Source: a virus | Taxonomy: Duplodnaviria; Heunggongvirae; Uroviricota; Caudoviricetes | Direction: 5' to 3' (one strand) | Virus record (IMG/VR): IMGVR_UViG_3300035698_035307 | Coordinates: 23,521 to 87,520 of that record | DNA length: 64,000 bases | Part shown: positions 1 to 64,000 of the stretch, piece by piece | Layout of the letters: each line of letters begins with the position of its first letter | How positions within the stretch are numbered: the first letter of the stretch is position 1 | Program-made: the position numbers and the translations under genes | Notes under the pieces: generated by a model | The model's input: the letters and a program-made list of their open reading frames with translations, nothing else | Databases searched by the model: none | What the model was told of the DNA's origin: nothing

Positions 1-2095
1 CAGATTTCATACCTGAAGCCATTCTCTTAAAGTCTCTTTCAGTAAGCTTAACTTTCCTCTTAACTTTCATTTCACCTGATTTCTCATCGTATTCCCATAC
101 AGGTGCTGTTAAATTAGCCCATTCTTGAACACCTTCAGCAAGTCCAGCAAGTGTTTTACCTGCTTTGCTTAATGCCCAAACGCCAATATTAACTCTCATT
201 AGCTTACCCCAATCAATCATACCAAACTTGTTTAAGAATGGTGCAGTGAAAGCATCAGCTACTGAGCTTATTACATATTTCATGTTATCAGCATCTCTGC
301 TGGTAAATCCTAATTTCTTAAATACTACTAATGAAGCTCCAATTGCAACTAAAGCAATACCAGCTGGTATATACATTAAAGCAATAGGTACCATTGCAGC
401 TGCTAATATCATTGAACTACCGATAGCGGCTATTGTACCAAAGAAACCTTCATCTCCATCTAAACCAAGGAACGCGTTTCTTATTCCACTGATTGCTGAT
501 TGTAATAATGATTCGTCACCATTTTCCCAACCACTAGCTTTAAATGTAGCTAATCCAGCTCCAATTAATACTAATGCAGTACCAGCAACTATACCGGCAG
601 CTGCTCCTAAAATAATAAATGCTGCAACTACTGGTATTCCCATTAAACCAAATTCAAGGCCAATCATTGCAAGTGTAGCACCTACCATTCCGATTTGTTC
701 CCAATCTCGTTCAACTGCATCTAATATAATTCCAATACCAACTCCTAATACTATCATTGCTACTGCACCTACGATTAACGCTGCAGCACCCATTAAAATA
801 TTTCCACCGAAGTTACCAATAAGAACTAATGCTAAACCGAAACCTCCAATGATAGCTCCAACCATTCCTATTTGTTCCCAATCTCTATCTACTGAATCAA
901 GTAACATTTTTAATGCAACAGAAAGGATAATCATTGCTACTGCACCTATAATTAAAGCTATTGCTGCTTTCATCATGTCTTTAGCTCTTTGACCAACTAA
1001 ATATAACATTAATGCAAAAGCACCTATAACTACTATTGTTTGTAAAATATCTTCCCAACTTGGGGCTAATTTGTGCCAGAAGTAAAGTGCTAAACCAAAT
1101 ATAACGATGGCAACACCTATCATCCACAGGGCATATGCACCTTGTTTCACATCTTTATCAACTTTAGATAATAACCACATTACTCCTACAAATAGTATTA
1201 ATGTAAGAAGTATAGGCAGTATAAAGACAGCACCCATGATGTAAAGAGGTCCAATCAATGCGATTGCTATGCCGAATAAAGCGATTGACCAGGCGATCTG
1301 TTTTAAGTTCTGAGCACCTTCGCCGATTGATTTATCTAAACCTTTAGATGCAATTATTTTAAATATTGTTAAGAATATTCCAAGAACTAATAATATTGGT
1401 ATCATTGAAAGCGCAGCAACTAAATAAATAGGTCCTGATAATGCAATTGCAAGTCCAAATAATACAATTGACGCTGCAATTTGTTTAAGAGCTCTCGCTC
1501 CACCTTCTAATAAACCATCTTCAAATGCTTCGAATACTCCACCTAAAGCCATTAATAATTTCTTGATTACGAATACAACTAATGGAACTGCAACAATACC
1601 AACTGCATAAAGCGGCAGTGCAATTACTAAACCGATTCCTAGGCCAATAATACCTAATGCAAGCATTCCTAATAACTTAGGAACCTTTAAGAAAAATTCA
1701 AATGCTTTTTCTGATTTTTTGAAACCTTCTCCCATCTTAGTGATACCATCAATAAGACTATCAAAGACTTTACCATCTACTGTACTGTAGGCTTTTACTG
1801 CATCAACAATCATTGTCAAACCTTTACCAAACATCTCGACTGTTACACCTAATGCTTGAAGTTCGGCAGCTTTCATTCCGTCCCCTCCACTAGGACCTTC
1901 CGTTATGGCGGTCTTAATAGATTTGTTAATTTCAACTAGTTGATTTATCTTATCAGATATGTTGATAATCGCAGCGAAGTATGGGTGTGATGAATCACTG
2001 AGAGCTAAATTAATCTCAGATAATTCATCAACCATAGCTTGCTGATTTTCTTGTGACATTTTCTCGAAAGGAGAAGCGAATATATTAAAACCCAT
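1..2095 (-). CDS. Tape measure protein, N-terminal ~698 aa (runs off the window start; absent from the ORF track)
   Basis: Manual translation from ATG 2095 (MGFNIFASPFEKMSQENQ...) is open to base 1. It is Ala/Gly/Ile/Leu-rich with ~59-aa repeats (DRDWEQIGMVGA / ERDWEQIGMVGA, 177 bp apart) and lies directly downstream of the tail chaperones, tube and sheath. Confidence 0.8.
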   Translation of the reverse strand, partial: MGFNIFASPFEKMSQENQQAMVDELSEINLALSDSSHPYFAAIINISDKINQLVEINKSIKTAITEGPSGGDGMKAAELQALGVTVEMFGKGLTMIVDAVKAYSTVDGKVFDSLIDGITKMGEGFKKSEKAFEFFLKVPKLLGMLALGIIGLGIGLVIALPLYAVGIVAVPLVVFVIKKLLMALGGVFEAFEDGLLEGGARALKQIAASIVLFGLAIALSGPIYLVAALSMIPILLVLGIFLTIFKIIASKGLDKSIGEGAQNLKQIAWSIALFGIAIALIGPLYIMGAVFILPILLTLILFVGVMWLLSKVDKDVKQGAYALWMIGVAIVIFGLALYFWHKLAPSWEDILQTIVVIGAFALMLYLVGQRAKDMMKAAIALIIGAVAMIILSVALKMLLDSVDRDWEQIGMVGAIIGGFGLALVLIGNFGGNILMGAAALIVGAVAMIVLGVGIGIILDAVERDWEQIGMVGATLAMIGLEFGLMGIPVVAAFIILGAAAGIVAGTALVLIGAGLATFKASGWENGDESLLQSAISGIRNAFLGLDGDEGFFGTIAAIGSSMILAAAMVPIALMYIPAGIALVAIGASLVVFKKLGFTSRDADNMKYVISSVADAFTAPFLNKFGMIDWGKLMRVNIGVWALSKAGKTLAGLAEGVQEWANLTAPVWEYDEKSGEMKVKRKVKLTERDFKRMASGMKS

Positions 2096-2120
2096 TCAAT
2101 CATTGATAATTTTTTACAAG

Positions 2121-2420
2121 TTACATTTTAGGTATCTTTATGCTAGGACTCTTTAAGCCTGTGGTTTTTAAACCAGCCATAGGAGAAATTCCTTTCATGT
2201 ACTTATCTGCACCTTTTACGCCACTTGTTTGTGTTTTATTTATCGAACTTGACATGTTACCATATTGTTCGGCGCTTTGCTCTTCCTGGTCTTTACGACC
2301 ATCTTTCTCTTTCTTCAGGTGCTCTACTAAATTATTTATCGTGTATTGATATTCATAAAACTCCCAAAGTTCTATCTCACTTGGGTTAATGTGTAAATGG
2401 TGCATGAGATAGAACTTCAT
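2121..2420 (-). CDS. gp51: gp51-like baseplate hub/tail assembly chaperone (C-terminal partner; frame is open upstream to 2483)
   Basis: SLENYFKMKFYLMHHLHINPSEIELWEFYEYQY resembles the short gp51-like consensus of T4-like phages. It sits between the gp26-like gene and the tape measure gene. Confidence 0.65.
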   Translation of the reverse strand: MKFYLMHHLHINPSEIELWEFYEYQYTINNLVEHLKKEKDGRKDQEEQSAEQYGNMSSSINKTQTSGVKGADKYMKGISPMAGLKTTGLKSPSIKIPKM

Positions 2421-2421
2421 T

Positions 2422-3468
2422 TTAAAGTAATTCTCCAGAGATATCTGGAAGCATGAAAAGAGCTTTGATGCCTCCAGGAAAGTCTACTCGGGTGGCGACC
2501 TCAGCACCACATTCTTGACATTCTTGGACTATATTTGGCTTAACACCAATCTTCATCTTTTCAGCAATAGCGTACACTACGTTATACTTAGTAGTATCCC
2601 AACCTTTAAAGTCTACTTCACCGTCGAATATATTTTTTTCTTTGAATCCTCTCCACTCAGTTTGGATATAAGGCAGAATCTGTGTCCACGCTTTGTCCCA
2701 ACCTTCATCTTTTCTACGCTTACCATCTACATAGTCAGCTAGTACTTTCATCACACCTACTGATGGTGGTGACATTCTAATAATACCTGATGATTTAGTT
2801 TGGATGACATAACATCTTTCTTCTTCGCTGTAATATTTTTCAATATGTGCAGGTACTTCATTTAAGCCAAATGAATCAGGCTTTATTTCGATTGTAAGTT
2901 CTTCACCGCAATCTGGACATTTCTTCTTGAATTGAAGTCTTGATTCAGGTTCTGGGAATGTAAGGTCTCTAATCTTTAAAAGAATAAAAATCTTGTCTTC
3001 TTCTCTAATATCTTTCCAACTTAACATTCTACCTTCTGACGATATACGTACACAATTTTGTAGAATATAATTTAACTTATCTTCAATATCGAATAAGTCT
3101 CTCTCATTAAGTGTAGACCAATGACGAATCTCATTCACCTTTGCAGCCCTGATTTGCATCTTGATTCCTGCAAGGTAAAATTTACCAGTTGAAGGTAAAT
3201 CGTCAGTATAAATACTATGCCATCCCATTAACATATCGGCACTTTCAAATTCTCCAGAATCTCTACCCTTTATGTTTACTTTACCAAGATTATCTTTACC
3301 TGTAAGTTCTTTAAGCTTCTCAGCTTTTTCTAAATAAGGGTCTTTAACCTCTACTTTTTCAACTTCTTGGCCACCATGTGCATTTTCTCCAGTCGCTTCT
3401 TTTCTTTCTACGATTTCACGAGCTTTGTCTTCAAATGCTTGATTCTTTTTTTCTTCGTTTTCTGCCAT
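2422..3468 (-). CDS. gp26: gp26-like baseplate hub assembly chaperone
   Basis: 348 aa with LPSTGKFY and two CxxC motifs (CPDCG, CQECG). Located between the tail tube and the tape measure genes. Confidence 0.65.
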   Translation of the reverse strand: MAENEEKKNQAFEDKAREIVERKEATGENAHGGQEVEKVEVKDPYLEKAEKLKELTGKDNLGKVNIKGRDSGEFESADMLMGWHSIYTDDLPSTGKFYLAGIKMQIRAAKVNEIRHWSTLNERDLFDIEDKLNYILQNCVRISSEGRMLSWKDIREEDKIFILLKIRDLTFPEPESRLQFKKKCPDCGEELTIEIKPDSFGLNEVPAHIEKYYSEEERCYVIQTKSSGIIRMSPPSVGVMKVLADYVDGKRRKDEGWDKAWTQILPYIQTEWRGFKEKNIFDGEVDFKGWDTTKYNVVYAIAEKMKIGVKPNIVQECQECGAEVATRVDFPGGIKALFMLPDISGELL

Positions 3469-3473
3469 TTTGA

Positions 3474-3707
3474 TTAATTTTTTCTTGTTATTTCTTTAAC
3501 GTCTTTCTTTACGAAAGAATCTTGAACCTTGTTTTTTTGTTCGTTATACAATGCAATTTCTCTTTGTAAAAGATTTCTGACAAATGTTGAAAGTGGTTCT
3601 GGTCTTTCACCATCATCAAGCGCTTTAGTAAGAATCATTTTATTTAATTCTCTTAAGCTTTCTTTAGAAATTAGAACTTGTATCTTTTCTGTTAATTGTT
3701 CTCCCAT
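3474..3707 (-). CDS. Small ribbon-helix-helix-like DNA-binding protein
   Basis: 77 aa with a strand-helix-helix pattern (KIQVLIS / KESLRELNKMIL / LSTFVRNLLQREI). It has its own GATATATA motif upstream. Confidence 0.5.
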   Translation of the reverse strand: MGEQLTEKIQVLISKESLRELNKMILTKALDDGERPEPLSTFVRNLLQREIALYNEQKNKVQDSFVKKDVKEITRKN

Positions 3708-3761
3708 TTCATATTATTATATTTTTATAGTATAATAGTATTTTATATATCGTATCACCCT

Positions 3762-3788
3762 AAAAAAACCGGAAAGTAATTCCGGTTT
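3762..3788 (-). terminator. Rho-independent terminator after tail tube gene
   Basis: 9-bp stem AAACCGGAA/TTCCGGTTT followed by a T-run on the minus strand. Confidence 0.8.
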
Positions 3789-3807
3789 AAATATGTTTTA
3801 TTTAACT

Positions 3808-4356
3808 TTAAGCTAATTCTTCTTCCCAATGGTCACACTTGAACGCCATGTCAATTGCTACTGGGTCGTTAGTTCCATATTCTAGTGAATCTGCTAAAGA
3901 TAAACCATCTTTTGGAAATACGTGAAATAATGTAAGCTTTCTAAAAATCTCACCTTTTCTGTTGTACTGTACAATAATTAGTGTTCCAGTATAATCCTTC
4001 TTCAAGCCCATTTCGCCTGTTTCTGGGTCATATACCTTCTTATACCAGTCTCTTAGAGTCTTGTATATGTAAAGTTGATTTGATTCGTTTAAGTTAAGAG
4101 AAAAGTTAACAGTTACGTCAATTGATGTAGTACCAGGCATTGCAGCAAAACTTCTATCTGCGAACTTATACTTCTGACCTACAGCATCTATTGCAGGATT
4201 AACTCCTCCAAGACCTCCGATACTATTAACATGCTCTAATAACAGGCCGCCATCTATACCATTAGGTGGTAAAAATGTTACCTCAAACAAGTTAGGATAT
4301 ACTGGGTCCTCTTGTTTACTTGATGCTTTCGATACTTTATAATGTGGTAATGCCAT
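3808..4356 (-). CDS. gp19: Tail tube protein
   Basis: 182 aa with the gp19 pattern (NLFEVTF, LRDWYKKV, DYTGTLIIVQYNRKG, FKCDHWEE). Follows the sheath gene. Confidence 0.9.
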   Translation of the reverse strand: MALPHYKVSKASSKQEDPVYPNLFEVTFLPPNGIDGGLLLEHVNSIGGLGGVNPAIDAVGQKYKFADRSFAAMPGTTSIDVTVNFSLNLNESNQLYIYKTLRDWYKKVYDPETGEMGLKKDYTGTLIIVQYNRKGEIFRKLTLFHVFPKDGLSLADSLEYGTNDPVAIDMAFKCDHWEEELA

Positions 4357-4416
4357 TTTTCTTTAATTTTTTTCTATCTTTGTTTATATATCTATTCCTT
4401 TTAGGGAATTGTGATA

Positions 4417-4445
4417 AAAGGAACCTGCTGAGCAGATTCCTTTTT
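4417..4445 (-). terminator. Terminator between sheath and tube genes
   Basis: Hairpin AAAAGGAATCTGC-TCA-GCAGGTTCCTTTT (one G-U pair). Confidence 0.7.
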
Positions 4446-4454
4446 AATTAGATT

Positions 4455-7400
4455 TTATAAATATTGTCCTGTCTGAATTGCTCCAGTCTTAAGAACTGTT
4501 GTTCTGTGAACTAATATTTCAAGTCCTTTTGTAGGTTCAACGTAAGTATCTAAGATTCCCATATTAGCATCTATTACGTCTGTAGTGTTGTTTGTTGTGT
4601 CCATAATGTTTTTATAATCATATACACCGTTATCAACTCTTACTGACTCTAAGAAATTATCTGCAAGAGTCTTGATTTCAAGTCTTGTTTGTGGAGTGTT
4701 AAACTCAAATTGATAATTCTTAAGAATTTCTGCTACACCGTCTTCGATATAAATTAATACCTCTCTAACGTGAGTACTAGATAATGCTGATTTAATTGAC
4801 TGCTGAGCAGTTTTGTTACCAGCGATTTGTAAACCAACGCCTCTTTGGAATATAATTGGATTGATTCCGAATGGTTCAAGATTATCTCTGTCTTCTCTAT
4901 CGAAATTCATTTCTAAACCAACTACACCTTTACCGCTTACAACTCCTCTTCTTGGACCTGCTACGATTGACCAAGGTAGCGCATTTATATACTTAGCAAC
5001 AAAGTTATTAGAAACATATGCTGCAGGTGGTACGTTAATGTTCTTACCTCTATCTCTTACAACGATGTAAGGAGCGTAGAAAGAAATATAGTTTGCACCA
5101 TTTGCAAGTGATGGAAGTGAATAAACTAATGTAGGATTCTTAGTTAAATCTCCACCGTCTTTAATAAAGTGTGTTTGTAGTATTCCATTTGCATCTACGA
5201 ATACAGGGTCAGTTGACTTCTTAAAGTCTTCCATTGAAGGTGCACTTGCTAACGCTAAAGCATTTTGTCTTCCTTGTGCAAGGATAGAGAATTGCTTCTT
5301 AGATTCGTTTGCAATACCTTTTCCGAAAGTATCAACAATGTATCTGTAACTTATAGATTCTTTATCTACTAAAGCTTTGTATAAGTTCGTACCTGAACCG
5401 ATTGTCTCATCTAAAATTTCATCAATTCTATCTTGAGTACCATTAGGAACATGGTAGTTACTTCTTAATGTAAATCCGTTAAGTGCAAATAATTTATAAT
5501 ACTCTATAACTGATTCAATTTGCTTGTATCTTTCTATTGTACTTACTCCACCTACTACGCTAAGTTTTACCTTCTCATTTGTAGTTACTGTAAGTGTATC
5601 ACCTGATTGAGAAATTCTATTAACTTTCGTTAATCTTGATTCTCCAGCTGGGCCAGTTGCATCTGCTACGATATAATCACCTACTGCAATAGCATTGTTA
5701 TATGTTGCTGCTGATAATGTAAATTGATTAGCTCCTAATGAAGTTATAATATTCATTACTGCATTTATAGCGCCAGCTAACGATTGAATTATCTCTATTT
5801 CAGTTGTTGTAACATCGCCATTAGTATCTTTATAGTTACCTGCTGTAAATGCTGGTAATTCTGAAAGAGTAGCTACTGTTAATGTTGCTGATGTATGTGC
5901 TTTTTCTAATACTACAGGAACTGAATAATGTGTTGCTGCTTGAAGAACTTCGTTACCATCAAGGAAACCATAAGTTCCGTCATCAACTACCATTGCAACT
6001 GCTGTTGTTTTAGAGAATGAAAGGAATAACGTTTCGAATGAAGCACCTGTATTAGCTACTACTGCATCACCTGAAGTTAAAATACCTTCATCAAAGTCAT
6101 CATATAGTCCATTAAATGGAGCTGATAAGATTCCGTAATTCACACCGTCAAAACCGTCTGATACTGCAAGAGTTCTCTTTGCAAAATCTGGTACTGACAT
6201 GAAGAACATTTTATTAGTTGCTCCTGAAGTATCTAAATGAATAGCATATCCATCACCTTCTACTGAAAGTCCGATGTATAATTTACCACCTGTTTCTTGA
6301 AGAGTTACTACTGGTGCCCAATTGTAGGTTCCAGCTTTCACCATTAGAACGAATGAACCTACTGTTCTGCTTGTTCCTCCTGGAGTATTATTAAATAAAC
6401 TGCTTTCTATTTCACTGTATTGTGGATGTGCAGTTGGTCCACTTGCTTGTACTATAATCTGGTAGTTAGCGGTTCCTGAACCAGTTACTGCTGCTACTGA
6501 CATTGGAGGTGTTGCTGTTGCACCGCCAGTACTTGCTGGTATAATATCGAAGTTAATATCGTTTGCTGTTGCAACAACATCAAAATCAATAGCTTCCGTT
6601 TGACTCTCACCGTAGTTTAAATCATCCTTAATCAGTCTATCATAAGATAGATATTGGATTCTATTAAAATTCTCATCTGTATTAACTGCATACTCTAAAT
6701 TATGACCAACTAAATCAATACCTGAATAGTTACTACCGTCATAATTAACTTGTTTAACACCTGAAAGGATATCACCTGAATCAAATAATTCTTTATTGAT
6801 TGCACAGAAAAGTCCTGTTTTACTTGTTTCAAAGTTAACAAGGTCTTGTAAGAACATGTTGTTACCATCTTGGTCAATAAAATCTGGAACAAGTGTACCA
6901 GTATAAATTGCTAAAGTGTTAACTTCAGGTAAATTAAGGAAAGTCTGCATTGATGACTTTATAATTCCTTTTGTTGAGTGGAAATAATCTGAAAAGATTG
7001 GGTCAATTGCAAGTTTAGCATAATCGCTATAGTCTCCATCTAATACAATCACATCAACGAAATAATCGCTAATATAGTCATATTCATTCATGAAGTCAGG
7101 TACATTTTCTGCACCGTACCATTCTTTTGCAATGATATCAAAACCTGAAAGATTTTGAGCTTTTCTTGTTAAAACCGTGATAGGTTTTTGCTTTAAATTA
7201 ACTAACTGAAATAATTCAGAGTTAGTATTTAAAGTTCTTAGCATTGATTCCGCTTCTGGGAACCAAAATTTCTCTTTATTATAGAAACCTGAGTATAACG
7301 CAGTCTTTTCAGCTGAGTTTGCTAAGGTTGCTGATGTTGAGAATGTTTGATAATCAATCGTATCAACTGTTGGGCTTTCAGTATCGTTGTTTAATCTTAA

Positions 7401-7679
7401 TAGATTTAATGCAAGGATTGGGCCTCTTTCTAAAGCTGTTAATGCACTTCTGTGAAAATAACCGCCTTTTCTTTCCAATGTTCTGTCAATACCACCGTAT
7501 ACTTCCTGGAAGAAAGCTGGGTCGTTAATGAAGATAGGAGTGTTGAAAGGTCCTTTGTTTGAATAACCTACAACTAAACGTATTGTCTCTGAAGGTACAT
7601 CAGCTGTCTGACTTCTATCAAATTCAAGTCTATATACACCTGAACTTTTAAATTGTAATAATTCTGGACTTAATGCCAT
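4455..7679 (-). CDS. gp18: Tail sheath protein (enlarged, 1074 aa)
   Basis: N-terminal SSGVYRLEFDRS...KGPFNTP; conserved C-terminus (PPAAYVS, VAGPRRG, INPI, GNKT, SALSSTHVREVL, EFN). Confidence 0.92.
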   Translation of the reverse strand: MALSPELLQFKSSGVYRLEFDRSQTADVPSETIRLVVGYSNKGPFNTPIFINDPAFFQEVYGGIDRTLERKGGYFHRSALTALERGPILALNLLRLNNDTESPTVDTIDYQTFSTSATLANSAEKTALYSGFYNKEKFWFPEAESMLRTLNTNSELFQLVNLKQKPITVLTRKAQNLSGFDIIAKEWYGAENVPDFMNEYDYISDYFVDVIVLDGDYSDYAKLAIDPIFSDYFHSTKGIIKSSMQTFLNLPEVNTLAIYTGTLVPDFIDQDGNNMFLQDLVNFETSKTGLFCAINKELFDSGDILSGVKQVNYDGSNYSGIDLVGHNLEYAVNTDENFNRIQYLSYDRLIKDDLNYGESQTEAIDFDVVATANDINFDIIPASTGGATATPPMSVAAVTGSGTANYQIIVQASGPTAHPQYSEIESSLFNNTPGGTSRTVGSFVLMVKAGTYNWAPVVTLQETGGKLYIGLSVEGDGYAIHLDTSGATNKMFFMSVPDFAKRTLAVSDGFDGVNYGILSAPFNGLYDDFDEGILTSGDAVVANTGASFETLFLSFSKTTAVAMVVDDGTYGFLDGNEVLQAATHYSVPVVLEKAHTSATLTVATLSELPAFTAGNYKDTNGDVTTTEIEIIQSLAGAINAVMNIITSLGANQFTLSAATYNNAIAVGDYIVADATGPAGESRLTKVNRISQSGDTLTVTTNEKVKLSVVGGVSTIERYKQIESVIEYYKLFALNGFTLRSNYHVPNGTQDRIDEILDETIGSGTNLYKALVDKESISYRYIVDTFGKGIANESKKQFSILAQGRQNALALASAPSMEDFKKSTDPVFVDANGILQTHFIKDGGDLTKNPTLVYSLPSLANGANYISFYAPYIVVRDRGKNINVPPAAYVSNNFVAKYINALPWSIVAGPRRGVVSGKGVVGLEMNFDREDRDNLEPFGINPIIFQRGVGLQIAGNKTAQQSIKSALSSTHVREVLIYIEDGVAEILKNYQFEFNTPQTRLEIKTLADNFLESVRVDNGVYDYKNIMDTTNNTTDVIDANMGILDTYVEPTKGLEILVHRTTVLKTGAIQTGQYL

Positions 7680-7747
7680 AGTATTCTGGATTTTTTTTCT
7701 TTTATTATATATCCGCGTTCTTGTTCTTTAATTCAAATATTTTATCT

Positions 7748-8065
7748 TTACTTAAAAACCTTCTTAATGCCTTTAACTAAGTCTTTCTGGTCAGTTATCT
7801 CACCAAGCTTAGTGCTAGTTTTAAAATCGTTCCAATATACAACGCCACTTAGAACGTTGATAGAGATATAATCTTCACCTTTTTTGAACTGCACAACTAA
7901 ATCAATTGATGCATCCATTCCTGTATTATCTATTACAGGCTTAATAGTGCTATCAACTTCTGCAGGATATCCTGCTCCATTGAATGCATCTAGTATCGTA
8001 GCAACCATATCAACACTCTTCTCTAAAAGAAATTGACTGTGTGATTCTGTTATAAGTTTACGCAT
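7748..8065 (-). CDS. Hypothetical protein with an E-terminated leader (possible head protein)
   Basis: 105-aa ORF with a GATAAATA motif upstream; N-terminus LITE...QFLLE. Confidence 0.55.
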   Translation of the reverse strand: MRKLITESHSQFLLEKSVDMVATILDAFNGAGYPAEVDSTIKPVIDNTGMDASIDLVVQFKKGEDYISINVLSGVVYWNDFKTSTKLGEITDQKDLVKGIKKVFK

Positions 8066-8090
8066 ATTATAATCTTCTTATTTTATGTAT

Positions 8091-9929
8091 TTATCCCTTC
8101 AATAGGTCGTAAATATCATAATGTAAATCTCCATCTGTTCTATCTTTTCCTTTATACAGAATTTCTTCCATATATTCATGAAGTTCATCATCTATAATAT
8201 CTAACATTTCTTCAATAAAATCGGCATAATCTACTGTGTTCACAAACTCTGCACAATTGATAGATGACATAGCTAAATCATCATTACCTGTTTGGCCACC
8301 ATAACTACCGTTTGCTAGTTTACCAAATTTACTTATCTCGTATACTGTCATATGGTCTGTAAGCTCCATTCTATTGAGTTCTATAACCTTCTTAAAGTTT
8401 TGACATAAAATAGGTTTATTGTCTTTTTTAATTTTTAATCCGTAGTTTAACGTTTTTGCATCATGTCTGTGTTTAAATTTAACTACTGATTCCTCATCAA
8501 AATCATTTCTCTGTGGGAAGATAGTTGATAAGTATTTCATCATTACTGCACCGTATGCATTGTATTCTATGATAAGTTTTACATTCTCTGAATAGAATAA
8601 GTCGTAGTTCAGTATATAAAGAACTTTAGCAAAATCTTCGATTCCATGTTCATTACTTGAGAATCGGCCTACTTGTTTCAGTTTAAAGAAGTCGTACATA
8701 GCTCCTGGACCATGCATCTCTTTAATTTCTTCTCTACTTAATGGAACTACTTGGAACATATTAATAACGGAATTGTCACCACCATTACCTTCAGCTATAT
8801 CAATACTGAACACCCAATAGTTACCTTCATTCTCAATTTGTTCAATATCAAAATTCGGATGCCATGTCAAATGATTCTTTACATCAAGTGCTGCTTCATC
8901 AAATTCTTCAAACTCATGATAAACATAATGTCTCATATCCTTATCCATCTTCTTAAGAACTACTGCATTAAGAAGTAAACTTGAAGATGCAATAAATTGG
9001 TTACCATATTGTCTATTGAAAGCTTCTTCACCTTTAATACCACCGCCAAGCATACCAACTTCACGTTCTTTCCAAGCATCATCTCTTCCAGGTACTTGCC
9101 ACCAATCTACTTTAAATGGATGGAACTCACTCTCGCCCTTCACTGCGGCATCATAAATTTCATAGAACTTATTATACCCGTTAGGTGTACTCGTTATTAT
9201 AATTCTTGATATCTGAGATGAACTCAGAGTAGGGTAAACGTTCTCAAAGAATGATTCTACAATATTAGCTTGAACGTGTGCAAATTCATCAAGGAATAAT
9301 AAGTGAATTGTAAATGAGATACCTGCTTTACCAGTTGTAGATTGACCTACTAAACGACAACCATTATCAAATTTCATATTGGTTACATCATACTTAAGAA
9401 TACCTGGCTTCATAAACCAAGGGAGATTCTCAATAATAACTTTCGCTTTATCAATAATTTCTTTTGTTGTATCTAATTTGTTAGAAAGAATAAGAGCATT
9501 CTTATCAATATTGAATACTAAATACCATGCAATGAAAATAGCTGAGCAAATAGTTTTACCAATCTGTCTAGATGCAAGACAAACGTTAAATCGATTGTCG
9601 CAAAATGTATCAAGCATTTCACCTTGATAATCTCTTAATTTAATGGTCTGTAAACCATCATCTGTCATTACAGTTGCATATTTATTTGCAAAGTAATTAA
9701 TATCTTTAGCACATTTCTTAAGTTCAGCTTTCTCTTCAGGTGTATAAGCCCAAGCAATGTTACCTTTCTTAAGTGTAGGATTCCTATCATAGAATGGAGT
9801 GCCACCTTTTACTTTATAACCTTCATCAAGAGCTTTTACATATTCGCTAACCTTTTTAGTCGACCATACGTTTTTATCTTTTGATTTTATTTCACTTTCA
9901 TCAAATTTAATTAGAAACTCGTTCCCCAT
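8091..9929 (-). CDS. gp17: Terminase large subunit
   Basis: Walker A ASRQIGKT, Walker B LFLDEFAH, coupling motif IITSTPNG, nuclease acidic residues (SIDIAEG, NDDLAM). Confidence 0.96.
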   Translation of the reverse strand: MGNEFLIKFDESEIKSKDKNVWSTKKVSEYVKALDEGYKVKGGTPFYDRNPTLKKGNIAWAYTPEEKAELKKCAKDINYFANKYATVMTDDGLQTIKLRDYQGEMLDTFCDNRFNVCLASRQIGKTICSAIFIAWYLVFNIDKNALILSNKLDTTKEIIDKAKVIIENLPWFMKPGILKYDVTNMKFDNGCRLVGQSTTGKAGISFTIHLLFLDEFAHVQANIVESFFENVYPTLSSSQISRIIITSTPNGYNKFYEIYDAAVKGESEFHPFKVDWWQVPGRDDAWKEREVGMLGGGIKGEEAFNRQYGNQFIASSSLLLNAVVLKKMDKDMRHYVYHEFEEFDEAALDVKNHLTWHPNFDIEQIENEGNYWVFSIDIAEGNGGDNSVINMFQVVPLSREEIKEMHGPGAMYDFFKLKQVGRFSSNEHGIEDFAKVLYILNYDLFYSENVKLIIEYNAYGAVMMKYLSTIFPQRNDFDEESVVKFKHRHDAKTLNYGLKIKKDNKPILCQNFKKVIELNRMELTDHMTVYEISKFGKLANGSYGGQTGNDDLAMSSINCAEFVNTVDYADFIEEMLDIIDDELHEYMEEILYKGKDRTDGDLHYDIYDLLKG

Positions 9930-9944
9930 AATAATTCTTTCTTT

Positions 9945-10655
9945 TTACTCTTCGATGTCATCAGAAAATCCATTCTTACTACCTTCTTCAATAGCATCAT
10001 CATAACCACTTTTTCCTGCGTCACCGTAGTCGCTTTCTTCCAGCTCTACTATAGTTTCTTGTTTAAGTTCACCTTGAAGTTCCTGCATCAAACCCTTTGT
10101 ACCTCTAAAGACTGTCTGGTCTTCTTCGTCATCATCGGTTGATTTTAATTTCTTCTGAGATTTACTTACATCACTGTATACTTCTAAGTCTCTTGATAGT
10201 TTCTTAGTAGCTTCTTCAGCTGCCATTACATATAAGGTCTGACTCTTAATCATATCTAATTGTGACCTTTGTAAAGTAGCAAGTACTTCAAACATTCTTG
10301 GTGATAATTCTCCACCGTCTATTTGTCCTAATAATGTTGTTATTGCTCGCTCTCCTGTTTCCATAAGGAATATTAGTTGAGTAAGTTCCATCTCTTTCAG
10401 CTTTAAATTAGCTGTGATGTATTCTTCATGTTCAATTATGTTCTCGCTTAAATAAAACCTAAGCATTTGATGTAGAGTTTTCTTTGCTTTAATCTCAGAC
10501 TTACTCTTAATATCAACATAATCATGTCTAATTCTATTACTTACAGGCGGCAAACTTTCACCAGGTCCTAAATCAATATCATCGTCATTGATGAGAGAAT
10601 CTAAAGAATCTCTTATCTGGTTAGTTTGTTCTGTATTATTGTTCTTCTTCGCCAT
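9945..10655 (-). CDS. Probable terminase small subunit
   Basis: 236-aa helical protein immediately upstream of TerL, containing PRMFEVLATLQ. Assignment is positional. Confidence 0.55.
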   Translation of the reverse strand: MAKKNNNTEQTNQIRDSLDSLINDDDIDLGPGESLPPVSNRIRHDYVDIKSKSEIKAKKTLHQMLRFYLSENIIEHEEYITANLKLKEMELTQLIFLMETGERAITTLLGQIDGGELSPRMFEVLATLQRSQLDMIKSQTLYVMAAEEATKKLSRDLEVYSDVSKSQKKLKSTDDDEEDQTVFRGTKGLMQELQGELKQETIVELEESDYGDAGKSGYDDAIEEGSKNGFSDDIEE

Positions 10656-10698
10656 ATTATTAGTTTATAGTAGTATTGTATATATCAAAAACTCCAAG

Positions 10699-12678
10699 TT
10701 ATCTTGGATTGGTTAATTTCAGCATTCTTTGTTGAGGTTGAGCATTGTCTACAAGTAAGGCCATTTGAGTATCACGCACTACAAATTGATTCAATACAGC
10801 TGAATGTTGTTCTTCATCTATAGCTGTTTCGAATATTCTGAAATTAGTCAAATATACTGGGCCACCAAGTAGCATCCAACTATCATTAGAATCTATTGTA
10901 ATTGGAGCAGATATTGTTTTTACTTCAGAGAACTTAAGTTCAAGTGTAGTATCTTGTGCTTGTGGTCTTGTATTCTGTAATGGTTTATCAAGTTCATACA
11001 AATATAAGGCTAATTGATTAAACTCATTATTCAGACTGTAAACAACTGAGTACCACTTATCAGTATCGAACTTATCAAGTTCATTTGAAATATCGTATAA
11101 ATATGTTGTATCATTTATCTTCACAACAATGTTACCATTCATGATTTTAAAGTACATTCCATCATTACCACCCTCTTGATTGTAACCATAAATTGGAATT
11201 GCTATCTCTTTAAATAAACTCCTAGGTGATGTAAGAACGACCGCTGTGTCGAATGTTTCGTTTATTGTAAAATTATTAATGTCTATAATTTCTTTAACTC
11301 TTCTTAAGCCATCATACATTCCAGTACCAGTCAAGTCTATTGTATCACCAACATCATATCTATGTTTCTGACTAGTTGTTATTTGAGCGTAACCTGTATT
11401 ATCTACAATGTCAGTAATAGTCTTAAGTTTTATTTTAGGACCATCTGTAACTTCTGGTACCCATTTGAACCAAAATGTAAAAGCTCTATTATCAGAAGTT
11501 TCAATCTTGTTCGGTAACCTATACTTAACTGCAAGTGTAGTATTATCTACTTGGCTTAAATCATAATAATGTTTGCTTACGATTGTCCAGTTGTTGTTTA
11601 AGTTATAATCAGTTATAAGTAAATCTACGTTTAAGTCACTTCTTACGAAGTCATTAGCTTCTGTACCGATTGTCTTATATTGTTGAGGCTTAGTAACTTG
11701 TTCGTACTCATCTTGTTTCGTTTCTCCGAAGACATCATCTACACTTACTACTAAGTCTTTAAGTTCTTGTTCTTCTACACTTAAGCTATCAGCCCAAGAT
11801 ACATTTTCTCTATCTTCCCATTTCGTTAGTTTAACTCTCCAATATGTATACTGGTTATTATATTCATCAGCTAATGAAACTGAATTTACTTGGAACATTT
11901 TATCAATACGAGGAATGTAAACGTAATCTCTTTCCTTTGGCATTGTTCTAGCTCCAAATGCTTCATGGAACGGTTGATACATCATATGAACTTCAAAACC
12001 TTCAAATCCCATACCATCAACGGCATTGAATTGAATCTCTTCAGTTGGAAATTCATTGTCTGGTACCATTATTTTGATTTCTTCTACGGCAGTTACTGAA
12101 TGTAATGTATATTCACCTAAGATTGTATCTTCTGTTCTTATTTTTGGGTCTACTTTATAATACTTAACACAGTGTCCAAATATGTCATTCACTAGATTTC
12201 CTAATTGATTGTACATGTTATTAGCTGGTCCTAAATCATATGGGTTAAATAAGTTGTCACCACAATTATCACATACTGTGAGGTTAGGTACACCATTATT
12301 ATCCCAGGGGTCTTCGCAACATACAGTCTGAACTACTTGTTCTACTATACCTGCTTCAGTTTCTGCTTCTAATCCAATAGAAACAAATTCAAGTTCGTGA
12401 CCTGTATCTAATTCACAAGCTTCATACTTATATTCAATCCAAAAATCATTTGCTGGATTAAGAACAAGATTCTGTAAAGCTATATCAGTTAAAGGCATGA
12501 ACTCAGAGAAATTCTTATTATCAGTAGACCATCTAAAATATCTACAGAAATAGTTTTGAGTATCTTCTCCAATAGTTTCGTCTTCATAACCATTGATTTG
12601 AGTTAGACATTCATATGGTGAAACGAGTTTTATAACTATTGCATCACCAGCTTCATTTACTTTAGTACCATCTACCAT
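10699..12678 (-). CDS. gp14: Neck/head-closure protein (gp14-like) with extra N- and C-terminal domains
   Basis: The central region (YYKVDP...DTILGEY...EFP...QF...MPKERDYVYIP...KMFQV) resembles gp14. The C-terminus is beta-rich and LamG-like (FTFWFK, DKWYSVV, LTNFRIF). Confidence 0.6.
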   Translation of the reverse strand: MVDGTKVNEAGDAIVIKLVSPYECLTQINGYEDETIGEDTQNYFCRYFRWSTDNKNFSEFMPLTDIALQNLVLNPANDFWIEYKYEACELDTGHELEFVSIGLEAETEAGIVEQVVQTVCCEDPWDNNGVPNLTVCDNCGDNLFNPYDLGPANNMYNQLGNLVNDIFGHCVKYYKVDPKIRTEDTILGEYTLHSVTAVEEIKIMVPDNEFPTEEIQFNAVDGMGFEGFEVHMMYQPFHEAFGARTMPKERDYVYIPRIDKMFQVNSVSLADEYNNQYTYWRVKLTKWEDRENVSWADSLSVEEQELKDLVVSVDDVFGETKQDEYEQVTKPQQYKTIGTEANDFVRSDLNVDLLITDYNLNNNWTIVSKHYYDLSQVDNTTLAVKYRLPNKIETSDNRAFTFWFKWVPEVTDGPKIKLKTITDIVDNTGYAQITTSQKHRYDVGDTIDLTGTGMYDGLRRVKEIIDINNFTINETFDTAVVLTSPRSLFKEIAIPIYGYNQEGGNDGMYFKIMNGNIVVKINDTTYLYDISNELDKFDTDKWYSVVYSLNNEFNQLALYLYELDKPLQNTRPQAQDTTLELKFSEVKTISAPITIDSNDSWMLLGGPVYLTNFRIFETAIDEEQHSAVLNQFVVRDTQMALLVDNAQPQQRMLKLTNPR

Positions 12679-13142
12679 TATTCTTCATTATTTTCTTTTT
12701 CCTCGGCAGGTTTAGTTGCCGTCTCAGCAGTTTTCTTTGGAAGCTTTGGCAACGTAGCTGAAGGTTCTCCGCTAGTTCTCAAGTGCTGTCCTAAGACATA
12801 CAGCGCTATGAACCCAGACAGTGCAGTAAAATAAGCTGCAAGTTGAGTTAAATCTGTTTTGCTGATGATTCCATAGGTGCCAGCGATTAACCACATTGCC
12901 ATACAGGTATATGTAACTAATTCTCTTTTTGATTTTGGGAATAAACCAGTTGGGTCTTGTGATTTCTTCATAGTTTCTGATGCAATATAAGTACCTACGT
13001 AAGTTGTAAGTGATGCAAAAAACCATGAGGCTTGTGACCAAGTGGTATCGTACCAAGCAGCTAAACTGCCCAGTAATAGCCATAATAATATAACGACGTA
13101 TATCATTTTAACTCTTTTACTAAAATAAGATTTTTTTGACAT
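12678..13142 (-). CDS. Four-TM membrane protein with an internal duplication (holin candidate)
   Basis: 154 aa with two similar hydrophobic helix pairs, basic termini and an upstream GATAAATA motif. Confidence 0.5.
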   Translation of the reverse strand: MSKKSYFSKRVKMIYVVILLWLLLGSLAAWYDTTWSQASWFFASLTTYVGTYIASETMKKSQDPTGLFPKSKRELVTYTCMAMWLIAGTYGIISKTDLTQLAAYFTALSGFIALYVLGQHLRTSGEPSATLPKLPKKTAETATKPAEEKENNEE

Positions 13143-13187
13143 ATCTCTGGCGCCTTTTGTTTATTTATCGGCGCAAGAGAATTAAAG

Positions 13188-13877
13188 TTATTTCGGGTAG
13201 TCTGTAATAAGTATACAGGTGGGATTGTCCATTTCTATTTTAGGATTTATCAATTCAGATACGAGTTCTAAAATAAATGTATAGCGGTCGACCTCAGCTG
13301 ATTCTACACCAACTAATTCTACGAAGAGGTCAATTTTAGTTAAAAAATCCATTGTATTGATATGTACATAAGGTGGGCCCTTTCTGAACAAATCTTTTGG
13401 CATTAATCCAATATCTATTAAAAATCTATTGAATATTTTCAGCTCTGCAGAATCTAAATGAGTAGGAAAGTCAAGTATTGAATGAATTACTTTGAAGTCA
13501 AAGTTGATAACAGGAGTACCTTCTGGACCATTTGGCCATAAAAGTCTCGATGTATTTTTAGCTTCTGAAACATTTACTGTGAAATATCTCAAATTTGAAT
13601 ATCTTTCAAGTAGTTCACTTATAAAGTAGATGCTATTGACCTTCTTTGAAAACTCCATAGGTGTTGATGTTTTAATATCATCTAAAATACCCTTTAAGTT
13701 CTCATCAATCACAGCCCTCATATCCCATGAACTTACTGTAAACTTATTTTCAGATTCTACTCTGTAATACAAAGAGTTCTGTTTGATAATTGAAAGTAAT
13801 TTCTGGTCAAAATAATTGTTCTTGAAAAGGGTAATATTCATAAGAACTGGTACATCAGATTGATATTGTTCATTCAT
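13188..13877 (-). CDS. Hypothetical protein
   Basis: 229-aa ORF overlapping the upstream gene; no motif recognised. Confidence 0.7.
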   Translation of the reverse strand: MNEQYQSDVPVLMNITLFKNNYFDQKLLSIIKQNSLYYRVESENKFTVSSWDMRAVIDENLKGILDDIKTSTPMEFSKKVNSIYFISELLERYSNLRYFTVNVSEAKNTSRLLWPNGPEGTPVINFDFKVIHSILDFPTHLDSAELKIFNRFLIDIGLMPKDLFRKGPPYVHINTMDFLTKIDLFVELVGVESAEVDRYTFILELVSELINPKIEMDNPTCILITDYPK

Positions 13878-14382
13878 GCTCTTCTATAGTTTTTTCTATT
13901 CTTTCTAACTCTTCTAATATTTCTTCTTTATAAAATTTCATTGCATCATTAAAATCTCTTCTGCTTATCTTTTGCTTTCTTAAATAGAATACGATTGTAT
14001 CTTCAGATGGGACAAATTTTGATTTAGTCTTCTCTTCTTTTACTTTCTTAGTTTTTGTCCAAACCCATTGTGGTGTACGATTATATTTACCACCAACAAG
14101 ATGCCATAGATTTGTTACTGCTACAGGATTGATTTTATTTATATTAAACCTCTCAGCTGTTTCTGGATATCTTATGGCCATAAACCTGTTCATCATAAAA
14201 CGATGCTTCTTCTTTTGATAGTTAGTTGCATCTTTATATTTAGGGTTATTACCAAAGAATATCTTAGTAAAATTAAAAAGCTTGTCATAATCATCCGGAG
14301 ATGATTTGACTTTAACTTTCTTTTCTTTTACAACTTTTGGTTTCTTTACTCTTGGCTTTCTAGCCTTCTTTTCTTTTGCCAT
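13870..14382 (-). CDS. gp62: Probable clamp loader small subunit (gp62-like)
   Basis: FMMNRFMA...QWVWTKTKK...FYLRKQKISRRDFNDAM resembles gp62 family spacing. Located two genes from gp44. Confidence 0.55.
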   Translation of the reverse strand: MAKEKKARKPRVKKPKVVKEKKVKVKSSPDDYDKLFNFTKIFFGNNPKYKDATNYQKKKHRFMMNRFMAIRYPETAERFNINKINPVAVTNLWHLVGGKYNRTPQWVWTKTKKVKEEKTKSKFVPSEDTIVFYLRKQKISRRDFNDAMKFYKEEILEELERIEKTIEEHE

Positions 14383-15590
14383 TAAAATAAACTTTTAATG
14401 TTTTTTGGTGGTCCTGCAATTGACCTAGTTTTTTGTACGATTGCATAGTCAGTTCCTTCAAGTATTAATCTATTTGATGTTACACCTGCAAAGTTACTTA
14501 GACGTGACTTATGGTCATCTTTAATTAATTCGAACATTGAACGTTGAATTGCATCTGGTACAGTTTCAACATGTAAAAGTATCAAATCGATATTATGTTC
14601 AAGTCTGGCCATTATAGAAGCTTCAGTATAATTAACTCCCATTACTTCTTTTATAAATCTAACAAGGTCTTGCTTATAAGATTCATTAAAAAGATATGTT
14701 GAAGAGAACCTTCGGTTCTTTTTCTTGAATAAAGCTAAAATCTCTTGAGCTTTCTTTTCACTTATTTTGAAATTCTTTTCACCGTTTTTAGATGGTTTAA
14801 GACATACTGATTCTACGTTGTCACCTTTATCTCCTGTAAGTATTTTAATTAATACAAATTCATCACAGAATATCTTTTCTACTTTAAGACTTCCTTTCGT
14901 TACAAGTCCTTTAAGCAATTGTTTCTTACTTTGACCCATCAGTTCTTCGTCTGCAGCATCCATCATATCTAAGAAGTCAATTTCTCCCATATCTTCTTCG
15001 TCTTCTGCAAGTTCTAACCATTTGTCAAATCCTGGGTATACACCAATTCTATGTCTGGTGTTATCATACCAAAGTGAGAATGCTTCTGTTGCATTATTGT
15101 AACTAACAAGTTGAAGTAAATCTTTATCGCCAGTCCACATTATACAGTCTTCACCTAATGAATTTAAGTAAGTTGACCATGCAAAAATCATGTCATCACC
15201 TTCAGCTCCTGCTACTTTCTCAACAATGATACCTTTATCTTCAAGAATACCTTCAAATGTTTTCATTATACCGTGAACATTCTTCCAGTGAATACTGGCA
15301 TCTGGTTTACGATTTGCTTTGTAAGTAGAATCATAGTCTTTACGCCATGATTTTGAATCGACTACGAATACGATTCTGGTAACGATATCTTGAAATTTAC
15401 GTACTTCACTTGCAAAATCCATTGCGAGTTTCTGCATGAAAGCTTTCATCTCCTTTTCAGATGCCATTAATTGAGTGCTAATTGTCTTACCATCAATTAC
15501 TATAGCTGTCTTCTTAGGTTTAGGCATTACATGTAGCCTACTGTATATAAAGTAATTACCGTCAATTACTAATGTTGTTTCTTTTCCCAT
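14382..15590 (-). CDS. rnh: 5'-3' exonuclease / RNase H (FEN family)
   Basis: IDGNY, EGDD, TGDKDLLQL and LTGDKGDNV motifs. Start moved to MGKETT (ATG 15590). Confidence 0.9.
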   Translation of the reverse strand: MGKETTLVIDGNYFIYSRLHVMPKPKKTAIVIDGKTISTQLMASEKEMKAFMQKLAMDFASEVRKFQDIVTRIVFVVDSKSWRKDYDSTYKANRKPDASIHWKNVHGIMKTFEGILEDKGIIVEKVAGAEGDDMIFAWSTYLNSLGEDCIMWTGDKDLLQLVSYNNATEAFSLWYDNTRHRIGVYPGFDKWLELAEDEEDMGEIDFLDMMDAADEELMGQSKKQLLKGLVTKGSLKVEKIFCDEFVLIKILTGDKGDNVESVCLKPSKNGEKNFKISEKKAQEILALFKKKNRRFSSTYLFNESYKQDLVRFIKEVMGVNYTEASIMARLEHNIDLILLHVETVPDAIQRSMFELIKDDHKSRLSNFAGVTSNRLILEGTDYAIVQKTRSIAGPPKNIKSLF

Positions 15591-15605
15591 ACTAAATCTT
15601 ATTTT

Positions 15606-15636
15606 TAAATATAACAATTAAATTCGCCTTTCCAAA
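15606..15636 (-). promoter_or_regulatory. Bacteroidota-type promoter candidate (TTTG-N19-TATATTTA)
   Basis: One mismatch to the -33 TTTG / -7 TAnnTTTG consensus; lies 16 nt upstream of the rnh start. Confidence 0.4.
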
Positions 15637-15638
15637 GT

Positions 15639-16601
15639 TTAGGCATCATTAATTATTGATTGAATTGAATAAACAAGAGAAAGCATCGTAATGACTGGGT
15701 CTATAACATGAACTCTCTGATGTTGATGTTCTGCAACTGTAATGATGATTTGTGGAATGAACTTAGCTGCCTGTTTTCTTTCCATTTCAATATATTCAAT
15801 AAATTCATTACCAAGAACTGATAATACGTCATCAGTCCTGTTAGCATACTCTGACACTAAGAATTTATAATTCACAACTGGGTCTATATTATTGAAAACA
15901 AGTTCGAACAAGTCTTTATAAACTCCATGGAATTTCTTTATATTGTCCATCGTAATTCTATCAACCCCTTCATGGATATAACCATTAAGCTTTTGTAGAA
16001 TACTTCTAAAATCTGGAAAGTACTTCTTAACAAATTCAACTAGCGCTTCTTTATCAATTGCTACACCTTCTTTTTTACAAATCTCATAAAGTCTCTTCAT
16101 GTACTTAAGTTGCAGCTTCTTAGACTCTTCATTATCAAAGTCAAAGTTGAAGTTCTCAAATCGAGACTGTACTGCTTCAGGTAACTTATTGATATAGTTT
16201 GTGGTTGCAATGAACCTACTATTATTTTTAAACCTATCCATAGTACCTTTAAGTGCTTTGAAAAACTGTTCCGATACTCCGTCAATTTCATCAAGAATAA
16301 CTATCTTAATTCTACTCTTACCGCCCATGATATCGGCAGTTGAACAGAAGTTAGTTATTTTTGTACGAATTACATCAACACTAGTTTCATCAGATGCATT
16401 AATATAGATGTAAGGCAAATCAAAATGCTTACATAATGCAAACGCAGATGATGTCTTACCATTACCTGGTGAGCCATGAAATAAAAAGTCTTGATACGGG
16501 CCTTTATATAATTTTTCCAGAATCCTTTCTGGGAGAATAAGTTCTTCTAAGTTATTAGGTTGATATTTCTTAATAAGAACTGTGCTATTAAAATCTCTCA
16601 T
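15639..16601 (-). CDS. gp44: Clamp loader large subunit (RFC-like AAA+)
   Basis: KYQP, Walker A HGSPGNGKT, INASDE, Walker B ILDEID, QSRF, and FPDFR motifs. Confidence 0.93.
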   Translation of the reverse strand: MRDFNSTVLIKKYQPNNLEELILPERILEKLYKGPYQDFLFHGSPGNGKTSSAFALCKHFDLPYIYINASDETSVDVIRTKITNFCSTADIMGGKSRIKIVILDEIDGVSEQFFKALKGTMDRFKNNSRFIATTNYINKLPEAVQSRFENFNFDFDNEESKKLQLKYMKRLYEICKKEGVAIDKEALVEFVKKYFPDFRSILQKLNGYIHEGVDRITMDNIKKFHGVYKDLFELVFNNIDPVVNYKFLVSEYANRTDDVLSVLGNEFIEYIEMERKQAAKFIPQIIITVAEHQHQRVHVIDPVITMLSLVYSIQSIINDA

Positions 16602-16619
16602 ATGTTTTATTATTTGTTT

Positions 16620-16649
16620 ATTATACTAATTCCTAATTATAAGTTTCAA
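16620..16649 (-). promoter_or_regulatory. Early/middle promoter TTGAAA-N18-TATAAT
   Basis: Directly upstream of gp44. The same YTGAAAC motif occurs upstream of the gp45-like gene and gp32. Confidence 0.6.
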
Positions 16650-16682
16650 TATATAAATAAAGTGCTTAAATAATAATTTTCT

Positions 16683-17006
16683 ATGACTAAGATAAAATTT
16701 AAAGTATTATCATTTGACGGATTTATCAGCGAAAGTTTATCTGGTTTAAAATCTGCGAAAGATAAGAAGAACAAAGCTGCTTCAAGAGCAGGTGATTTAG
16801 AAGGACGTTCTGAAAAGAACCAAGCTAAATATGTTTTCTATGATGACAAAGAGAAATATGAAAAGAAACATCTGAAACTTCAGAATGATATCAAAGCTGA
16901 AGATGATAAAGTACAAAAGGAAAAACTTAGAGCAGAACTTAATAATCTCAAAAAAGAATGGAAGACAGAGCAAGCGAAATACAAAAGCGCAATAAAAGCA
17001 ATGTAA
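16683..17006 (+). CDS. Basic coiled-coil protein with a capsid-targeting-like leader
   Basis: 107 aa with KVLSFDGFISE; plus-strand AATATATAAATA at 16648-16659. Confidence 0.7.
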   Translation: MTKIKFKVLSFDGFISESLSGLKSAKDKKNKAASRAGDLEGRSEKNQAKYVFYDDKEKYEKKHLKLQNDIKAEDDKVQKEKLRAELNNLKKEWKTEQAKYKSAIKAM

Positions 17007-17554
17007 GAAAGAAAAGACGTGCTAAAAGGAAAGCTAAGAATAAAAAGACTCACAGGAGAACATATAAACTAAAGCGAGTACATTTCGGTTGGTGGAAAAG
17101 AAGATTCAATATAATGTTGGACCCACTTAAACCATTTGAAAGAAATGTTCTACTTGACAACCCCCTATTAAAATATTCTGCAGATGATGACCAATTCGTT
17201 CTCATACTCTTTAAGATGTATGACATGCAACGGGATGCAAAAACCCATAACAAACAATTCATTAATCCTTACAATGATAGTATAACTAATTTTAAAGAGA
17301 TTCGTAAAGCTTCTAAGAATGTTAATTGGAAATGTGCTATCTGTAGTGAAAAAATCATTTCAACTATTCATAACTTTGATGTAGATAATTTCTTATGCCC
17401 TATCTGTATGGAAACTCATAGTAAAGGTCAATTTGTAGATGACCGTATTGTACAGTCTTCTGTAAAATTTAGAAAAGCATGTGAATATTTATATAAGCAT
17501 CAGGAAGAAACCTATAAAGAATTTGTTAGGAAGTCCGAACAGGACAGTCGTTAA
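16958..17554 (+). CDS. Hypothetical Zn-finger protein with a basic N-terminus
   Basis: 198 aa with CAIC...CPIC; overlaps both neighbours. Confidence 0.6.
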   Translation: MEDRASEIQKRNKSNVRKKRRAKRKAKNKKTHRRTYKLKRVHFGWWKRRFNIMLDPLKPFERNVLLDNPLLKYSADDDQFVLILFKMYDMQRDAKTHNKQFINPYNDSITNFKEIRKASKNVNWKCAICSEKIISTIHNFDVDNFLCPICMETHSKGQFVDDRIVQSSVKFRKACEYLYKHQEETYKEFVRKSEQDSR

Positions 17555-18323
17555 GTGCATCTTCTACTGTGCACTTTGGAATACTTCTTAGTTTTGATTT
17601 TGGATTTGCATTCCATAATTCGATACCTTCAGTTTTAAGCAGTTCAAATACCCCATCAAAGTTACCAATCATATTTCGTTCATAAATCTTATGGTCGTGA
17701 CGTATACCGTATCCTTCATGCCAATGAGTCTTTCCATCACCAGATTCCATATCGAATCCAAGTAAGTAAATCTTTTTAACACCTAAATGGAAAGCTACAT
17801 TAATTGCAGCAAAGCCAGAATTGTTTCCAGCTCTTATAAAGTTTGGTCTTTTATCTAGACCTGTCCTACCTGATGTAGTTAATAGTACTACGTCTGGCGC
17901 GAGGCTAGGTGCATTTCTACAAGTAACCTTAATACCTTTAAGACTGTCTATAGCAGGTTTATTCCAACGATAGAATCTCGCATCCGTCCAGTATACTACT
18001 TCTGACCAGGGCATAACCTGAAAAGCTTTATTAATAGCTATTGTATGTTTACCTTTAAGTTGATTCCAATTGAAATTTTTAAGAGATGGGCCACCTCCTA
18101 CGATATAAACAGTATCACCATTCCAGATTTTCTTAAGCTTATTGTTCTCATCTCTATGAGGAAGAACATGTGTTCGTTTAATTTTATCTTTAGGTACTAT
18201 CTTTGACATCTTTTGATTTTTAATAGGTGCATTAGTAAATTCCACAGCCTTTTGCTTAGTCTGTTTCTTAACAATACTAGGTTTTATATTAACTTTACGT
18301 TGAATGTTTCGATTAATTGGCAT
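17526..18323 (-). CDS. DUF115/MAF-like putative glycosyltransferase
   Basis: IVGGGPSL, TIAINKAF, NNSGFAAINVA, KIYLLGFDM, and LWNANPKS motifs are typical of this family. Confidence 0.7.
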   Translation of the reverse strand: MPINRNIQRKVNIKPSIVKKQTKQKAVEFTNAPIKNQKMSKIVPKDKIKRTHVLPHRDENNKLKKIWNGDTVYIVGGGPSLKNFNWNQLKGKHTIAINKAFQVMPWSEVVYWTDARFYRWNKPAIDSLKGIKVTCRNAPSLAPDVVLLTTSGRTGLDKRPNFIRAGNNSGFAAINVAFHLGVKKIYLLGFDMESGDGKTHWHEGYGIRHDHKIYERNMIGNFDGVFELLKTEGIELWNANPKSKLRSIPKCTVEDALNDCPVRTS

Positions 18324-18337
18324 ACTTAGAAGAGATT

Positions 18338-18363
18338 AAAAAGGCCTACGTATTGTAGGCCTT
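18338..18363 (-). terminator. Terminator after the scaffold/core gene
   Basis: 9-bp stem AAGGCCTAC/GTAGGCCTT followed by a T-run. Confidence 0.8.
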
Positions 18364-18370
18364 CTGTTGA

Positions 18371-19981
18371 TTATTTATATAAGTTTTTTAAAGCTTCTGA
18401 ATTAGCTAAAAGATTTCTTATGTTTGATATGTTGTGTTCTACTTTTTCTTGAGTTTCATCAGCTGTTGATTCTTTCTCTTTCCAGAATGATACAGAAATT
18501 TCACCTTTGTCGTTAGCAGTAGTTGGTTTTACTTTCTTAATAATATCTTTCTGTTCATATTTATCTAACTCTTCAGTAGATGGTGTTGATTTTGACCAAC
18601 CTGCATCTTCTAATTCTTTAGCTTTTGTTTCATATTCGCTATTATCAATTTCTTCTGGAGTATCTTCTTCTTTCTTTTCAGGTTCTTCTTCTTTCTTTTC
18701 AGGTTCTTTCTTTGTACCACCTGCATCTCCTAAAGCTTTTTCAATATCATCAATTGCTCTTGATTGAGCTGATACTTCTTTTGCAGCTGCATCATAGCCA
18801 GCAGTATCACCATCTTCTTTAGCCTTGTTCATTTTTTTAACAAGTACTTCCTGTTCACCTTTTGCAATGTCTAAATCAGCTTGTGCCTTTTCAGCATCAG
18901 AAGGTCCTTTTTCTTCGTCTTTAACTTTAGATGTTGCATCAGTATCAGCTGTTCCACCAATCTTTGTGATTTTATCTAAATATTCTTTTTCTTTTTCTTG
19001 ACTAACCTTTCTTGCGTCTTCTTTATCCATCAACTTATTAATATCTGTAATAATAACCTGTCTCTTATGAAGTAACTTATAAAGGTCTTTCTCTAATTCA
19101 TCAATCTTATCTGATGCAGCTTCATCTACACTTTCTTTCTTTACAAGGTTTTTAAGTTTAGAACCAATTCCTCCACCGTCATCGTCTTCAGCATCTTGCT
19201 TATCTTCTTTCTTTTTATTTTCAGCATCTTCTGCATCTTTCTCTTCAGCTTCAATTTCTCCACCAGCTGCTTCAATATCTTTTGCAACTGCTTCGATGTT
19301 TTTATTAATTCCATCTATTTTTCTTATAAGAGGTGCAACTTTTTCTGCAGAACCATCTTTAACATCTTTAGTGTCAGCTTTAAGCTTATCAGTCTCGTCC
19401 TTTAACCCTGCTTCTAATTCTGTAGAGGCTTGTTGAAGTTCTTTATGTTTTAATTTGAGTTCTTTAATCTTATCAGGAGCTAATTGAAGTATATCTGCAT
19501 TGTCAAGTTTGGTTTTTGCAATGGCAGCTTCTGAATCAGCTTTGTATTTTTGATGTATTCTACCTAAATATTTAGAACCACCTATTTTATCTGTAAGTTC
19601 TTGTTCCATTTTTTCTATCTGAGCCTTTCTGTGGTCAGCTTGTGCATGGAATTTATCAGTTTGTTTCTTAAGCTTTTCTTTTGCACCTTTAGCTTTTTCT
19701 GGGTCCATTTCAGCTATGTCAGCTTTCTGTTTAGAAATTGCAACCTGATGATTAACGTCTTCTATCTTCTTAGAACCAATAGCTAAAGTAGCTTGTTTAA
19801 CTTTCTTAGCTTTTCTTAGATTTGATATTGCTTTAAATATACCAAACCCTAACAATCCAGCACCACCAATTGCAACTCCTGCTGCAGTCTTAGCTGTGCT
19901 GAATCCTTTATCTAATAACGCACCTAAGTCCTGGTCTCCTTCGAAAAGAACATTAGCTTCGTCAATTATTTCAGTTAGACT
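18371..19981 (-). CDS. Charged coiled-coil head/core protein, downstream (-1) frame of the scaffold-like gene
   Basis: The frame is open from the A9 run (19981) to 18371 (536 aa). The track start at 19855 is only a TTG, and the first ATG is far inside the ORF. K/E/D-rich, with VDE and LFE sites. Confidence 0.7.
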   Translation of the reverse strand, partial: SLTEIIDEANVLFEGDQDLGALLDKGFSTAKTAAGVAIGGAGLLGFGIFKAISNLRKAKKVKQATLAIGSKKIEDVNHQVAISKQKADIAEMDPEKAKGAKEKLKKQTDKFHAQADHRKAQIEKMEQELTDKIGGSKYLGRIHQKYKADSEAAIAKTKLDNADILQLAPDKIKELKLKHKELQQASTELEAGLKDETDKLKADTKDVKDGSAEKVAPLIRKIDGINKNIEAVAKDIEAAGGEIEAEEKDAEDAENKKKEDKQDAEDDDGGGIGSKLKNLVKKESVDEAASDKIDELEKDLYKLLHKRQVIITDINKLMDKEDARKVSQEKEKEYLDKITKIGGTADTDATSKVKDEEKGPSDAEKAQADLDIAKGEQEVLVKKMNKAKEDGDTAGYDAAAKEVSAQSRAIDDIEKALGDAGGTKKEPEKKEEEPEKKEEDTPEEIDNSEYETKAKELEDAGWSKSTPSTEELDKYEQKDIIKKVKPTTANDKGEISVSFWKEKESTADETQEKVEHNISNIRNLLANSEALKNLYK

Positions 19982-20688
19982 TTTTTTTTATCCTCATCTT
20001 CCTCAGCTTCTTCAGCTGCGGCAGCTTCTTCTTCTTCCTTAAGTTTCTTAGCTTCTGCTTCTTCCTCTAATTTCTTAGATTCTTCAAGTTCTTCTTCTTT
20101 CTTCTTAGCTTCTGCTTCTTCTTCCTCTAATTTCTTAGATTCTTCAAGTTCTTCTTCTTTCTTCTTAGCTTCTGCTTCTTCTTCTTCCTTAAGTTTCTTA
20201 GCTTCTGCTACTTTTTTAGCTTCTAAAGTTTCTTCGTCTTCTTCTTCGTCATCATCATCTGACTTAGTTGCTGCAGCTTTTTCTTCTTCTTCTTTCTTCG
20301 CAGCTGCTTCTTTTTCTTCTTTCTCTTTATCAGCTTCTTCGCCAGATTTTTCAGAACCTTCTTCTTCGTCGTCATCGCCTTTTTTCTTTTCGGCATCTTC
20401 TTCCTCATCAGATTCTTCTTCTTCGTGCTCATCGCCTTCTTCACCTTCTTCTTCCATTTGGCCTACAAATTCTTCAAAAGACATTATCTTATTAAATTCG
20501 TTAAGACTAATTACAGTGTCTGCAGTTTTGTGTGCTACATAAAGTTCAAAGATTTCTTCATTCATATGCTGAACATATAATGATTCTTCTATATTACTTT
20601 CATTCAATGATTTGAACTCATCAAATACTGGTGATTTATTTTCTTTAATACAATTATCGATATAACTGTCAAGTACTTTAATTTCCAT
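19975..20688 (-). CDS. Highly acidic prohead core/scaffold-like protein
   Basis: E/K low-complexity repeats and LNE/IEE sites; lies just downstream of the major capsid gene. ATG 20688 is 24 nt below a GATATATA motif (the track start is a TTG). Confidence 0.7.
   Translation of the reverse strand: MEIKVLDSYIDNCIKENKSPVFDEFKSLNESNIEESLYVQHMNEEIFELYVAHKTADTVISLNEFNKIMSFEEFVGQMEEEGEEGDEHEEEESDEEEDAEKKKGDDDEEEGSEKSGEEADKEKEEKEAAAKKEEEEKAAATKSDDDDEEEDEETLEAKKVAEAKKLKEEEEAEAKKKEEELEESKKLEEEEAEAKKKEEELEESKKLEEEAEAKKLKEEEEAAAAEEAEEDEDKKKV
20038..20200. repeat. Tandem ~60-bp coding repeats (EAKKKEEELEESKKLEEE)
   Basis: Two near-identical copies are flanked by two EAKKLKEEEE units. Confidence 0.85.
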
Positions 20689-20870
20689 ATTGTACAATTT
20701 TTTTCTTTGTTTATATATCTCTGACAAATACTCGAACCATTGTCAAAATTAGCTGAGAACCCAGCTGGTTTATCATGTCTTACTTAAGTTATTACAATAG
20801 AATGAATCTACATCATTGTGCGAACTGACCTAATCAGTCTAATTAGTATTTCAATGGTATCATATAACCC

Positions 20871-20899
20871 AAAAAAAGGAACTCACTAGGAGTTCCTTT
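20871..20899 (-). terminator. Terminator after the major capsid gene
   Basis: 10-bp stem AAAGGAACTC/GAGTTCCTTT followed by a T-run. Confidence 0.85.
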
Positions 20900-20920
20900 A
20901 TAATATAATTAATCAATCGA

Positions 20921-22615
20921 TTAAATCATTTGGAAAGTGCTGAAGTCAACACCGAATGTGTAGTAATATAATTGAGGGTGGAAACCTGCTTCAACTAATG
21001 CATATCTAGACTTGATAGCAATTTTAGGAGCCATTGTTCCTTCTGCAATTGTAGATACTGATTCTGCCATTAAATAAGGCATGAATACAAGACCTGGTGA
21101 ATTACCGTCACCTTTTCTTCCAACTAATACTCTGTTGTCATTCCAACCCATATATGGGTCAACGTATACTGTTACGCCTGCTACTTGTCCTACTGGATAA
21201 AGTGAACCACCTTGTTGATTAAACGTGTTGGCCATTGCGTAAGGTACGAAACCTGAGATATCTTGTAAAGCTGTTGCAACTTGTCCGTTAGTTACTGCGA
21301 AGTTTGCTGCTCCTCTTCTACCTCTGATTGATACAAGGTTACTTGCTGCTAAAATTCTAGAAAGAATTTGTCTTTGAAGTGTTCCTTTGTTATCACCTGC
21401 TGTTGGTGTTGATGCTGGTACATTACCAGTAACTACTGCATTTCCTTCGTTGTCGTTTCCTAATGCGAAAGTTGTAGTACCACCTGTTGCGATGTATAAT
21501 GAAAGCTGAGTGCTATCATAAGCTTCAATCTGGCTATTATTAGTGTTACCTAATGCGAATAATCTGTCTAAGATATTCTTGTTAATTGATTGAGTAAGTT
21601 CGTTAGTAAGAATTGCTTCTACTTGAGCTACTGCGTCAATACCGAATTGTTTTAAATCTTGGATTTGCTCTCTAGTAACTGCTGCTGCTACTTGGAAAGT
21701 TTTAGCTTCAACTGACTTGTTGAATAAACTAAGACCCATAATGTTATCTTGTTGTGATTCACCTTCGCCTCTTGAATAAGGAGAGTTAGAATTAAACGTA
21801 GAACCAGCAAGTCCTGATAATCCGCTACCTGAGAATCCAGTAATATGGTCTTCAAGTGCTTTTACTAATTCAGCTGCACCGTCTATTTCTAGAACATCAG
21901 TTGATGCATTCTGTGTAGTATGGTTAGAGAATAAGCTATTACCTGCTGTAATTGCCATACCTAATGTGTCGTTAGGAGTTGCAAGACCTTTAGCATAAGT
22001 AGTTGCAGCAACACCTGTTGAAGTTTCTACTTTAAAGATTGGATAGTTATCAATTCTAGAGTTACCTACAAAGGTTAATCTGAATGTTGCAGTTGTTGAA
22101 CCAGCTGCTATTTGTGTGTATGCTACATCACCTTCTGCTAATGCCGCTGCTCCAGTTGATGCTGTTGCTGGGAATTTAACTAATAATGGTGCTTCAGTTC
22201 CATCAGTTCCACCTGTTACAGCGCCGATAGTACCACCTGCATATACAAAGTCTAAATAAGTCATCATTCCAAGAGGACCACTCATTGGAATAACAGGTAC
22301 TAAATCAAGTCCAATAGTTTGTGCTGCTACTTGCAATGCAAGTGGAAGTAAACTATAAGCTTTGTCACCAGAACCAGTTGTTTGGCTAGTGAATGCATTT
22401 TGTGTACCTGGGTCACCTGGAAGTGTTACTGGTCCCATACCTGGAACGTTCATACCTGGATTAAGGTGTACTAAGTTGTTCGCATCTTCGTAAAGATTGT
22501 GAAAGTGAGCGTATTTCGACATCCAACCAAGTTTATTAGCGTCTTCAACGCCAGTTGCTTCCTTGATAATAGGAGTCCATGTTGCTCTAACTTCTGCTTC
22601 GTTTATAAGTTTCAT
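20921..22615 (-). CDS. gp23: Major capsid protein
   Basis: 564 aa with TIGLDLVPVIPMSGP, EINQSIN-like ELTQSINK, GLVFMPY, PKIAIKSRYAL. Confidence 0.95.
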   Translation of the reverse strand: MKLINEAEVRATWTPIIKEATGVEDANKLGWMSKYAHFHNLYEDANNLVHLNPGMNVPGMGPVTLPGDPGTQNAFTSQTTGSGDKAYSLLPLALQVAAQTIGLDLVPVIPMSGPLGMMTYLDFVYAGGTIGAVTGGTDGTEAPLLVKFPATASTGAAALAEGDVAYTQIAAGSTTATFRLTFVGNSRIDNYPIFKVETSTGVAATTYAKGLATPNDTLGMAITAGNSLFSNHTTQNASTDVLEIDGAAELVKALEDHITGFSGSGLSGLAGSTFNSNSPYSRGEGESQQDNIMGLSLFNKSVEAKTFQVAAAVTREQIQDLKQFGIDAVAQVEAILTNELTQSINKNILDRLFALGNTNNSQIEAYDSTQLSLYIATGGTTTFALGNDNEGNAVVTGNVPASTPTAGDNKGTLQRQILSRILAASNLVSIRGRRGAANFAVTNGQVATALQDISGFVPYAMANTFNQQGGSLYPVGQVAGVTVYVDPYMGWNDNRVLVGRKGDGNSPGLVFMPYLMAESVSTIAEGTMAPKIAIKSRYALVEAGFHPQLYYYTFGVDFSTFQMI

Positions 22616-22663
22616 GTGTATTTTTACTTTTTTTCTTTTTCGTTTGTTTTTTTCGAATGGCTT

Positions 22664-24493
22664 TTAATATTTACCATTCATTCTTTTAACAGATTGGATT
22701 ATATATTGCGCTTTCGATTCGTCAATTGCGGTATTTTCAACTTTCGCTGTAGTTTTACTTTCATTAACTTTCTCAATTACAATAGAAACATCTCTTAAAT
22801 CTCTTGTTTGCCAGAAATTATCAATCTGGTACTGAGTGTCTAATTTTGAGTATTTCGATTCGGCTATAATCTGATTCTTTTTAGCTTCGCTTAATTTATC
22901 CCATGTTTCACGGTATTCTGTTCCCATGTCTCTGATAAATCCAAGACCATCATTCTTTTCCTCTGGCTTAATTGCCGTTTCATAAATCTGTTCTACTTGT
23001 TCTTTATTAAAGTAGTTCTTGCCTTCAAACGCCTTTACAACGACGGTTTGTTTTTCTGCATCAAGTGCATAAAATCCGTCTTGCTTCTCTTTTGGTAAAA
23101 ATTGCATGAAATGCATTGTACCTTCTACTGTTTGCTTCTTAGCAGATTCGAGAATCATATTTAATTTTTCTGAAATTTCTTCTTTATAATCTTTTGGTTT
23201 AGTTTCCACTTTTGTATCGTTTGTGTTCGTATTAGTATTCGCATTCTCTTCAACATGAACTGCTGCAGATTTGTTTACGAATTTGTTGAATTTTTCTCCA
23301 ACTGTATTTGAATAGTTACCAACGTTCTCAAGATTACCTTTAAGGTATTCGGTATAGTTAACGTGCTTGTTAAAACCTTCACCTAAATAGTTTGTATATT
23401 TAGCTAAATCATTTGAACTTTCACCTATATATTTTGAGTATTCTTTTATTTGGTTTGCTCCAGTTGCTACGTGCTCAATATACTTAATTGCTTTTTCTAA
23501 TTCTGCACCTTGATACTCACCAAAGTTAATACCTTGATTAGTCTTTTCTGCAACGTGGTTTAAATGTTTTACTACGGTTTCTAATGTTTCGCTTAAGTAA
23601 TTGCTAAATTCTACAGATTTGTTAGCACCTTCGCCAACATGTCCTGAATAATCTTTAACTTTATTTAAACCTTCAGTAAGATAATTGTTATGACTAACTA
23701 ATTTATCTACGTTACCACCGATATAGTTAACATATTCAAATAATTGATTAACCTTCTGTGCTATTGCTTCAGAATATTCAATACCTGATTCTGTTTTGGT
23801 TTCTTTCAGTGCACCTTTTAAACCAGTGATTTCTTCTGAAATATATTTTGACCATTTTTCAAAATCCGGAGTTGAAACAAATTTATTATCTTCCATGTTC
23901 TCAGGGTTATTTTCTTTAATATATGTATCGCGGAAAAAGTCTTCTGGTACTTCAAAAACATGAACGTTATCATCATTTGTAAAACCGTACTGCTCATTCA
24001 CTCTTTTCAGCTGTGCATTTGCAAATCCAGGGTCAGCAACTAAGTCATAAGTAAATAATTTCTTAATTCTAACGTGTCCATTAGATTCTACAACACCTGC
24101 TGCTCTAGATGAGATATGAAGTGGTACGCCACCTTCTGCAAGTGCTTGGGCTTCTTTACCATGTGTAGTATCCAGTAATCTGATTCTTCCTAATACTTGT
24201 TTAGATTCTTTATCGTATTCTAGTTTCTCTATAACGTGTGAAGCTTTTGATAAAGAAACGTCAAAGTTTTGTGGATGGTCTAATTCACCTAATAATGTTC
24301 CAGCGCCAATTTTCTCTTGTAAGCCTTCAATCTGTGGTAAATATTCTGATTCATCATATATTCTTCCGTTCTTATTCTTGACTCCTATTTCGCCAAAAAT
24401 ACCTTCAAACACATAATTACCATTTTCATCCTTCTGTACCTGTACAGCAGGAGCTGTCTCTAAAATTAGAAGGTGTTTTAATTGTTCTGACAT
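22664..24493 (-). CDS. gp21: Prohead protease fused to a scaffold-like coiled coil
   Basis: The first ~170 aa carry NKNGRIY, GELDHP, SHVI, ISSRAAG and DLVADPG. The remainder is a 14-residue-periodic helical region. Confidence 0.9.
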   Translation of the reverse strand: MSEQLKHLLILETAPAVQVQKDENGNYVFEGIFGEIGVKNKNGRIYDESEYLPQIEGLQEKIGAGTLLGELDHPQNFDVSLSKASHVIEKLEYDKESKQVLGRIRLLDTTHGKEAQALAEGGVPLHISSRAAGVVESNGHVRIKKLFTYDLVADPGFANAQLKRVNEQYGFTNDDNVHVFEVPEDFFRDTYIKENNPENMEDNKFVSTPDFEKWSKYISEEITGLKGALKETKTESGIEYSEAIAQKVNQLFEYVNYIGGNVDKLVSHNNYLTEGLNKVKDYSGHVGEGANKSVEFSNYLSETLETVVKHLNHVAEKTNQGINFGEYQGAELEKAIKYIEHVATGANQIKEYSKYIGESSNDLAKYTNYLGEGFNKHVNYTEYLKGNLENVGNYSNTVGEKFNKFVNKSAAVHVEENANTNTNTNDTKVETKPKDYKEEISEKLNMILESAKKQTVEGTMHFMQFLPKEKQDGFYALDAEKQTVVVKAFEGKNYFNKEQVEQIYETAIKPEEKNDGLGFIRDMGTEYRETWDKLSEAKKNQIIAESKYSKLDTQYQIDNFWQTRDLRDVSIVIEKVNESKTTAKVENTAIDESKAQYIIQSVKRMNGKY

Positions 24494-24563
24494 ATATGTA
24501 GATTAATTTTTTTTTATATATTTATATATCTTGCGAAAAACTTAGTGCATTTCGCACAAGATA

Positions 24564-26135
24564 TTAAAAATCAATATCGTCTTCGCTTCCGTCGCCTGCA
24601 TCATCTGCTTTTTTCTTCTTTATGGCTGCGTTTTTCTCTAAATCAGCTGGGGCCATTTTTAAGAATCGTTTGATTAAAAAGTCGAGGTCGAAGTAAGGTA
24701 CGTCATTCATATCTTCATCAGTTTCAACTAAACTGTCTCTCATTGTAGATATAAAATCAACTCTCTTCTCGAAGATTTCCATTTCTTTTAATTCAGCGAA
24801 CATGTTTTCTTCATTGAATTGAAGTGCTACGCTAGTTTGAAATGCTGAGTCTTGTTTAAGTTCAGGAAATTTAAGTGCCATCTGTAAAAATAAAGGCTTA
24901 ACTAATATCTCTTGGAAACTTGAACGAAGTCTTCTTATAAATTTAGCAAATTTTATTTCTTCTCTTATTAAACCATCTGCTGACATTTCGTAAGTTGCTG
25001 GGCTTTCTGTATCGAATCTACTGAAAGGAATTTTAGAAGCTAACTTTAACTTATCATCAAAATATTTTAGTGCATCAGTGTCACTTAAGTCTGGACCTTC
25101 ATTTGCTAGTGTTTCAATTTCAGGAGAATCTCCATCTTTTTGTGGTAACCAATATTCTTTATTGAACTGCATCATTGGCTTACCATTTACTTTAAGGTCA
25201 GCTGATTCAAAATCGAAGTCAACCACCTCTCTATAATTCTGCATTAACTGAGCTAACGATTGTTTCGCTCTAGTTTTAGATTTACCACCTACTGGAATAA
25301 TAAACTTCATCTTGAAAGAAGCATTTGTCACAGCCCATATAACACGAGTGTGTTCCATTATTCTTAATAAGTTGAATGAACGTACTAAACGTTCTACATA
25401 GCTTACTCTAGAAGCTGTTGTAATAGAACCGTAAGATAAGTATATGATTTGTGAATCAAACATCATTCTCTCTTTTCCTGGTACATCTTTAAACTGATAC
25501 CAAACTTTCTTATTGGTTTGTTTATCTACTCCTGGTACAAGTGTAACTGCATCAAGTTCTTTAAAACCAATAATCTCATCTTGCTTATCATTGTAGATAA
25601 TTTCAAATGCAAGGTAGCCGTCGATTAACCACTTTCTAAAGTAGTACCATGCTGACTGGTCTTGATTGAAACCAAAATATTGGTAAATGTTATTAAATGC
25701 TTTGTTCATGTACTTCTCAACGTTCTCAGGAACATCAAGGTTTAATAAGTCGCCATAAGCAAAGTAATTCTTACTGTCGTATACTATTGTCTCATCACAA
25801 AGCGTATCAAGGATGTCCTCGATTTCATCTTGCATTGAGAATATTCTAAGTTGTTCTCTTTTTTCTTGGTAGTCTCTATCAAAGAAGCCAATTTTCTTCT
25901 TAAAAGAAATATCACTCATTGAAAGGGCCGCAAATGGGTACCATAAGTCATCATCTGCTACGCCAAATGGATTTATATTCGTATATCCAATTTGGTCTTC
26001 TATAATACCAATACCTTGAGAATTACGAATAACCATGTCATCGTATTTCATTCCGAATGAACTTAAATCTTGTAAGGATTTCGAAATTTTTGTAGGAGCG
26101 CTGAACGGTCCAAATCTATCTAACCAACCTGGCAT
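24564..26135 (-). CDS. gp20: Portal protein
   Basis: 523 aa with WLIDG, SYVERLVR, RVIWA, YWLPQKDG...EIETL and KIPFSR. Confidence 0.93.
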   Translation of the reverse strand: MPGWLDRFGPFSAPTKISKSLQDLSSFGMKYDDMVIRNSQGIGIIEDQIGYTNINPFGVADDDLWYPFAALSMSDISFKKKIGFFDRDYQEKREQLRIFSMQDEIEDILDTLCDETIVYDSKNYFAYGDLLNLDVPENVEKYMNKAFNNIYQYFGFNQDQSAWYYFRKWLIDGYLAFEIIYNDKQDEIIGFKELDAVTLVPGVDKQTNKKVWYQFKDVPGKERMMFDSQIIYLSYGSITTASRVSYVERLVRSFNLLRIMEHTRVIWAVTNASFKMKFIIPVGGKSKTRAKQSLAQLMQNYREVVDFDFESADLKVNGKPMMQFNKEYWLPQKDGDSPEIETLANEGPDLSDTDALKYFDDKLKLASKIPFSRFDTESPATYEMSADGLIREEIKFAKFIRRLRSSFQEILVKPLFLQMALKFPELKQDSAFQTSVALQFNEENMFAELKEMEIFEKRVDFISTMRDSLVETDEDMNDVPYFDLDFLIKRFLKMAPADLEKNAAIKKKKADDAGDGSEDDIDF

Positions 26136-26177
26136 ATCTTTTTATTTTTTAATTATTATTGTTCTTTTTATATATCA

Positions 26178-27341
26178 TTAGAAAAGTTTTTTAAAGTTCT
26201 CAGCTTCAAGTTCATTCTTTTTGTCACCAACTGCTTTACCTTTAATACCATATTCTTTCATTACTTCATTTCCTTTAACTGTAGGCTTGAATTTTAAGAA
26301 TGCTTTAACCATCTTTAGATTCATATTATTCCATTTTGCAAAGGTCATTAAATCTTGTGGGCCGATTTTGTTAACACCTGCCTGCGCAATCTTCCACTTG
26401 TTCTCAACAGCTAGGACTGTCTCTGGTGTCAGGTTCATAAACTCCTTAAGGAATATAATATCTCGAGTCTCATCTGCACCATACTTATGCTTTGTCATCT
26501 TCTTTATCAGATTATCATCATTCATTCTAACTAACTGAGCAAGATTGATAATCCACTTGTTTGAATTAACAAAATTGAAGTCAATATCATACCCTGGTAA
26601 TATCATTGGGAAGAATCCATAGTCTTTTAATAATCGAAGTGGGTGTGTAGTATCTTTAGCCTTAGAAATAGTTTTCTTAAACTCATCACGAATCCTTTCA
26701 GGAGAAACTCCATCTAAACTATTGTCAGCCTTTAGAGCTGATTCAATTGCCTTATCTGGTTTAGAACCAGCAACACCGGCAAATCTAATTGCTCTTAGTT
26801 TTCTAAGTGGGTCTTCATCGAATCTAGCTTTTGCATCTCCAACAGTTCTGATTTTATTATTCTCTAAATCTTTTACACCGCCGACAAGGTCTACGATTTC
26901 TTGAGTTTCAATATCATAGAACAAAGCGTTAATAGTTAAGTCTCTTCTTAAAACATCTTTATCGATTGTAGAATACTTAACGCCACCATCTGGTCTACGA
27001 CCTTTACCTAAATCTTCTCTGAATGTTGCAATCTCAAATGGTTCGCCATTGATTATTGCAATTGTCACACCTAAATCTTTAGATTTTCCACCGTCTATAG
27101 TTTTGTACTTACCTGCAATTATCTTATCTACTTGAGCAGGTGTTGCATCAGTAGCTACATCATAGTCTTTAGGTTTCTTACCTAATAAAGCATCACGAAC
27201 TGCTCCACCTACTACGTATAATTTGAATCCACTTTTCTTGAATAATTTATGAAGTTCCATCACTTCACTAGGTAAATTCAATTTGAATTTCTGTGCTGCT
27301 TCTATAAGCAGATTATATTCTTTAAATCCTTTTACTTTCAT
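26178..27341 (-). CDS. cca: CCA-adding enzyme / poly(A) polymerase family nucleotidyltransferase (class II)
   Basis: VGGAVRD, DYDVAT, EIATFR, RRDLTINAL, RFDEDPLRKLRAIRF and SPERIRDE motifs. No HD motif seen. Confidence 0.9.
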   Translation of the reverse strand: MKVKGFKEYNLLIEAAQKFKLNLPSEVMELHKLFKKSGFKLYVVGGAVRDALLGKKPKDYDVATDATPAQVDKIIAGKYKTIDGGKSKDLGVTIAIINGEPFEIATFREDLGKGRRPDGGVKYSTIDKDVLRRDLTINALFYDIETQEIVDLVGGVKDLENNKIRTVGDAKARFDEDPLRKLRAIRFAGVAGSKPDKAIESALKADNSLDGVSPERIRDEFKKTISKAKDTTHPLRLLKDYGFFPMILPGYDIDFNFVNSNKWIINLAQLVRMNDDNLIKKMTKHKYGADETRDIIFLKEFMNLTPETVLAVENKWKIAQAGVNKIGPQDLMTFAKWNNMNLKMVKAFLKFKPTVKGNEVMKEYGIKGKAVGDKKNELEAENFKKLF

Positions 27342-27910
27342 TTCTTAAGTCCTTTATTTATTTCTGCTACATTTAAGTATGTTACCTTTGGCCATGAGTC
27401 ATATGATAGAACATATTGTTCCGACTTTCTACCAGTTATATATGTTCTTACTGAATGATTAAAACCTACTCTTGATAAAACTCTTACTAAGTTATTATAA
27501 TATAAACCTATTACTTGAGCTTGTGCTTTTGCATTTCCTTTGTTTCTACCTCGAATAGCAGCCTTGATATTAACAGCATAAGCTTCCATTATTTTATCCA
27601 TGATTTTTAATCTAAGCTGGTTTGGTAGAAAATTAAGATTTATTCCAATATCGTTCCCATGGTCATCTTGTCCCATTGAAAGAACAACTGGATTTGCATC
27701 CCATGATTTCATATTCTTTATCGTCTTTGGGTCAACATATTTGAACATGTATATCTTACCTCGTTTAAATCTTTCATTAGTCTTAACTAACGTTGTATCT
27801 TTTGAATCTCGTTTAGCTTTGATGTACCAAATTTCAGCATCTCTTATTGCTTTACCTTGGCCACCAGCCTCTTTGATTTCTTTTCTTATTAAGTCTTTTA
27901 ATAATGTCAT
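27338..27910 (-). CDS. gp2: DNA end protector protein
   Basis: GKIYMFKYVDPK...NPVV...GINLNFLP...R; adjacent to gp4. Confidence 0.75.
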   Translation of the reverse strand: MTLLKDLIRKEIKEAGGQGKAIRDAEIWYIKAKRDSKDTTLVKTNERFKRGKIYMFKYVDPKTIKNMKSWDANPVVLSMGQDDHGNDIGINLNFLPNQLRLKIMDKIMEAYAVNIKAAIRGRNKGNAKAQAQVIGLYYNNLVRVLSRVGFNHSVRTYITGRKSEQYVLSYDSWPKVTYLNVAEINKGLKK

Positions 27911-28386
27911 GATTTAAGAAATTTTTCGGTTACAATTATAAACTCCCACCCTCTTTCTCGAGCATACAATGTAGCAGCTCGAGATTTAAAGAAGTTTCTG
28001 ATATAAGTTTCGACTGCATACTTATAGTTTTTAACTGCTTGTGTAGTCTTACGTTTTGGTGGTTTTGGTTTAAGTGTTTCTCTATAAGGTTTAACCTCAA
28101 CGAGATAACTTATCTTATTCCCAGAAGGCTTCTTTACTTTCATATAGAAGTCTGGGAAATAGTCATGATATTTTTTATCTCTTGGATTATAGTAACGAAC
28201 TTTGATAGGTTCAGAAGCCCATTCAATAATATTGTCTGTGTTATCACAGTACATACAAAATTTAGTTTCCCAACTACTTCTACAAATTATAGGATATGGT
28301 CCAATATATTTGGCCGGCCTTTTTGGTTGAAAGTAACTCTGTTTCCACTTTGATTTTTTTGAAGGTCTGTTCCTTTTTATGTTCAT
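27907..28386 (-). CDS. gp4: Head completion nuclease (TnsA-like)
   Basis: CRSSWE, EWASEP, YFPDF, YLVEVKP and GWEFIIVTE motifs. Confidence 0.9.
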   Translation of the reverse strand: MNIKRNRPSKKSKWKQSYFQPKRPAKYIGPYPIICRSSWETKFCMYCDNTDNIIEWASEPIKVRYYNPRDKKYHDYFPDFYMKVKKPSGNKISYLVEVKPYRETLKPKPPKRKTTQAVKNYKYAVETYIRNFFKSRAATLYARERGWEFIIVTEKFLKS

Positions 28387-28856
28387 AGACTATATATCCC
28401 ATCAGAAGAATCGCTACCGTATCCAGTGCTATCTAAGCTAATGGTTCCAGCATATTTCTTTGGGTATAATTTGTTCCAGCCTTTTGCTGCACCTTTTTTA
28501 GCTATCTCTGTATAATATGCAAAGGCATTCTTATATTTAGGATTAAATCCATTCCAATATTTTAAAAGGTCTAATTTAGCTGAGGATGCGCAATCTTCTT
28601 TATCTGCGACTTTAACATAAGCAAGTTTTCTTGATACACCATCTGCAATAAGCATCAATAGTGTAACTGCTCTGTTAGTTAATTTACCTTGTTCTTTAGA
28701 TAAAACTATCTCCGCATAAAGTTCTTTGTTATTAACGGGTATATCCTTCTTTTTTCTCTTTTTCGGTACTTTCTTTACTGCTGGTTTCTTCGCGGCAGTT
28801 TTTTTCTTACTAGCTGCTTTAACTTGTTTCTTATCAGTTGTTTGTTTTTTAGCCAT
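28383..28856 (-). CDS. gp55: Late-transcription sigma factor
   Basis: VNNKELY, KEDC, FNPKYKNAFAYYTEIA. Confidence 0.85.
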   Translation of the reverse strand: MAKKQTTDKKQVKAASKKKTAAKKPAVKKVPKKRKKKDIPVNNKELYAEIVLSKEQGKLTNRAVTLLMLIADGVSRKLAYVKVADKEDCASSAKLDLLKYWNGFNPKYKNAFAYYTEIAKKGAAKGWNKLYPKKYAGTISLDSTGYGSDSSDGIYSL

Positions 28857-28981
28857 TCTGTTTCGTTTTTTAGAATATGTAAGTTATATCGTTGGTACTG
28901 CGATAGTTTCAGGGTTTTTACCCACAAAACTGCCGGCGATATGCCGGCAGTTACTTTTTATAAATTTGTTATGTTTGGGCC

Positions 28982-31084
28982 TTATTCTACGGGCTTAACT
29001 TCTGATTCTTTGTGAGGGTGAGTAGTTCCATCGTTATACATTACGATATACTCTTCGTCATCTGAACTCCAACTTTGAAGTGTACCAATCATACCGTCAG
29101 AACATTCAACCTTTGTTCCTGGTGGAATATGGTCTTCGTTTGTTGCTTCTGATACTTTAATTTCACCTTCTTTAAATTCTTTAGTGGTTCCGTCATCGTA
29201 AGAAACTAAGTAAGTTCCTTCTTCGTCACTGTAACTGTTAATGCTTCCACCATCTGAAGTCTTTGTACCTGGTTGGTATTTAGCTTCATTTGTGTTTTCT
29301 GCAACAACAATATCACCTTCTTTAAATTCTTTAGTGGTTCCGTCATCGTAAGAAACTAAGTAAGTTCCTTCTTCGTCACTAAAACTATTAATACTACCAC
29401 CGTCCTTTGTTTTCGTACCTGGTTTGTATTTAGCTTCTACAACTTTAGCTTCGCCAATTGCATTGAACTCTGCTTGGAATTTATCAAGTTCAGAATTAAC
29501 TAATGCAGTTGCTTCTTTAATTGATTGATTCTCTTGGTCCGCTTTTGATAAATCTTCTTTCTTTTCCTTTAAGAATAAAATCTTATCTAAAAGTTCTGAT
29601 TTTCTTTCTTCAAGTTTAGCGGCTTCTTGTTTCTCTGCTGCTAATTTCTCAAATACTAAAGTACTGATATCGTAATTAAGAGCTTCTTGAACATCTTTAA
29701 CTGCATCTTCTACTTTCTCATACATCTCAAATGTATTACGTCCCATATAAGTATTAACTTTATTGATGTATAGATTTTCATCCATCTTCATTACGTTAAA
29801 CTGAAGGCCGTTATGTTTTCTTGAAGTGATACTTCTAACGAAGTCCAATTCTTTAATTTCTGCTAAGTTTTCATAAGTAGCTACAATTACATTAACTGTA
29901 TTCTGCTCATTCATTCTATACTTACCTGTTGTTAATAAGAAGTTTCTAAGAGCACTTCCATCAACCATCTCTTGAACTTTACCGTTGAACTTAAAAATAG
30001 GTTCTTTTGTTTCGCTTAAAGATAGAGAAACCATATTTTCTCCTTTTGAAGTTACCATTTCACCAGACTTAAATCTGAATGTTTCTTCGCAAGCCATTAA
30101 AGTTATAAATAAAGCGTTTACTTTATCTTGTGCAAATGGTATGATTGTATTTTCTTTCACATAGTAAGGGCTACCATTAAGTGCAAATAAAAGTCCACCT
30201 TCATGTTCTACTACATATGAATGTCTTTTAAGTACAAGATTATTAGCATCATCGTCAATATCTTTACTTAATTTAATATTGTGTTCGTAAATTGCATTAA
30301 GTTGCGGTATCCATCTCATGCCACTAACTTCAGCAGTAACTGCTTGGCGCATATCACTCTCTGTCATTAATCTAAGTTCATCAAGTTTATCAAGACCTGA
30401 TTGGTAGTATTTCTTTGCATTACTTCCATCAAGTGAAGTATAAGCTTCTTCAACAGCAACGCCCATTGCATTTGCAGTAAGTGCTCCTTCTACTGTTCTA
30501 ATAAATTCACCAACTGGATTCATCCAATCGAATGCTCTTAATTCTTGAACAAGAGATTTTGCAAGGACAGCATGCGATAATTTGTTAGCTGCGATTTGTC
30601 TTTGAGTATTAGTATATGTAGTCAAAGCGATTTGTTGTTCGTTCAAGTTATTCATAATAGCATCAACCTCAGTTGGAACCATTTTTTGTTGACCTGCTTC
30701 AACAGCCGTATTATACTCTACTAATGAACCCTTAAGTTCGTTAATTTTGCCAATAGCTTCGTCAATTCTTGATTGACTCGCTTCAGCCACCATAGGCTTA
30801 AGATATTTGTCGCAAATATCATTAATCTGACCGATGTAATAAGCTTTTGAAGAATGAACATTATAGCCTTTCATAGCTTCTTTCAATGTATTAATTCTTT
30901 CTTCAAGATTTAATTTTTCTTTAATAGTCATTGTTATAATTGTTTTTTTAGGATAATACATACTAATCCCAAACTGAATCTTTTCAGCGGGTATTCCCAT
31001 TTTATCAAGAATTACGCAGACTTGCTCTGGTGTTTTTCCTGATTTTGCAAATTCTTGCACTAATGCCTGTAGATTATTACTCAT
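28982..31084 (-). CDS. Large coiled-coil probable head protein with three C-terminal SH3/Tudor-like repeats
   Basis: 700 aa ending in three ~50-aa modules (PGTK...G.I.S.S.E..Y.V.Y.DGT); GATATATA motif upstream. Confidence 0.7.
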   Translation of the reverse strand: MSNNLQALVQEFAKSGKTPEQVCVILDKMGIPAEKIQFGISMYYPKKTIITMTIKEKLNLEERINTLKEAMKGYNVHSSKAYYIGQINDICDKYLKPMVAEASQSRIDEAIGKINELKGSLVEYNTAVEAGQQKMVPTEVDAIMNNLNEQQIALTTYTNTQRQIAANKLSHAVLAKSLVQELRAFDWMNPVGEFIRTVEGALTANAMGVAVEEAYTSLDGSNAKKYYQSGLDKLDELRLMTESDMRQAVTAEVSGMRWIPQLNAIYEHNIKLSKDIDDDANNLVLKRHSYVVEHEGGLLFALNGSPYYVKENTIIPFAQDKVNALFITLMACEETFRFKSGEMVTSKGENMVSLSLSETKEPIFKFNGKVQEMVDGSALRNFLLTTGKYRMNEQNTVNVIVATYENLAEIKELDFVRSITSRKHNGLQFNVMKMDENLYINKVNTYMGRNTFEMYEKVEDAVKDVQEALNYDISTLVFEKLAAEKQEAAKLEERKSELLDKILFLKEKKEDLSKADQENQSIKEATALVNSELDKFQAEFNAIGEAKVVEAKYKPGTKTKDGGSINSFSDEEGTYLVSYDDGTTKEFKEGDIVVAENTNEAKYQPGTKTSDGGSINSYSDEEGTYLVSYDDGTTKEFKEGEIKVSEATNEDHIPPGTKVECSDGMIGTLQSWSSDDEEYIVMYNDGTTHPHKESEVKPVE
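29163..29380. repeat. 68-bp identical direct repeat with a 150-bp period
   Basis: 29163-29230 is identical to 29313-29380. Confidence 0.9.
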
Positions 31085-31134
31085 ATCTCACATTTTATTT
31101 GGTTTATATATCATTTGTCTTGCGTTTAATTTTC

Positions 31135-31968
31135 CTACTCATGTTTCTTATCGAAAGATGCGTCTTGTCTACTTTTTAATACATTTTTCTCAACTTTAGC
31201 AATTGCATCACTAGATTTTTCACCAAAACCAGTTAAACCCATACGAGGAGGTGCGGTAAATGTATTATGTTCTATCTCAAACATTCTATTACCAGCAAAC
31301 TGTTCGTGTTTAAAATCAATTGAAGGAATAAATGCTAATGCCTCAAGATTAAATGTTACTTTATATTTCTTATCATCATCAAACGCAAATTCAATTGGTC
31401 TTTCTTGTGTATAATCTTCTGGCATCTTATAATAACATGCTACTCTGAATGTTGCTTCATTTGGGTGGCCTGCTTCAATATTAAAAGCATTGTTCTTATA
31501 TAGCCTCTTGATTAAAGCTTCGGCAATTTTGAATGTATCTAATTGACTATCAACTAAAACTTCAACATCAAAGCCGAAAGTAATTGGTATCATCTGGAAT
31601 TGAGAATGAAATGATTTCATCTCTTGTCCTACTAATCTATTATAGGTACCATAAACGTATTTGTTAAGTAATGAACCTGAGTCAATATTCATAGAAGTCA
31701 TATTAAGAATACCTCTTGGAAGTTTCTCATAATTCGTCTTAGCATGTTCACCTTCTGGGTCTCTTACACCGTCATTTAAAAAATGTTGTTCTAAGAAAGC
31801 TTCATCTCCAGCAATTGCATACATGAAAGGTACTTTTACCTTATCTCTCGTGTCTTCGTCAGTTTGTTGGTAGTAATAAATCTTCTCATTTAAGTCAGCT
31901 AAAAGGCCTACGAATATCTGTCGTATGACAGAATCGTCCTTATTATAAACTAAATTGTATGCAGGCAT
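31135..31968 (-). CDS. gp15: Tail sheath terminator / completion protein
   Basis: KVPFMYA, KLPRG, MTSMNID, IPITFGFDV, and TFNLEA resemble gp15. Confidence 0.7.
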   Translation of the reverse strand: MPAYNLVYNKDDSVIRQIFVGLLADLNEKIYYYQQTDEDTRDKVKVPFMYAIAGDEAFLEQHFLNDGVRDPEGEHAKTNYEKLPRGILNMTSMNIDSGSLLNKYVYGTYNRLVGQEMKSFHSQFQMIPITFGFDVEVLVDSQLDTFKIAEALIKRLYKNNAFNIEAGHPNEATFRVACYYKMPEDYTQERPIEFAFDDDKKYKVTFNLEALAFIPSIDFKHEQFAGNRMFEIEHNTFTAPPRMGLTGFGEKSSDAIAKVEKNVLKSRQDASFDKKHE

Positions 31969-31998
31969 TCATTAATGATTATTTTAAGTATATATTGC

Positions 31999-33678
31999 TT
32001 ATTGGATTGTTTCTACATTAAATTTACTAAAACCGTTCTCTCTATAGATTTCAATCTTCTTATCAAACAATTCATGAGGTAATACAGTATGGTTGATTAC
32101 GAATGCATTAATGTTATTTTCCTTGATAACTTTATTAAGAATCTTTAGAATAGAATGTACACCATCTGCATCAATTGAACTGAATATTTCATCTAAGAAA
32201 AGTAAGTTTAATTGTGGGAAACGAAGTTTCAGCATCTTTATAATAGAGATGATAATAACAAAATCAGCTTTCTTTTTCTCACCTGTACTTAATGTACTAG
32301 GATTAATTACTTCACCTAAATGATTAATCTGACAATCAAAATGTTCATCAAATCTAATTTGAAAATGTAAGTGCATTTCATTTGCCATCTGGGCTATTGA
32401 TGTATTTAGAGCAGGTAGAATAGTCTTCAGTGCAAGGTTCTTAACGCCCTCATCACCTAATAAATTTTCCATCATGTTCAAGAAATAATCGTCTTCCGAT
32501 TTTCTTACTTTTGTTTTAGATTTTGTTTTCTCTTTAACTTTGAACTCATCTATTAAACCTTTAAGATGGTCGAATTGTTCATCATCATTTGTCTTAAGAC
32601 TTTTAGCTATTTCAACTAACTCATTCTTATATGTTTGAATCTGTGTAGATAAAGCTGAGGCCTTTTGCAGTACTGCATCTTGCTTATTCCTATTATCATA
32701 CGCAGTTTCTTTAAGCTTGTCAATCTTTAATTTAACACCATCCATCTCGATAGGTAATTTTGCAACTTTAACTTCTGCAGCTTCTTTAATTTCTTTATGG
32801 AAGTCTGTGTTAAGTGGAGATTCACATGTCGGGCACTTCTTTTGCTTTCTTAAATTGATTTGTTTCTGTGCTTCAGTAAGCTCATCTTTCTTACCATTAT
32901 AAAGAGTTCTGTGTTTATCAATTTCTTCTTCAATAATATCATATCGCTCAAGCAGCTTAGTACGTACCTCGGATAGTCTATTCTTACTTGCAACTAAATC
33001 CTTAAGCTTATCTTTAAGGTCAGTTATCTTGCTGTTCTTTTTGTTCTCAGTAATCTCTTCAAGAGATTCAATTTTCTCATTAATTGAAACGATATTATCT
33101 GCAAGTTGATTTAATTCATCATCCACAGTTTTAATTTCATCCTTTAAATCTTTACGATTGTCTTTAATTACTTTAAGCATGTCATTGAGAATAGAGAAAC
33201 CGAATAATCTATCAATGATATTTCTCTTATCTTTATTGCTCATGTTTATGAATGACTTGAACTCAGTAATTGATAAGATAATAATATTCTTGAATACGTG
33301 AAATGGAATTTTAAAAACTTCTTTCTCTAAATATTCTTGTACGTTTGATTTACCAGCTTGGTCATAATCTACATTATTAATCTTAACACTGAACTTCTTA
33401 GGCTTTAAACCTCTTTCAATTACAACATTATTGCTACCACATGTAACATCTACTTTAATAGTCATGCCACCATTTATCCTGTTAGGTAAATCTGCAAGAT
33501 TCTTGCCTTCAATTTTACCATATAAGCCAAATACGATTGCATTTGCAATTGTTGTTTTACCAAAACCATTGCCTCCTGTTACTAAATAGAATGAGCTATT
33601 TTCTTCTTCGAAAATTATCTTCTGTGCTTCATTACCGTAACTTGCTATATTCTTAAACTCAATTGAATTAATTCTCAT
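31999..33678 (-). CDS. gp46: Rad50/SbcC-like recombination ATPase
   Basis: GGNGFGKT, Zn-hook CPTC, signature LSTGEK and LLFLDE. Start moved to MRINSIEF. Confidence 0.93.
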   Translation of the reverse strand: MRINSIEFKNIASYGNEAQKIIFEEENSSFYLVTGGNGFGKTTIANAIVFGLYGKIEGKNLADLPNRINGGMTIKVDVTCGSNNVVIERGLKPKKFSVKINNVDYDQAGKSNVQEYLEKEVFKIPFHVFKNIIILSITEFKSFINMSNKDKRNIIDRLFGFSILNDMLKVIKDNRKDLKDEIKTVDDELNQLADNIVSINEKIESLEEITENKKNSKITDLKDKLKDLVASKNRLSEVRTKLLERYDIIEEEIDKHRTLYNGKKDELTEAQKQINLRKQKKCPTCESPLNTDFHKEIKEAAEVKVAKLPIEMDGVKLKIDKLKETAYDNRNKQDAVLQKASALSTQIQTYKNELVEIAKSLKTNDDEQFDHLKGLIDEFKVKEKTKSKTKVRKSEDDYFLNMMENLLGDEGVKNLALKTILPALNTSIAQMANEMHLHFQIRFDEHFDCQINHLGEVINPSTLSTGEKKKADFVIIISIIKMLKLRFPQLNLLFLDEIFSSIDADGVHSILKILNKVIKENNINAFVINHTVLPHELFDKKIEIYRENGFSKFNVETIQ

Positions 33679-33682
33679 ACTC

Positions 33683-34783
33683 TTAAATTTCCATGTTATA
33701 TTGATACGCACATGTATCGTGTAGTTTCTTTACTTCATTAAGTAACTTAGATTTAAGTTCTTCTTCAAATCCTGTACTCTTAATATACTTAGAGCAGAGG
33801 TTCATTATATCAAATTGTTTGTATATTCTTTCGATTTCTTCAGCATCTAGCTCCATTAAATCTGTATCTATATAACAAGATTCATCATAGATGTTAGGTT
33901 CTACAAATCTAGCTAAACCATCTATCTCTCTCATTAATGCACCAAGATTATAACTGGTTGATATCTTTGCTGGTATGTATAAATCAACAAAATTATTAGT
34001 TATATCTGCCTTAAGTTCTTCTAAAGTTTTATCTAAATAATTCAATAAATGAACTTTAATAAATTTCGGACTTACTTTATTCTCAATAAAAGCTTCCTTA
34101 CCTGTTTCAATATCAAGTATATACATGCCTTTTATGTTATCCATATCTGAACGTGTCATTTGATATGGATTACCAATCATCTTTACATTTCCTTTTTCTT
34201 GTGAATAGTGAATGTGACCAGAATAAACTCTTTTAAATCCTCTGTATTCAGTTGTTGTGATTCCTTCTCTGTTTGTAACTTTAGCATTCAATTTTAATCC
34301 TCTAACTTCAGAGTGACAAAATACATAATCGCTATCAGCATATTCAACTAAAGTATCAATTTCTTCTTCCTGATTTCTTCTCCAGGGCATTAATAAACAT
34401 TTTTCTCCAGCCCAATCATATTGAATAGGATTCTTATGTATATTAACGTTTGGGATATTCTTTAAACCATCTAATGATGTAATCTCATTTGATTTCTTTC
34501 TATACAAATCATGATTACCTACAATAATATGAACTGGTAAGATTTTACCAATCTCTGTATATAAGTCAATAACGTAACTGTTGATAAGTAGGTTTATGCT
34601 TTGACGATTATCATACATGTCACCTAGGTGTAACAAAATATCACCCTCTCTGTAATTCTTCTTTATGGTTGGGATTAAAACTTTCTCATGAAATTCTTTC
34701 ATGATTTCAAACCATTCCATTGAGTTAGCTCTTGCTCCCCAGTGAGTGTCTGTAACCATAAAGATTCGTTTTACATCTTTCAT
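33683..34783 (-). CDS. gp47: Mre11/SbcD-like nuclease
   Basis: TDTHWG, LGDMYD, VGNHD, FCH and SGHIH motifs. Confidence 0.93.
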   Translation of the reverse strand: MKDVKRIFMVTDTHWGARANSMEWFEIMKEFHEKVLIPTIKKNYREGDILLHLGDMYDNRQSINLLINSYVIDLYTEIGKILPVHIIVGNHDLYRKKSNEITSLDGLKNIPNVNIHKNPIQYDWAGEKCLLMPWRRNQEEEIDTLVEYADSDYVFCHSEVRGLKLNAKVTNREGITTTEYRGFKRVYSGHIHYSQEKGNVKMIGNPYQMTRSDMDNIKGMYILDIETGKEAFIENKVSPKFIKVHLLNYLDKTLEELKADITNNFVDLYIPAKISTSYNLGALMREIDGLARFVEPNIYDESCYIDTDLMELDAEEIERIYKQFDIMNLCSKYIKSTGFEEELKSKLLNEVKKLHDTCAYQYNMEI

Positions 34784-34798
34784 ACTCGGTCTTTTATT

Positions 34799-35242
34799 TT
34801 AAAACAGTCTGTTTATCTTTTTCTTTTTGTATACATCTTTCGCATCGTTAAGTTCATCTAACAATTCGTCTTTAAACGTATTACTAAGAGCATTGTAAAA
34901 CTTAGCAGGAAATACATCAAAGTAGTCAGTTAATACATCAAATACTTCCATTTTCCTGTACTGCATCTTAAGGTTATTTATCACCGTAATATAGATTTCA
35001 TTCATTTGAATCTTCGTGAGTTTCTTCACTTTACCATCCGAATCTAAAACAACTAAGTGTTTAAACTTTCTTGAAGTTCTTATTATTGTGTCGACATCGT
35101 TGAATAACATGTCATAATGTACCTGGTCTTCTAAATCAATATCACTTCTGTCTGAAGGTTTAAAACTCATTGTTGAATCATACTCAGGAGCTGATTCATT
35201 GAATTTGTTGTCAAATATTTTGTCTTGTTTAGTTCTTCCCAT
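34799..35242 (-). CDS. Hypothetical protein
   Basis: 147-aa ORF between gp41 and gp47. Confidence 0.7.
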   Translation of the reverse strand: MGRTKQDKIFDNKFNESAPEYDSTMSFKPSDRSDIDLEDQVHYDMLFNDVDTIIRTSRKFKHLVVLDSDGKVKKLTKIQMNEIYITVINNLKMQYRKMEVFDVLTDYFDVFPAKFYNALSNTFKDELLDELNDAKDVYKKKKINRLF

Positions 35243-35247
35243 TTTTT

Positions 35248-36603
35248 TTAATTTTGATTGCTACCATCATATTCATCACTCTCGCCGCTACCTGCAGCTC
35301 CACTCCATTCTTCAGTTGATTCAGTGAGTCTCATAAATTCGTAGTTAATTGTTAACTTAAATCTCATATTTTTACCTTCGCCATCTCTAATCTTTAGGAT
35401 TTTAAGCCAATACTCAGGTGGGTCAGATTCATACATTATCTTATCTTGAATAATTGCATACATCATATCTGCAGTATGTGATAGACCAGCTGATTCAGCA
35501 ATATTGTTCATTGTTATTTCAGTTGAATCATAACCATCTCTATTAATCTGAGTTGCAGTAATGATAAGCCAATCATTTCTAATTGCCATCGCTCTAAGGT
35601 CTTCAGCTATTTGCTTCACCTTCATGTAAGTATTATCACTATTAGGGTTTCTATAATTAGCTAAGATGTTAATGTAGTCAATTACTACTACTTGCATCTT
35701 AATACCCTTAACTTCTTCAAGTTCTTTTAAATATGCTTCGATATCTAAAACTGAAAATTGTGATGTTGGTACATGTTTAATAAATAATTGTCCAGGAGGT
35801 AATAAACCTTCTGACATTCTATCTAATTTTCTCTTAATGAGATTCTTGTCTCTTGCTTTCTTTGCATACTCAGACATTCCAATATTAAGAGCATTAGAAC
35901 CAATACGTTTCACAAATTTATGTGCACCCATTTCTGCAGAAATTACTGCAGTGTTGTGACCTCTTTTTACGAAGTTCACGGCATCATTTGCTAGGAAGAT
36001 AGATTTACCAATGTTTTGTTCACCAGCATATACAACTAATGATTGTTTATCATATCCACCATGTGTTACTGCATCAACGGCATTGTAACCTGTCGTAATC
36101 TTTTGTTCTTGTTTCTGGTCGTGACAAGCTGGGTCAAAAAAGTCTAAACCTAAATCTGTATTAAAGTTTAAATTATTTCTCTCATTTATTAATGTCTTAA
36201 CCTTGTTGATAATAGTATCAACGTTGTCTGGAGTAACTTTGTTCGTTTGAACATACTCCATTGTATCTAAGAGTGTTGTATCAAATGTCCTCCACTTAAT
36301 CCAAGCTTCTGCAGTAGTTTCTAACCATTCTGCATCGTATTCTTTTAAATTTACATCGTAAATAGCTGTTACTAAATCCTTTGAAATACCAGTTTGCTTT
36401 GCAGCCTTTGAATGGTCTATCAAAAGTTTCATTTGTTCAGCTGATGGTGTTTCTTTAAATTTTACGTAAAACTTATTTGCCAACGTTGAAAGAACATCAA
36501 TCTCTTTACTGGTATAATAATCTTTACCAATCTTGCTTAAGTATTTTGGTTTACTTAAACAGAGATTGAAAAAGGTCTTTTCGTAGTCTGCGTTAAAGTT
36601 CAT
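35248..36603 (-). CDS. gp41: Replicative DnaB-like helicase
   Basis: AGEQNIGKS, VVIDYINI, TATQINR and AESAG motifs. Confidence 0.93.
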   Translation of the reverse strand: MNFNADYEKTFFNLCLSKPKYLSKIGKDYYTSKEIDVLSTLANKFYVKFKETPSAEQMKLLIDHSKAAKQTGISKDLVTAIYDVNLKEYDAEWLETTAEAWIKWRTFDTTLLDTMEYVQTNKVTPDNVDTIINKVKTLINERNNLNFNTDLGLDFFDPACHDQKQEQKITTGYNAVDAVTHGGYDKQSLVVYAGEQNIGKSIFLANDAVNFVKRGHNTAVISAEMGAHKFVKRIGSNALNIGMSEYAKKARDKNLIKRKLDRMSEGLLPPGQLFIKHVPTSQFSVLDIEAYLKELEEVKGIKMQVVVIDYINILANYRNPNSDNTYMKVKQIAEDLRAMAIRNDWLIITATQINRDGYDSTEITMNNIAESAGLSHTADMMYAIIQDKIMYESDPPEYWLKILKIRDGEGKNMRFKLTINYEFMRLTESTEEWSGAAGSGESDEYDGSNQN

Positions 36604-37132
36604 CTTTAGTTATCTTTTTAAAATCCTTTATCCAATAAAATTGTTTCATACCAGAATTATCTGCAAATCCTTTATCAGTCTCTCTATCTCCAACCATTAT
36701 CGAGTCTTTAATATTGATACCTAATTCAGATGCTGCTTTTAAAGCCATACCTGGATTTGGTTTTCTCATCTGGTCTCCAGCTGCATTTGTCTTGCTAAAA
36801 TATATTTTCTCGAAGTTAACACCTTCTTTCTTTGCAGCTTTCGTAATGTTTGCAAATTTTTCAATTATATCCTTTAAGCTTATGTAGCCTGCTGCAATGC
36901 TACCTTGGTTGCTTGCACCTATGATTTTATATCCAGCTTCTTGAAAAAGTTTAATTTTATTCAAAACACCTGGAATAAAAGCCCAGTCATCTTTGTCTTG
37001 CGGAAATGTACCCTTAGTCTTAGGTTTGATGACGGTATGGTCTAAATCTAAAAAAAGGCCAGCAGGTTTTTCCTCTTGACCTTCTTTAATAAATTGACCA
37101 AATGTTTTTATAAATAGTTTATCTTGTGCCAT
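36593..37132 (-). CDS. HAD class IIIA phosphatase (GmhB / polynucleotide 3'-phosphatase-like)
   Basis: FLDLDHT, ASNQG, RKPNPGM and VGDRETD motifs; leader FIKTFGQFIKE. Confidence 0.85.
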   Translation of the reverse strand: MAQDKLFIKTFGQFIKEGQEEKPAGLFLDLDHTVIKPKTKGTFPQDKDDWAFIPGVLNKIKLFQEAGYKIIGASNQGSIAAGYISLKDIIEKFANITKAAKKEGVNFEKIYFSKTNAAGDQMRKPNPGMALKAASELGINIKDSIMVGDRETDKGFADNSGMKQFYWIKDFKKITKDEL

Positions 37133-37134
37133 TG

Positions 37135-37443
37135 TTATTTGGTTTTTTCGTAGGGGTTAACTAGGACCTTATAAGAAGTCTTAGAATCAGATGTTCTTGT
37201 TATTTCAATAGAACCTTTATCAATTAATTCTAATAGACTAGACTGTATGATTTCAGCTGAGGCAGTAGGCATCTTTTTCTTAATAATATAATCCGAAAAT
37301 GTGATGTCACCTGATTTACCTTTATCATCAGCTCGTTTACAAACGAAGTAAAGTAAGTCATCAGGTTTTGGCCATCCGTCCATATCTTTATCCATTTCTA
37401 AAACATGTTTGATTTGTATTTTATCTTTGTTGAAATTACTCAT
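37135..37443 (-). CDS. Hypothetical protein (possible winged helix)
   Basis: 102 aa ending in a helix followed by a beta-hairpin (SLLELIDKGSIEITR...YKVL). Confidence 0.55.
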   Translation of the reverse strand: MSNFNKDKIQIKHVLEMDKDMDGWPKPDDLLYFVCKRADDKGKSGDITFSDYIIKKKMPTASAEIIQSSLLELIDKGSIEITRTSDSKTSYKVLVNPYEKTK

Positions 37444-37455
37444 ATGATTGAATTA

Positions 37456-37473
37456 AAGGGGCCGAAGCCCCTT
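37456..37473 (-). terminator. UUCG-tetraloop terminator after uvsX
   Basis: AAGGGGC-TTCG-GCCCCTT followed by TAAT. Confidence 0.8.
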
Positions 37474-37476
37474 AGT

Positions 37477-38754
37477 TTATTTCTTTAATTCTTCTTGAAT
37501 AGAATCCATTGCATCTTCGCCTTCTGTTTCTACATCATCAAGTAAGTCGATTATCTCATCTTCTTCACCTAACATATCATCTGGAATTGTATCATTGATT
37601 CCGTAATTAAACATTGGTTGAATACGCTCGTTAATTGCATCTAAAACATCCTTTGTGAATACTTTATCAGAATAAAGTTCGTTTGCTTTTTTAATTGGCT
37701 CATCTAAATGTTTACATACCCAACTCTTACAGTTCTGCTTGATATTGATATCACCGTTCGCATCCATTTCACCTTTAGAAACACCTACTGTGTCCCAATC
37801 GAAATATTCTTCAAGTCCAACATAAGGATTCATACCAGAATCATATCTAATGAATGCTTTCACAACATTAGGTTTTGCAAATCTATTCTTATTTGGGGCT
37901 ACTCTAACTATAATACCTGATTTGATTTTATTCTTACCAGAACCTTCAGTTAATTGAGCTTTACCTAAGAATAAGATAATACTAGCTGCATATTCTGGGC
38001 CAGTTCCACCACCTGCTTTTGTAAGTGATATAAAACTCTGTGTTTGATATGTATGATTAGTAAATACAAATGGAGCTTTAATTTCTGCTAAAGGAACTGT
38101 TATAATTCTAAATAGAGATTTCGTAAGTTTCGCTCTTGTCATATCTGCTTTTTCACTACCAGAGATTGCATCGTCTACTTCTTTCTTCGATGGTAAGTTA
38201 CCAGCTGAATCAAGTGCAAAGAATAATTTAGGAATTTTAATACCTTCTCTTTTCTTTTGTACAAGCTGGTCGATTAATGAAGTAATATGATGTCTAAACT
38301 CTTGTAATGTTGCCATTGGTTCATATCTCACCTTTGTTGTATCAATTCCAAAAGTTTCCATTAATTTCTTATCAATAGCATTTTCTGAGTCGTAAAATAC
38401 AACATAATATCCCATTGCAATTGCATTCTTAACTGCGTTCAATAGTAAATATGTTTTTCCTGTACCTGATGGTCCTGCAAGTGCAACACATCTGTTGTTT
38501 GGTATACCACCGTATATAGAGCCAGTACATGCAGCGTTTATAATGTGACTACCGAACGAAATATAATGGTCAACTTCACTGAAAGTATTCTCAGACATTT
38601 TACTACCATAAAGACTTATCTTGTCGAGGTCTTTATTCATGTCATCAAAAGTAAATTCAGGTATCACCTTCTTTGATTTAGTTACTTTAACTTTCTTCAC
38701 TTTAGGCATGCCATCTGTTGCTTTTGCTTTGTCTTTGTCGTTTTTCTTCGCCAT
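37477..38754 (-). CDS. uvsX: RecA-like recombinase
   Basis: AGPSGTGKT, YDSE, LDSAGNL, FTNHTY, GGGTGPEYAAS and NKNRF motifs. Confidence 0.93.
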   Translation of the reverse strand: MAKKNDKDKAKATDGMPKVKKVKVTKSKKVIPEFTFDDMNKDLDKISLYGSKMSENTFSEVDHYISFGSHIINAACTGSIYGGIPNNRCVALAGPSGTGKTYLLLNAVKNAIAMGYYVVFYDSENAIDKKLMETFGIDTTKVRYEPMATLQEFRHHITSLIDQLVQKKREGIKIPKLFFALDSAGNLPSKKEVDDAISGSEKADMTRAKLTKSLFRIITVPLAEIKAPFVFTNHTYQTQSFISLTKAGGGTGPEYAASIILFLGKAQLTEGSGKNKIKSGIIVRVAPNKNRFAKPNVVKAFIRYDSGMNPYVGLEEYFDWDTVGVSKGEMDANGDINIKQNCKSWVCKHLDEPIKKANELYSDKVFTKDVLDAINERIQPMFNYGINDTIPDDMLGEEDEIIDLLDDVETEGEDAMDSIQEELKK

Positions 38755-38775
38755 AATTAATTTTTATTTTTAATT

Positions 38776-39927
38776 CTAAAATAATGCACTTGTGTACAAT
38801 AAATTTCTATCTAATTGTTTTAATCCCATTACCTTTATTACTTTGTTTAATGGGTCCAACATGCATTTTTCAAATTGCATTTCATAATCTATCTTCGGTG
38901 CAAACTCATAAGGAAAACTACCCTGAGCATAAGAGAAGCTGTCGTTAACTACATCAGTTGTATGATATACTTTTACTTTAACTGAATCTCCAATTCTCTC
39001 GTATTTATTCTTATGTTGTGACTTATGTAAAAGTAGATTATGATATCCAACACCTCTTACGTGGTATTGACAGCCTGAACCATATTCTAGCACCTTCTGG
39101 TCATCAATTATATACTTTGCATAACCATTACACTTAAGTGAGAATGATATGTCTTCAACATCTGCAACTAAAAATTCTTTCTTAATTGTCTTTAAGTATT
39201 GAACAACTTCCTTTAGTTCAGGTTTATCTTGCTTAAAGAATATTTCTAAAATTTTAGTTAGATGTTTTCTTGCAAATGGTGGAGTAGATGATTGAATCGT
39301 ATTCCATCCTTTTACTTTTATCTTTGAAAGACTCTTATGGTGTACATTAGGGTCTTCCCAAACAATATCTTGAATGTATTTCTTTTTTGCTAAGTGAATA
39401 CATTTTTTTGCAATTGACTCCATTTCAAATGAAAGGAAGTTTTCACCATTAATATTATCTGCATACATCTGGTGCACCTTTGCAAGATATCCCTTTAATC
39501 TGTGCTCGTAGAGTTGTAGAACAAAATCTTTCTCATCACCTTTCCAGTTTGATTTATCAATAAACTCTTGGAACGTAACATAACAAGAATCAGTATCAAT
39601 ATAAGTTACAATTGGAGCGTAAACTTGTCCTGTAATTTCAATACCTAATTTCTTGTGAAGTGCTATATCTTTATGCCAAAATTCATGGGCATATTTATTA
39701 AGCATACGTTCTGCGTATAAGATACAATCCTGGCCCTGTAATGTGATTGACTCTGCTATGTCAATATTAAAGAAATAGAACCACTCGTTTCCAAATGCGC
39801 CATAGATAGAGTTCAAGATACGTTTTACAGATTGTTCTAAATTGTAATATCTGTCAACTAATTCCTGTTCAACTACTAAAAGCTTTTCTAATTCCTCTTT
39901 GTTTAATTTACTTAAATCTTCACTCAT
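38776..39927 (-). CDS. gp43: Family B DNA polymerase, C-terminal subunit (motifs B and C, thumb)
   Basis: KRILNSIYG, YIDTDS, KKKY and KVKGW motifs; no exonuclease domain or motif A. Confidence 0.9.
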   Translation of the reverse strand: MSEDLSKLNKEELEKLLVVEQELVDRYYNLEQSVKRILNSIYGAFGNEWFYFFNIDIAESITLQGQDCILYAERMLNKYAHEFWHKDIALHKKLGIEITGQVYAPIVTYIDTDSCYVTFQEFIDKSNWKGDEKDFVLQLYEHRLKGYLAKVHQMYADNINGENFLSFEMESIAKKCIHLAKKKYIQDIVWEDPNVHHKSLSKIKVKGWNTIQSSTPPFARKHLTKILEIFFKQDKPELKEVVQYLKTIKKEFLVADVEDISFSLKCNGYAKYIIDDQKVLEYGSGCQYHVRGVGYHNLLLHKSQHKNKYERIGDSVKVKVYHTTDVVNDSFSYAQGSFPYEFAPKIDYEMQFEKCMLDPLNKVIKVMGLKQLDRNLLYTSALF

Positions 39928-39939
39928 AGACCGTTCTTA

Positions 39940-40716
39940 TTAATCTGTTTGACAAGTTGCTATTGATAATAGAGTTTCACTGTCATTAGATTTAAGAATC
40001 AATTTATTATGACATACTGAACAATCATAAGTTTCACTGTCAATTAAATTCAAGTATCTCTTATAAATCTGTACTGTGTCACCTTTACTATCAGCTGATG
40101 ATGGTGTCGCGATTAATGTATTAAATGTATCGTTAGGACTTTTAAACCAGACTTGGTTGTCCTTTAGTTCAATAAGGAAAGTATCTACATCTTTCTCAAT
40201 ATTTAATCTACTTTCAAGTTTAGAGATTACATCTTCGTCAAATGTAAATTTAAACAGTTTGTCACCATCATCGAAAATTGCTTCAATTTGGTCTACTGTT
40301 AAGTCCATAAAATTAATTGCAGGGTCGGCACAAGGTAATTTGATTTTATCAGTTTCTGCTGCGTTAGAAATTATAAATTGAGTTGCAATCCAACCAGCAT
40401 CTGTTGCTGAGAATGTAACTTCTGCTTTAATAGTTTCTAAACCAAACGTCTTAAGTGCATCAATTACTCTGTTTCCATTGTAGAAAGAAATTTTGTAAAT
40501 ATCTTCTGCAATTTGTGTATCATCCATTTCAAATAATGTTGAAGTAGGTATGATTTGTTGCTTGATTGCGTCATGTTCAGGGAAATAAACATTCGAAATA
40601 ATGTTACTGTCTTCAAGTTTTAAGTAGATAAACTTATCAATTGAGATGAGCTTCTTAATGAATGCAGTAAAAGGGCCTGAATTTAACTTATCAATGACTA
40701 TCGTCTTTTTGTCCAT
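39940..40716 (-). CDS. gp45: Probable sliding clamp (gp45-like)
   Basis: 258-aa alpha/beta protein directly upstream of polymerase B-part, with an early-type promoter. Based on size and position only. Confidence 0.5.
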   Translation of the reverse strand: MDKKTIVIDKLNSGPFTAFIKKLISIDKFIYLKLEDSNIISNVYFPEHDAIKQQIIPTSTLFEMDDTQIAEDIYKISFYNGNRVIDALKTFGLETIKAEVTFSATDAGWIATQFIISNAAETDKIKLPCADPAINFMDLTVDQIEAIFDDGDKLFKFTFDEDVISKLESRLNIEKDVDTFLIELKDNQVWFKSPNDTFNTLIATPSSADSKGDTVQIYKRYLNLIDSETYDCSVCHNKLILKSNDSETLLSIATCQTD

Positions 40717-40740
40717 ATCTATATTTTTTATTTACTAAGT

Positions 40741-40770
40741 ATTATAAGCGTTAAACTGAATATGTTTCAG
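40741..40770 (-). promoter_or_regulatory. Early/middle promoter CTGAAA-N18-TATAAT
   Basis: Lies 25 nt upstream of the clamp-like ATG. Confidence 0.6.
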
Positions 40771-40775
40771 ACCCT

Positions 40776-40800
40776 AAAAAAGCTTCTCGATGAGAAGCTT
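40776..40800 (-). terminator. Terminator after the Hc1-like gene
   Basis: 9-bp stem AAGCTTCTC/GAGAAGCTT followed by a T-run. Confidence 0.8.
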
Positions 40801-40824
40801 CCTTATTTTTAGTTGTGTGCTGGA

Positions 40825-41013
40825 TTATGCTTTTGCAGCATTCTTTGTGTCCTGTACATCTTTACGAACGTTCTGTGCAATACCTTTAATGTCTTGCATA
40901 GATTTTCTTAATCTAGTACCTGCTGCTTTATTACCTTTTGCGTAAAATTTTTCTGCATCTTTTTCAGTTGCTTCTACAACAGCTTTCAATTGTTCAAATA
41001 AATTTGATTCCAT
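40825..41013 (-). CDS. Histone H1-like Hc1-family DNA-binding protein
   Basis: KFYAKGNKAAGTRLRKSMQDIK. Confidence 0.8.
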   Translation of the reverse strand: MESNLFEQLKAVVEATEKDAEKFYAKGNKAAGTRLRKSMQDIKGIAQNVRKDVQDTKNAAKA

Positions 41014-41170
41014 AATTAAATTGTTTTTTGTTATTTAACTGCGTTATGCAGTTCTTATTATATATCCGCGAAAACTCAGTAATCACAGCACTTTTCTGGA
41101 AAAAACGCAGACCCTAATATGCCCTAGGAATATATCGCAATCCTAGGGCTAATCAGTTAAATCTGAGAAC

Positions 41171-41485
41171 TTATTTTTTCTCGAAACGAATGTCATAAGA
41201 TGCAGGCCAGGTTCTGTCATGGTCTGCTTCCATCTCCCAATCAGTATAACTGCTAATGATAGCTGTATATGTTTCTGATGCTTGATTGAACTTATTAACT
41301 TTCTCTGTTAAGTTACATTGGAATTGAAAACCTTCTTGGGTGTCCCAATATCTTAGAGATGAAGTCTTAATATAATGTTGTTCGATACCGTGACAACAGG
41401 CACTTTTTAATTGGGGTGTACCAAATATCTCATTAAAGATTTCAAAATCCTTAGTACTCTTATCAATTGTTTGATTTTCTACCAT
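41171..41485 (-). CDS. Hypothetical protein
   Basis: 104-aa ORF with an A-rich leader. Confidence 0.6.
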   Translation of the reverse strand: MVENQTIDKSTKDFEIFNEIFGTPQLKSACCHGIEQHYIKTSSLRYWDTQEGFQFQCNLTEKVNKFNQASETYTAIISSYTDWEMEADHDRTWPASYDIRFEKK

Positions 41486-41500
41486 ATTTTTATTTTATTT

Positions 41501-41698
41501 TTATACATCTTGTGACCAAAGTCCATCATGTTTATAACCTTTTGTGCTACAGAAATGGCCAATAATTTCTTCTTCAGGAGTCCAAAGAATTGCATAATCC
41601 AAAGAACCAGTGTAACAGTCAACTTTAATACCTTCCGCTGCTAATGCTTGAAGTACTTGGTTAAGAGTTGTGAATGTTTCTGTATGTAAATCTGTCAT
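41501..41698 (-). CDS. Hypothetical protein
   Basis: 65-aa ORF; candidate TTTG-N19-TACTTTAG promoter at 41731-41761. Confidence 0.55.
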   Translation of the reverse strand: MTDLHTETFTTLNQVLQALAAEGIKVDCYTGSLDYAILWTPEEEIIGHFCSTKGYKHDGLWSQDV

Positions 41699-41792
41699 GA
41701 TGTAAGTTTTTAAATGATTAATGTTCTATACTAAAGTATCAATAAAACCTCAGAACCCAAAGTATTCCTCAGAAATAACCCAATTAAACCCT

Positions 41793-41815
41793 AAAAAAAC
41801 GGGACAAAGCCCGTT
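41793..41815 (-). terminator. Terminator after nrdJ
   Basis: AACGGG/CCCGTT stem followed by a T-run. Confidence 0.65.
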
Positions 41816-41829
41816 CTCTTACTATTATC

Positions 41830-44352
41830 TTATGAGCATTTTGACCAGCCGCAAGCTTTACAACTTAAGCAACCATCAGTGTAATGCATTTCAGTAGACT
41901 TACATTCTGGGCACTTTTCACCTTTAGCTTCTGTACCATCATCGATGTATTTCTTTATCATTCTTTTTAAACCTGCATGCCATGATGCAAAGCCATCGCC
42001 ATCGAATTTAAGAGTGCAAAGAAGCTCGTATACATTTACTATTGGCATACCATGCCTTAATAGACCTGAGAATGTTTTAGCTATGTTCCAATATTCTTTA
42101 TTAAAGATTCTATCTAAGCCTCTTACTTCTTGTTCATAGCCATCTTTATCTACATAGATAAAATCATATCGTGAACCATTACCATTATCTTTAACCTTTT
42201 TAATCTTACCTTCTTCTACCCAAGATGGAATTGGGAATGCATCTAACTTACCAGTGAATAATTCATATGGTCTACCTTCATTGATACCTATGAAACCAAT
42301 CCATTTTTCTTTCTGGTTATTAAATCGAATGATGTCAGCTTCCAAAAATTTAGTTCTTTTTGGTGCAACTCTTTCTCGCATTCTTTCTGTAAGTTTTTGC
42401 TCTTTCTTATCTTCTTTAGATACAAGAACTCCTGAACGTGAACCATCACGATATACAGTAACTCCTTTACAACCAGATTCCCATGCAGTCATATAAACTT
42501 TACCTACTATTTCTTCTTTAACATCATTAGGTAAGTTAACAGTAACGCTAATAGAATGGTCAACCCATTTCTGGATAGCACCTTGCATCTTTACTTTCTC
42601 AACCCAATCAACATCATCACTGCTTGCTTTATCATAAGGAGATTCTTTTACTACCTCATTTAATTCAGCAGATGACATTATTTTGATTTTATCTAAGTTG
42701 TAACCTTTTACTTTAGCCCATTTTAAAAACTTAGCATGGAATACAGGATATTCTTCCCAGTGGTCTCCAACATCATCGATGAAAACACCGTTCGTATCTT
42801 TGTCATTAGGATTAATTTTTCTTCTCCGCATGTAGACAGGTTTAAATACTGGCTCAATTCCAGATGTTGTCTGGGTCATTAAACTTGTAGTTCCTGTTGG
42901 TGCAATTGTAAGAAGTGCTATATTTCTTCTACCATATTCTTTAAGTAAATCATCAATTTCTGGACAAGCTGCAATCAATCTTTGTATGAAAGGATTGTTA
43001 ACTTCTCTTTCGTAATCATATACATTAAATGCTCCTCTTTCTTTAGCTAAATAACATGAAGCTTTATAAACTCCAATAGCTAATTCCTTATGAATGTTTT
43101 CTGAGAACTTTGTAGCTTCAGGAGTACCATAAGTTAAACCAAGTCCAGCAAGCATATCACCTTCTGCAGTTACTCCAATACCTGTTCTACGACCATCTTC
43201 AGTCTTTTTCTTTATCTTTTGCCATAATTCAATCTCTGTTCTTTTAAATACTTCTTCTTCTGGGTCAGTTTTAATTTTCGAGATGATTGAATCAATTTTC
43301 TCAATCTCTAAGTCAATGATGTTATCCATAAATCTTTGAGCATGTCTCGCATGTTCTTCAAATAGAACATAATCAAATTCTGCTTTGTCTGTGAATGGAT
43401 TTCTTACATAACTGTATAAGTTAATTGCAAGAAGTCTACAACTGTCATATGGACATAAAGGTATCTCACCGCAAGGATTTGTACTTACAGTTTTGTAACC
43501 TATATCTGCATAGCAATCAGGTACTGATTCTTTTATAATTGTGTCCCAGAATAAGATTCCTGGTTCAGCTGATTTCCATGCATTGTAAACAATTTTATTG
43601 AATACTTCAGTTGCATCTATATGTTTAGTTAATTTAGGAACTTCTGCGTTTACTGGAAATTGTTGTAGATATTCCGTGCCTGCTTTAACTGCTTGCATAA
43701 AATCATCATCAATTTTAATAGAAACATTTGCTCCTGTAATTTTACCTTGTTCTGTTTTTGCATCTATAAAATCTATTGCATCTGGATGCTTCATAGATAA
43801 ACTCAACATTAGTGCACCTCTTCTACCGTCCTGTGCTACTTCTCTTGTTGAATTTGAATATCTTTCCATAAATGGAACGACACCTGTTGATGTTAATGCT
43901 GAATTTTTTACTGGTGAACCTTTCGGCCTTATGTGACTTAAATCATGACCAACTCCACCTCTACGTTTCATCAACTGTATTTGTTCTTGGTCTGTTTGGG
44001 TAATACCCCCATAACTATCTGCTTCATTACCTACAACGAAACAATTAGAAAGTGACACTGTCTGCATGGTATTACCTATGCCTGACATTGGGCCGCCTTG
44101 TGGTATAATGTATTCAAAGTCTTTAATAAGGTCGTATATCTCTTCAACACCCATTGGATTCGCGTACTTAGCATCAACTCTTGCAAGTTCGTTTGCAATT
44201 CTTCGATGCATATGGTCGGGGTTTAATTCATAAATGTTCCCGTCGCTATCCTTTAGAGCATATTTGTTAATCCAAACATTGGCTGCTAATTCATCACCTC
44301 TAAAATATGCTAAAGACGATGTAAATACTTCTTCTCTGTTATACGATTCCAT
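41830..44352 (-). CDS. nrdJ: Class II (adenosylcobalamin-dependent) ribonucleotide reductase
   Basis: SLSNC, TNPCGEIPLC and TIAPTGT motifs; C-terminal Zn-ribbon CPEC...CKAC; no adjacent NrdB. Confidence 0.9.
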   Translation of the reverse strand: MESYNREEVFTSSLAYFRGDELAANVWINKYALKDSDGNIYELNPDHMHRRIANELARVDAKYANPMGVEEIYDLIKDFEYIIPQGGPMSGIGNTMQTVSLSNCFVVGNEADSYGGITQTDQEQIQLMKRRGGVGHDLSHIRPKGSPVKNSALTSTGVVPFMERYSNSTREVAQDGRRGALMLSLSMKHPDAIDFIDAKTEQGKITGANVSIKIDDDFMQAVKAGTEYLQQFPVNAEVPKLTKHIDATEVFNKIVYNAWKSAEPGILFWDTIIKESVPDCYADIGYKTVSTNPCGEIPLCPYDSCRLLAINLYSYVRNPFTDKAEFDYVLFEEHARHAQRFMDNIIDLEIEKIDSIISKIKTDPEEEVFKRTEIELWQKIKKKTEDGRRTGIGVTAEGDMLAGLGLTYGTPEATKFSENIHKELAIGVYKASCYLAKERGAFNVYDYEREVNNPFIQRLIAACPEIDDLLKEYGRRNIALLTIAPTGTTSLMTQTTSGIEPVFKPVYMRRRKINPNDKDTNGVFIDDVGDHWEEYPVFHAKFLKWAKVKGYNLDKIKIMSSAELNEVVKESPYDKASSDDVDWVEKVKMQGAIQKWVDHSISVTVNLPNDVKEEIVGKVYMTAWESGCKGVTVYRDGSRSGVLVSKEDKKEQKLTERMRERVAPKRTKFLEADIIRFNNQKEKWIGFIGINEGRPYELFTGKLDAFPIPSWVEEGKIKKVKDNGNGSRYDFIYVDKDGYEQEVRGLDRIFNKEYWNIAKTFSGLLRHGMPIVNVYELLCTLKFDGDGFASWHAGLKRMIKKYIDDGTEAKGEKCPECKSTEMHYTDGCLSCKACGWSKCS

Positions 44353-44358
44353 TAATTT

Positions 44359-45792
44359 TTACTTATTTTTTATCATTTCTTTTATCTCAGCTACTCTCAT
44401 TTTATGCTGAAACATTTCTTTCTTATACTCTTTTCTTTGAGCATATAGATTAGTTAGTACTTCTTTAAGAATGGATTTTTCTGTGCTGTATACACATCCG
44501 TTTACAGTGATAATCTTATCTTTATCACCCTTTTTTCTTTCTGCTTCCACTTGAGAAGCTGGTATTTTTTCAAGAAGTACGTCTGGTGAGATGTTACACA
44601 TTCTCATTAGAGATGGATATAGTGAAGCATAATCAAAACATGCTACCGCTCTGTATAAACCTCGAATAGGTTCCTTTACAAAAGCTCCTTGGAACTTACC
44701 ATCTTTTTTACTACCGAAGTCACCATTACCACTTTCCTTACCAAGGACTTTATCCATTGTTAGGAAATATCTTGATAGATAGGATTCAGTAATAGATACT
44801 GGTGATGATGCTTTATACATACTGATTTTACAAATGTTAGCAAGTGTAAGAGCAACTTGTAACGTCTTTAATCGCTTGTCAATAAAATATACTAAAACAC
44901 TATCAACACCATTATAATAAACGTACTTCTGAAAGTCATCATCATATAACTCTTGTAAGCCACCGTTATATTTAATCTTACTTTTCTTCAGTACTGCATT
45001 TGCTGCAGTTTCTAATTTATTATTTTCTTTAATCTTAACAGTCCTGTCCCAGTTCGCATATAAATCCATATAATCTACGATTCCAACATGAAGTGGGAGC
45101 ATATCCTTACCATTCAATTTACCTGAAGGTGAAGCTATAGATGCATCAATCTGAAGTCTCTTTGAACGATTTACAATATATTTCCAGTCAAACCCTATAA
45201 AATTCCAGCCTGACATGATTGGAAATTTTCTAACGAATTTACTTAAGAATGTGTAAATCATATCATACTCAGAATCAAACTTAAAGTACTTGAACTCCCA
45301 TTTCTTAATGCCAAATTCTTCGTTTAAGTCTGCAAAATATTCATTTGTGTTTTCCTCGATTTTAACTTTCTCATCGTTACTTAAGTCTTTAAGTCCGAGA
45401 ACGATTACTTTATTATCTGGGGTGATAATTGATAAAGTAAGAATACGGCTTTCCGCACGGTCTGCATGCGGAAAACCATCTAATACTTCTACTTCTATAT
45501 CTACGAAATATGCCTTTGGGAAATTATAACCGAATATCAATTCAGCATCTTCTGGCTTTAATTGGTCTAAGAAATTATACACAGAATACTTATTCAGTGA
45601 ACGTGCTTTTCCTAATTTAACAGGTCTTCCATCCCAATTACGCTTATTCTTTGCTTTCCATTTATCATTCTCATTTGTAATGTACCAATTACGAAACTCA
45701 TCAAATTTGTAAGTTTTGTAATCAACAACACCTTTTTTGTTGAAATATGATATAATTAGCGATTTATCTTCCTGTTCAATATCAAGTAGCAT
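44359..45792 (-). CDS. gp43: Family B DNA polymerase, N-terminal subunit (3'-5' exonuclease and motif A)
   Basis: FVDIE (ExoI), GWNFIGFDW (ExoII), YNGVDS (ExoIII) and FDYASLYPS (motif A). Ends after QRKEYKK. Confidence 0.9.
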   Translation of the reverse strand: MLLDIEQEDKSLIISYFNKKGVVDYKTYKFDEFRNWYITNENDKWKAKNKRNWDGRPVKLGKARSLNKYSVYNFLDQLKPEDAELIFGYNFPKAYFVDIEVEVLDGFPHADRAESRILTLSIITPDNKVIVLGLKDLSNDEKVKIEENTNEYFADLNEEFGIKKWEFKYFKFDSEYDMIYTFLSKFVRKFPIMSGWNFIGFDWKYIVNRSKRLQIDASIASPSGKLNGKDMLPLHVGIVDYMDLYANWDRTVKIKENNKLETAANAVLKKSKIKYNGGLQELYDDDFQKYVYYNGVDSVLVYFIDKRLKTLQVALTLANICKISMYKASSPVSITESYLSRYFLTMDKVLGKESGNGDFGSKKDGKFQGAFVKEPIRGLYRAVACFDYASLYPSLMRMCNISPDVLLEKIPASQVEAERKKGDKDKIITVNGCVYSTEKSILKEVLTNLYAQRKEYKKEMFQHKMRVAEIKEMIKNK

Positions 45793-45815
45793 ATAGTTAT
45801 GTATTTATAAAATTC

Positions 45816-46379
45816 TTATTTCTTATCTGAATCACCGAAACCTGTTGTACCTCTATCAGATTCAGAAGCATATAGTTCAGTGAAAGGAACTACCTTAGGT
45901 TGTGAGTAAAATACAGGTATTAAAAGCATCTGTACTAATTTGTCACCTGCTACGATTGTCTGGTCTACTGTTCCTGTATTAACAAGGTTCAAATGAACTT
46001 CACCTTGATAAGGTTGGTCAATTACTTCAGCAAGTCTATCAAGACCTTTCTTACTACCTACTCCAGATTTGTTATGAACTAACAATGCAACACCTGCACG
46101 AAGTTCATCAGGCTCTGCGCCTTGATTATCAGCAACTAAATTTGCTAATGAATCTAAATCTACATGTACGCCAGCTGGTACAAGTATTCGTCCCTGTGGT
46201 TTTAATACTATAGAATCAGACGTAACTTCGATATTATTAGCTAATATCTCTTGCTCGTTCTTCTTTCTTAAATCTGCTAAGAACTGTTCGTCAAATGCAG
46301 GGACATAGAAGTCCATTCCTGCGTCATTAGGATGTGCCCTTACTGGAACTTTAACATCTCTTGTTAAGCTTAATCTCAT
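45816..46379 (-). CDS. dut: Trimeric dUTPase
   Basis: DAGMDF, NKSG, VIDQPYQGE, GDKLVQ and RGTTGFG motifs. Confidence 0.93.
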   Translation of the reverse strand: MRLSLTRDVKVPVRAHPNDAGMDFYVPAFDEQFLADLRKKNEQEILANNIEVTSDSIVLKPQGRILVPAGVHVDLDSLANLVADNQGAEPDELRAGVALLVHNKSGVGSKKGLDRLAEVIDQPYQGEVHLNLVNTGTVDQTIVAGDKLVQMLLIPVFYSQPKVVPFTELYASESDRGTTGFGDSDKK

Positions 46380-46449
46380 ATTTATAAATTTAATTGTTTA
46401 GAAGTTATATTAGTATGGCGGCCATAGTTTCAAAGAAATTAGAGATTAA

Positions 46450-46473
46450 AAAAGCGAACTACAGTTCGCTTTT
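46450..46473 (-). terminator. Terminator overlapping the stop of the last accessory-block gene
   Basis: 10-bp stem AAAAGCGAAC/GTTCGCTTTT. Confidence 0.7.
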
Positions 46474-46713
46474 CTTTTTCTTTTTCTTCTTCTTTTTCTT
46501 CTTGACAGGTTCCTCTTCAGGAGGAATATACATTGGGCTGTCACCTGAACCAGGTTTCTGTAATGAAAGTGGACCATCTGGAGCACCAGGCAATGAAACT
46601 TTACCCATGCCAGGTACTGTCATACCAGGATTAAGACTTGCACCACCTACAACATCTTCATTTGCAAATTCTTCAAATGTGAATAACTTAAAGGTTGGTT
46701 TAGTGTCTTTCAT
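46459..46713 (-). CDS. Small protein: capsid-targeting-like leader, major-capsid N-arm copy and poly-Lys tail
   Basis: FTFEEFANE; LNPGMTVPGMGKVSLPGAP...GSGD; K10 run. Confidence 0.75.
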   Translation of the reverse strand: MKDTKPTFKLFTFEEFANEDVVGGASLNPGMTVPGMGKVSLPGAPDGPLSLQKPGSGDSPMYIPPEEEPVKKKKKKKKKKKSEL

Positions 46714-46714
46714 A

Positions 46715-47776
46715 CTATAAGCCTTTCATTTCATCTGCTAATTCCTTAGCATTTTCTTTAGCTACTTTTGGGTCATATTTACCAGCATGTCTACTTTTCA
46801 TATACTTCATTAAATCGCTAGCTTTCATTTTACCAGACTCAGCCATTGCTTGACGGATATCATCTTCTGACATTTCGTATTCTTTCGCTTCATTAACTTT
46901 TCTACTTCTAGCTTTCCATATTCTACTACCAGTTTCTGAAAGTGCTACCATACCACCTTTAACTTTGAATAAGCTTGAATTATTTCTAACCCATCTTTTT
47001 GAAAGATTAAATTCTGCTACGATTTTATCAAATTCTACTTGACTCATTTTCTTATCAGCCATAACTTCTAGAATCTTATCTCTTACTCTACCATGAAGAC
47101 CTGCTGATTTTGAAGGGTGATTCTCAGTATACTGCCTCTTGTATTGTACCTTCTTAGCTTCGTTCAAATCTTCTACACTACTGTTAGCTAGAGATTCTAA
47201 TTTAAGTTTCTTTCTTGCAATTTCATAATCTGCACCAGTTATTATGGCTTCTTCGTCATCAAATTCATCAGCTATTAAATCACGTAATTCATCGTCTGTT
47301 TCAATACCTAAAGATTTTGCACGCTTCATAAGCTTTTTGAACTGAGGAGTTGTGCCTTCATTAATACATTCTTCTAAATATTCAAAAGAACCTAAATCAG
47401 CTTCTTTGATAGTCAATGCATTTACTAAATGTCCTTTAAAGTATTTTGAAAAGAAAGCTTTGTTTTCCTTTGGCATTGGTTCTGGCATTGTATCATCGCC
47501 ATCTATAACTTCTTCGCCAGGTGGCCTATGGTCAATCATGATATCAATAATGTCCTCTTCATCCATATCTATAACATAAACATCTTTAGCTTTATATTTT
47601 ACTGAATCTCCTTCAGAATTAAGCTCAATTGCTAATTTGTCACCTTTTACAAAATCTACTTTACCAGCGTATTTCCAATCAGTAGTAACCACCATTCGCC
47701 ATCTTAAAAAATTATAATCTTTAGCTTCATTTAAAGACTCTTTAAAGTCTTCGAATAACATTACGTGTTGTTTCAT
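46715..47776 (-). CDS. Multi-module probable head protein with a C-terminal YqeY-like helical domain
   Basis: Leader MLFEDFKESLNE; internal INE/LNE/VNE sites; C-terminal MSEDDIRQAM...DLMKYMKSRHAGKYDPK. Confidence 0.65.
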   Translation of the reverse strand: MKQHVMLFEDFKESLNEAKDYNFLRWRMVVTTDWKYAGKVDFVKGDKLAIELNSEGDSVKYKAKDVYVIDMDEEDIIDIMIDHRPPGEEVIDGDDTMPEPMPKENKAFFSKYFKGHLVNALTIKEADLGSFEYLEECINEGTTPQFKKLMKRAKSLGIETDDELRDLIADEFDDEEAIITGADYEIARKKLKLESLANSSVEDLNEAKKVQYKRQYTENHPSKSAGLHGRVRDKILEVMADKKMSQVEFDKIVAEFNLSKRWVRNNSSLFKVKGGMVALSETGSRIWKARSRKVNEAKEYEMSEDDIRQAMAESGKMKASDLMKYMKSRHAGKYDPKVAKENAKELADEMKGL

Positions 47777-47791
47777 ATTATTGAGTTTATT

Positions 47792-50700
47792 TTATGCTTT
47801 CTTAAATTTATTTATCTCCAAAGTTACGGTAGATATTCCTGATATGTTAGTTCTAATCATTAATACTACTTGGTAAACTTCATCTTTGAACTTAACTTTA
47901 TAATCAATGTTAAGTCCCTTTGCAGTATTCTTATCAATTATATTTATAAGTTTGTTATCATCTATGATTTCTACACCACTCTGAGCTGGGAATGCTTCAG
48001 GTTCATGAATAGCACCTTTACTGGCACCAATAAGTTTGAAGAACGTAGGGTTCTTACCTAAACTTAAACCGAAAGAAGCTATTGAAATAAAGATATTCTT
48101 TTCAGCAGTAGTGTTCTCTAGAAGATAATACATCATTTTTAAGGCAGCGTACTTCGCTCTTGTATAATCATATACTTTAGCTTTGTTATTCTTCTGGAAT
48201 GCATCCTTATCAACTGTATATGTAAAGTAGTCAGAGTGCTTCTTAACTTGAGATGCAATTTTATTTCTAAAATTACCAATCTCTTTATAGTACTGTGCAA
48301 TCTTAAGACTATCTTCTTTCTTTGTTAGGTTATATGAATCAAGTTCAGTACCTTCTCTTCTTTTCATTGACTTCAAGAATGATTTGGCTTTACCTGCTTG
48401 AGCATTTTGTTCTTTAAGTGATATTCCTAATATCTGGTTTGAAGTATCTCCCCATGTATTAACAAAAATACCATTGATGTAACCTAATGCAAGTTCTTCA
48501 TTTGGTTCAGCTAAAGCTTTTGCAGTTTCAGTGTTGATTGAACTTTCTGTTCCTGGCTTAACTAAGAATATGTCAGATGAGTTCCATTTGTCAGAATATA
48601 AACCTGATACTTTTGCACCAGCACTTTTTACTTTGTCAAATATCTTATCTCTTTCAATATTCCATTTGCTATATTTACTGTTAGCTAAATATTCACCAAT
48701 TGACATTGCATTGTTCAATGACTTTACAATTCCTGGTGAGAATGTTTCTTCTGAAGAAGCTAATGTTTTAATGTTGTCATCTAATACTTTCTTTGATGTA
48801 CCTTCAATTCCATTTGATTTAAGATTTTTAAGTATCTCAGCTATCTTTTCAATGTAATTTTCTTTATCAATTCTGCCATAACCTTTGTTCTTAAAGTAAT
48901 AGTTTACGAAACTCTCTTTAAAGTCAGTAGATGTCTTTGCTGAGTCTTGTGAACCACCTGCTAGAATCATATAAATCTCGTCATCATTTACTTCAAATTC
49001 AATTGTAGTAAACTTACCTGAGTAAGCTCCTCTCTTTGTTACACTTGAAGGTAAACCTGCGATGTTTGGTTTTTCACCTGGTTCAATAGTTGTAACTGGG
49101 CCAGTTAATGTATATTCAGAATGGCTTTCAATGAATGTATTTATATCTTCTGTAAATTCTTCTACACTAACCTTTGTTATATTATTCACTCTATCTTTAG
49201 CACTTGCTGAACTATACTTACTTGAATAGCTTGCAATGAACTGTTTAATAAATGTGTTTCTTGTTTGAGAGTTTAATGATTCATTTATTATCTCATCGTC
49301 TTTGGATTCGTTTATAAAATCATTGAATGATTTCACTTGGAATGAATTTGATTCTCCCACTTTTTGTAATATTTTTTGCATATCTTTATATAATGGCCAT
49401 ACCCCTTTAGGTGTCCATTTCTTAAAATCTTTATCGTTATCGTCTTTAATAGCTTCTCTTACTTTAGTGGCTGATATGTTTTCTCCACTTCGTTTGATTT
49501 CAAATGCATTGAAGTCATCACCTGCGTTTAATTCTGTTCTGTACTTATCAATCATCTTCTGATATTGAGCATATCTGTCAGTACCTGCTCCCCATAAAAC
49601 TGGTTCGTACTTTGGACGCATTAAATTGAATAATGTATCAGGTGCTGCGTTAGGTGTAATAAAAGCATCCTTTAAGAATTTATATTCTTTTTGCATTCCT
49701 TTAAACATCTTTAATTGCATCTTATCATCGAAAGGTCTTCTTTCTGGGTCTGGCTTTCCACCTCTTACAATCATTACAACTACAGGTAAACCGTTCTTCT
49801 TGTGAATAGTTTCAAGTACTTTAACATGACCTAATGTAAATGGTTGGAAACGACCTACAAACATATTCACCTTTTCTTTACCAGGTTCTTTATGGTCTAA
49901 TGTAAGTGCTTCAAATATTTGGCTCTCGAAAATATCATTCTCTTCTTCTTGGATTCTACTTGTTCTTAAGAACGACGCAAAATCTAATACTTCGTTTTCC
50001 ATTGGCATTGCGTTTGTTTTCTTTTGTATTGAAGCTACAATATCATTGATAATTTTGATCGATTCATCTGAAAGTAAATCAGTTGCATGTTTACGAGTTT
50101 TCTTAAAAGAACTTAGCATAATTTTAAAAAGGTCATGCATAGCAGGATTCTTAAGAATCTTCTTAGTCACTTCGTTATCTATAAATTCTGGGTTCAATTG
50201 GAATACATCTTGCTTTGCAAAATCAGGAGTCTGAAAGTCCATGCCAGCATATTTATAACCGTTCGTTGCTACATACTGATTAAATATTGTTGATATTAAA
50301 TTGATGTATCTTTGGTCAGCTGTTTCACCTTCAACTGAAACATCATTTATGTCTAATGAAGATAAGAACTCAATTATATCAAGCATGATTATTTGATATG
50401 TGTCGTTCGACTTTCTATCTTCTTTCTTTAAGTTTGTCTTTTGCATTTCTTGAAAAAGTGGGTCAATTACTTGTGCGTTATAAACTTTCTTACCATTTAT
50501 AAACTTAAACACAATACTCTCTACCATATTGTCTAGAGAATTATTTAGAGCAGTCTTCTTCAGATTTGGATTGAGAATACTTACAACATATCTGGTAAAA
50601 GATTGAGTCTTAAATAGTGATTCTAAATCTGCATATGATGTATTCAAATAATCTTTAATCTTTTGCTTCTGTTGTAAGTTTAATTTTCCTTGAAATATAA

Positions 50701-51160
50701 CAGCAGGGTCTTGAACATCAAATGTCTCAGCCCATTTTTCTAAGATTGTTGTATCACTTATCACTTTAACTACATTACCACCTTCATTTCTAATAAGAAT
50801 GTCTGTGATGATTAAATTATTATGAGGAACACTATCATAAGTTACTGTAACTGGCTTTGTGTTTGCAACATATTCAAAACAAAAGTCCCAAGCTTCGGGC
50901 ATGATGTTCTTAATATCTACTGACATTGAGTCAAAGAATGTAATTGGTCTTTCATAGTAAACCATAATAGTTCTGTCAATCAAATTAATAGGATTCTTAT
51001 CATTCCCCTTAAAGAAGATTAAATTATCTCCCTTTCGTTGAACTCTGAATCGACTACCATCAATCATCTCAGTTACTATTACGTATTGATTAAGAAGCTT
51101 TTCAATGAAAGACGCTCCTTTTTCTGCATATATGTCTTTAAATGTTGCTAAGTTAGCCAT
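47792..51160 (-). CDS. Three-domain protein: degenerate ligase-fold, HIGH-class nucleotidyltransferase and PD-(D/E)xK-like nuclease
   Basis: TEMIDGS (KxDG motif with K replaced by M), FVGRFQPFTLGH...ISATKVR, and DKWNSSDIFL...GISLK. Confidence 0.7.
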   Translation of the reverse strand: MANLATFKDIYAEKGASFIEKLLNQYVIVTEMIDGSRFRVQRKGDNLIFFKGNDKNPINLIDRTIMVYYERPITFFDSMSVDIKNIMPEAWDFCFEYVANTKPVTVTYDSVPHNNLIITDILIRNEGGNVVKVISDTTILEKWAETFDVQDPAVIFQGKLNLQQKQKIKDYLNTSYADLESLFKTQSFTRYVVSILNPNLKKTALNNSLDNMVESIVFKFINGKKVYNAQVIDPLFQEMQKTNLKKEDRKSNDTYQIIMLDIIEFLSSLDINDVSVEGETADQRYINLISTIFNQYVATNGYKYAGMDFQTPDFAKQDVFQLNPEFIDNEVTKKILKNPAMHDLFKIMLSSFKKTRKHATDLLSDESIKIINDIVASIQKKTNAMPMENEVLDFASFLRTSRIQEEENDIFESQIFEALTLDHKEPGKEKVNMFVGRFQPFTLGHVKVLETIHKKNGLPVVVMIVRGGKPDPERRPFDDKMQLKMFKGMQKEYKFLKDAFITPNAAPDTLFNLMRPKYEPVLWGAGTDRYAQYQKMIDKYRTELNAGDDFNAFEIKRSGENISATKVREAIKDDNDKDFKKWTPKGVWPLYKDMQKILQKVGESNSFQVKSFNDFINESKDDEIINESLNSQTRNTFIKQFIASYSSKYSSASAKDRVNNITKVSVEEFTEDINTFIESHSEYTLTGPVTTIEPGEKPNIAGLPSSVTKRGAYSGKFTTIEFEVNDDEIYMILAGGSQDSAKTSTDFKESFVNYYFKNKGYGRIDKENYIEKIAEILKNLKSNGIEGTSKKVLDDNIKTLASSEETFSPGIVKSLNNAMSIGEYLANSKYSKWNIERDKIFDKVKSAGAKVSGLYSDKWNSSDIFLVKPGTESSINTETAKALAEPNEELALGYINGIFVNTWGDTSNQILGISLKEQNAQAGKAKSFLKSMKRREGTELDSYNLTKKEDSLKIAQYYKEIGNFRNKIASQVKKHSDYFTYTVDKDAFQKNNKAKVYDYTRAKYAALKMMYYLLENTTAEKNIFISIASFGLSLGKNPTFFKLIGASKGAIHEPEAFPAQSGVEIIDDNKLINIIDKNTAKGLNIDYKVKFKDEVYQVVLMIRTNISGISTVTLEINKFKKA

Positions 51161-51166
51161 TGTTTT

Positions 51167-52183
51167 TTAATATTTTGGTGCTAATGATTGTTTATATTCC
51201 TTTGGGTAATCTTCCTTTAAAATATCAGAATACTCTTTTGCTATTAGTTCAATATTAGCTTTCACTTCTTTTGAAACGCTCTTACCGTAAAAATCTTCGT
51301 AGATTGCTTCATATGTTTTAACTAAATTGTTAGCTCCTAAGCCACTTCCAGTATTTATTTCAATTAGAGATAGCTTACCATCTTTCTTTAAAAAGAAGTC
51401 GAATGAATAAAAATCAAATGCATCAGGATTTACTTTCGTAAATAAGTCTGCTCTCATCTTCATTAATTCTTTAGCATAGCTAGATTTATCTACATCTTGT
51501 TCGATGTATGTAAACTTAACCTTCTCATCTGTACCCTTTGTTGAAATAGTTTTGTTCTCTGAAATAATAGGGATTCTCTCGTTTAATGTAACAAGTTTAT
51601 CTTTTAAAAATAATCCTCTGAACTCTCTATCAAAATCTACAAACTCACTAAATAAATCAAACTTATTTTTGCTCTTTTGTAAATCTTCTATAGTTTTAAA
51701 TACTTCTATTCCAACACCACTTTGACCAGCTGAAGGCTTTGCAACAACTGGAAATTCTATGTCTTTTGTATCTTCAATTGAAAATACAGTCTTAGGTACA
51801 TATTCAACGCCATCTAATATCTCATGGAATTTAACCTTCGAAGAAACTTCTTCCATTCTCTTATCTGGAGAATTATAAATCTTCGAATATGATATGCTCT
51901 TATTATGCTTGTTCTTTAATATCTTCATACCGTCTTCACTCATATTTGCATAATACAATACAGGTGATGTTTTATCAAGTTTATAGTTGTCATAATTTTC
52001 AGAACCTAAGATTTCCCTTATTACAGGAATATAATACTCTGATAAGGCATATTGATTTAATCCTATCAACTTAGTATTAGTCACAGTAGTCACAGTGTCC
52101 ATTAACTTTACGAATTGGATTTTATTAAGTTCCTTTTCAGCTTCAGTTAAATATTCGTTAAATGTCTGTAATTTGTAGTTCAT
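51167..52183 (-). CDS. ATP-grasp ligase (RimK-like)
   Basis: SKVKFHE, VPKT, PVVAKPSAGQSGVG, FSEFV...EFR, FDF and IEINTGSG motifs. Confidence 0.85.
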   Translation of the reverse strand: MNYKLQTFNEYLTEAEKELNKIQFVKLMDTVTTVTNTKLIGLNQYALSEYYIPVIREILGSENYDNYKLDKTSPVLYYANMSEDGMKILKNKHNKSISYSKIYNSPDKRMEEVSSKVKFHEILDGVEYVPKTVFSIEDTKDIEFPVVAKPSAGQSGVGIEVFKTIEDLQKSKNKFDLFSEFVDFDREFRGLFLKDKLVTLNERIPIISENKTISTKGTDEKVKFTYIEQDVDKSSYAKELMKMRADLFTKVNPDAFDFYSFDFFLKKDGKLSLIEINTGSGLGANNLVKTYEAIYEDFYGKSVSKEVKANIELIAKEYSDILKEDYPKEYKQSLAPKY

Positions 52184-52184
52184 C

Positions 52185-52400
52185 TTATAATTTCTTCTTT
52201 AAATCCTTAAGAGTTTTGATTTGGTCATTGATATATTCTTCAGCTTTGTCTGCATCTCCATCATCAACCCATTGTTGAATTGCATCTAATTCAGATTTGA
52301 TATTTTTAATCTTTATACTGAAATATCTAGAATCCATACCTTCGTTCACAGTATTCTCTTCTACTTTATGAAATTCTTCGAAGCTTTTAATGTTGTCCAT
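52185..52400 (-). CDS. Small probable internal head protein
   Basis: 71 aa with leader NIKSFEEFHKVEE. Confidence 0.7.
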   Translation of the reverse strand: MDNIKSFEEFHKVEENTVNEGMDSRYFSIKIKNIKSELDAIQQWVDDGDADKAEEYINDQIKTLKDLKKKL

Positions 52401-52409
52401 CTTTAATTC

Positions 52410-53723
52410 TTATTTTTGCATTGAGTACTTAAGCGTACCTAATATTTGATTAACACTTGCAAATGCACCTGTTAACTTGTATGTCTTACCATTATATTGA
52501 AATACTATTCCTTCTGTAGGTAAAATTGCATCAAAACCACCAATTGCTTGAAGTCTACTTAATTGATACTTCATCTTGTGCATCAATGTTAAATCACCAG
52601 ACTTCTCAATCTGCTTCTGTAAATCTTCTAATTGCTTCTTAATGTCTTGTACTACCTTATCTGGATTAGCTGCAAGATAACCTGTAGCGTTTTTAAGTAC
52701 TTCCACTCCTAATGATAAGAATAACTCTTCAATTGGTTGAATATAGTCTTTACCGACTTGTTTAAATTCTTTCTTTGCAAATCCTACAACCCACTTTAAG
52801 AATTTAGGTGATTCTTTAAAATCTTTCTTCATGTTACCTACTGAGTAGCCATTGTCATAAAATCCAAATCTCTTAATTAAAAGAGGTATTTTCTCTTCTG
52901 CAACTTCTACTTCTAAATCTAAAGATTGAGCTTTCTTCTCAAGGAATGATTCCCATTCTTTGTAAATGTAATCTCCAATAGTATCAGTAGCACTTAAGCT
53001 CCATTTCTTTTGAATTTTATCTACAATTTTCATGAATCTCGCTTGATTCTTCTCAAAGTCTATAACCTTAGGCATATCTATTACTGCAGGAGGTCTGATA
53101 ACATAATGTTTTTGTATATCACTATTAACTCCTTTAATAAGTTTCTGTAGCGTATTCGCAGCTTCCTTATCGTCTGAAACAGGGTTACCTTCTTCATCGT
53201 AAGTAGTTGCACTGTGGAATATTAAATGTGGAGCGTCATAGTTAATAACGTTTGTTGATGGCGGGTAAATTACCTCGAGATGCATGAACGCATACCCATC
53301 TTTAAAAATTAAATCTCTATCTTTCGCAGAGACTTTTGAAATAGCCGATTCTAAATCTTCTATAGCAAATGTAAAACCATCTGAAAGGTCTCCTCTGCCA
53401 GCAAATTTATCTATTACTTGTTGTACAGTCATTGCAGCTGCACCACCATTTTTACGGTCACCTTTGTTACGTGCTGCAACTAAGTGGCCATCTCTCCAAC
53501 TAATAGCAATTGCTTGCCCATCAAGTTTTTCAGTAGATTCGACTTCTTTGTTTAATTGACCTTGTAAAGCCTGGTCAATAATGTCTTTGATTTGTGTAAA
53601 TGTAAGTGATGTATCATCGTAAGGATGGCTCATGTGTCCAAAAGCCCCACCTTCTAAAATAAAATCAGCTACATCTACATTATAATTCTCATTGACATAC
53701 TCTGTGAATGATAATAGCTTCAT
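52410..53723 (-). CDS. RNA-ligase-like covalent nucleotidyltransferase
   Basis: Motif I TEKLDG (K66), IFMHLE (III), EGIVF (IV) and YKLTG (V); N-terminal GGAFGHMSHP. Confidence 0.7.
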   Translation of the reverse strand: MKLLSFTEYVNENYNVDVADFILEGGAFGHMSHPYDDTSLTFTQIKDIIDQALQGQLNKEVESTEKLDGQAIAISWRDGHLVAARNKGDRKNGGAAAMTVQQVIDKFAGRGDLSDGFTFAIEDLESAISKVSAKDRDLIFKDGYAFMHLEVIYPPSTNVINYDAPHLIFHSATTYDEEGNPVSDDKEAANTLQKLIKGVNSDIQKHYVIRPPAVIDMPKVIDFEKNQARFMKIVDKIQKKWSLSATDTIGDYIYKEWESFLEKKAQSLDLEVEVAEEKIPLLIKRFGFYDNGYSVGNMKKDFKESPKFLKWVVGFAKKEFKQVGKDYIQPIEELFLSLGVEVLKNATGYLAANPDKVVQDIKKQLEDLQKQIEKSGDLTLMHKMKYQLSRLQAIGGFDAILPTEGIVFQYNGKTYKLTGAFASVNQILGTLKYSMQK

Positions 53724-53728
53724 TTATA

Positions 53729-54340
53729 TTATGCTTTTTTTCCTTTACCTTTTGTCCAACCGTTCTTTACCTTTGTGAAAAATTCTTTCTTCTTTTCTTC
53801 ACTTAATTCTCCTTGACTTTTAACGCCAAATTCAGCAAGTAAAGCTGAGAAATATTCTTTGTATTCTTTCTGTAATGGAGAAAGTTCTACTTCTAAAAGA
53901 GATTCAATATCTTCTGATTCTTCTATAACTGATTCACCTAATGTAGATGATGCAGCTCCAACCATTGCACCCCAATCGTCTTTATGTTTTGAGATAAGAC
54001 CGTTAATTACTTTGTCTGCTTTGCTAGCATCAAATTCATCGCCAAAAGCTTTCTTATAAAGTGCATATACATACTCCTTAAAAGATTCTTTGTCTTTAAC
54101 ATCTGCTTCGTTTAAAGCTTCGCTAACGCCGTCACCTTCCCAAGTGTTAATTTCATTGTAAAATTTAGCTCTTTTTTCTTCGTCTAATTCAGCAGGTGTG
54201 CTTACACCGTATTCTTGTAACTTAGTTTTGAAAAATTCACCATATTGAGCTTGTTTAGCTGCTTTGTCTTCTTCTACTTTCTTCGTCTGTACTTCAGACA
54301 TAAAAGTTGTGAAAGATTGAAAAGATTTAATATGTTCCAT
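53729..54340 (-). CDS. Probable internal head protein with a duplicated helical module
   Basis: Leader HIKSFQSF; QYGEFFKTKLQEYGVSTPAELDEEKRAKFY is paralleled by EYKEYFSALLAEFGVKSQGELSEEKKKEFF. Confidence 0.7.
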   Translation of the reverse strand: MEHIKSFQSFTTFMSEVQTKKVEEDKAAKQAQYGEFFKTKLQEYGVSTPAELDEEKRAKFYNEINTWEGDGVSEALNEADVKDKESFKEYVYALYKKAFGDEFDASKADKVINGLISKHKDDWGAMVGAASSTLGESVIEESEDIESLLEVELSPLQKEYKEYFSALLAEFGVKSQGELSEEKKKEFFTKVKNGWTKGKGKKA

Positions 54341-54366
54341 ATTTTAAAGTTTATTTTTTTTATATA

Positions 54367-55866
54367 TCAAAATCTCACTACTTTAATGTCGTATGGAAAC
54401 TTCTGTTCTTTATAGATTCTTAATCTTTCCTTTGCATGTTTGAACAAATAGTTCTCATAGCCTTCATATCTAAAGTCATCAACGAAGTCAATGATTATAA
54501 GAAGTTCTTTACCTTCAAGCTTTCTTAAGCCTCTTCCAATACTTTGTCTAACAACTACATCAGACTTAAATGATTCAGTAAATAATACGTAGTGGATATT
54601 CTTAACAGATATACCAGTACTGAAAGTTCCAAAAGAAGCTACAAGAACTACATCTTCACCTGCTTCCATTTTAGCTTTGTAAACTTCTCTCATTTGTTTA
54701 TCAGTGTGACCATCTACATAATATACTTGCTTATCTGTATCGTTTCTTAGTTGGTTGTAAATAGCTGTACCATGTTCTCTCCTGTGGAAAAGCACCAGTG
54801 CGTTTTTATTTAACTTACCTATTAATTTGCAAATGAAATTTCTTCTACTTTCACTTTCAATGATATAATTTTGTTCAAGATTAAATACTTTCTTACCGTC
54901 CGTATTTGGGTCTTTCGCTAGACTCTTAAATGCATCTTTAGTTTTTTCATCAATGTAATCCATGTGAATAATCTTAGCTTTACATTTAGCGATGTAATCA
55001 TTCTTCTGTAAGAAGTTGGCTGTAATCTCAGACATTAATGGTCCAGTATGTGACATAAGTGTAAGTCTATCAAGAGTTCCCTTCTTAGGGATAGTTCCAG
55101 ACAGTCCAAAACAGTAATCATTCTTCTTGCAATTATCAAGAATGTCTTTAATTGATTTAGCTTTTACTTTATGAGTCTCATCTACCATTACTACATCAAA
55201 GTCATCGTAATATTCTTCCTTCTTTTTAACAAGTGATTGATATGTACCGATAACAAAGTCGCAGTCGTCTTTGATTTCTTGACCTGCATAAATTTGTTGT
55301 ACTTTATATTTTACTTTACCTCTATAATTGTATTCGGCAAAATCTTCAGTCCCTTGTATTACTAAACTTACGTTAGGTACAATAAGAAGGAATTTATTAG
55401 CCATACCATGTGCTTTAAGGTAAGCGAATATGATAAAAAGTATGAATGTTTTACCAGCTGAAGTAGCTAGTTCTGCCATACATCTTCTATATTTTATAAT
55501 TTTAAAGGCTGTTTCTAATTGATAAGGTCTTGGTTTAAGTGGATTGTCTGCAAAAAATATATCACACCAATTTTTGAACGATTCGTAAGTCAAACCATTA
55601 TTAAATATCGCACTTATATTCTTAAGCTGAATTGGATATTCATGTTCTTTCGCTATGTCATATACTTCGCGCCATAAACCTGACTGAACATATTTGTCAT
55701 GCTTAAAAAAGCTGAAGTAACCATCCCAAATCTTTTTCTTAACAAGTGGGTGAAACTTCCAGTTCTTTATTCTTTTCGTTAATGAAATATTAAGCTGGTC
55801 AATTTCAATTGAAGTTGCCTGCTCAAGAATAAGCCATCTTTTATCTTCTGATAAGTTAAATATCAT
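54367..55866 (-). CDS. uvsW: SF2 DNA helicase
   Basis: PRPYQ, ATSAGKT, DETH, GLSGT, GTFSTGI and QSIGRGLR motifs. Confidence 0.93.
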   Translation of the reverse strand: MIFNLSEDKRWLILEQATSIEIDQLNISLTKRIKNWKFHPLVKKKIWDGYFSFFKHDKYVQSGLWREVYDIAKEHEYPIQLKNISAIFNNGLTYESFKNWCDIFFADNPLKPRPYQLETAFKIIKYRRCMAELATSAGKTFILFIIFAYLKAHGMANKFLLIVPNVSLVIQGTEDFAEYNYRGKVKYKVQQIYAGQEIKDDCDFVIGTYQSLVKKKEEYYDDFDVVMVDETHKVKAKSIKDILDNCKKNDYCFGLSGTIPKKGTLDRLTLMSHTGPLMSEITANFLQKNDYIAKCKAKIIHMDYIDEKTKDAFKSLAKDPNTDGKKVFNLEQNYIIESESRRNFICKLIGKLNKNALVLFHRREHGTAIYNQLRNDTDKQVYYVDGHTDKQMREVYKAKMEAGEDVVLVASFGTFSTGISVKNIHYVLFTESFKSDVVVRQSIGRGLRKLEGKELLIIIDFVDDFRYEGYENYLFKHAKERLRIYKEQKFPYDIKVVRF

Positions 55867-55871
55867 TGTGT

Positions 55872-56321
55872 CTACATTATTGTTTCCGCTTGGATTCTAT
55901 TTTTAATAGCCCAAGTCATTTGGTCTAAAGTCTTTACTGCCTCTTTATAATACTCTAATTGAACTTCTAAATATCCAATCTCTTCTAACTTATATCGCAA
56001 GTCAGCTAGTATCATTTTTTCAATTACCTTATCTGTTAGTTTTAAGTCATAGTGTTTATAACTATGATACTTAATTTTGAAGTTAGCGTTATAAGCAGAA
56101 TAGCGCTGACGAACTTTAACTGCCATATCGGCAACATTTTCTATTAACATCGCTCTGTAAGAACTAACAAGAACTGATATCTCAGATACGTTTCTGATAT
56201 CCCTTAAGTCTTCGGCTAGAACTTTAATTCTATCCTTCCATTCTACGCGTTTAATATGTAGAAATTTATCTAACTTTACTAATCTCTCTTCTGCTGCTAC
56301 TGCTTTGTCTAAATCTGCCAT
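55872..56321 (-). CDS. UvsY-like recombination mediator (tentative)
   Basis: 149-aa helical protein directly upstream of uvsW, ending WAIKNRI. Confidence 0.5.
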   Translation of the reverse strand: MADLDKAVAAEERLVKLDKFLHIKRVEWKDRIKVLAEDLRDIRNVSEISVLVSSYRAMLIENVADMAVKVRQRYSAYNANFKIKYHSYKHYDLKLTDKVIEKMILADLRYKLEEIGYLEVQLEYYKEAVKTLDQMTWAIKNRIQAETIM

Positions 56322-56322
56322 C

Positions 56323-56550
56323 TTAAAATAATTTACTGCCTTTACGTTTGCGCTTTGTCAAATCGATTTCCTTTCCTCGTACTACCTTCTTCTTTGTTTC
56401 TTTAGGTATCTCAAACAACATTCCCTTATATTCGTACTTAGAACTACTAAATTCTAATAAAAGTTTAAAATTCTTCTCTGATTCTTCTTGGTCAGAATAA
56501 AAATCGTCTAACTCCTCGTCAATCATAATCTCTTTATCTTCTTTTGTCAT
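56323..56550 (-). CDS. Hypothetical protein
   Basis: 75 aa with an acidic N-terminus and basic C-terminus. Confidence 0.6.
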   Translation of the reverse strand: MTKEDKEIMIDEELDDFYSDQEESEKNFKLLLEFSSSKYEYKGMLFEIPKETKKKVVRGKEIDLTKRKRKGSKLF

Positions 56551-57647
56551 ATTAAGATAATTGAATAAGGTGAATTTGTGAAATACTCTTCTAAATGTTT
56601 ATGTGCTTCTAAATTGTACTTATAACAAAGTTGAACAATATCATTCAAATCTTTTGACTTATCCTCATCATCTATGAGGTATTTATCGATTTCAAAGTCT
56701 TTGATGAACTTGCGCCATAAGAATACTTCATATCCTTTTCTAAGTAAATCTATAGAAACACGTTTGCCTGCTTTGTCATTATCTAAAAAAAATCTCTTGT
56801 AAGGTAATTCCAGAAAGGCTTGTTTATCTCTACCTACTGAAGCTAATCCCATTGAATTTCTCATGAACTTTGCATCGATTGGTCCTTCAAATAGAGTTAA
56901 CTTTTGCTCAAAATTAACTTTCAAGATATTGAATATCGTTGATAGTTTATTAAGTCTTGATAACTCATCTGGGTCTTCAAACTGTTCAGTTAAATTCTTC
57001 CCCATGTCACGATTAATTCGTTCTATGTTAAATGAAAGATACTTGTCGTTTGCTTTCCCTAAATTCCTAATCTGGAAACCTATTATCTTTTCTCGTTTGA
57101 CATCAGTGTTCAGAACGAATAACTTCTTTCCATATTCGTTATACGCAAAATCCTGAGTTTGTTTATGTAATAATCTACCCTTTAGATAATTATACCCTTC
57201 ACTATCCTTCTCAATTGGTCTGGCATGATATGTAGCGTAAAAATCTTCAAATGAGATTCCTAGCTCCTGTAGTTCTGGGAAAGAACCATAATCAAATTCC
57301 TTTATCTTTGAGTTGGAGTATTCGTGTTCATTGTTATCAATATAATCGATAATGAACTTACTGTCTGGATTCCTAGAAAAGTTAAAACCAAATGTCTTTA
57401 AAAAACCCTTTAAATTAATATGCTTATTACAGCCATCATTATAGCAGTGAAAGAATAAAGAATCCCAAAACAAGTTTCCTCGCTTGTTGTGGGCATTCTT
57501 AGTTGAGTCACCACAAAAGGGACACGCAAAGTTAATTCTACTATGCATATCCCTTATGCGCCTTTTAGATGGGTCTGTGTGTTCTTGATTTAGGACATCT
57601 TGTATATAACTTTTAATTAGTTCACGTTGTGCAACGTCTAAACTCAT
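56547..57647 (-). CDS. gp61: DNA primase
   Basis: Zn finger CPFCGDS...CYNDGC; TOPRIM FEGPIDA and LDND. Confidence 0.92.
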   Translation of the reverse strand: MSLDVAQRELIKSYIQDVLNQEHTDPSKRRIRDMHSRINFACPFCGDSTKNAHNKRGNLFWDSLFFHCYNDGCNKHINLKGFLKTFGFNFSRNPDSKFIIDYIDNNEHEYSNSKIKEFDYGSFPELQELGISFEDFYATYHARPIEKDSEGYNYLKGRLLHKQTQDFAYNEYGKKLFVLNTDVKREKIIGFQIRNLGKANDKYLSFNIERINRDMGKNLTEQFEDPDELSRLNKLSTIFNILKVNFEQKLTLFEGPIDAKFMRNSMGLASVGRDKQAFLELPYKRFFLDNDKAGKRVSIDLLRKGYEVFLWRKFIKDFEIDKYLIDDEDKSKDLNDIVQLCYKYNLEAHKHLEEYFTNSPYSIILI

Positions 57648-57653
57648 TATCTA

Positions 57654-58610
57654 TTATTTATTATCAAGTTCGTCTTCTAAATTTTCAAGGAAGTCATCTA
57701 AGTCCTCATCTTCTTCACCTGTCTTAGCTGTCTTAGTTTCTGCTTTAGGAGCTGACTTTGGTTTGTCTTCAGTAACATCTACTTCTTCAACAATCTTGTC
57801 AATATTCTCAGATGTGCTTCTCTTTGTAGTTACTTCGTCGAAGCTTCTACCAGGGCTTTTCATACCTCTTAATATTCCCATTACCTCAGCTTCTGTTGAT
57901 TCATCCCAAGGTTTGTACTCAAAGTTACCTAAATCAGGAGCATCACCTAAATATTCTCTGATTGCTCCAAGGTCTTCTTTACCTTTTGTCATCGCAACAT
58001 CATTAAGTTTGAGAGGTTCTGAATCTTTAAGGAAAGTACATTGGTCGTAGTTGTTAAATTCACCTTGTCTGGTTAGACGTAAGTGGAAATTCTTACCTTC
58101 AAATAAGTGAAACATTTGAACTTTGTCACCATAAGTAGGGTTTCTCTGTGCATCAATCTTTTCTTTTAACTTCTTACCGAATTTAAAAACTTTAATCTTA
58201 CCATTAAGATTTGGATTTACCTTATCATCAACGATTTGCACAAGAACATAAAATTGTTCTCTTCTGTTAAGCTTCTTAGCCATTTTCTGCTCTACTGCAG
58301 ATTCTGATTTGTTTAGCTTGTAATAAGTTTGCTGGATTGGACATTTCTGACCTTGGATAGTTGAAGGACTGTCATAGTTCTTTCCATTACCCTCTGCATC
58401 TCTCAAGTAGTAAGTTAATTTTCTTACTAAAGATTTCTTAGGATTAATTGGGTTTGGAAGGAAACGGATGAGTGATTCGTAAATACCATCTGTTGTGTCT
58501 TTTGATTTTGGAGCGTAAAGTACTGATTCCTTTTTCTTGTAATCGTGAAATTCTACTTCGTCTACATCTACATTAAAAATGTCTAATTCTGCTGCCTTTG
58601 TTTTTGCCAT
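57654..58610 (-). CDS. gp32: Single-stranded DNA-binding protein
   Basis: IRFLP, FKFGKK, EGKNFHL and NNYDQC motifs; acidic C-terminal tail. Confidence 0.85.
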   Translation of the reverse strand: MAKTKAAELDIFNVDVDEVEFHDYKKKESVLYAPKSKDTTDGIYESLIRFLPNPINPKKSLVRKLTYYLRDAEGNGKNYDSPSTIQGQKCPIQQTYYKLNKSESAVEQKMAKKLNRREQFYVLVQIVDDKVNPNLNGKIKVFKFGKKLKEKIDAQRNPTYGDKVQMFHLFEGKNFHLRLTRQGEFNNYDQCTFLKDSEPLKLNDVAMTKGKEDLGAIREYLGDAPDLGNFEYKPWDESTEAEVMGILRGMKSPGRSFDEVTTKRSTSENIDKIVEEVDVTEDKPKSAPKAETKTAKTGEEDEDLDDFLENLEDELDNK

Positions 58611-58697
58611 AATACTTGTTCTTTTTTTATTAATTTGCCTGTGTTAAATGCCTTATTGCACCATTTGTTGGTACAAGATATATATCGGCATTTGTTA

Positions 58698-58728
58698 AGT
58701 CTAATCACCTATTTCAGAAAGGTTTCAG
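58698..58728 (-). promoter_or_regulatory. Early/middle promoter CTGAAA-N19-TAGACT upstream of gp32
   Basis: Shares the YTGAAAC element. Confidence 0.45.
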
Positions 58729-58828
58729 AAATTTAGCAGATTTATTTTGAACAAAGTTTTTATTGGATTTTTTGAAACATAGGCGTAGAAACCTGATACA
58801 ATATTCACAGGGTTCCCAACCGTTAAGC

Positions 58829-59488
58829 TTAGGTCTTTACCTTCAGGGCCTGAACCACGAAATAGGCATCTATCATGTCATCTACTGGAGTTGGCACCTT
58901 TTTACCAACTGTTAAGCCAGTACAATATTCCCAGAAAAAGCTTTTTTCCAGGTCAGGGTCTTTAAGTTGGTTCTCTACGAATACATCAAAAAGTTCTCGC
59001 TTCTTCATATTACCATTTCCGGCTTGCATCTTAATCGTCTTTGGAGAATATACCTTAAAGATATCTTCTGGCCCAACGATATTATTCATGACCAGCTTTT
59101 TAAATAAAGTAGTAGCGGTTGCAAGTTCTATGATGTTATTTGTTTTAGTGAATCGAGACCCATAAGAATAACCTTCAAATGCTAACTTAATTAAGAAGTC
59201 ATCACTTGGCGGAATAACGAATTTTAGTAACTGGAGTAATTTCCCGGCCTGTATATCGTACTTCTGCATCTTGAAAATATCTTTATCTTCATATGCAACA
59301 TCAGGAACAACATATTCCTGTAACTCATATTGAACATCTGATAGCTCCCCGATTTCCTTTTGAAGATTCTTGTCTTTCTTGGTTTTGTTTAAAGTGGGAT
59401 GGCTGACCCATGTATAATTACCATTCTTATATACACATACAGCTGGACTATTTATAGAGTAGTCAACTCCGATAAGTATTTCTTTCAT
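58829..59488 (-). CDS. ruvC: RuvC-like Holliday junction resolvase
   Basis: IGVDYS, FEGYSYG, SPKTIK and DDMIDAY acidic tetrad pattern. Confidence 0.8.
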   Translation of the reverse strand: MKEILIGVDYSINSPAVCVYKNGNYTWVSHPTLNKTKKDKNLQKEIGELSDVQYELQEYVVPDVAYEDKDIFKMQKYDIQAGKLLQLLKFVIPPSDDFLIKLAFEGYSYGSRFTKTNNIIELATATTLFKKLVMNNIVGPEDIFKVYSPKTIKMQAGNGNMKKRELFDVFVENQLKDPDLEKSFFWEYCTGLTVGKKVPTPVDDMIDAYFVVQALKVKT

Positions 59489-59491
59489 TTA

Positions 59492-59872
59492 TTAAATTTT
59501 TAACCTACTACCTAAAGCTGCACCTACTGCGGCACCTACTAAACGACTTGTAAGTAAATTATATAAGAATCCGTCTTTAATTCCTAAAACTTTAGCAATC
59601 AATTTACCAACTGTCTTACCTAATGCAAGTCCAGTAAGTCCACCTAACATAGTACCAAAGATACCTTCATTAGTTAATTCACTATTAAAATCATTAATAT
59701 CTTTAACTCCATCTAAATATTCTGCAACAAATTCGTCTAATGCAGAGTCTATCTTAGCTTCTTCATCTTCTGTTAACTCTTCCTTTAAGTTTTCATTAAG
59801 AGATTTTATTTCTTCTTCGGTAAAGTATTCGTTTTCTTGTAAATACTCTTTAAATGATTTTACTTGGTCCAT
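59492..59872 (-). CDS. Probable head protein with a glycine-zipper hydrophobic C-terminus
   Basis: Leader QVKSFKEYLQE; GxxxG repeats (GTMLGGLTGLALG, LVGAAVGAALG). Confidence 0.7.
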   Translation of the reverse strand: MDQVKSFKEYLQENEYFTEEEIKSLNENLKEELTEDEEAKIDSALDEFVAEYLDGVKDINDFNSELTNEGIFGTMLGGLTGLALGKTVGKLIAKVLGIKDGFLYNLLTSRLVGAAVGAALGSRLKI

Positions 59873-59896
59873 ATTGGTTCTTATTTTATCTATATA

Positions 59897-60448
59897 TTAA
59901 TCTAATTCTATTATAATCTCCAAAAAGTTATAAACGAAAGTTACGTTGAACGTTCTAAATTCAGCTACATTGCTTGCAAACGACATATCTAAATCATCTA
60001 TCTGTCTCATCAAAACGGCAATCAATCTTGCTGTTACAAGTGAATTACCTTCACCATCAGTCATTCTTAAGTTTAAGTTTTCACAGAAAGGTGCTACAGT
60101 ATCTGCATCATAATAATATTTTAATGTTTCTAATAGCATCCAATAGTTGATATACCCATCTACTAACTGAAACTGAACGATGAGTTCTTTCTGTGATAAC
60201 TCAGATGCAGGAACACTATCACGGTATTGCATCTTTCGGCCACCTCGTTTCATTTGCTCTACTGGGTCATATCCAAATCCAGGTAAATTAATAGCCTGAA
60301 TAGTATAGTTTAAAAAATCTACAGGTTCTTCTATGATGTTACCTGGTATACGATTAAGATAAGGTCTATACTTATCTGCTATATGTTTAGGTACAAAGTT
60401 CCTTGGAAAATTAAATTCAAATAAATTATCTCTTGCGTTTAATAACAT
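59897..60448 (-). CDS. Tail-tube-fold protein (gp3/gp54-like)
   Basis: 183 aa; FEFNF, QAINLPG and FNVTFVY resemble tube-fold proteins. Confidence 0.5.
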   Translation of the reverse strand: MLLNARDNLFEFNFPRNFVPKHIADKYRPYLNRIPGNIIEEPVDFLNYTIQAINLPGFGYDPVEQMKRGGRKMQYRDSVPASELSQKELIVQFQLVDGYINYWMLLETLKYYYDADTVAPFCENLNLRMTDGEGNSLVTARLIAVLMRQIDDLDMSFASNVAEFRTFNVTFVYNFLEIIIELD

Positions 60449-60458
60449 TGTTTATCGT

Positions 60459-62726
60459 TTAGTTTATTGGGTTATATGTATTTACGTTTGTTCCTTGTAG
60501 ATTATCAAGTGCACCTTCTGTTAATGGGTCAGATGATATATTTACGTTAGGGTTCACTGCAGTATCTTTATCGTTTTGAGTCTTCTCATTAATTAGCTGA
60601 GCAGAATTAAGTATTTCACCAACTTTATTTCCAGCAGCTTGTACTAATAAGTCATTTTGCGATTTAAGAATAGTTAATTGAGCTTCTAATTCTCTGATAG
60701 CTTTCTGTCTAGCACTAAGTTCTTTATTAGAAACTTTCTCACCTGCTTCTGTTGCAGTTTTAGATATTCCTAGTTCAGCTTGTTGGGCTTTTATGATGTC
60801 TTTATAGATAACTTCATATTTTTCATTAGGAAGATACCATTTGCCGTGATATAACATTGTTTCATCTGAACTACTTGCTTGTTTAGAAAGCTTTGAAGAT
60901 ACGTAAAATGATTTATCATCAAATCCAATAATCTTCTGAGCATCGTTTGCTGTAATCTTAAATAGTACTTCACCTTCAGCTATATTAATATCTTGTATGT
61001 TAGTATTATTCTTAATACTTATATCACCGTTAGGGCTTTTAAAGTTAAGATATAAATCACCAACATTAGTTAAATCTAAGATAGTTGGAGTGTCGAGATT
61101 TAAAACATCATTATAAAATACAAATAGAATGTAATTATCAAATGGCGCTACGCTAATAGCTCCTTCACCTAATCCATAAATCACATCGGTAGATGATATT
61201 GATTTTACTGCAGTTGCTGCTCCACTTACATCAGTACTTGAACCTGCAGCTGTTGGTAAGATATCACCTTGTCTACTTACTGCTGGTGTATTTTGCACAC
61301 TTGACATTGCTGCAGATACATTAATGCGTTCTCTAAAGCCCATTACATATTGAGTTTCTCTTATAATACTATTACTACCGTTAGGTACTGCAAGTGTTAA
61401 ATCGAGTTGATTCTCATAGCTAATTGCTTGGCCTGATTCATCTAAGATAGTATTATAAACTTTCGATACAGTAGGTACTGTACCTAAATTGATACGTGTT
61501 AAATGTTTACCGTATTTCTTTGCATTAAATGAACTGTACTGAGCTCTTTTAATTATTTGAGAATTATCATCTTTATTATAAAGCCTCATGATATAGTCAA
61601 TTCTATATGATACGGCTACGTTTGCATTCTTAATAACAGGTCTAAAAGTATAAGGGATTCCGAAGTCTCCGCTTTGTACGAAACTCTGTTCCGTTGTTTT
61701 TACGAATGAAGGTCCAATTTGTTCATATACAGTTAAGTCATGGATTACAACTAAACTTGTATCTGCGTTAGCATTTTGACCTGATATAAAATCTTCATAA
61801 ATATCTCCATTATAATTACCATACACTTCAAAGAAGTCACCATCTTCAGATTCTGCAATGTATGCTGTTAGTAAACTATATTCATCCGTTTTATTTAATG
61901 TTACTCTTACGTCGTTAGATGTACCGAAATACGTAAAACCATTAACTACTTCTGTCTGACTTATAAATTTAAGTTCACATACTATAGTACCATCAACTTG
62001 TGGTCCTGGTGCACTAGTCTGTGCGAAACCTTCACCACCAGTCATTACGTAACCTAATCTTTTATCATCAGTCTTATCTGCTAAATAATCATTAATCATC
62101 CATTCTAATGATGGTACTTTTAAATCAATGTAACTTGAATAAAGTTTCTCACCTAATATGAATGGTGCTGGATTATCAGTATCATAACTATCCTGGTTAA
62201 GGTATGTTATACTTGAAAGAACTTGTTCATTGCCAAGTCTATCTCTAAACTTAATCATGAAAACATATCCATCGTAATCTGCACTAATATTAAATCCTGA
62301 TATCATATGTAAACGAATAGAGTCATATAAGATTCCTCCACCTGTTTTATATTCATCGTTGACATCAGTATAGTCTGGGTAAGAAGTTGTAGCTTCTAAC
62401 TGAGCCTTTAAACCTGCAGTGTCTGTTAACTCTGTATCATAGTCAATATAATTAAGAGGAATTGCTGTAGTTAAATAAGCATATCTATTATCTGCAATCT
62501 CTGCAACACTTCTTCTTCTATAGTTTCCCATTGCTGTAATAGGATTCTCTTCATTAAAAAGATATTTCTGGTCAGTGTGACCGTTATCCATTAATAGAAC
62601 TCGTGCGCCGACAGAACCTGTATCATCAGTTTCGATATAATCTGAAGAACCTATAGTTGTATCACCATAGACATACTCCATTAAAATCTGATTGCTTAAC
62701 TGTACGTATTTTGAAGTGTTAGCCAT
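60459..62726 (-). CDS. Large beta-rich virion structural protein (uncharacterised)
   Basis: 755-aa ORF among structural genes, with a C-terminal coiled coil. Confidence 0.6.
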   Translation of the reverse strand: MANTSKYVQLSNQILMEYVYGDTTIGSSDYIETDDTGSVGARVLLMDNGHTDQKYLFNEENPITAMGNYRRRSVAEIADNRYAYLTTAIPLNYIDYDTELTDTAGLKAQLEATTSYPDYTDVNDEYKTGGGILYDSIRLHMISGFNISADYDGYVFMIKFRDRLGNEQVLSSITYLNQDSYDTDNPAPFILGEKLYSSYIDLKVPSLEWMINDYLADKTDDKRLGYVMTGGEGFAQTSAPGPQVDGTIVCELKFISQTEVVNGFTYFGTSNDVRVTLNKTDEYSLLTAYIAESEDGDFFEVYGNYNGDIYEDFISGQNANADTSLVVIHDLTVYEQIGPSFVKTTEQSFVQSGDFGIPYTFRPVIKNANVAVSYRIDYIMRLYNKDDNSQIIKRAQYSSFNAKKYGKHLTRINLGTVPTVSKVYNTILDESGQAISYENQLDLTLAVPNGSNSIIRETQYVMGFRERINVSAAMSSVQNTPAVSRQGDILPTAAGSSTDVSGAATAVKSISSTDVIYGLGEGAISVAPFDNYILFVFYNDVLNLDTPTILDLTNVGDLYLNFKSPNGDISIKNNTNIQDINIAEGEVLFKITANDAQKIIGFDDKSFYVSSKLSKQASSSDETMLYHGKWYLPNEKYEVIYKDIIKAQQAELGISKTATEAGEKVSNKELSARQKAIRELEAQLTILKSQNDLLVQAAGNKVGEILNSAQLINEKTQNDKDTAVNPNVNISSDPLTEGALDNLQGTNVNTYNPIN

Positions 62727-62737
62727 TTATAATTATT

Positions 62738-63613
62738 TTATTTTCCAAATTGCAACCATCTCGGTGTGTAATTAACTCCTACGCCAATCATTACACCATT
62801 ATGGTATGCGTTATTCTGTAATACTAAACCATATCCTACTGTAAAGCCGATTCCAAATTCTTTTCTGAATTTTCTTGCAGCTTTCTTAGAGATTGGGTCA
62901 TCCATTATTTGTGCACCTGTTATTGACGGAAATGTTACGCCAGGATATTTAGTTGTAACCCAAATAATAGGTTTCTTTGTTTCTTTATCTATCGATAATC
63001 CTGTAGTCAGACTTATATTTTGTTGAAGAGTGAAACTACCTAAACCAGGGAATACCTTTCCATAGTAATCTAAACTATCAGACTTCTGTAAAGTAGAATC
63101 TGGTAAGCTATAGTAATTAAGTTTGAATGGGATTTTACCTGAAAGCCATCTCTTATTTCCTTCTTTATAATCTATACTGTCATTAAAATAAAATAATTTG
63201 TTTCCAAGTGAATCTTCTGTTACGTAAACTGGAACTTCCTTTATTACTTCTTTAATCTCAACTACATATTTAATAAGAACTTTAGGTGGCTTATTCTTTT
63301 CTTTCGTATAGTCACTAAACAAACTGGCATACTTACCATTAAGTTCATCAACTGTTAGAACATATCCACTTATCTCACCTTTCATAGAACCATTTTCAGT
63401 TCTATACATCTTAACTGAATCTTGACTTGCATCGTAGTTGTTCTTTATACGTTGAGTTTCAGCTTGTTCAGTTTTAACATCATCTTTTAGACTTTGAATA
63501 GTATTGCATTGTCTAAAAAACAACAGCCCAAAAATAACTACACTTGCTAATAAAAGCATCCTTGTGTTTTTAGGATTAATTAAAAATTTCCATATACTAC
63601 TTATCCAGTTCAT
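62738..63613 (-). CDS. Membrane-anchored periplasmic protein (spanin-like candidate)
   Basis: Probable start MNWISSIW. It has an N-terminal hydrophobic helix ending RQC, a coiled coil, and C-terminal alternating beta-strands ending WLQFGK. Confidence 0.5.
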   Translation of the reverse strand: MNWISSIWKFLINPKNTRMLLLASVVIFGLLFFRQCNTIQSLKDDVKTEQAETQRIKNNYDASQDSVKMYRTENGSMKGEISGYVLTVDELNGKYASLFSDYTKEKNKPPKVLIKYVVEIKEVIKEVPVYVTEDSLGNKLFYFNDSIDYKEGNKRWLSGKIPFKLNYYSLPDSTLQKSDSLDYYGKVFPGLGSFTLQQNISLTTGLSIDKETKKPIIWVTTKYPGVTFPSITGAQIMDDPISKKAARKFRKEFGIGFTVGYGLVLQNNAYHNGVMIGVGVNYTPRWLQFGK

Positions 63614-63839
63614 ATTCTTGTGTTTGAATGTTAAATTTACCTTTACCATAAGTCTTTGAAAGCTCAAGGCCAAAGGTGTTTTCTACTTTTCTATTATCAG
63701 TTAGTTCTTGAAGTAGTGTATTAACATCTACCTCAAGATTCTTCATCTGTTCTTGTTTCTCTTCAATCTTCTTGTATATTTCTTTATATTTTGAAATAAT
63801 ACCTTCTAATTCTAATTGTTCTTCGTTTTGTAATTTCAT
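63597..63839 (-). CDS. Hypothetical coiled-coil protein
   Basis: 80-aa ORF. Confidence 0.65.
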   Translation of the reverse strand: MKLQNEEQLELEGIISKYKEIYKKIEEKQEQMKNLEVDVNTLLQELTDNRKVENTFGLELSKTYGKGKFNIQTQEYELDK

Positions 63840-63841
63840 TC

Positions 63842-64000
63842 TTAAATATTTAAGTGTTTCTCAATTGCTGCTAATCTTTCTTCAAGACTTGCTATCTTCT
63901 TATCTTTCTCTTCAATTAATTTCTGCTGGTCTTGAATAGATTGAATAATCAGTGGGGTAAATTTACCATAATCTAATGTCATTGGTATGAATTTCTCTTT
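63842..64000 (-). CDS. C-terminal end of a tail fibre/spike with an intramolecular chaperone (peptidase S74-like); partial
   Basis: Manual translation: KEKFIPMTLDYGKFTPLIIQSIQDQQKLIEEKDKKIASLEERLAAIEKHLNI*. Confidence 0.75.
   Translation of the reverse strand, partial: KEKFIPMTLDYGKFTPLIIQSIQDQQKLIEEKDKKIASLEERLAAIEKHLNI

Follow-up and report, generated by a model that had tools for sequence, protein, structure and literature searches.

The window, by which we mean the whole stretch of 64,000 nucleotides analysed here, belongs to the 151.5-kb genome (G000) of an uncultured, T4-related phage of Bacteroidota. At least 16 unrelated proteins of this genome, encoded by 10% of its genes, carry at their N-termini a short leader with the consensus [VIL]-K-[ST]-F-x-[EQ]-[FY]-[IL]-x-E. 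The leader is attached to at least seven unrelated Pfam families. Ten leaders lie in the window. Six further ones lie outside it, at genome positions 4618, 6077 (true start M21), 7844, 13610, 14207 and 142571. The leader genes of the window and the features that go with them are given below; a slash marks the leader end.

16683..17006, + strand: basic 107-aa protein (pI 9.7), leader VLSFDGFISE/S (aa 8-17) from the motif scan; no Pfam or PHROG family match
26178..27341, - strand: predicted class-II CCA-adding-type nucleotidyltransferase, 387 aa, 14-aa leader MKVKGFKEYNLLIE/AA; Pfam PolyA_pol, E 8e-34
36593..37132, - strand: PNK-type HAD 3'-phosphatase, 179 aa, leader FIKTFGQFIKE/G; Pfam PNK3P, E 2e-19, domain from aa 28
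46459..46713, - strand: 84-aa mini-protein consisting of a leader (FTFEEFANE19/D), a copy of residues 44-91 of the major capsid protein (MCP) and a Lys11 tail
46715..47776, - strand: 353-aa protein, leader MLFEDFKESLNE/A, weak YqeY/GatB-like C-terminus
47792..51160, - strand: 1122-aa fusion of a ligase-like N-domain, a cytidylyltransferase-like domain (aa 433-569; Pfam CTP_transf_like, E 4e-10), an internal leader and a C-terminal module
49307..49336, - strand: this internal leader, VKSFNDFINE/S (aa 609-618), at the fusion junction
51167..52183, - strand: ATP-grasp (R2K/RimK-TTL-like) enzyme, 338 aa, leader LQTFNEYLTE/A; Pfam R2K_2, Dala_Dala_lig_C and TTL
52185..52400, - strand: acidic 71-aa protein, leader IKSFEEFHKVEE/N
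52410..53723, - strand: RNA-ligase-type covalent nucleotidyltransferase (fold and KxDG), 437 aa, leader MKLLSFTEYVNE/N on a disordered linker
53729..54340, - strand: 203-aa protein, leader IKSFQSFTTFMSE/V, first gene of a seven-gene string (54340 to 46459)
54361..54368, - strand: GATATATA, resembling a structural-gene promoter motif and lying 28 nt before the start of the 203-aa gene
59492..59872, - strand: acidic 126-aa protein, leader VKSFKEYLQE/N and two weaker internal copies

Occurrence and conservation of the leader

The core motif begins at residue 4-12 in the 16 leader proteins. As a regular expression, the core pattern has 13 matches in 4,050 N-terminal residues versus 6 in 45,185 residues elsewhere, a 22-fold enrichment at N-termini, and a T4-like pattern is 29 times denser there than in the rest of the proteome. 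N-termini were also scored with a leave-one-out leader matrix at a threshold of 8 bits, using 200 shuffled proteomes as control. Thirteen of 15 leaders reached the threshold (13-14 N-terminal windows observed), versus a mean of 1.05 and a maximum of 5 windows in the shuffled proteomes. Such a genome-wide comparison had been suggested as a check by a previous sequence-only reading of this DNA. The ten N-terminal instances listed in that reading are all present at the genes named, as are its two internal ones, in the 1122-aa protein (aa 609-618) and in the scaffold candidate (aa 81-90). It had also described the core replication enzymes as free of the motif at their N-termini, and in the proteome scan none of these N-termini reached the matrix threshold.

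The canonical leader position is occupied by Glu in 10 of the 16 proteins; in the remaining six, Glu follows 2-5 residues further on. An ending of the type [LIVMA]-x-E is found for all 16, with some non-canonical end sites (A-N-E, M-S-E, K-V-E-E). Eleven of the 16 predicted mature proteins are acidic (pI 4.4-5.7). Conservation of the leader is at the protein level, because conserved positions use synonymous codons (TTT/TTC, GAA/GAG, both TCN and AGC for Ser) and mean nucleotide identity is 0.52.

A relative with a 425-kb genome (G001) has 40 strict leaders at N-termini versus 5 internal ones and some 40-60 leaders overall, corresponding to about 6-9% of its genes. They are enriched near head genes (P = 1.5e-3). 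Relatives retain leaders on orthologues. In phage PTm1, neither leaders nor the 14-residue repeat type of the protease described below were found.

Similarity to the capsid-targeting sequence of T4

The capsid-targeting sequence (CTS) of T4, MKTYQEFIAE, is cut once, and any protein fused to it stays in the head (PMC8442874). Its residues 4 and 7 are needed for targeting and residues 8 and 10 for processing, and the cargo enters the host (PMC9026906). A matrix built from 15 G000 leaders only was applied to the N-terminus of each of the 282 T4 ORFs. The internal proteins IPIII and IPII ranked second and third (14.6 bits) and IPI fifth (11.2 bits); the CTS itself scores 14.6 bits. The most informative leader column corresponds to T4 position 4 (4.07 bits, F15/Y1), followed by position 7 (3.43 bits, F11/Y4/W1) and then by positions 6, 1, 2 and 10. 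The motif of T4 gp23 itself, AFGSFLTE/A, shows the leader pattern.

Enzymes with leaders

The enzyme labels of the sequence-only reading find support: Pfam backs the CCA/poly(A)-polymerase head domain, the PNK 3'-phosphatase and the ATP-grasp enzyme, and the label 'ligase-like' is backed by the fold and an invariant KxDG. The CCA gene sits in a gp4-gp2-CCA string adjoining the portal gene. The AF2 model of its product (pLDDT 91.5) matches 1miv with Z 26.2 and rmsd 3.5 Å over 338 aligned residues, model residues 17-385 lying on chain residues 1-380. The leader is thus an add-on before a complete CCA-enzyme fold, since residue 1 of 1miv aligns with model residue 17. E14, the final leader Glu, is invariant in 36 homologues and the sole invariant residue among the first 23; G45-D50, D59 and D61 (motifs GGxVRD and DxD) are also invariant in the family. 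Pfam match, motifs and model together predict a member of the class II CCA-adding enzyme/poly(A) polymerase family with the full head-neck-body-tail fold, its product (CCA, A or poly(A)) aside. Nearly all of the best 120 homologues carry a leader. Overall, the leader pattern is still seen where protein identity has fallen to 50%, and also in a genome whose consensus differs. In distant relatives, CCA and ATP-grasp genes are adjacent.

In the model of the RNA-ligase-type protein (pLDDT 87), the leader forms a helix (residues 6-13) and residues 12-29 fall below pLDDT 50. Its best structural matches are modest (best Z 8.3-8.4) and include Naegleria RNA ligase (Z 8.3, rmsd 4.2 Å, 189 aa) and T4 Rnl1 (Z 7.8); the best 40 or so are all ligases or capping enzymes. 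Motif I (E65-K66-x-D68-G69) is invariant in 40 sequences of the family. KxDG motif and adenylyltransferase fold together point to a putative ATP-dependent RNA ligase, at modest Z. On the same core, homologues in other lineages have either the aromatic, T4-IP-like leader used by this clade (type A), an aliphatic one (type B, MIRLKxILxE) or no leader.

G000 encodes two ATP-grasp ligases, both leader-bearing. The leader gene at genome position 13610 encodes a predicted 2H phosphoesterase (LigT/Acb1-like), with Pfam matches to 2_5_RNA_ligase2 and Acb1 of 31.1 and 29.2 bits (cut-off 27).

The leader operon and composite proteins

The intergenic gaps in the seven-gene leader string are 1-15 nt. This operon is headed by GATATATA, which has 27 copies on the gene-sense strand versus 1 on the other and stands upstream of five leader genes as well as of the genes for tube, sheath, portal and protease. 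The gene for the PNK-type phosphatase, located in the replication module, has no copy of GATATATA assigned to it or directly upstream.

The internal leader of the 1122-aa protein is the best internal matrix match in the genome (20.8 bits); the N-terminus of this protein has a degenerate leader-like ATFKDIYAE. In the relative L011, residues 2-599 correspond to a separate 569-aa gene, and the orthologue of the 126-aa protein retains the leader (METFKEYLD). In the 84-aa mini-protein, the local alignment with the MCP begins exactly at E/D in both proteins: the leader ending ANE/D is joined where the MCP has NLYE/D.

Protease, scaffold and capsid genes

The head module of G000 is T4-like, with homologues of portal, MCP, gp2, gp4 and gp55. 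In the same genome as the leaders, and in the window, lies a matching protease-scaffold protein:

19975..20727, - strand: acidic scaffold candidate (true start probably M14), leader-like VFDEFKSLNE/S and IMSFEEFVGQMEE; 12.5 bits
20921..22615, - strand: gp23-like major capsid protein (PHROG major head protein), putative maturation site HFHNLYE43/D
22664..24493, - strand: 609-aa fusion of a prohead protease (gp21/S77 family) with a scaffold-like extension; propeptide-like KHLLILE12 at the N-terminus
23285..23854, - strand: repeat units of 14 residues within the protease extension, [FYH]-[ST]-x-[YH]-[LIV]-x-E, spaced like the leader core

The protease matches Pfam Peptidase_S77 with 41.6 bits (cut-off 27) and also S80, and the T4 gp21 (gene 21 region) by tblastn with E 1e-7. 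Its residues L8, L9, E12, H73, S128 and S129 are invariant in 37 sequences. The G000 repeats start at positions 268, 282, 296, 310, 352, 366 and 394. In 120 protease homologues we count a mean of 9.3 units, a 14-aa spacing in 873 pairs and the consensus I-x-Y-S-E-Y-L-A-E-N. Leader-matrix matches are seven times more frequent in the repeats of the protease family than in shuffled sequence. None of the repeats of the G000 protease itself reaches 8 bits with the leader matrix, and the family consensus scores only 8.6 bits.

The internal instance in the scaffold candidate at aa 81-90 reads IMSFEEFVGQ. The putative MCP site is kept in G001 as HFHALNE/S; when the G000 MCP is aligned with T4 gp23, this site and that of T4 occupy different columns.

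Discussion

We propose that the leader is this lineage's version of the T4 CTS, and that its cargo is co-assembled in the prohead, relieved of the leader and injected (probability about 0.7). The in-silico tests that favour a T4-type leader are reciprocal recognition of the T4 internal proteins, the mapped CTS positions, the gp21-family protease, modularity, the invariant Glu, leader swapping and structural-type promoters. The sequence-only reading had seen in the leader proteins a virion-packaged, injected enzyme kit. The T4-type capsid-targeting or propeptide identity of the leader passes every in-silico test run, and packaging, cleavage, injection and action before gene expression are carried over from T4 by analogy only.

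Since the leader matches the head-loading signal of T4, the leader proteins are probably packed in the virion and injected with the DNA. The leader would be an N-terminal propeptide of 12-20 residues. Its two aromatics (T4 positions 4 and 7) would bind the assembling prohead core, and its end, [LIV]-x-E (T4 positions 8 and 10), would be where the gp21-family prohead protease cuts. The cargo would be made alongside the structural proteins, co-assembled in the scaffold core and then enclosed by the capsid shell. By stripping the leader after Glu and dismantling the core, the protease would free the cargo, which would remain in the head with the DNA and so be delivered to the next host cell. There it may act before gene expression as a kit for RNA/tRNA end repair or counter-defence; this putative kit comprises the CCA-adding enzyme, the RNA-ligase-type enzyme, the PNK-type 3'-phosphatase, the 2H phosphoesterase, two ATP-grasp ligases and small proteins. 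Several observations count against this reading: the cargo is mostly acidic, T4 internal proteins being basic; a few leaders have non-canonical ends; the phosphatase gene is placed in the replication module and lacks GATATATA; the G000 and T4 capsid protein sites do not align; and 16 to 60 cargo species per virion raise a question of capacity.

More tentatively, and with the odds in our view against it, the leader may be one free-standing unit of the 14-residue repeat in the protease-scaffold protein. On this view, cargo would join the core array as 'honorary repeats' and be released by the same post-Glu cut that dismantles the core, and the clade would deliver a pre-made tRNA/RNA end-repair kit of CCA-adding enzyme, 3'-phosphatase, RNA ligase and 2H phosphoesterase, together with ATP-grasp ligases, against RNA-targeting defences before phage gene expression. 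The CTS assignment is stronger than the equation of leader with repeat unit, because the repeats score low and T4 gp22 lacks aromatic ones.

It is improbable that the leader is a removable propeptide which regulates the enzymes (zymogen-like activation, timed destruction or protease decoy) without stable packaging or injection. Such a role would suit the leader ending, which fits the protease consensus, and the invariant E14. Degradation and expulsion are the expected fate of scaffold-type proteins that bear the motif, and acidic cargo would not bind DNA as T4 internal proteins do. However, the leader lies outside the catalytic fold in both the CCA and the ligase model, so that an inhibitory role is not evident. 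Moreover, the T4 prohead protease is active only within the assembled prohead, and a substrate therefore needs targeting there first. T4 heads retain folded proteins of 20-50 kDa that are cut once at the N-terminus (PMC8442874, PMC9026906).

We consider it quite improbable that the leader is a tag for another shared partner, either a modifying enzyme that recognises a shared leader helix, in the manner of RiPP maturases and graspetide ATP-grasp ligases, or the scaffold of a cytoplasmic RNA-repair complex. The two ATP-grasp ligases of G000, the adjacency of CCA and ATP-grasp genes in distant relatives and the common theme of many cargo enzymes, RNA ends, speak for such a partner. Yet the ATP-grasp enzymes are themselves leader-bearing, G000 has no radical-SAM gene (the control search was positive in 14/14 reference genomes), and T4 has the motif without any ATP-grasp enzyme and uses it, by experiment, for capsid targeting (PMC8442874, PMC9026906). 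A shared partner also leaves unexplained why the terminal Glu is invariant and the leader ends in [LIV]-x-E, as well as the MCP-mimic junction and the leader-like motifs in scaffold and protease proteins.

In an AT-rich genome where Lys, Phe, Glu and Ile codons are common, one might suspect that the motif merely reflects composition or acts in the mRNA near starts (translation enhancer, recombination box), without a function in the protein, and T4-type phages do have conserved DNA cassettes at gene starts. This is hardly credible, being contradicted by the shuffle test (1.05 matches versus 13-14), by synonymous codons with both Ser families at conserved positions, and by persistence of the pattern at 50% protein identity and in a genome of different consensus.

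To our knowledge, the mode of CTS recognition in T4 is not yet known, and the CTS has so far been treated chiefly as a peculiarity of T-even phages and as a tool for biotechnology. In G000, this signal, conserved at the positions that experiments mapped in T4, marks genes of a distant Bacteroidota phage, on real enzymes rather than small basic inhibitors. If the leader has the meaning of the T4 CTS, one could predict from sequence which proteins are injected by the phages of a very large uncultured group; thousands of members belong to the CCA family alone. The pre-packaged first-strike tools would then include, besides ADP-ribosyltransferases and RNA polymerases, enzymes of RNA repair and nucleotide processing. 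Resemblance of leader and scaffold repeat, if true, would offer a testable model of CTS recognition, and cargo acting as honorary repeats would make the injected proteome of thousands of uncultured phages readable from sequence.

Comparison with known systems

Like the G000 leader as we read it, encapsulin cargo-loading peptides and P22-type scaffold loading use a short peptide to bring foreign cargo into an HK97-fold shell. Unlike it, these peptides mostly sit at the C-terminus, attach to the shell protein itself and stay uncut, and we found no sequence relationship between them and the leader. The cleavage consensus of the phiKZ group is A/S/G-x-E. Propeptides of giant phages are long and heterogeneous and have a short cleavage consensus in common but no common targeting sequence; the compact tag common to the G000 cargo, in contrast, makes cargo predictable. 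Shared with T4 Alt and with phiKZ, 201phi2-1 and SPN3US, whose head or ejection proteins are cleaved (PMC5694885, PMC7411985, PMC10052503), would be the packaging of enzymes and many other proteins in the head, cutting after Glu by an S77/S80-type prohead protease and ejection into the host.

The T4 internal proteins and the G000 leader proteins have in common an N-terminal tag of about 10-20 aa with aromatics at CTS positions 4 and 7, [IL] at 8 and Glu at 10, a gp21-family protease in the same genome, and attachment of the tag to unrelated, fast-evolving cargo. T4 has three such proteins (and a CTS-like N-terminus on gp61.1), all small, basic and non-enzymatic, whereas at least 16 occur in G000, mostly acidic and in many cases enzymes of 180-440 aa, and about 40-60 in G001. 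In G000, moreover, the leader often begins 3-11 residues past Met1, the host belongs to the Bacteroidota and the protease is fused to a scaffold.

Results

Distribution of the leader

G000, the single virus contig of 151,520 bp whose bases 23521-87520 form the window, has 33% G+C and carries almost every gene on one strand. Its completeness is about 54% (CheckV), so all gene and leader counts given for it are minimum values. PHROG and Pfam searches recognised a T4-type head and replication set:

T4-type genes of G000 recognised by PHROG/Pfam (window positions)
20921-22615, gp23-like major capsid protein
22664-24493, prohead protease of 609 aa (Peptidase_S77 41.6 bits, cut-off 27; also S80)
gp20-like portal, gp2 DNA-end protector, gp4 head completion protein and gp55 late sigma factor
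tail tube, sheath, gp32-like SSB and helicase

The protease matches the T4 gene 21 region (tblastn, E 1e-7). The closest major capsid proteins are those of huge uncultured phages and of Bacteroidota phages (LR756500 58%, Lak 41%, Tenacibaculum PTm1 34%, PAU 32%), and no GenBank phage had a megablast match to 8 kb of the window. Phages of Bacteroidota that encode bS21 have been described (Chen et al. 2022, PMC9723584).

A sequence-only reading of the window had described a leader resembling the T4 capsid-targeting sequence (CTS) at ten N-termini and two internal sites. Every one of them was found, the N-terminal instances at the genes it had named. Six more leader proteins lie outside the window (genome positions 4618, 6077, 7844, 13610, 14207 and 142571). 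The leader has the consensus [VIL]-K-[ST]-F-x-[EQ]-[FY]-[IL]-x-E and starts 3-11 residues after Met1. It is concentrated at N-termini: the core pattern is 22-fold denser there, with 13 matches within the N-terminal 25 residues of 162 ORFs against 6 in the remaining 45,185 residues, and a stricter T4-like expression gives 9 N-terminal matches and 3 elsewhere (29-fold). With a leave-one-out matrix, 13 of 15 leaders score at least 8 bits. When every protein was shuffled 200 times, N-terminal windows at or above 8 bits numbered 1.05 on average and 5 at most. No replication enzyme reaches this threshold at its N-terminus, as the same reading had claimed, nor does any other non-leader N-terminus. 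The signal resides in the protein and not in the DNA, since synonymous codons are used at the conserved positions (TTT/TTC and GAA/GAG interchange, and Ser comes from both the TCN and the AGC families) and mean nucleotide identity across the leaders is 0.52.

Correspondence to the T4 signal

We scored the N-termini of all 282 T4 ORFs with a matrix built from 15 G000 leaders alone. The T4 internal proteins IPIII and IPII rank second and third (MKTYQEFIAE, 14.6 bits) and IPI ranks fifth (MKTFKEFTST, 11.2 bits). The first rank is taken by gp61.1, a protein of 54 aa that starts with MKTFKEFIKE (18.6 bits; L003, the T4 genome, 18966-19130, minus strand). To our knowledge, gp61.1 has not been reported as a head protein. 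T4 gp23 shows the same pattern as AFGSFLTE/A (a slash marks a putative cleavage point throughout), which is its maturation site. The alignment of the G000 major capsid protein with gp23 was rejected as support, because the putative site NLYE43/D and the T4 site fall in different columns.

The T4 CTS, MKTYQEFIAE, undergoes a single cut, and any protein fused to it stays in the head (PMC8442874). Such fusions reach the infected cell, and suppressor analysis assigns targeting chiefly to residues 4 and 7 and processing to residues 8 and 10 (PMC9026906). The G000 leader columns of highest information correspond to T4 positions 4 (F15/Y1, 4.07 bits) and 7 (F/Y/W, 3.43 bits); next come 6, 1, 2 and 10.

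Cargo proteins

Pfam places the CCA enzyme (26178-27341) among class-II CCA/poly(A)-polymerase-type nucleotidyltransferases (E 8e-34) and the phosphatase (36593-37132) among PNK-type HAD 3'-phosphatases (E 2e-19). It also identifies two ATP-grasp enzymes of the RimK/TTL (R2K) kind, a 2H phosphoesterase for which the LigT and Acb1 models are each barely over cut-off, and one protein with a weak PRTase-like match. Besides these and the ligase-like protein described below, the leader-bearing proteins are small (71-203 aa) and without known family. As predicted mature proteins, 5 of the cargo are basic and 11 acidic.

The 437-aa ligase-like protein (52410-53723) gave an AlphaFold2 model with pLDDT 87.3. 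Among the structural matches listed, this model matches solely covalent nucleotidyltransferases, the best being the Naegleria RNA ligase (Z 8.3, rmsd 4.2 A, 189 residues), T4 Rnl1 (Z 7.8) and T4 Rnl2 (Z 7.2). Motif I, E65-K66-x-D68-G69, is invariant across 40 homologues. The assignment as RNA-ligase-type rests on fold and motif I, because the sequence search against PDB chains returned chance-level matches only. A second RNA-repair cluster lies at the contig end (L002, genome 146407-151126) and is leaderless, so not all RNA-end enzymes of G000 bear the leader. Judged from N-terminal sequences only, this cluster comprises an RNA-ligase-like protein, a metallophosphoesterase-like protein and a P-loop kinase-like start.

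The leader as a detachable element

The model of the CCA enzyme (pLDDT 91.5) aligns with the Bacillus CCA-adding enzyme 1miv over 338 residues (Z 26.2, rmsd 3.5 A). Model residues 17-385 pair with residues 1-380 of the 1miv chain, so residues 1-14 stand before a complete enzyme; a psychrophilic CCA enzyme begins opposite model residue 20-21. In the ligase model the leader forms a short helix (aa 6-13), and the linker to the body has pLDDT < 50 (aa 12-29).

At E <= 1e-10 the CCA family counts 6,152 homologues; of the best 120 (50-78% identity), nearly all start with a leader. An alignment of 36 members shows E14 as the sole invariant residue in the first 23, with A15 nearly invariant. The conserved core of the ligase family starts at EGGAxGHM. 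Of 120 homologues, at least 34 have an aromatic leader of the G000 type in front of this core and 9 an aliphatic MIRLKxILxE, and there are also forms with nothing or with a fused cytidylyltransferase domain there, so the leader goes with the phage lineage rather than with the cargo.

The 1122-aa protein (47792-51160, minus strand) is a lineage-specific fusion. Its internal leader (aa 609-618, 20.8 bits) marks the fusion junction, since residues 2-599 correspond to a separate 569-aa gene in L011, a relative (57% identity). The 1122-aa protein has a cytidylyltransferase-like domain (PF01467), and a domain of this kind is joined to the active ligase core of the 52410 family in other phages, which suggests joint action of the two.

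Links to proteins of the head core

The protease bears a 400-residue scaffold-like extension that contains repeats:

23285-23854, minus strand, protease extension repeats [FYH]-[ST]-x-[YH]-[LIV]-x-E at positions 268, 282, 296, 310, 352, 366 and 394

The G000 units keep a strict 14-residue period. Across 120 protease homologues (P0121-P0240), such units average 9.3 in the middle extension and 0.18 in the protease domain. In 873 pairs the distance between units is exactly 14 residues, and their consensus reads I-x-Y-S-E-Y-L-A-E-N. Each repeat closes with a protease-type [LIV]-x-E site, and the leader and the T4 CTS core Y-Q-E-F-I-A-E share its skeleton, aromatic(0), E/N(+2), aromatic(+3), [LIV](+4), E(+6). 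Leader-matrix matches of at least 8 bits number 78 in the extension against 11 in the shuffled extension (7 times). The resemblance of repeat and leader is moderate, since the consensus of the family reaches 8.6 bits and the units of G000 itself stay below 8. Tandem Repeats Finder detected no repeats in the DNA of the protease gene; they are evident in the protein only. As a tentative candidate, we name the repeat array as the leader-binding component of the core. A complex prediction of CCA-family aa 1-36 with protease aa 200-609, both as alignments and without controls, gave no verdict in either direction (score 0.00, partner pLDDT 31-34). The acidic scaffold candidate (19975-20727) holds two leader-like motifs. 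Some sources label members of the protease-scaffold family 'methyl-accepting chemotaxis protein'.

At the N-terminus of the protease, KHLLILE12, residues L8, L9 and E12 are invariant in 37 sequences. This segment is like T4 gp21 LLIE9 and like the aliphatic MIRLKxILxE leaders of ligase homologues in other lineages, and the two leader classes may be derived from two different core-protein propeptides.

An 84-aa protein (46459-46713, minus strand) consists of a leader, a copy of capsid residues 44-91 and 11 lysines. Its alignment with the major capsid protein starts exactly at E/D (...FANE19/DVVGGASLNPGM against ...NLYE43/DANNLVHLNPGM). In this protein a leader stands where the capsid protein has its putative propeptide, and leader and capsid copy meet at a site of the same type. 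It might be loaded into the head as a mimic of the capsid N-arm or as a decoy. In G001, a relative of 425 kb and 97% completeness, the capsid site is kept as ...ALNE/S and the leaders end in I-N-E/S.

Related phages and expression context

Leaders are retained on syntenic genes in two IMG/VR contigs whose ligases are 51-57% identical. G001 has the stereotyped variant M-K-x-R-I-P-[ST]-[LFI]-[DNE]-[ED]-[FY]-[IV]-N-E, with 40 strict N-terminal matches against 5 internal ones; 'RIP' occurs at 60 N-termini and in 0 matched internal windows. Eight consecutive leader genes (274127-277668) lie directly downstream of its capsid gene, one encoding 387 aa, the length of the CCA enzyme, and 11 of the 40 leader genes are within 20 kb of head genes against 10% expected (P = 1.5e-3). 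A 77-aa ORF that has a leader-like motif in its interior is duplicated at the ends of the contig (2107-2340 and 422875-423108), an arrangement suggestive of terminal repeats. Phages of 176 and 238 kb (CCA identity about 52%) have leaders on the CCA enzyme and on ATP-grasp, 83-aa and 292-aa neighbours; the PNKP-type phosphatase, kinase and Rnl1 genes at the same locus are leaderless. PTm1, the closest cultured phage among the genomes retrieved, shows no leader enrichment (ratio 1.4) and has no CCA homologue, which rules it out as an experimental stand-in, and its protease-scaffold protein lacks the G000-type repeat. Leaders and repeats thus co-occur across the three genomes compared, a small sample.

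The element GATATATA is present in 27 copies on the gene-sense strand and 1 on the other, and copies precede the tube, sheath, portal and protease genes by 25-60 nt. Because of this strand bias and position we regard it as a promoter-type element of structural genes, comparable to the late TATAAATA of T4. It also precedes five leader genes, among them that at 53729, the first of a seven-gene string with gaps of 1-15 nt that ends at a hairpin (46450-46473). In two ORFs it falls inside the first codons (window 20689-20727; 6566-6625 of L001, a stretch of G000), so the real starts are probably M14 in the scaffold candidate (MEIKVLD...) and M21 in the ORF at genome position 6077 (MGNIVKNF...). The CCA gene is part of a gp4-gp2-CCA string adjoining the portal gene. 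As to the timing of leader-gene expression, this context bears on it indirectly. In G001, GATATATA is upstream of 0 of 40 leader genes, and ATATATAA is upstream of 9 of 40 against 69 of 658, an enrichment too mild to be informative.

Discussion

We consider it probable (about 70%) that the leader is a CTS-type propeptide and that its cargo is enclosed in the head, processed by the S77 protease and delivered to the next cell. The aromatic face of the leader would provide affinity for the assembling core, and the capsid shell would then close around the cargo. During scaffold degradation the protease would cut behind the leader Glu, and the mature enzymes would stay with the DNA until ejection.

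A regulatory propeptide without stable packaging is an improbable alternative. Slightly less credible still is a leader that serves as a tag read by something else, for example a modifying enzyme: this would leave the protease-type ending and the motifs in head proteins unexplained, and G000 has no gene for a radical-SAM enzyme that could serve as such a partner. A compositional or mRNA-level artefact is contradicted by the shuffle scores and the synonymous codon use and can practically be dismissed.

If the propeptide is packaged in this way, a cargo of such composition may serve to mend damaged tRNA or RNA ends, or to remove nucleotide signals, at the very onset of infection.

In the open-access literature we found no paper that describes CCA enzymes, RNA ligases or ATP-grasp enzymes with CTS-type leaders, Bacteroidota phages in which the CTS has spread to dozens of proteins, or a scaffold repeat that resembles the leader. 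Already known are the CTS of T4 itself and the CTS-like leaders on the variable internal proteins of T-even phages.

Follow-up and report, generated by a model that had tools for sequence, protein, structure and literature searches.

The 84-aa gene, its operon, and its match to the capsid protein

The window, i.e., the whole stretch of 64,000 nucleotides analyzed here, belongs to a virus record of 151.5 kb; this record is best represented in sequencing runs from salt-lake metagenomes, and it may originate from some of these. On the minus strand it carries an 84-aa gene (46459–46713; ORF call, BLASTP, and family profiles), whose product consists of a leader, a copy of the capsid N-fist, an acidic stretch, and a Lys tract. 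The CTS-like leader, aa 10–19 (46657–46686, minus strand), contains a hydrophobic-x-x-F-x-x-F motif and runs up to a putative prohead-protease site, E19; its aromatic residues three apart, followed by Glu, form a CTS-type motif as in CTS-bearing head proteins, and the same motif recurs at the starts of other late genes. The sequence-only reading that preceded this analysis had called the leader packaging-like, and it does resemble the T4 capsid-targeting sequence (CTS), where residues 4 and 7 are required (PMC9026906). The N-fist copy, aa 20–58 (46540–46656, minus strand), extends up to GSGD, as delimited by BLASTP, ORF comparison, and the tracking analyses below. The Lys tract in the translation occupies aa 71–81 (46471–46503, minus strand) and has 11 lysines, one more than previously counted.

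The gene is the seventh and last in a tightly packed operon (gaps of 1–15 nt) that also contains CTS-bearing cargo-type enzymes. At the head of the operon lies a late-promoter-like motif, GATATATA (54361–54368, minus strand); the coding strand has 27 copies of it, the opposite strand 1, and the portal and protease genes are also preceded by it. The promoter-like motif and the operon structure suggest that the 84-aa gene may be a late gene. A terminator-like hairpin (46450–46473, minus strand, from sequence) covers the last codons and the stop, with a run of T after it on the coding strand. The same hairpin is present at three related loci (L010, L011, and L012), and it is probably because of this common terminator that they share their last residues with the window protein. 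By eye, the 176-aa fist carrier of G005/G007 has an N-terminal domain resembling a segment of the 353-aa gene immediately upstream of the 84-aa gene (46715–47776, minus strand), which suggests module shuffling among neighboring CTS-bearing genes. Outside the window, a 120-aa protein (G000:C1:142571–142933, minus strand) has two CTS-like motifs, GATATATA upstream, and GSGD near its end, and lacks the fist core.

The head genes are also on the minus strand: a gp23-family major capsid protein of 564 aa (20921–22615; phrog_138, PF07068, T4 gp23 as the top Foldseek match), a gp21-type prohead protease, the presumed processing enzyme (22664–24493; phrog_207), and a gp20-type portal (24564–26135; phrog_213). 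The window comes from a huge T4-type phage, and its capsid is closest, in GenBank, to those of an uncultured phage of 462 kb (58%), the Lak megaphages (41%), PTm1, and PAU. Just after the capsid gene, positions 19975–20727 (minus strand) encode a strongly Glu/Lys-rich repeat protein with its own GATATATA motif and no PHROG match, a candidate scaffold or core protein. A gp23 paralogue of 369 aa outside the window (G000:C1:14752–15861, minus strand; 38–39% to capsid aa 279–544) has neither N-arm nor insertion domain, is preceded by the GATATATA motif 25 nt upstream, and is possibly a vertex or minor capsid protein.

The match to the capsid N-arm, reported earlier as 15/19 residues, was recomputed with the same result: aa 27–45 of the mini-protein (LNPGMTVPGMGKVSLPGAP) against capsid aa 51–69 (LNPGMNVPGMGPVTLPGDP), with 41/57 identical nucleotides in the underlying DNA (46579–46635 and 22409–22465). 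Extended by BLASTP, it comprises 23/49 identities between mini-protein aa 19–65 and capsid aa 43–91 (E 1e-10 for this pair only). Comparison of the capsid with the complete ORF set of the 151.5-kb record leaves just the 84-aa protein (E 3e-7) and the gp23 paralogue below E 2. Both elements are closed by GSGD (aa 55–58 of the mini-protein, aa 81–84 of the capsid; 10 and 12 residues past the 19-mer), and in both a conserved Leu stands 8 residues after the Glu, E19 and E43, respectively; the translations thus bear out the shared GSGD and Glu spacing. At P3 of the site, the mini-protein has Ala and the capsid has Leu. Cleavage after E19 by the prohead protease may be inferred; in PAU, N-terminal sequencing maps the capsid cut to no more than one residue from the matching Glu (520 reported versus 521 computed; PMC5646251).

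The likeness begins at the protease-site Glu and ends at GSGD, ahead of the first helix of the capsid. The N-fist of T4 gp23 comprises residues 66–91 (PMC7136217); capsid T100 aligns with T4 residue 106, hence D84 falls near T4 residue 90, where the N-fist ends. In this alignment, the copy and capsid aa 44–84 (22364–22486, minus strand; the segment after E43) both correspond in position to the N-fist, which in gp23-type proteins lies after the protease cut and before the first helix. AF2 yields no confident fold for the mini-protein (pLDDT 66, pTM 0.24), and pLDDT is under 50 for capsid residues 36–139. Neither Pfam nor PHROG has a family for the 84-aa protein, and its ESM Atlas matches are unnamed viral clusters only.

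Family, distribution, and tracking of the cognate capsid

Profiles were required to recover the family; with single sequences as queries, neither viral contigs nor GenBank phages show a standalone relative of the 84-aa protein. The profile search yields 62 clusters, including one capsid fragment (P0150), which was excluded from the family; P0007 was rejected as an unrelated repeat protein. Close family members lie directly upstream of dUTPase and DNA polymerase, and family genes are usually found among replication and cargo genes, distant from head genes. In five orthologue cores, pS is 0.54–0.75 and pN is 0.20–0.33 (uncorrected), i.e., pN is less than half of pS. The 84-aa gene is real, as seen from its conserved position, purifying selection, and more than 60 related clusters.

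The fist module occurs on varied carriers (DUF3008, a phrog_2859 domain, a coiled coil); DUF3008 (PF11450) is the N-terminal domain of many members and is absent from the window's protein. A basic tract (at least 5 K/R in 10 residues) follows the core in 76/77 members, and a CTS-like motif is present in 66/77, before the core in 23 and after it in 45; the members are related, so that these counts are not independent, and the background for the motif is 8–9% of random 35–40-aa windows, while the downstream window scanned in members is 70 aa. The protease-site Glu is kept in 74% of copies and invariant in 73 capsid homologues (E43). Copies in Lak and G028 start right at the fist and have no leader, and several copies lack the fist middle and the capsid's invariant Val-x-Asn-x-x-His stretch, both ends being retained.

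Nine genomes that are complete or nearly so carry the copy; LR745206 and LR756502 have two each, the second (L220 and L221, respectively) being about 170 aa long. In PTm1 it forms the C-terminal part of ORF-299 (L179:979–1812), a gene between portal and protease. Both PTm1 ORF-299 and PAU gp148 (L183:10053–10718) have a phrog_2859 domain and a portal gene before them; the fist copy is in PTm1 only. No copy was detected in the complete genomes of PAU, MA9V-1, pT24, and MaF61, each searched with its own capsid arm, while the same search recovered the copy in the controls PTm1 and Lak-A1; hence, the copy is not universal. In LR756501, a short ORF (L175; 714073–714159, minus strand) has GSGD and a Lys tract only and is possibly a decayed copy.

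Tracking was assessed in 17 genomes or contigs that carry the copy together with the capsid gene, collapsed to 11 lineages that include Lak megaphage, cultured PTm1, and phages of 462–735 kb. The own capsid is the top-scoring match of the copy in 9/11 lineages (permutation p 5e-6, the floor of the test). Departures from the capsid consensus common to copy and capsid number 52 in cognate pairs versus 16.1 in shuffled ones (p 1e-5), e.g., NTIGVGDPVP in the copy and NTLGVGDPVP in the capsid of Lak, or FPGNAGTTTAFH and FPGNPGTTTQFH, respectively, in G005. The copies of Lak-A1, LR745206, LR756501, and PTm1, the four most distant, were first found with a profile lacking their capsids. In the tree, which rests on 38 columns and has long branches, the copy pairs with its own capsid in PTm1, Lak, and LR756501 at 98–100% bootstrap, and one clade holding all copies is rejected (AU p 0.0004). 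The exceptions are G017/G018 and G024, where the own capsid is not ranked first, and the window genome, where three near-consensus capsids tie for rank.

The copy therefore tracks its own capsid, imperfectly, over deep divergence; co-variation with the cognate N-arm, which the sequence-only reading had proposed looking for, is seen in the ranking, in the shared non-consensus residues, and in the tree. At identical residues, the same codon is used in 109/223 cases against an expectation of 101 from codon usage in this genome; with codon identity at the chance level, the likeness is kept at the protein level, and recent gene conversion or DNA copying is rejected. Either co-evolution at a shared binding site or old re-duplications with later selection fits the tracking, and under both the fist sequence would have to be functional. 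The view of the mini-protein as a copy of the mature capsid N-terminus is strengthened by both the selection (pN below pS) and the tracking. The second copy of LR745206 retains a stretch present in the LR756502 capsid and lost from the LR745206 capsid, i.e., tracking lags.

Possible role and competing explanations

We lean, if only slightly, toward a peptide that is targeted to the head, trimmed by the protease, and bound to its own capsid protein at the N-fist site. The 84-aa protein would be a late, low-copy head protein, carried into the prohead by its CTS-like motif, by analogy with T4, and cut after E19 by the gp21-type protease, giving a free N-terminus as in the mature capsid protein. 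The N-fist copy would then dock on the fist-receiving surface of its own capsid where no capsid subunit provides a fist. The Lys tract would sit where the capsid chain continues into the shell and may remain inside against DNA; alternatively, the acidic stretch before it could let the protease remove the tail. The tracking of the own capsid, the likeness kept at the protein level, the sharp end at GSGD, the CTS-like motif in 66/77 members, the capsid cut near the matching Glu in PAU, the build of T4 gp61.1 (see below), and the position of the PTm1 carrier gene between portal and protease count for this reading. Ala at P3 before E19, the usual location far from head genes, the imperfect tracking (G017/G018, G024, and the three-way tie), the few columns and long branches of the tree, and the four genomes where no copy is detected count against it, as do the searchable literature, with no member reported in a virion, and the PDB, with no matching chain.

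As the five portal-flanking positions are the only such vacancies in every gp23-type head, they would be the likeliest site of the copy, and loss of the fist middle with both ends kept suits a partial site. The available parts of two accounts of the T4 portal vertex count against this site: one describes five disordered distal N-fists and mentions no extra peptide (PMC7136217), and the other likewise makes no mention of one (PMC12929629). Binding at the portal vertex is thus a tentative proposal, on the whole doubtful, and we place the same low confidence in its general form, that gp23-type phages, from T4 to those with the largest genomes, encode a trans-acting capsid arm that co-evolves with the capsid and completes contacts where the portal replaces five subunits. 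Two suggestions of the sequence-only reading need revision: contacts of the N-arm on the capsid interior, since the T4 fist finishes on the outer capsid surface, and docking at ordinary vertices, which is less likely given that complete genomes with a single gp23-family gene keep the copy.

The main rival, which we consider unlikely, is a transient regulator of assembly or maturation: the copy would compete with the capsid N-terminus for protease, scaffold, or portal, tune the timing of cleavage or expansion, and then be degraded and lost. The cleavage-site context together with the CTS agrees with this, as does the T4 fist, which is internal and disordered until the shell expands (PMC9546572); the PTm1 carrier gene adjoins the protease gene, and loss after use would account for the lack of a peptide in mature-virion maps. 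Conservation, however, reaches about 40 residues beyond the cut, well outside the protease subsites, and the leaderless Lak and G028 copies mimic the product rather than the substrate. An improbable option is that the copy acts as a decoy for a protein, of the host or of a parasite, that recognizes the capsid N-terminus, in capsid-sensing defense or in redirection of assembly by a satellite, perhaps injected like T4 internal proteins. Capsid-triggered defenses exist, e.g., Lit and CapRel; a decoy would equally need to track its own capsid, and the operon shared with CTS-bearing cargo-type enzymes and the patchy occurrence across phages would suit it. But a copied trigger would tend to activate the sensor, the segment limits are unchanged over hosts from Prevotella to Escherichia coli, and the T4 copy stops at residue 93–94, just ahead of the Lit-activating Gol peptide (residues 94–122).

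Still less probable is that the copy provides the fist in trans for a vertex or minor capsid protein that has none; the recipient would be the 369-aa gp23 paralogue in the window's virus and gp24 in T4. The late-promoter-headed paralogue without an N-arm and the absence of a fist from gp24 speak for it, but only one gp23-family gene is present in each of LR756500, PTm1, and G028, which retain the copy. The copy thus does not need a vertex protein without a fist; reliance on a gp24-like protein is rejected, and the explanation is largely refuted as a general account. The least probable of these alternatives is a by-product, capsid-gene fragments being occasionally copied into CTS-bearing basic filler proteins with the fist part idle. 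This would agree with shuffling of the module over many carriers (DUF3008, the phrog_2859 domain, the coiled coil) and with its lack in some genomes, but it is already disfavored by amino acids that are kept while synonymous sites are at chance, by pN below half of pS, and by the same segment limits from T4 to 735-kb phages.

Comparison with known systems

T4 gp61.1 (NP_049649.1; PHROG 1823, long form PHROG 2086) has the same build as the window protein: a 10-residue CTS-like leader (MKTFKEFIKE), a Glu-Asp site, a copy of its own gp23 N-fist, Pro, and a Lys run. It is identical to gp23 57–93 at 17/37 positions (E 6e-9 for this pair only). Its gene lies among replication genes, upstream of primase, while the close relatives of the window gene are upstream of dUTPase. 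Direct comparison of gp61.1 with the window family gives no sequence match (hhalign probability 0.1, no PHROG match), as expected if each copy follows its own capsid; the window protein is thus judged to lie outside the gp61.1 sequence family, yet to be built alike. No PDB chain matches either mini-protein family. Matches to gp61.1 are found in 1433 GenBank phage records, some of which may be capsid genes. A long-form homologue in Acinetobacter phage AB1I1M-1 (L229:1171–1650) is annotated 'putative capsid component', the basis being absent from the record. The PHROGs give the gp61.1 family no assigned function; hence, gp61.1 is a parallel to the window gene, not an explanation of it. The literature on N-arm mimics, the N-fist, gp61.1, and vacant portal-vertex sites, covered mostly outside subscription papers, yielded no description of a capsid mimic, and the searchable literature reports no family member in virions.

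T4 head assembly is textbook material, and still a conserved T4-type gene copying the capsid N-fist has no assigned function. The same design occurs in jumbo phages of the Lak and PTm1 type, with the copy following its own capsid across deep divergence. A trans-acting arm, if true, would be an overlooked head component, missed through its about five short copies per virion, shaped like the capsid's own arm. Should the copy close off the portal vertex or set the timing of expansion, the head-assembly pathway would gain a component, with possible relevance to how very large heads stay stable. A hypothetical gene becomes testable in two cultured phages, as T4 gene 61.1 and PTm1 ORF-299.

The T4 internal proteins IPI–IPIII, CTS-bearing and gp21-processed head cargo, are likewise small and basic and carry both a CTS-type motif and a Glu at which they are cleaved (PMC9026906), the matching site of the window protein being putative; they are late, as the window gene probably is. 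In the window family, in contrast, the payload is the capsid's own arm, and the motif is after the core in 45/77 members, not N-terminal. With the N-fist of processed T4 gp23 (gp23*), the copy shares the position in the capsid protein, which opens at the protease cut and closes just short of the first helix, but it is free-standing, with a lineage-specific sequence of about 40 residues; the gp23-family N-fist binds four neighboring subunits in the expanded shell. Like the cement protein Soc of T4, whose binding site adjoins the fist (PMC9546572), the window protein would strengthen capsomer junctions; however, Soc is folded, high-copy, and joins from outside after expansion, whereas the window protein has no predicted fold of its own and carries signals for loading inside. 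Among these systems, we assign the window gene to the class of CTS-bearing head proteins, as a putative variant whose cargo would be the arm of its own capsid.

Follow-up and report, generated by a model that had tools for sequence, protein, structure and literature searches.

The block of seven minus-strand genes at positions 46,459–54,340 of the window (the whole analysed stretch of 64,000 nucleotides) is rather likely to be a plastic locus of capsid-targeted cargo, the counterpart of the T4 internal-protein genes in a distant T4-type huge phage. As judged from sequence, its products probably travel inside the virion and enter the next host together with the DNA. The phage is a large (huge) T4-type one, with a T4-type portal, an S77 prohead protease and a gp23 capsid protein in its genome. 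All seven contiguous ORFs proposed in the original prediction were found at exactly the same coordinates, packed with intergenic gaps of just 1–15 nt:

54361–54368, minus strand: GATATATA(A) late-promoter-like motif, first ATG of the block 21 nt downstream
53729–54340, minus strand: g203, 203 aa
52410–53723, minus strand: g437, 437 aa
52185–52400, minus strand: g71, 71 aa
51167–52183, minus strand: g338, 338 aa
47792–51160, minus strand: g1122, 1122 aa
46715–47776, minus strand: g353, 353 aa
46459–46713, minus strand: g84, 84 aa
46450–46473, minus strand: intrinsic-terminator-like hairpin of 12 bp, with the stop codon in its loop, followed by a U-run

At its two ends the block has a GATATATAA motif and a strong hairpin terminator (dG -14.3 kcal/mol, z -4.0), one of each, and the copy at 54361 is the sole GATATATA within 46.4–54.4 kb, which bears out the predicted layout from one motif to one terminator. 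In the 64-kb window, GATATATA was observed 13 times vs 5.4 expected, with 12 of the 13 copies on the coding strand; 9 or 10 copies lie 20–40 nt 5' of an ATG that starts a sheath, tail, core, protease or portal gene. Elsewhere, the GATATATAA motif stands before tail, portal, protease and core genes. The late expression claimed earlier is plausible, because the block shares its promoter-like motif with these structural genes. The block is embedded in a replication module, with UvsW, dUTPase and a split polymerase around it.

All seven products begin with F-x-x-[FYI]-Phi-x-E or its variant, so that the packaging-like leader predicted for every product was recovered. The strict pattern [FY]xx[FYI]-Phi-x-E fits 4/7 N-termini, g71, g353 and g84 (3/7) bear close variants outside it, and a perfect extra copy is present inside g1122 (aa 609–618). 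Across the genome, matches to this strict form show a 6-fold enrichment within the first 20 residues (9/3040 vs 22/45,440 positions; Fisher p 8e-5). The leader is conserved as protein and not as DNA, nucleotide identity being 55% with no DNA repeat. Its spacing is identical to that of the T4 capsid-targeting sequence (CTS) MKTYQEFIAE, where positions 4 and 7 are used for targeting and positions 8 and 10 for processing (PMC8442874; PMC9026906). The motif is found in two head genes and in several other genes of the same genome:

22664–24493, minus strand: prohead protease (Peptidase_S77, T4 gp21 family, PF03420) fused with a scaffold-like part
19975–20688, minus strand: very acidic core-like protein, adjoining the capsid gene
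26178–27341, minus strand: CCA-adding/poly(A)-polymerase-family enzyme, leader variant VKGFKEYNLLIE, adjoining the portal gene
36593–37132, minus strand: PNK3P-type polynucleotide 3'-phosphatase, leader IKTFGQFIKE

The protease matches PF03420 with 41.6 bits (cut-off 27), and its scaffold-like part holds three leader-like copies, [FY]xxY[LI]xE; two more internal copies, VFDEFKSLNE and MSFEEFVGQME, were found in the acidic core-like protein. The CCA-adding-family enzyme (PF01743, 8e-34) and the 3'-phosphatase (PF08645, 2.4e-19) are accompanied by a leader-bearing 2H/Acb1-like phosphoesterase and a leader-tagged PRTase-like protein, whose PRTase match is weak (E 1e-3). A second RNA-repair cluster of this genome (Rnl2, P-loop kinase) has no leader and serves as an internal control; therefore, the motif is no general feature of enzymes. 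The reading of the motif as a packaging leader gains from the T4-type head genes, from the copies in the scaffold and the acidic core-like protein, and from lineage-specific ligase leaders or the adjacency of terminase, portal and protease in other phages.

The following route may be proposed. The seven genes would form a single late transcription unit that begins at the GATATATAA motif and ends at the hairpin, as suggested by the motif common with structural genes. During prohead assembly, the amphipathic leader F-x-x-[FY]-Phi-x-E would dock the products onto the scaffold core; this is proposed because the spacing equals that of the T4 CTS and the motif is repeated in the scaffold and the acidic core protein of this phage. 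The S77 (gp21-type) prohead protease would then cut the leader off after the Glu of Phi-x-E and would also split the fused protein g1122 at the leader copy inside it, and the mature proteins would stay in the head with DNA and reach the next host at ejection.

The product g437 (leader MKLLSFTEYVNE) is an intact covalent nucleotidyltransferase of RNA-ligase-like type from a large, unnamed viral family (>697 homologues), and the earlier claim of an intact KxDG ligase fold is confirmed by its invariants K66-x-D68-G69, E150, E404-G405 and K416, by the AF2 model (pLDDT 84.9; residues 1–29, the leader region, disordered) and by structural matches to Naegleria Rnl5 (VIA Z 8.1), T4 Rnl1 (7.3) and Trl1 (6.9), which are middling ones (Z about 8; Foldseek E 0.02–0.5). 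It reaches no Pfam RNA-ligase model and matches LigA-type motif I weakly. Its motifs IIIa and IV are separated by a helical insert of ~190 aa, and it has GHMxHP as an additional invariant motif. The protein is predicted to be a new kind of RNA-ligase-like adenylyltransferase.

The largest product, g1122, is composed of an Rnl2-like domain, a NadM-like transferase, the internal second leader and a protein with a HaeIII-like nuclease fold:

49946–51160, minus strand: aa 1–405, Rnl2-like ligase domain, with Met (TEMIDG) in place of the motif I Lys
49361–49888, minus strand: aa 425–600, HIGH-motif nucleotidyltransferase, NadM/NMNAT-like (GRFQPFTLGH ... ISATKVR)
49307–49336, minus strand: internal leader copy VKSFNDFINE, aa 609–618, at the junction of two once-separate genes
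47795–49300, minus strand: aa 621–1122, conserved viral protein, HaeIII-family REase-like fold in the last ~375 aa

For the first domain, Atlas features indicate PF09414 clusters (0.93–0.94), and PF09414 was found in two homologues (P0272 and P0274); the motif I Lys is kept in 19/25 relatives, M, Q or N standing in the subclade of the window. The HIGH nucleotidyltransferase had been predicted correctly (PF01467, 3.8e-10, 40.5 bits vs the cut-off of 21); TIGR00125 is also above its cut-off, and NMNAT models are far below theirs. Three relatives (L004, L005, L011) stop just short of the internal leader, and relatives of the C-terminal part are mostly standalone proteins of ~500 aa. For that part, the predicted nuclease stands at the fold level only: its AF2 model (pLDDT 85.7) matched AFDB clusters of the HaeIII family REase (E 1.5e-4) and another REase (E 8e-3), with D237, D243, S294 and K296 invariant (146 representative homologues).

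The ATP-grasp enzyme g338 (R2K.2/TTL/Ddl-like, leader LQTFNEYLTE) matched PF18299 with 29.0 bits over the cut-off of 26.2, as well as PF07478 and PF03133, in accordance with its predicted class. The helical repeats expected in g203 (leader IKSFQSFTTFMSE) are two copies of a ~40-aa motif, both stretches matching phrog_28651 (E 4.5e-13); its relatives occur in 10 loci, some adjoining prohead protease genes. In g84, the leader FTFEEFANE is followed by a duplicate of the mature major-capsid-protein (MCP) N-arm and then by a K11 tail; similarity to MCP aa 43–91 (E 1e-10), beginning in both proteins at E|D after the predicted cleavage site, confirms the capsid mimic. The small helical protein g71 (leader variant IKSFEEFHKVEE) matched no informative family in Pfam and PHROG searches. 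The YqeY-like assignment of g353 (leader variant MLFEDFKESLNE) holds weakly and for the C-terminus, through one PHROG match (phrog_1460, E 4e-4), with no match in Pfam or PDB. More probably, g203, g71 and g84 are head-core or DNA-associated components rather than enzymes.

The UvsY–UvsW–leader genes–dUTPase–polymerase locus is kept in the relatives L004, L005, L006, L007/8, L011 and L012, and its leader-gene content between UvsW and dUTPase is variable. In L007, about 10 genes bear their own leader form, [ST]-L-[DE]-[EQ]-[FY]-[IV]-x-E, and a g338 orthologue with its own leader is present in L007/L008. In other lineages, M-[ILVM]-[KRS]-L-x-x-[ILMV]-[LMIV]-x-E starts 30/910 ORFs, three of these 30 being standalone ligases, vs 7 internal matches in 261,748 residues; the ligase there carries a different 10-residue leader of the MIKLKNILNE type. 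Phi-x-x-Phi-Phi-x-E was found in the first residues of 24/53 complete ligase-domain proteins vs 4.8% at an internal control position. Ligase genes adjoin terminase in 55/85 loci and prohead protease in 25/85, and in other lineages the ligase forms the end of giant multi-enzyme proteins (600–1846 aa) beside terminase, portal and protease, with AAA_33/Zeta kinase, PF01467 and PolyA_pol head domains N-terminal to it. These comparative data support head loading of the leader proteins. As to the single system or complex of seven genes proposed earlier, it was not borne out: the ligase, the HIGH transferase and the second ligase-like domain alone travel together, as neighbours or fusions (the transferase is fused to either ligase type), and the presence of the ATP-grasp gene, g71, g353 and the nuclease-like part varies, even in the closest relative, L012. 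The locus has the look of a plastic cargo region similar to that of T4 internal proteins, its non-core genes apparently being exchangeable cargo and no single fixed system. A tblastn search gave only three phage records, with no cultured close relative having a proteome, and no paper describing such a leader-tagged enzyme cargo locus was found in the literature.

The enzymatic core is predicted to be the g437-type ligase functionally tied to the NadM-like transferase and the Rnl2-like domain, which here has no catalytic Lys. Its job is most likely the healing and sealing of broken RNA (tRNA) ends right on entry, perhaps with a local NAD/nucleotide supply, because the 3'-phosphatase, CCA-adding enzyme and 2H/Acb1-like phosphoesterase are co-tagged and kinase/CCA-type ligase fusions exist elsewhere; the earlier idea of RNA repair or counter-defence fits these leader-bearing enzymes. 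As for the ATP-grasp enzyme and the protein with the nuclease fold, they would act as additional, interchangeable effectors.

It seems unlikely that the products are ordinary enzymes of nucleic-acid metabolism, made late or in the middle phase and working in the cytoplasm, whose N-terminal motif has another purpose (for example, docking to a cytoplasmic repair/replication complex, a role in folding or in the start of translation, or marking for degradation). The position between the UvsW helicase and dUTPase/DNA polymerase would also suit such enzymes, and T4 makes its RNA-repair enzymes in the cell, without packaging. Loading into the head is also disfavoured by three leaders being variants and by the ligase family, with identity of 40–57% across hundreds of phages, an unusually high conservation unlike that of fast-evolving anti-defence cargo, and with some leaderless members; the N-terminus of g1122, which is conserved family-wide in several lineages, may belong to the domain instead of being a lineage-specific leader. 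However, the T4 CTS spacing with a gp21-type site at its end, the motif in scaffold and core-like head proteins and before a capsid N-arm copy, the structural-gene promoter motif of the operon, the leaderless repair cluster, and the ligases that elsewhere adjoin terminase, portal and protease with the 10-residue leader of their lineage argue for capsid targeting.

It is quite improbable that the loaded proteins do their work inside the head or in the course of assembly rather than in the next host. Possible roles are sealing or trimming of packaged DNA ends, neutralisation of DNA charge, or service as scaffold/core parts that are degraded and expelled, in the manner of T4 gp67 and gp68, which are processed and mostly lost (PMC5694885). 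The structural appearance of g84, g203 and g71 and the g203 relatives among head genes of other lineages suit these roles, but the enzymes are large, intact and ATP/NTP-dependent, and a sealed head offers no ATP/NTP; the phosphatase, CCA-adding, 2H/Acb1-like and RNA-ligase-like set suits host RNA or signal nucleotides, not virion DNA, and T4 Alt and IPI are CTS cargo acting after ejection (PMC3012670; PMC5512222). Very doubtful is a core that is mainly an NAD-supply device, RNA repair being secondary, in which the NadM-like transferase and the PRTase-like protein would remake NAD+ against NAD-depleting defences or for an NAD-using ligase. Every NMNAT equivalog score is far under its cut-off (22 bits vs 181), no Nampt-type partner was seen, a search for Tpt1 in the examined part of the genome found none, and the PRTase match is weak, against which stand the GRFQPF-x-x-GH motif, the best sub-threshold NCBIfam matches to archaeal-type NMNAT, one homologue named NMN adenylyltransferase by JGI, the weak LigA-type motif I matches of the ligase, and NAD salvage as a known theme in phages (PMC7824862).

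Returning to capsid-targeted cargo, Mullaney and Black are said to have described in 1996 the T4 internal proteins IPI, IPII, IPIII and Alt with a capsid-targeting sequence. To our knowledge, RNA-ligase-like, HIGH nucleotidyltransferase, ATP-grasp and nuclease-fold families have never been reported as T4 cargo, and we know of no RNA-repair pathway containing a HIGH nucleotidyltransferase. The T4 proteins and their CTS have been reviewed (PMC9026906, PMC3012670); common with them are a short N-terminal leader, hydrophobic at positions equivalent to 4, 7 and 8 with Glu at 10, a gp21-family protease, T4-type head genes and clustering of cargo genes in a variable locus, with Alt, an enzyme, and IPI, an anti-restriction protein, among the T4 cargo. 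Unlike T4, the leader here is F/Y-rich and of 12–19 residues, and the predicted cargo consists mostly of large enzymes, one of them fused and carrying a leader inside. The polyvalent proteins (Iyer et al. 2017, PMC5512222) known from phages and conjugative elements also combine unrelated enzymatic domains in one polypeptide, as g1122 and the ligase-ending giants do, their genes adjoin virion genes, and injection with DNA is predicted in both cases; however, the domain set here is DUF6267-like ligase, NadM-like transferase, AAA_33 kinase and CCA-type domain, and delivery is proposed via a CTS-like leader and protease sites instead of MuF/portal fusion. T4 Pnkp-Rnl1 tRNA repair and fungal/plant Trl1 (ligase-kinase-CPDase) resemble g437 in its best structural matches and in its association with P-loop kinase, 3'-phosphatase, 2H phosphoesterase and CCA-adding enzyme (as neighbours, fusions or co-tagged proteins), but g437 differs in the absence of a Pfam RNA-ligase match, the helical insert, the GHMxHP motif and the link to the HIGH transferase. 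The phage P1 Dar system (DarB and partners; PMC9024508) also has head-packaged enzymes with an N-terminal loading signal that protect infection on entry, its signal, head type and activities being unrelated to those here. Finally, the R2K.2 ATP-grasp family, to which g338 belongs by its PF18299 score, is predicted to attach amino acids or peptides to proteins in phage–host conflicts (Burroughs et al. 2015, PMC4431377); a difference here is the capsid-targeting-like leader of g338.

The source record is 151.5 kb long and estimated to be 54% complete, the G+C content of the window is 33%, and nearly all genes lie on the minus strand. The block is flanked on one side by genes of a UvsW-type helicase, a UvsY-like protein, primase and a gp32-like SSB, and on the other by those of dUTPase, a split T4-type DNA polymerase, ribonucleotide reductase and UvsX. 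T4-type head genes (PF07230, Portal_T4; PF07068, Gp23-type capsid protein) are present in the window, and large terminase and tail sheath were also found, as was a gp21-family (S77) protease of the prohead (PF03420, 41.6 bits at a cut-off of 27), to which a scaffold-like part is fused. Judging by its genes, the phage belongs to the T4 superfamily as a distant relative. A megablast search of cultured phages with the block as a query gave no match, tblastn for cultured relatives yielded only three phage records, and PADLOC gave no meaningful result.

The seven ORFs (46459-54340, minus strand) are designated by the lengths of their products: g203, g437, g71, g338, g1122, g353 and g84. The original prediction placed them between one motif and one terminator, and this was borne out with exact coordinates, one motif copy, a hairpin and intergenic gaps of 1-15 nt. 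The motif GATATATA was found in 13 copies in the window, as compared with 5.4 expected, and 12 of the 13 have the orientation of the coding strand. In nine or ten cases, the start codon of a sheath, tail, core-like, protease or portal gene follows 20-40 nt downstream, and the sole copy within 46.4-54.4 kb is 21 nt upstream of the first gene of the block; late expression is plausible, since the motif is common to structural genes. At the 3' end, a 12-bp hairpin, the loop of which includes the stop codon of the last gene, is followed by a U-run (dG -14.3 kcal/mol, z -4.0). Based on the placement of the motif and the terminal hairpin, a single late-type transcription unit from the GATATATAA motif to the hairpin is a reasonable reading. 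The canonical T4 late promoter TATAAATA was rejected as a candidate: its 10 coding-strand copies have no systematic placement upstream of genes. The A-rich run of AAG/AAA repeats at 46468-46503 (minus strand) encodes the lysine tail (K11) of g84 and is simultaneously the 5' arm of the terminator hairpin; slippage or length variation could occur there.

Packaging-like leaders had been predicted for all seven genes and were found in strict or variant form. The strict pattern [FY]-x-x-[FYI]-Phi-x-E is present within the first 16 residues of g203, g437, g338 and g1122 (4/7), near variants begin g71, g353 and g84 (3/7), and one perfect internal copy, VKSFNDFINE, occupies residues 609-618 of g1122. 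When 152 putative genes of the record were scanned, 9 occurrences of the strict pattern fell within the first 20 residues and 22 in the remaining positions (odds ratio 6.1, p 8e-5). About 16 of these genes carry the leader motif, and by our own arithmetic seven consecutive carriers would arise by chance in about 2 per 100,000 genomes of this size. The explanation of the shared leader as a DNA-level repeat was ruled out, because the copies have only 55% nucleotide identity and their codons vary; selection thus acts on the peptide.

The capsid-targeting sequence (CTS) of T4 is MKTYQEFIAE (PMC8442874), and its mutants show that residues 4 and 7 are involved in targeting and residues 8 and 10 in processing (PMC9026906). 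Both the T4 sequence and our leader have an aromatic, an aromatic, an aliphatic residue and Glu at the spacing i, i+3, i+4, i+6. Like a T4-type CTS, the leaders of the block form predicted propeptides of 10-20 residues with hydrophobic residues at about T4 positions 4 and 7 and Phi-x-E at 8-10, and the T4-type head module with a gp21-family (S77) protease, which CTS-bearing cargo would need, is present. Small leader-bearing ORFs were also noticed at 59492-59872 (minus strand), with a glycine-zipper-like hydrophobic segment at the C-terminal end of the product, and at 16683-17006 (plus strand), among the few plus-strand ORFs.

Similar motifs were found in proteins connected with the head. The protease gene (22664-24493, minus strand) contains three [FY]-x-x-Y-[LI]-x-E copies in its scaffold-like C-terminal part (residues 296, 352 and 366), and these repeats suggest that the cargo leader mimics a self-association motif of the scaffold. 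An extremely acidic poly-E/D/K protein, encoded directly downstream of the capsid gene (19975-20688, minus strand), has 2-3 internal leader-like motifs, including VFDEFKSLNE and MSFEEFVGQME, and may correspond to gp67/gp68 of the T4 core. The predicted capsid mimic, g84, was confirmed: its leader is followed by a copy of the capsid protein N-arm and then by eleven C-terminal lysines, and the alignment with the capsid protein (E 1e-10) starts in both at the Glu-Asp of the predicted cut site. Residues 1-29 of g437 are disordered in its AlphaFold model.

The g437 family includes more than 697 homologues at E <= 1e-5, many of them with 40-57% identity, and occurs in at least 584 IMG/VR loci. In an alignment of 31 members, the residues of covalent nucleotidyltransferase motifs are invariant, namely K66-x-D68-G69 (motif I, KxDG), E150 (III), E404-G405 (IV) and K416 (V), and GHMxHP is an extra family-specific motif. 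The fold is split by a helical insert of ~190 residues. In VIA structural alignments of the g437 model (pLDDT 84.9), nearly all of the top 35 rows were ligases and RNA ligases were the best, namely Naegleria Rnl5 (6vtd; Z 8.1, rmsd 6.2, 207 aligned), T4 Rnl1 (5tt6; 7.3), Trl1 (6.9), REL1 (6.8) and Rnl2 (6.5), as compared with Z of ~5 for DNA ligases and capping enzymes. The modelled fold is that of a nucleotidyltransferase; since the Z values are middling, it is the motifs that bear this argument. The identification of g437 as an intact KxDG ligase-fold enzyme was thereby upheld.

No match of g437 to the Pfam models Rnl1 (PF09511) and Rnl2 (PF09414) was found at E <= 0.1, and a sub-threshold PF01653 match covers motif I only. 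Because no Pfam RNA-ligase model is reached, g437 can be assigned to a separate, unnamed and very large viral family. Its hmmscan listing contains no DUF6267 (PF19782), a domain carried by 23-44% of members in the nearest Atlas clusters, and no description of the family was present in the literature found. A phmmer search of PDB gave nothing useful for g437, g1122, g353 and g338.

The three-domain protein g1122 is a fusion of once-separate genes. Its residues 1-405 are Rnl2-like: Atlas features point to PF09414 clusters (0.93-0.94), and the relatives P0272 and P0274 carry PF09414. The predicted ligase homology is supported, but the motif I Lys is absent, this motif being TEMIDG with Met instead of Lys. 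The Lys is kept in 19 of 25 relatives, and the subclade of the window has Met, Gln or Asn. Because of this substitution, the domain would be ligase-like without competent self-adenylylation. Profile-profile comparison of the two ligase-like families gave no significant match (probability 4.7%, confined to the region of motif I), and their presumed common fold rests on Atlas features and Pfam matches of relatives, not on direct alignment. A complex prediction for g437 (residues 40-437) and g1122 (residues 1-600) scored 0.00, which is evidence neither way.

Residues 425-600 proved to be the expected HIGH nucleotidyltransferase (PF01467, 40.5 bits against 21; TIGR00125, 35.7 against 27.7). The motifs GRFQPFTLGH and ISATKVR, containing (H/T)xGH and ISxT, are invariant in the family alignment and nearest to those of NadM-type NMNAT. 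By score the domain is not a member of the NMN adenylyltransferase equivalogs TIGR01527 and NF002243 (22.4 bits against 181 and 23 against 127, respectively), and at best it would work like NMNAT. The part after the internal leader is a standalone protein (~500 aa) in most of 146 representative relatives. The nuclease assignment stands here at the level of fold: in the model of this part (pLDDT 85.7), residues ~750-1122 of g1122 match an AFDB cluster of the HaeIII family REase (E 1.5e-4, TM by hit 0.44), D243 ... S294-x-K296 are invariant in the family, and neither Pfam nor Foldseek against PDB gave a match. In a wide VIA search with the same part, its first 120 residues had a match of the Pol-beta-NTase type, middling in strength (Z 7.2, 92 aligned); such a domain was rejected, as these residues are without conserved catalytic ones. 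With its 3-4 modules g1122 has the composition of a polyvalent protein, i.e., at least two disparate enzymatic domains encoded beside virion genes.

As predicted, g338 belongs to the ATP-grasp enzymes (R2K.2, PF18299, 29.0 bits against 26.2; PF07478 and PF03133 are over cut-offs too). For the R2K.2 family, a role in protein modification during phage-host conflicts has been predicted (PMC4431377). In the 425-kb relative L007, the leader-bearing ATP-grasp gene is overlapped at its end by a leaderless gene of the alanine-dehydrogenase/PNT family (7188-8348, plus strand), which hints at an amino-acid-related substrate. In g203, a helical motif is repeated in two copies. The YqeY reading of g353 was not strengthened: a weak phrog_1460 match to GatB/YqeY (E 4e-4, 46 residues) stands alone, with nothing in Pfam, NCBIfam or PDB.

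Other leader-tagged enzymes of the phage include a PNK3P polynucleotide 3'-phosphatase (E 2.4e-19), an enzyme of the CCA-adding/poly(A)-polymerase family (8e-34), the gene of which adjoins the portal gene, a 2H phosphoesterase, the scores of which exceed the cut-offs for both PF13563 (2'-5' RNA ligase family) and Acb1 (PF23474, anti-CBASS), and a PRTase-like protein (weak match). The genes of the last two are adjacent (genome 13610-14752, outside the window):

L009:611-1195, minus strand, 2H phosphoesterase, leader-bearing
L009:1208-1753, minus strand, weak PRTase-like gene, leader-bearing

Another RNA-repair cluster, consisting of Rnl2 (PF09414 + PF18043) and a P-loop kinase, is leaderless and serves as an internal control; for this reason, tagged and untagged repair enzymes seem to exist side by side in one phage. 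The leaderless set, an Rnl2 with a C-terminal domain (L010:4908-5960, minus strand) and a 143-aa kinase (L091:1405-1836, minus strand), is situated at the genome end.

The gene order UvsY-UvsW-[leader genes]-dUTPase-polymerase was found again in LR756500 (462 kb), in the IMG/VR genome L007 and in four shorter contigs. The ligase is kept in all these loci, and the Rnl2-like domain in all those reaching far enough. The HIGH transferase is fused behind the Rnl2-like domain in the window, L004, L005, L011 and L012, and in front of the ligase in L007 and Microcystis phage Mel-JY01, where this fusion is encoded close to the terminase; the fusion of the transferase to either ligase type provides a Rosetta-stone link among the three domains. 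Among the loci of relatives, the ATP-grasp gene was found only in L007/L008 and the fused nuclease-fold part only in L012, the closest relative, where g71 and g353 are without clear counterparts. Conservation of the neighbourhood thus holds for the ligase, Rnl2-like domain and HIGH transferase and fails for the ATP-grasp gene, the nuclease-fold part, g71 and g353; because of this patchiness, the block is better described as a conserved core within an exchangeable cargo locus than as a fixed seven-gene system, and the single seven-part complex originally proposed is not backed. About ten genes of the L007 locus begin with their own leader form, [ST]-L-[DE]-[EQ]-[FY]-[IV]-x-E. To our knowledge, pairing of a ligase with a HIGH nucleotidyltransferase is absent from known RNA-repair pathways, and an abundant unnamed RNA-ligase-like family with such a constant partner is a concrete target for biochemistry.

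In 85 ligase loci compared, the ligase is mostly the C-terminal module of proteins of 600-1846 aa, the other domains of which are the AAA_33/Zeta-type P-loop kinase, PF01467 and the PolyA_pol head; terminase is near the ligase in 55 loci and prohead protease in 25. In their kinase, NTase and CCA-type domains and in adjoining terminase, portal and protease, these proteins resemble polyvalent proteins (Iyer et al. 2017). In many of the IMG/VR contigs L013-L090, most of them short, the genes of giant ligase-ending proteins are followed closely by a small gene and then by large terminase, portal and prohead protease, and small ORFs downstream start with MIKLKNILNE-type leaders. The pattern M-[ILVM]-[KRS]-L-x-x-[ILMV]-[LMIV]-x-E begins 30 of 910 ORFs, as compared with 7 matches at internal positions among 261,748 residues; the 30 include three standalone ligases, in which the conserved domain starts right after the Glu. 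At the very start of complete ligase-domain proteins, Phi-x-x-Phi-Phi-x-E was found in 24 of 53, as compared with 4.8% at an internal control position. One enzyme family therefore appears to wear the own leader of each host phage lineage, as would be predicted for a loading signal matched to the scaffold and protease of each lineage.

This comparative evidence makes the predicted head loading plausible, and we consider it rather probable that the cargo locus is loaded into the head. The tagged enzymes, together with the kinase and CCA fusions, give the set an RNA end-healing/sealing flavour, and action on signalling nucleotides is possible. Enzymes of this type are known from jumbo phages (PMC7824862), and injected multi-domain effectors are an established concept (PMC5512222). 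A Trl1-type 2'-phosphate pathway is unsupported, as no Tpt1/KptA (PF01885) was found within the available 54% of the genome. That the locus is a counter-defence or RNA-repair kit delivered by injection is, in our opinion, a tentative suggestion. We would extend it, equally tentatively, to a wide assemblage of phages, nearly all of them uncultivated and with heads of the T4 type, which would pack the kit (a new family of RNA ligases linked with a NadM-like transferase, and modules of the kinase, 3'-phosphatase, 2H and CCA-adding types) by lineage-specific CTS-like leaders and inject it with DNA, countering tRNA-cleaving or NAD/nucleotide-based abortive infection before phage gene expression; function after injection is what we infer. 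No paper linking these enzyme families to a capsid-targeting leader was found in a literature search. If the kit reading is true, virion cargo would be readable directly from the leader sequence. Should the leader prove to be a signal for loading, sequence alone could suffice to predict which proteins many uncultivated phages carry, and the three small internal proteins of T4 would be a minimal form of a much larger strategy of delivery, rich in enzymes. Another possible use of the leader is as a tag with which foreign proteins could be loaded into the heads of non-coli phages.

P0002, P0003 and their relatives, which are kin of the nuclease-fold part from another phage group, have the N-terminal sequence MSFYPRL-x-E. 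It recurs as DFYPRLFEKF at an internal fusion junction of these proteins and may be a third type of leader.
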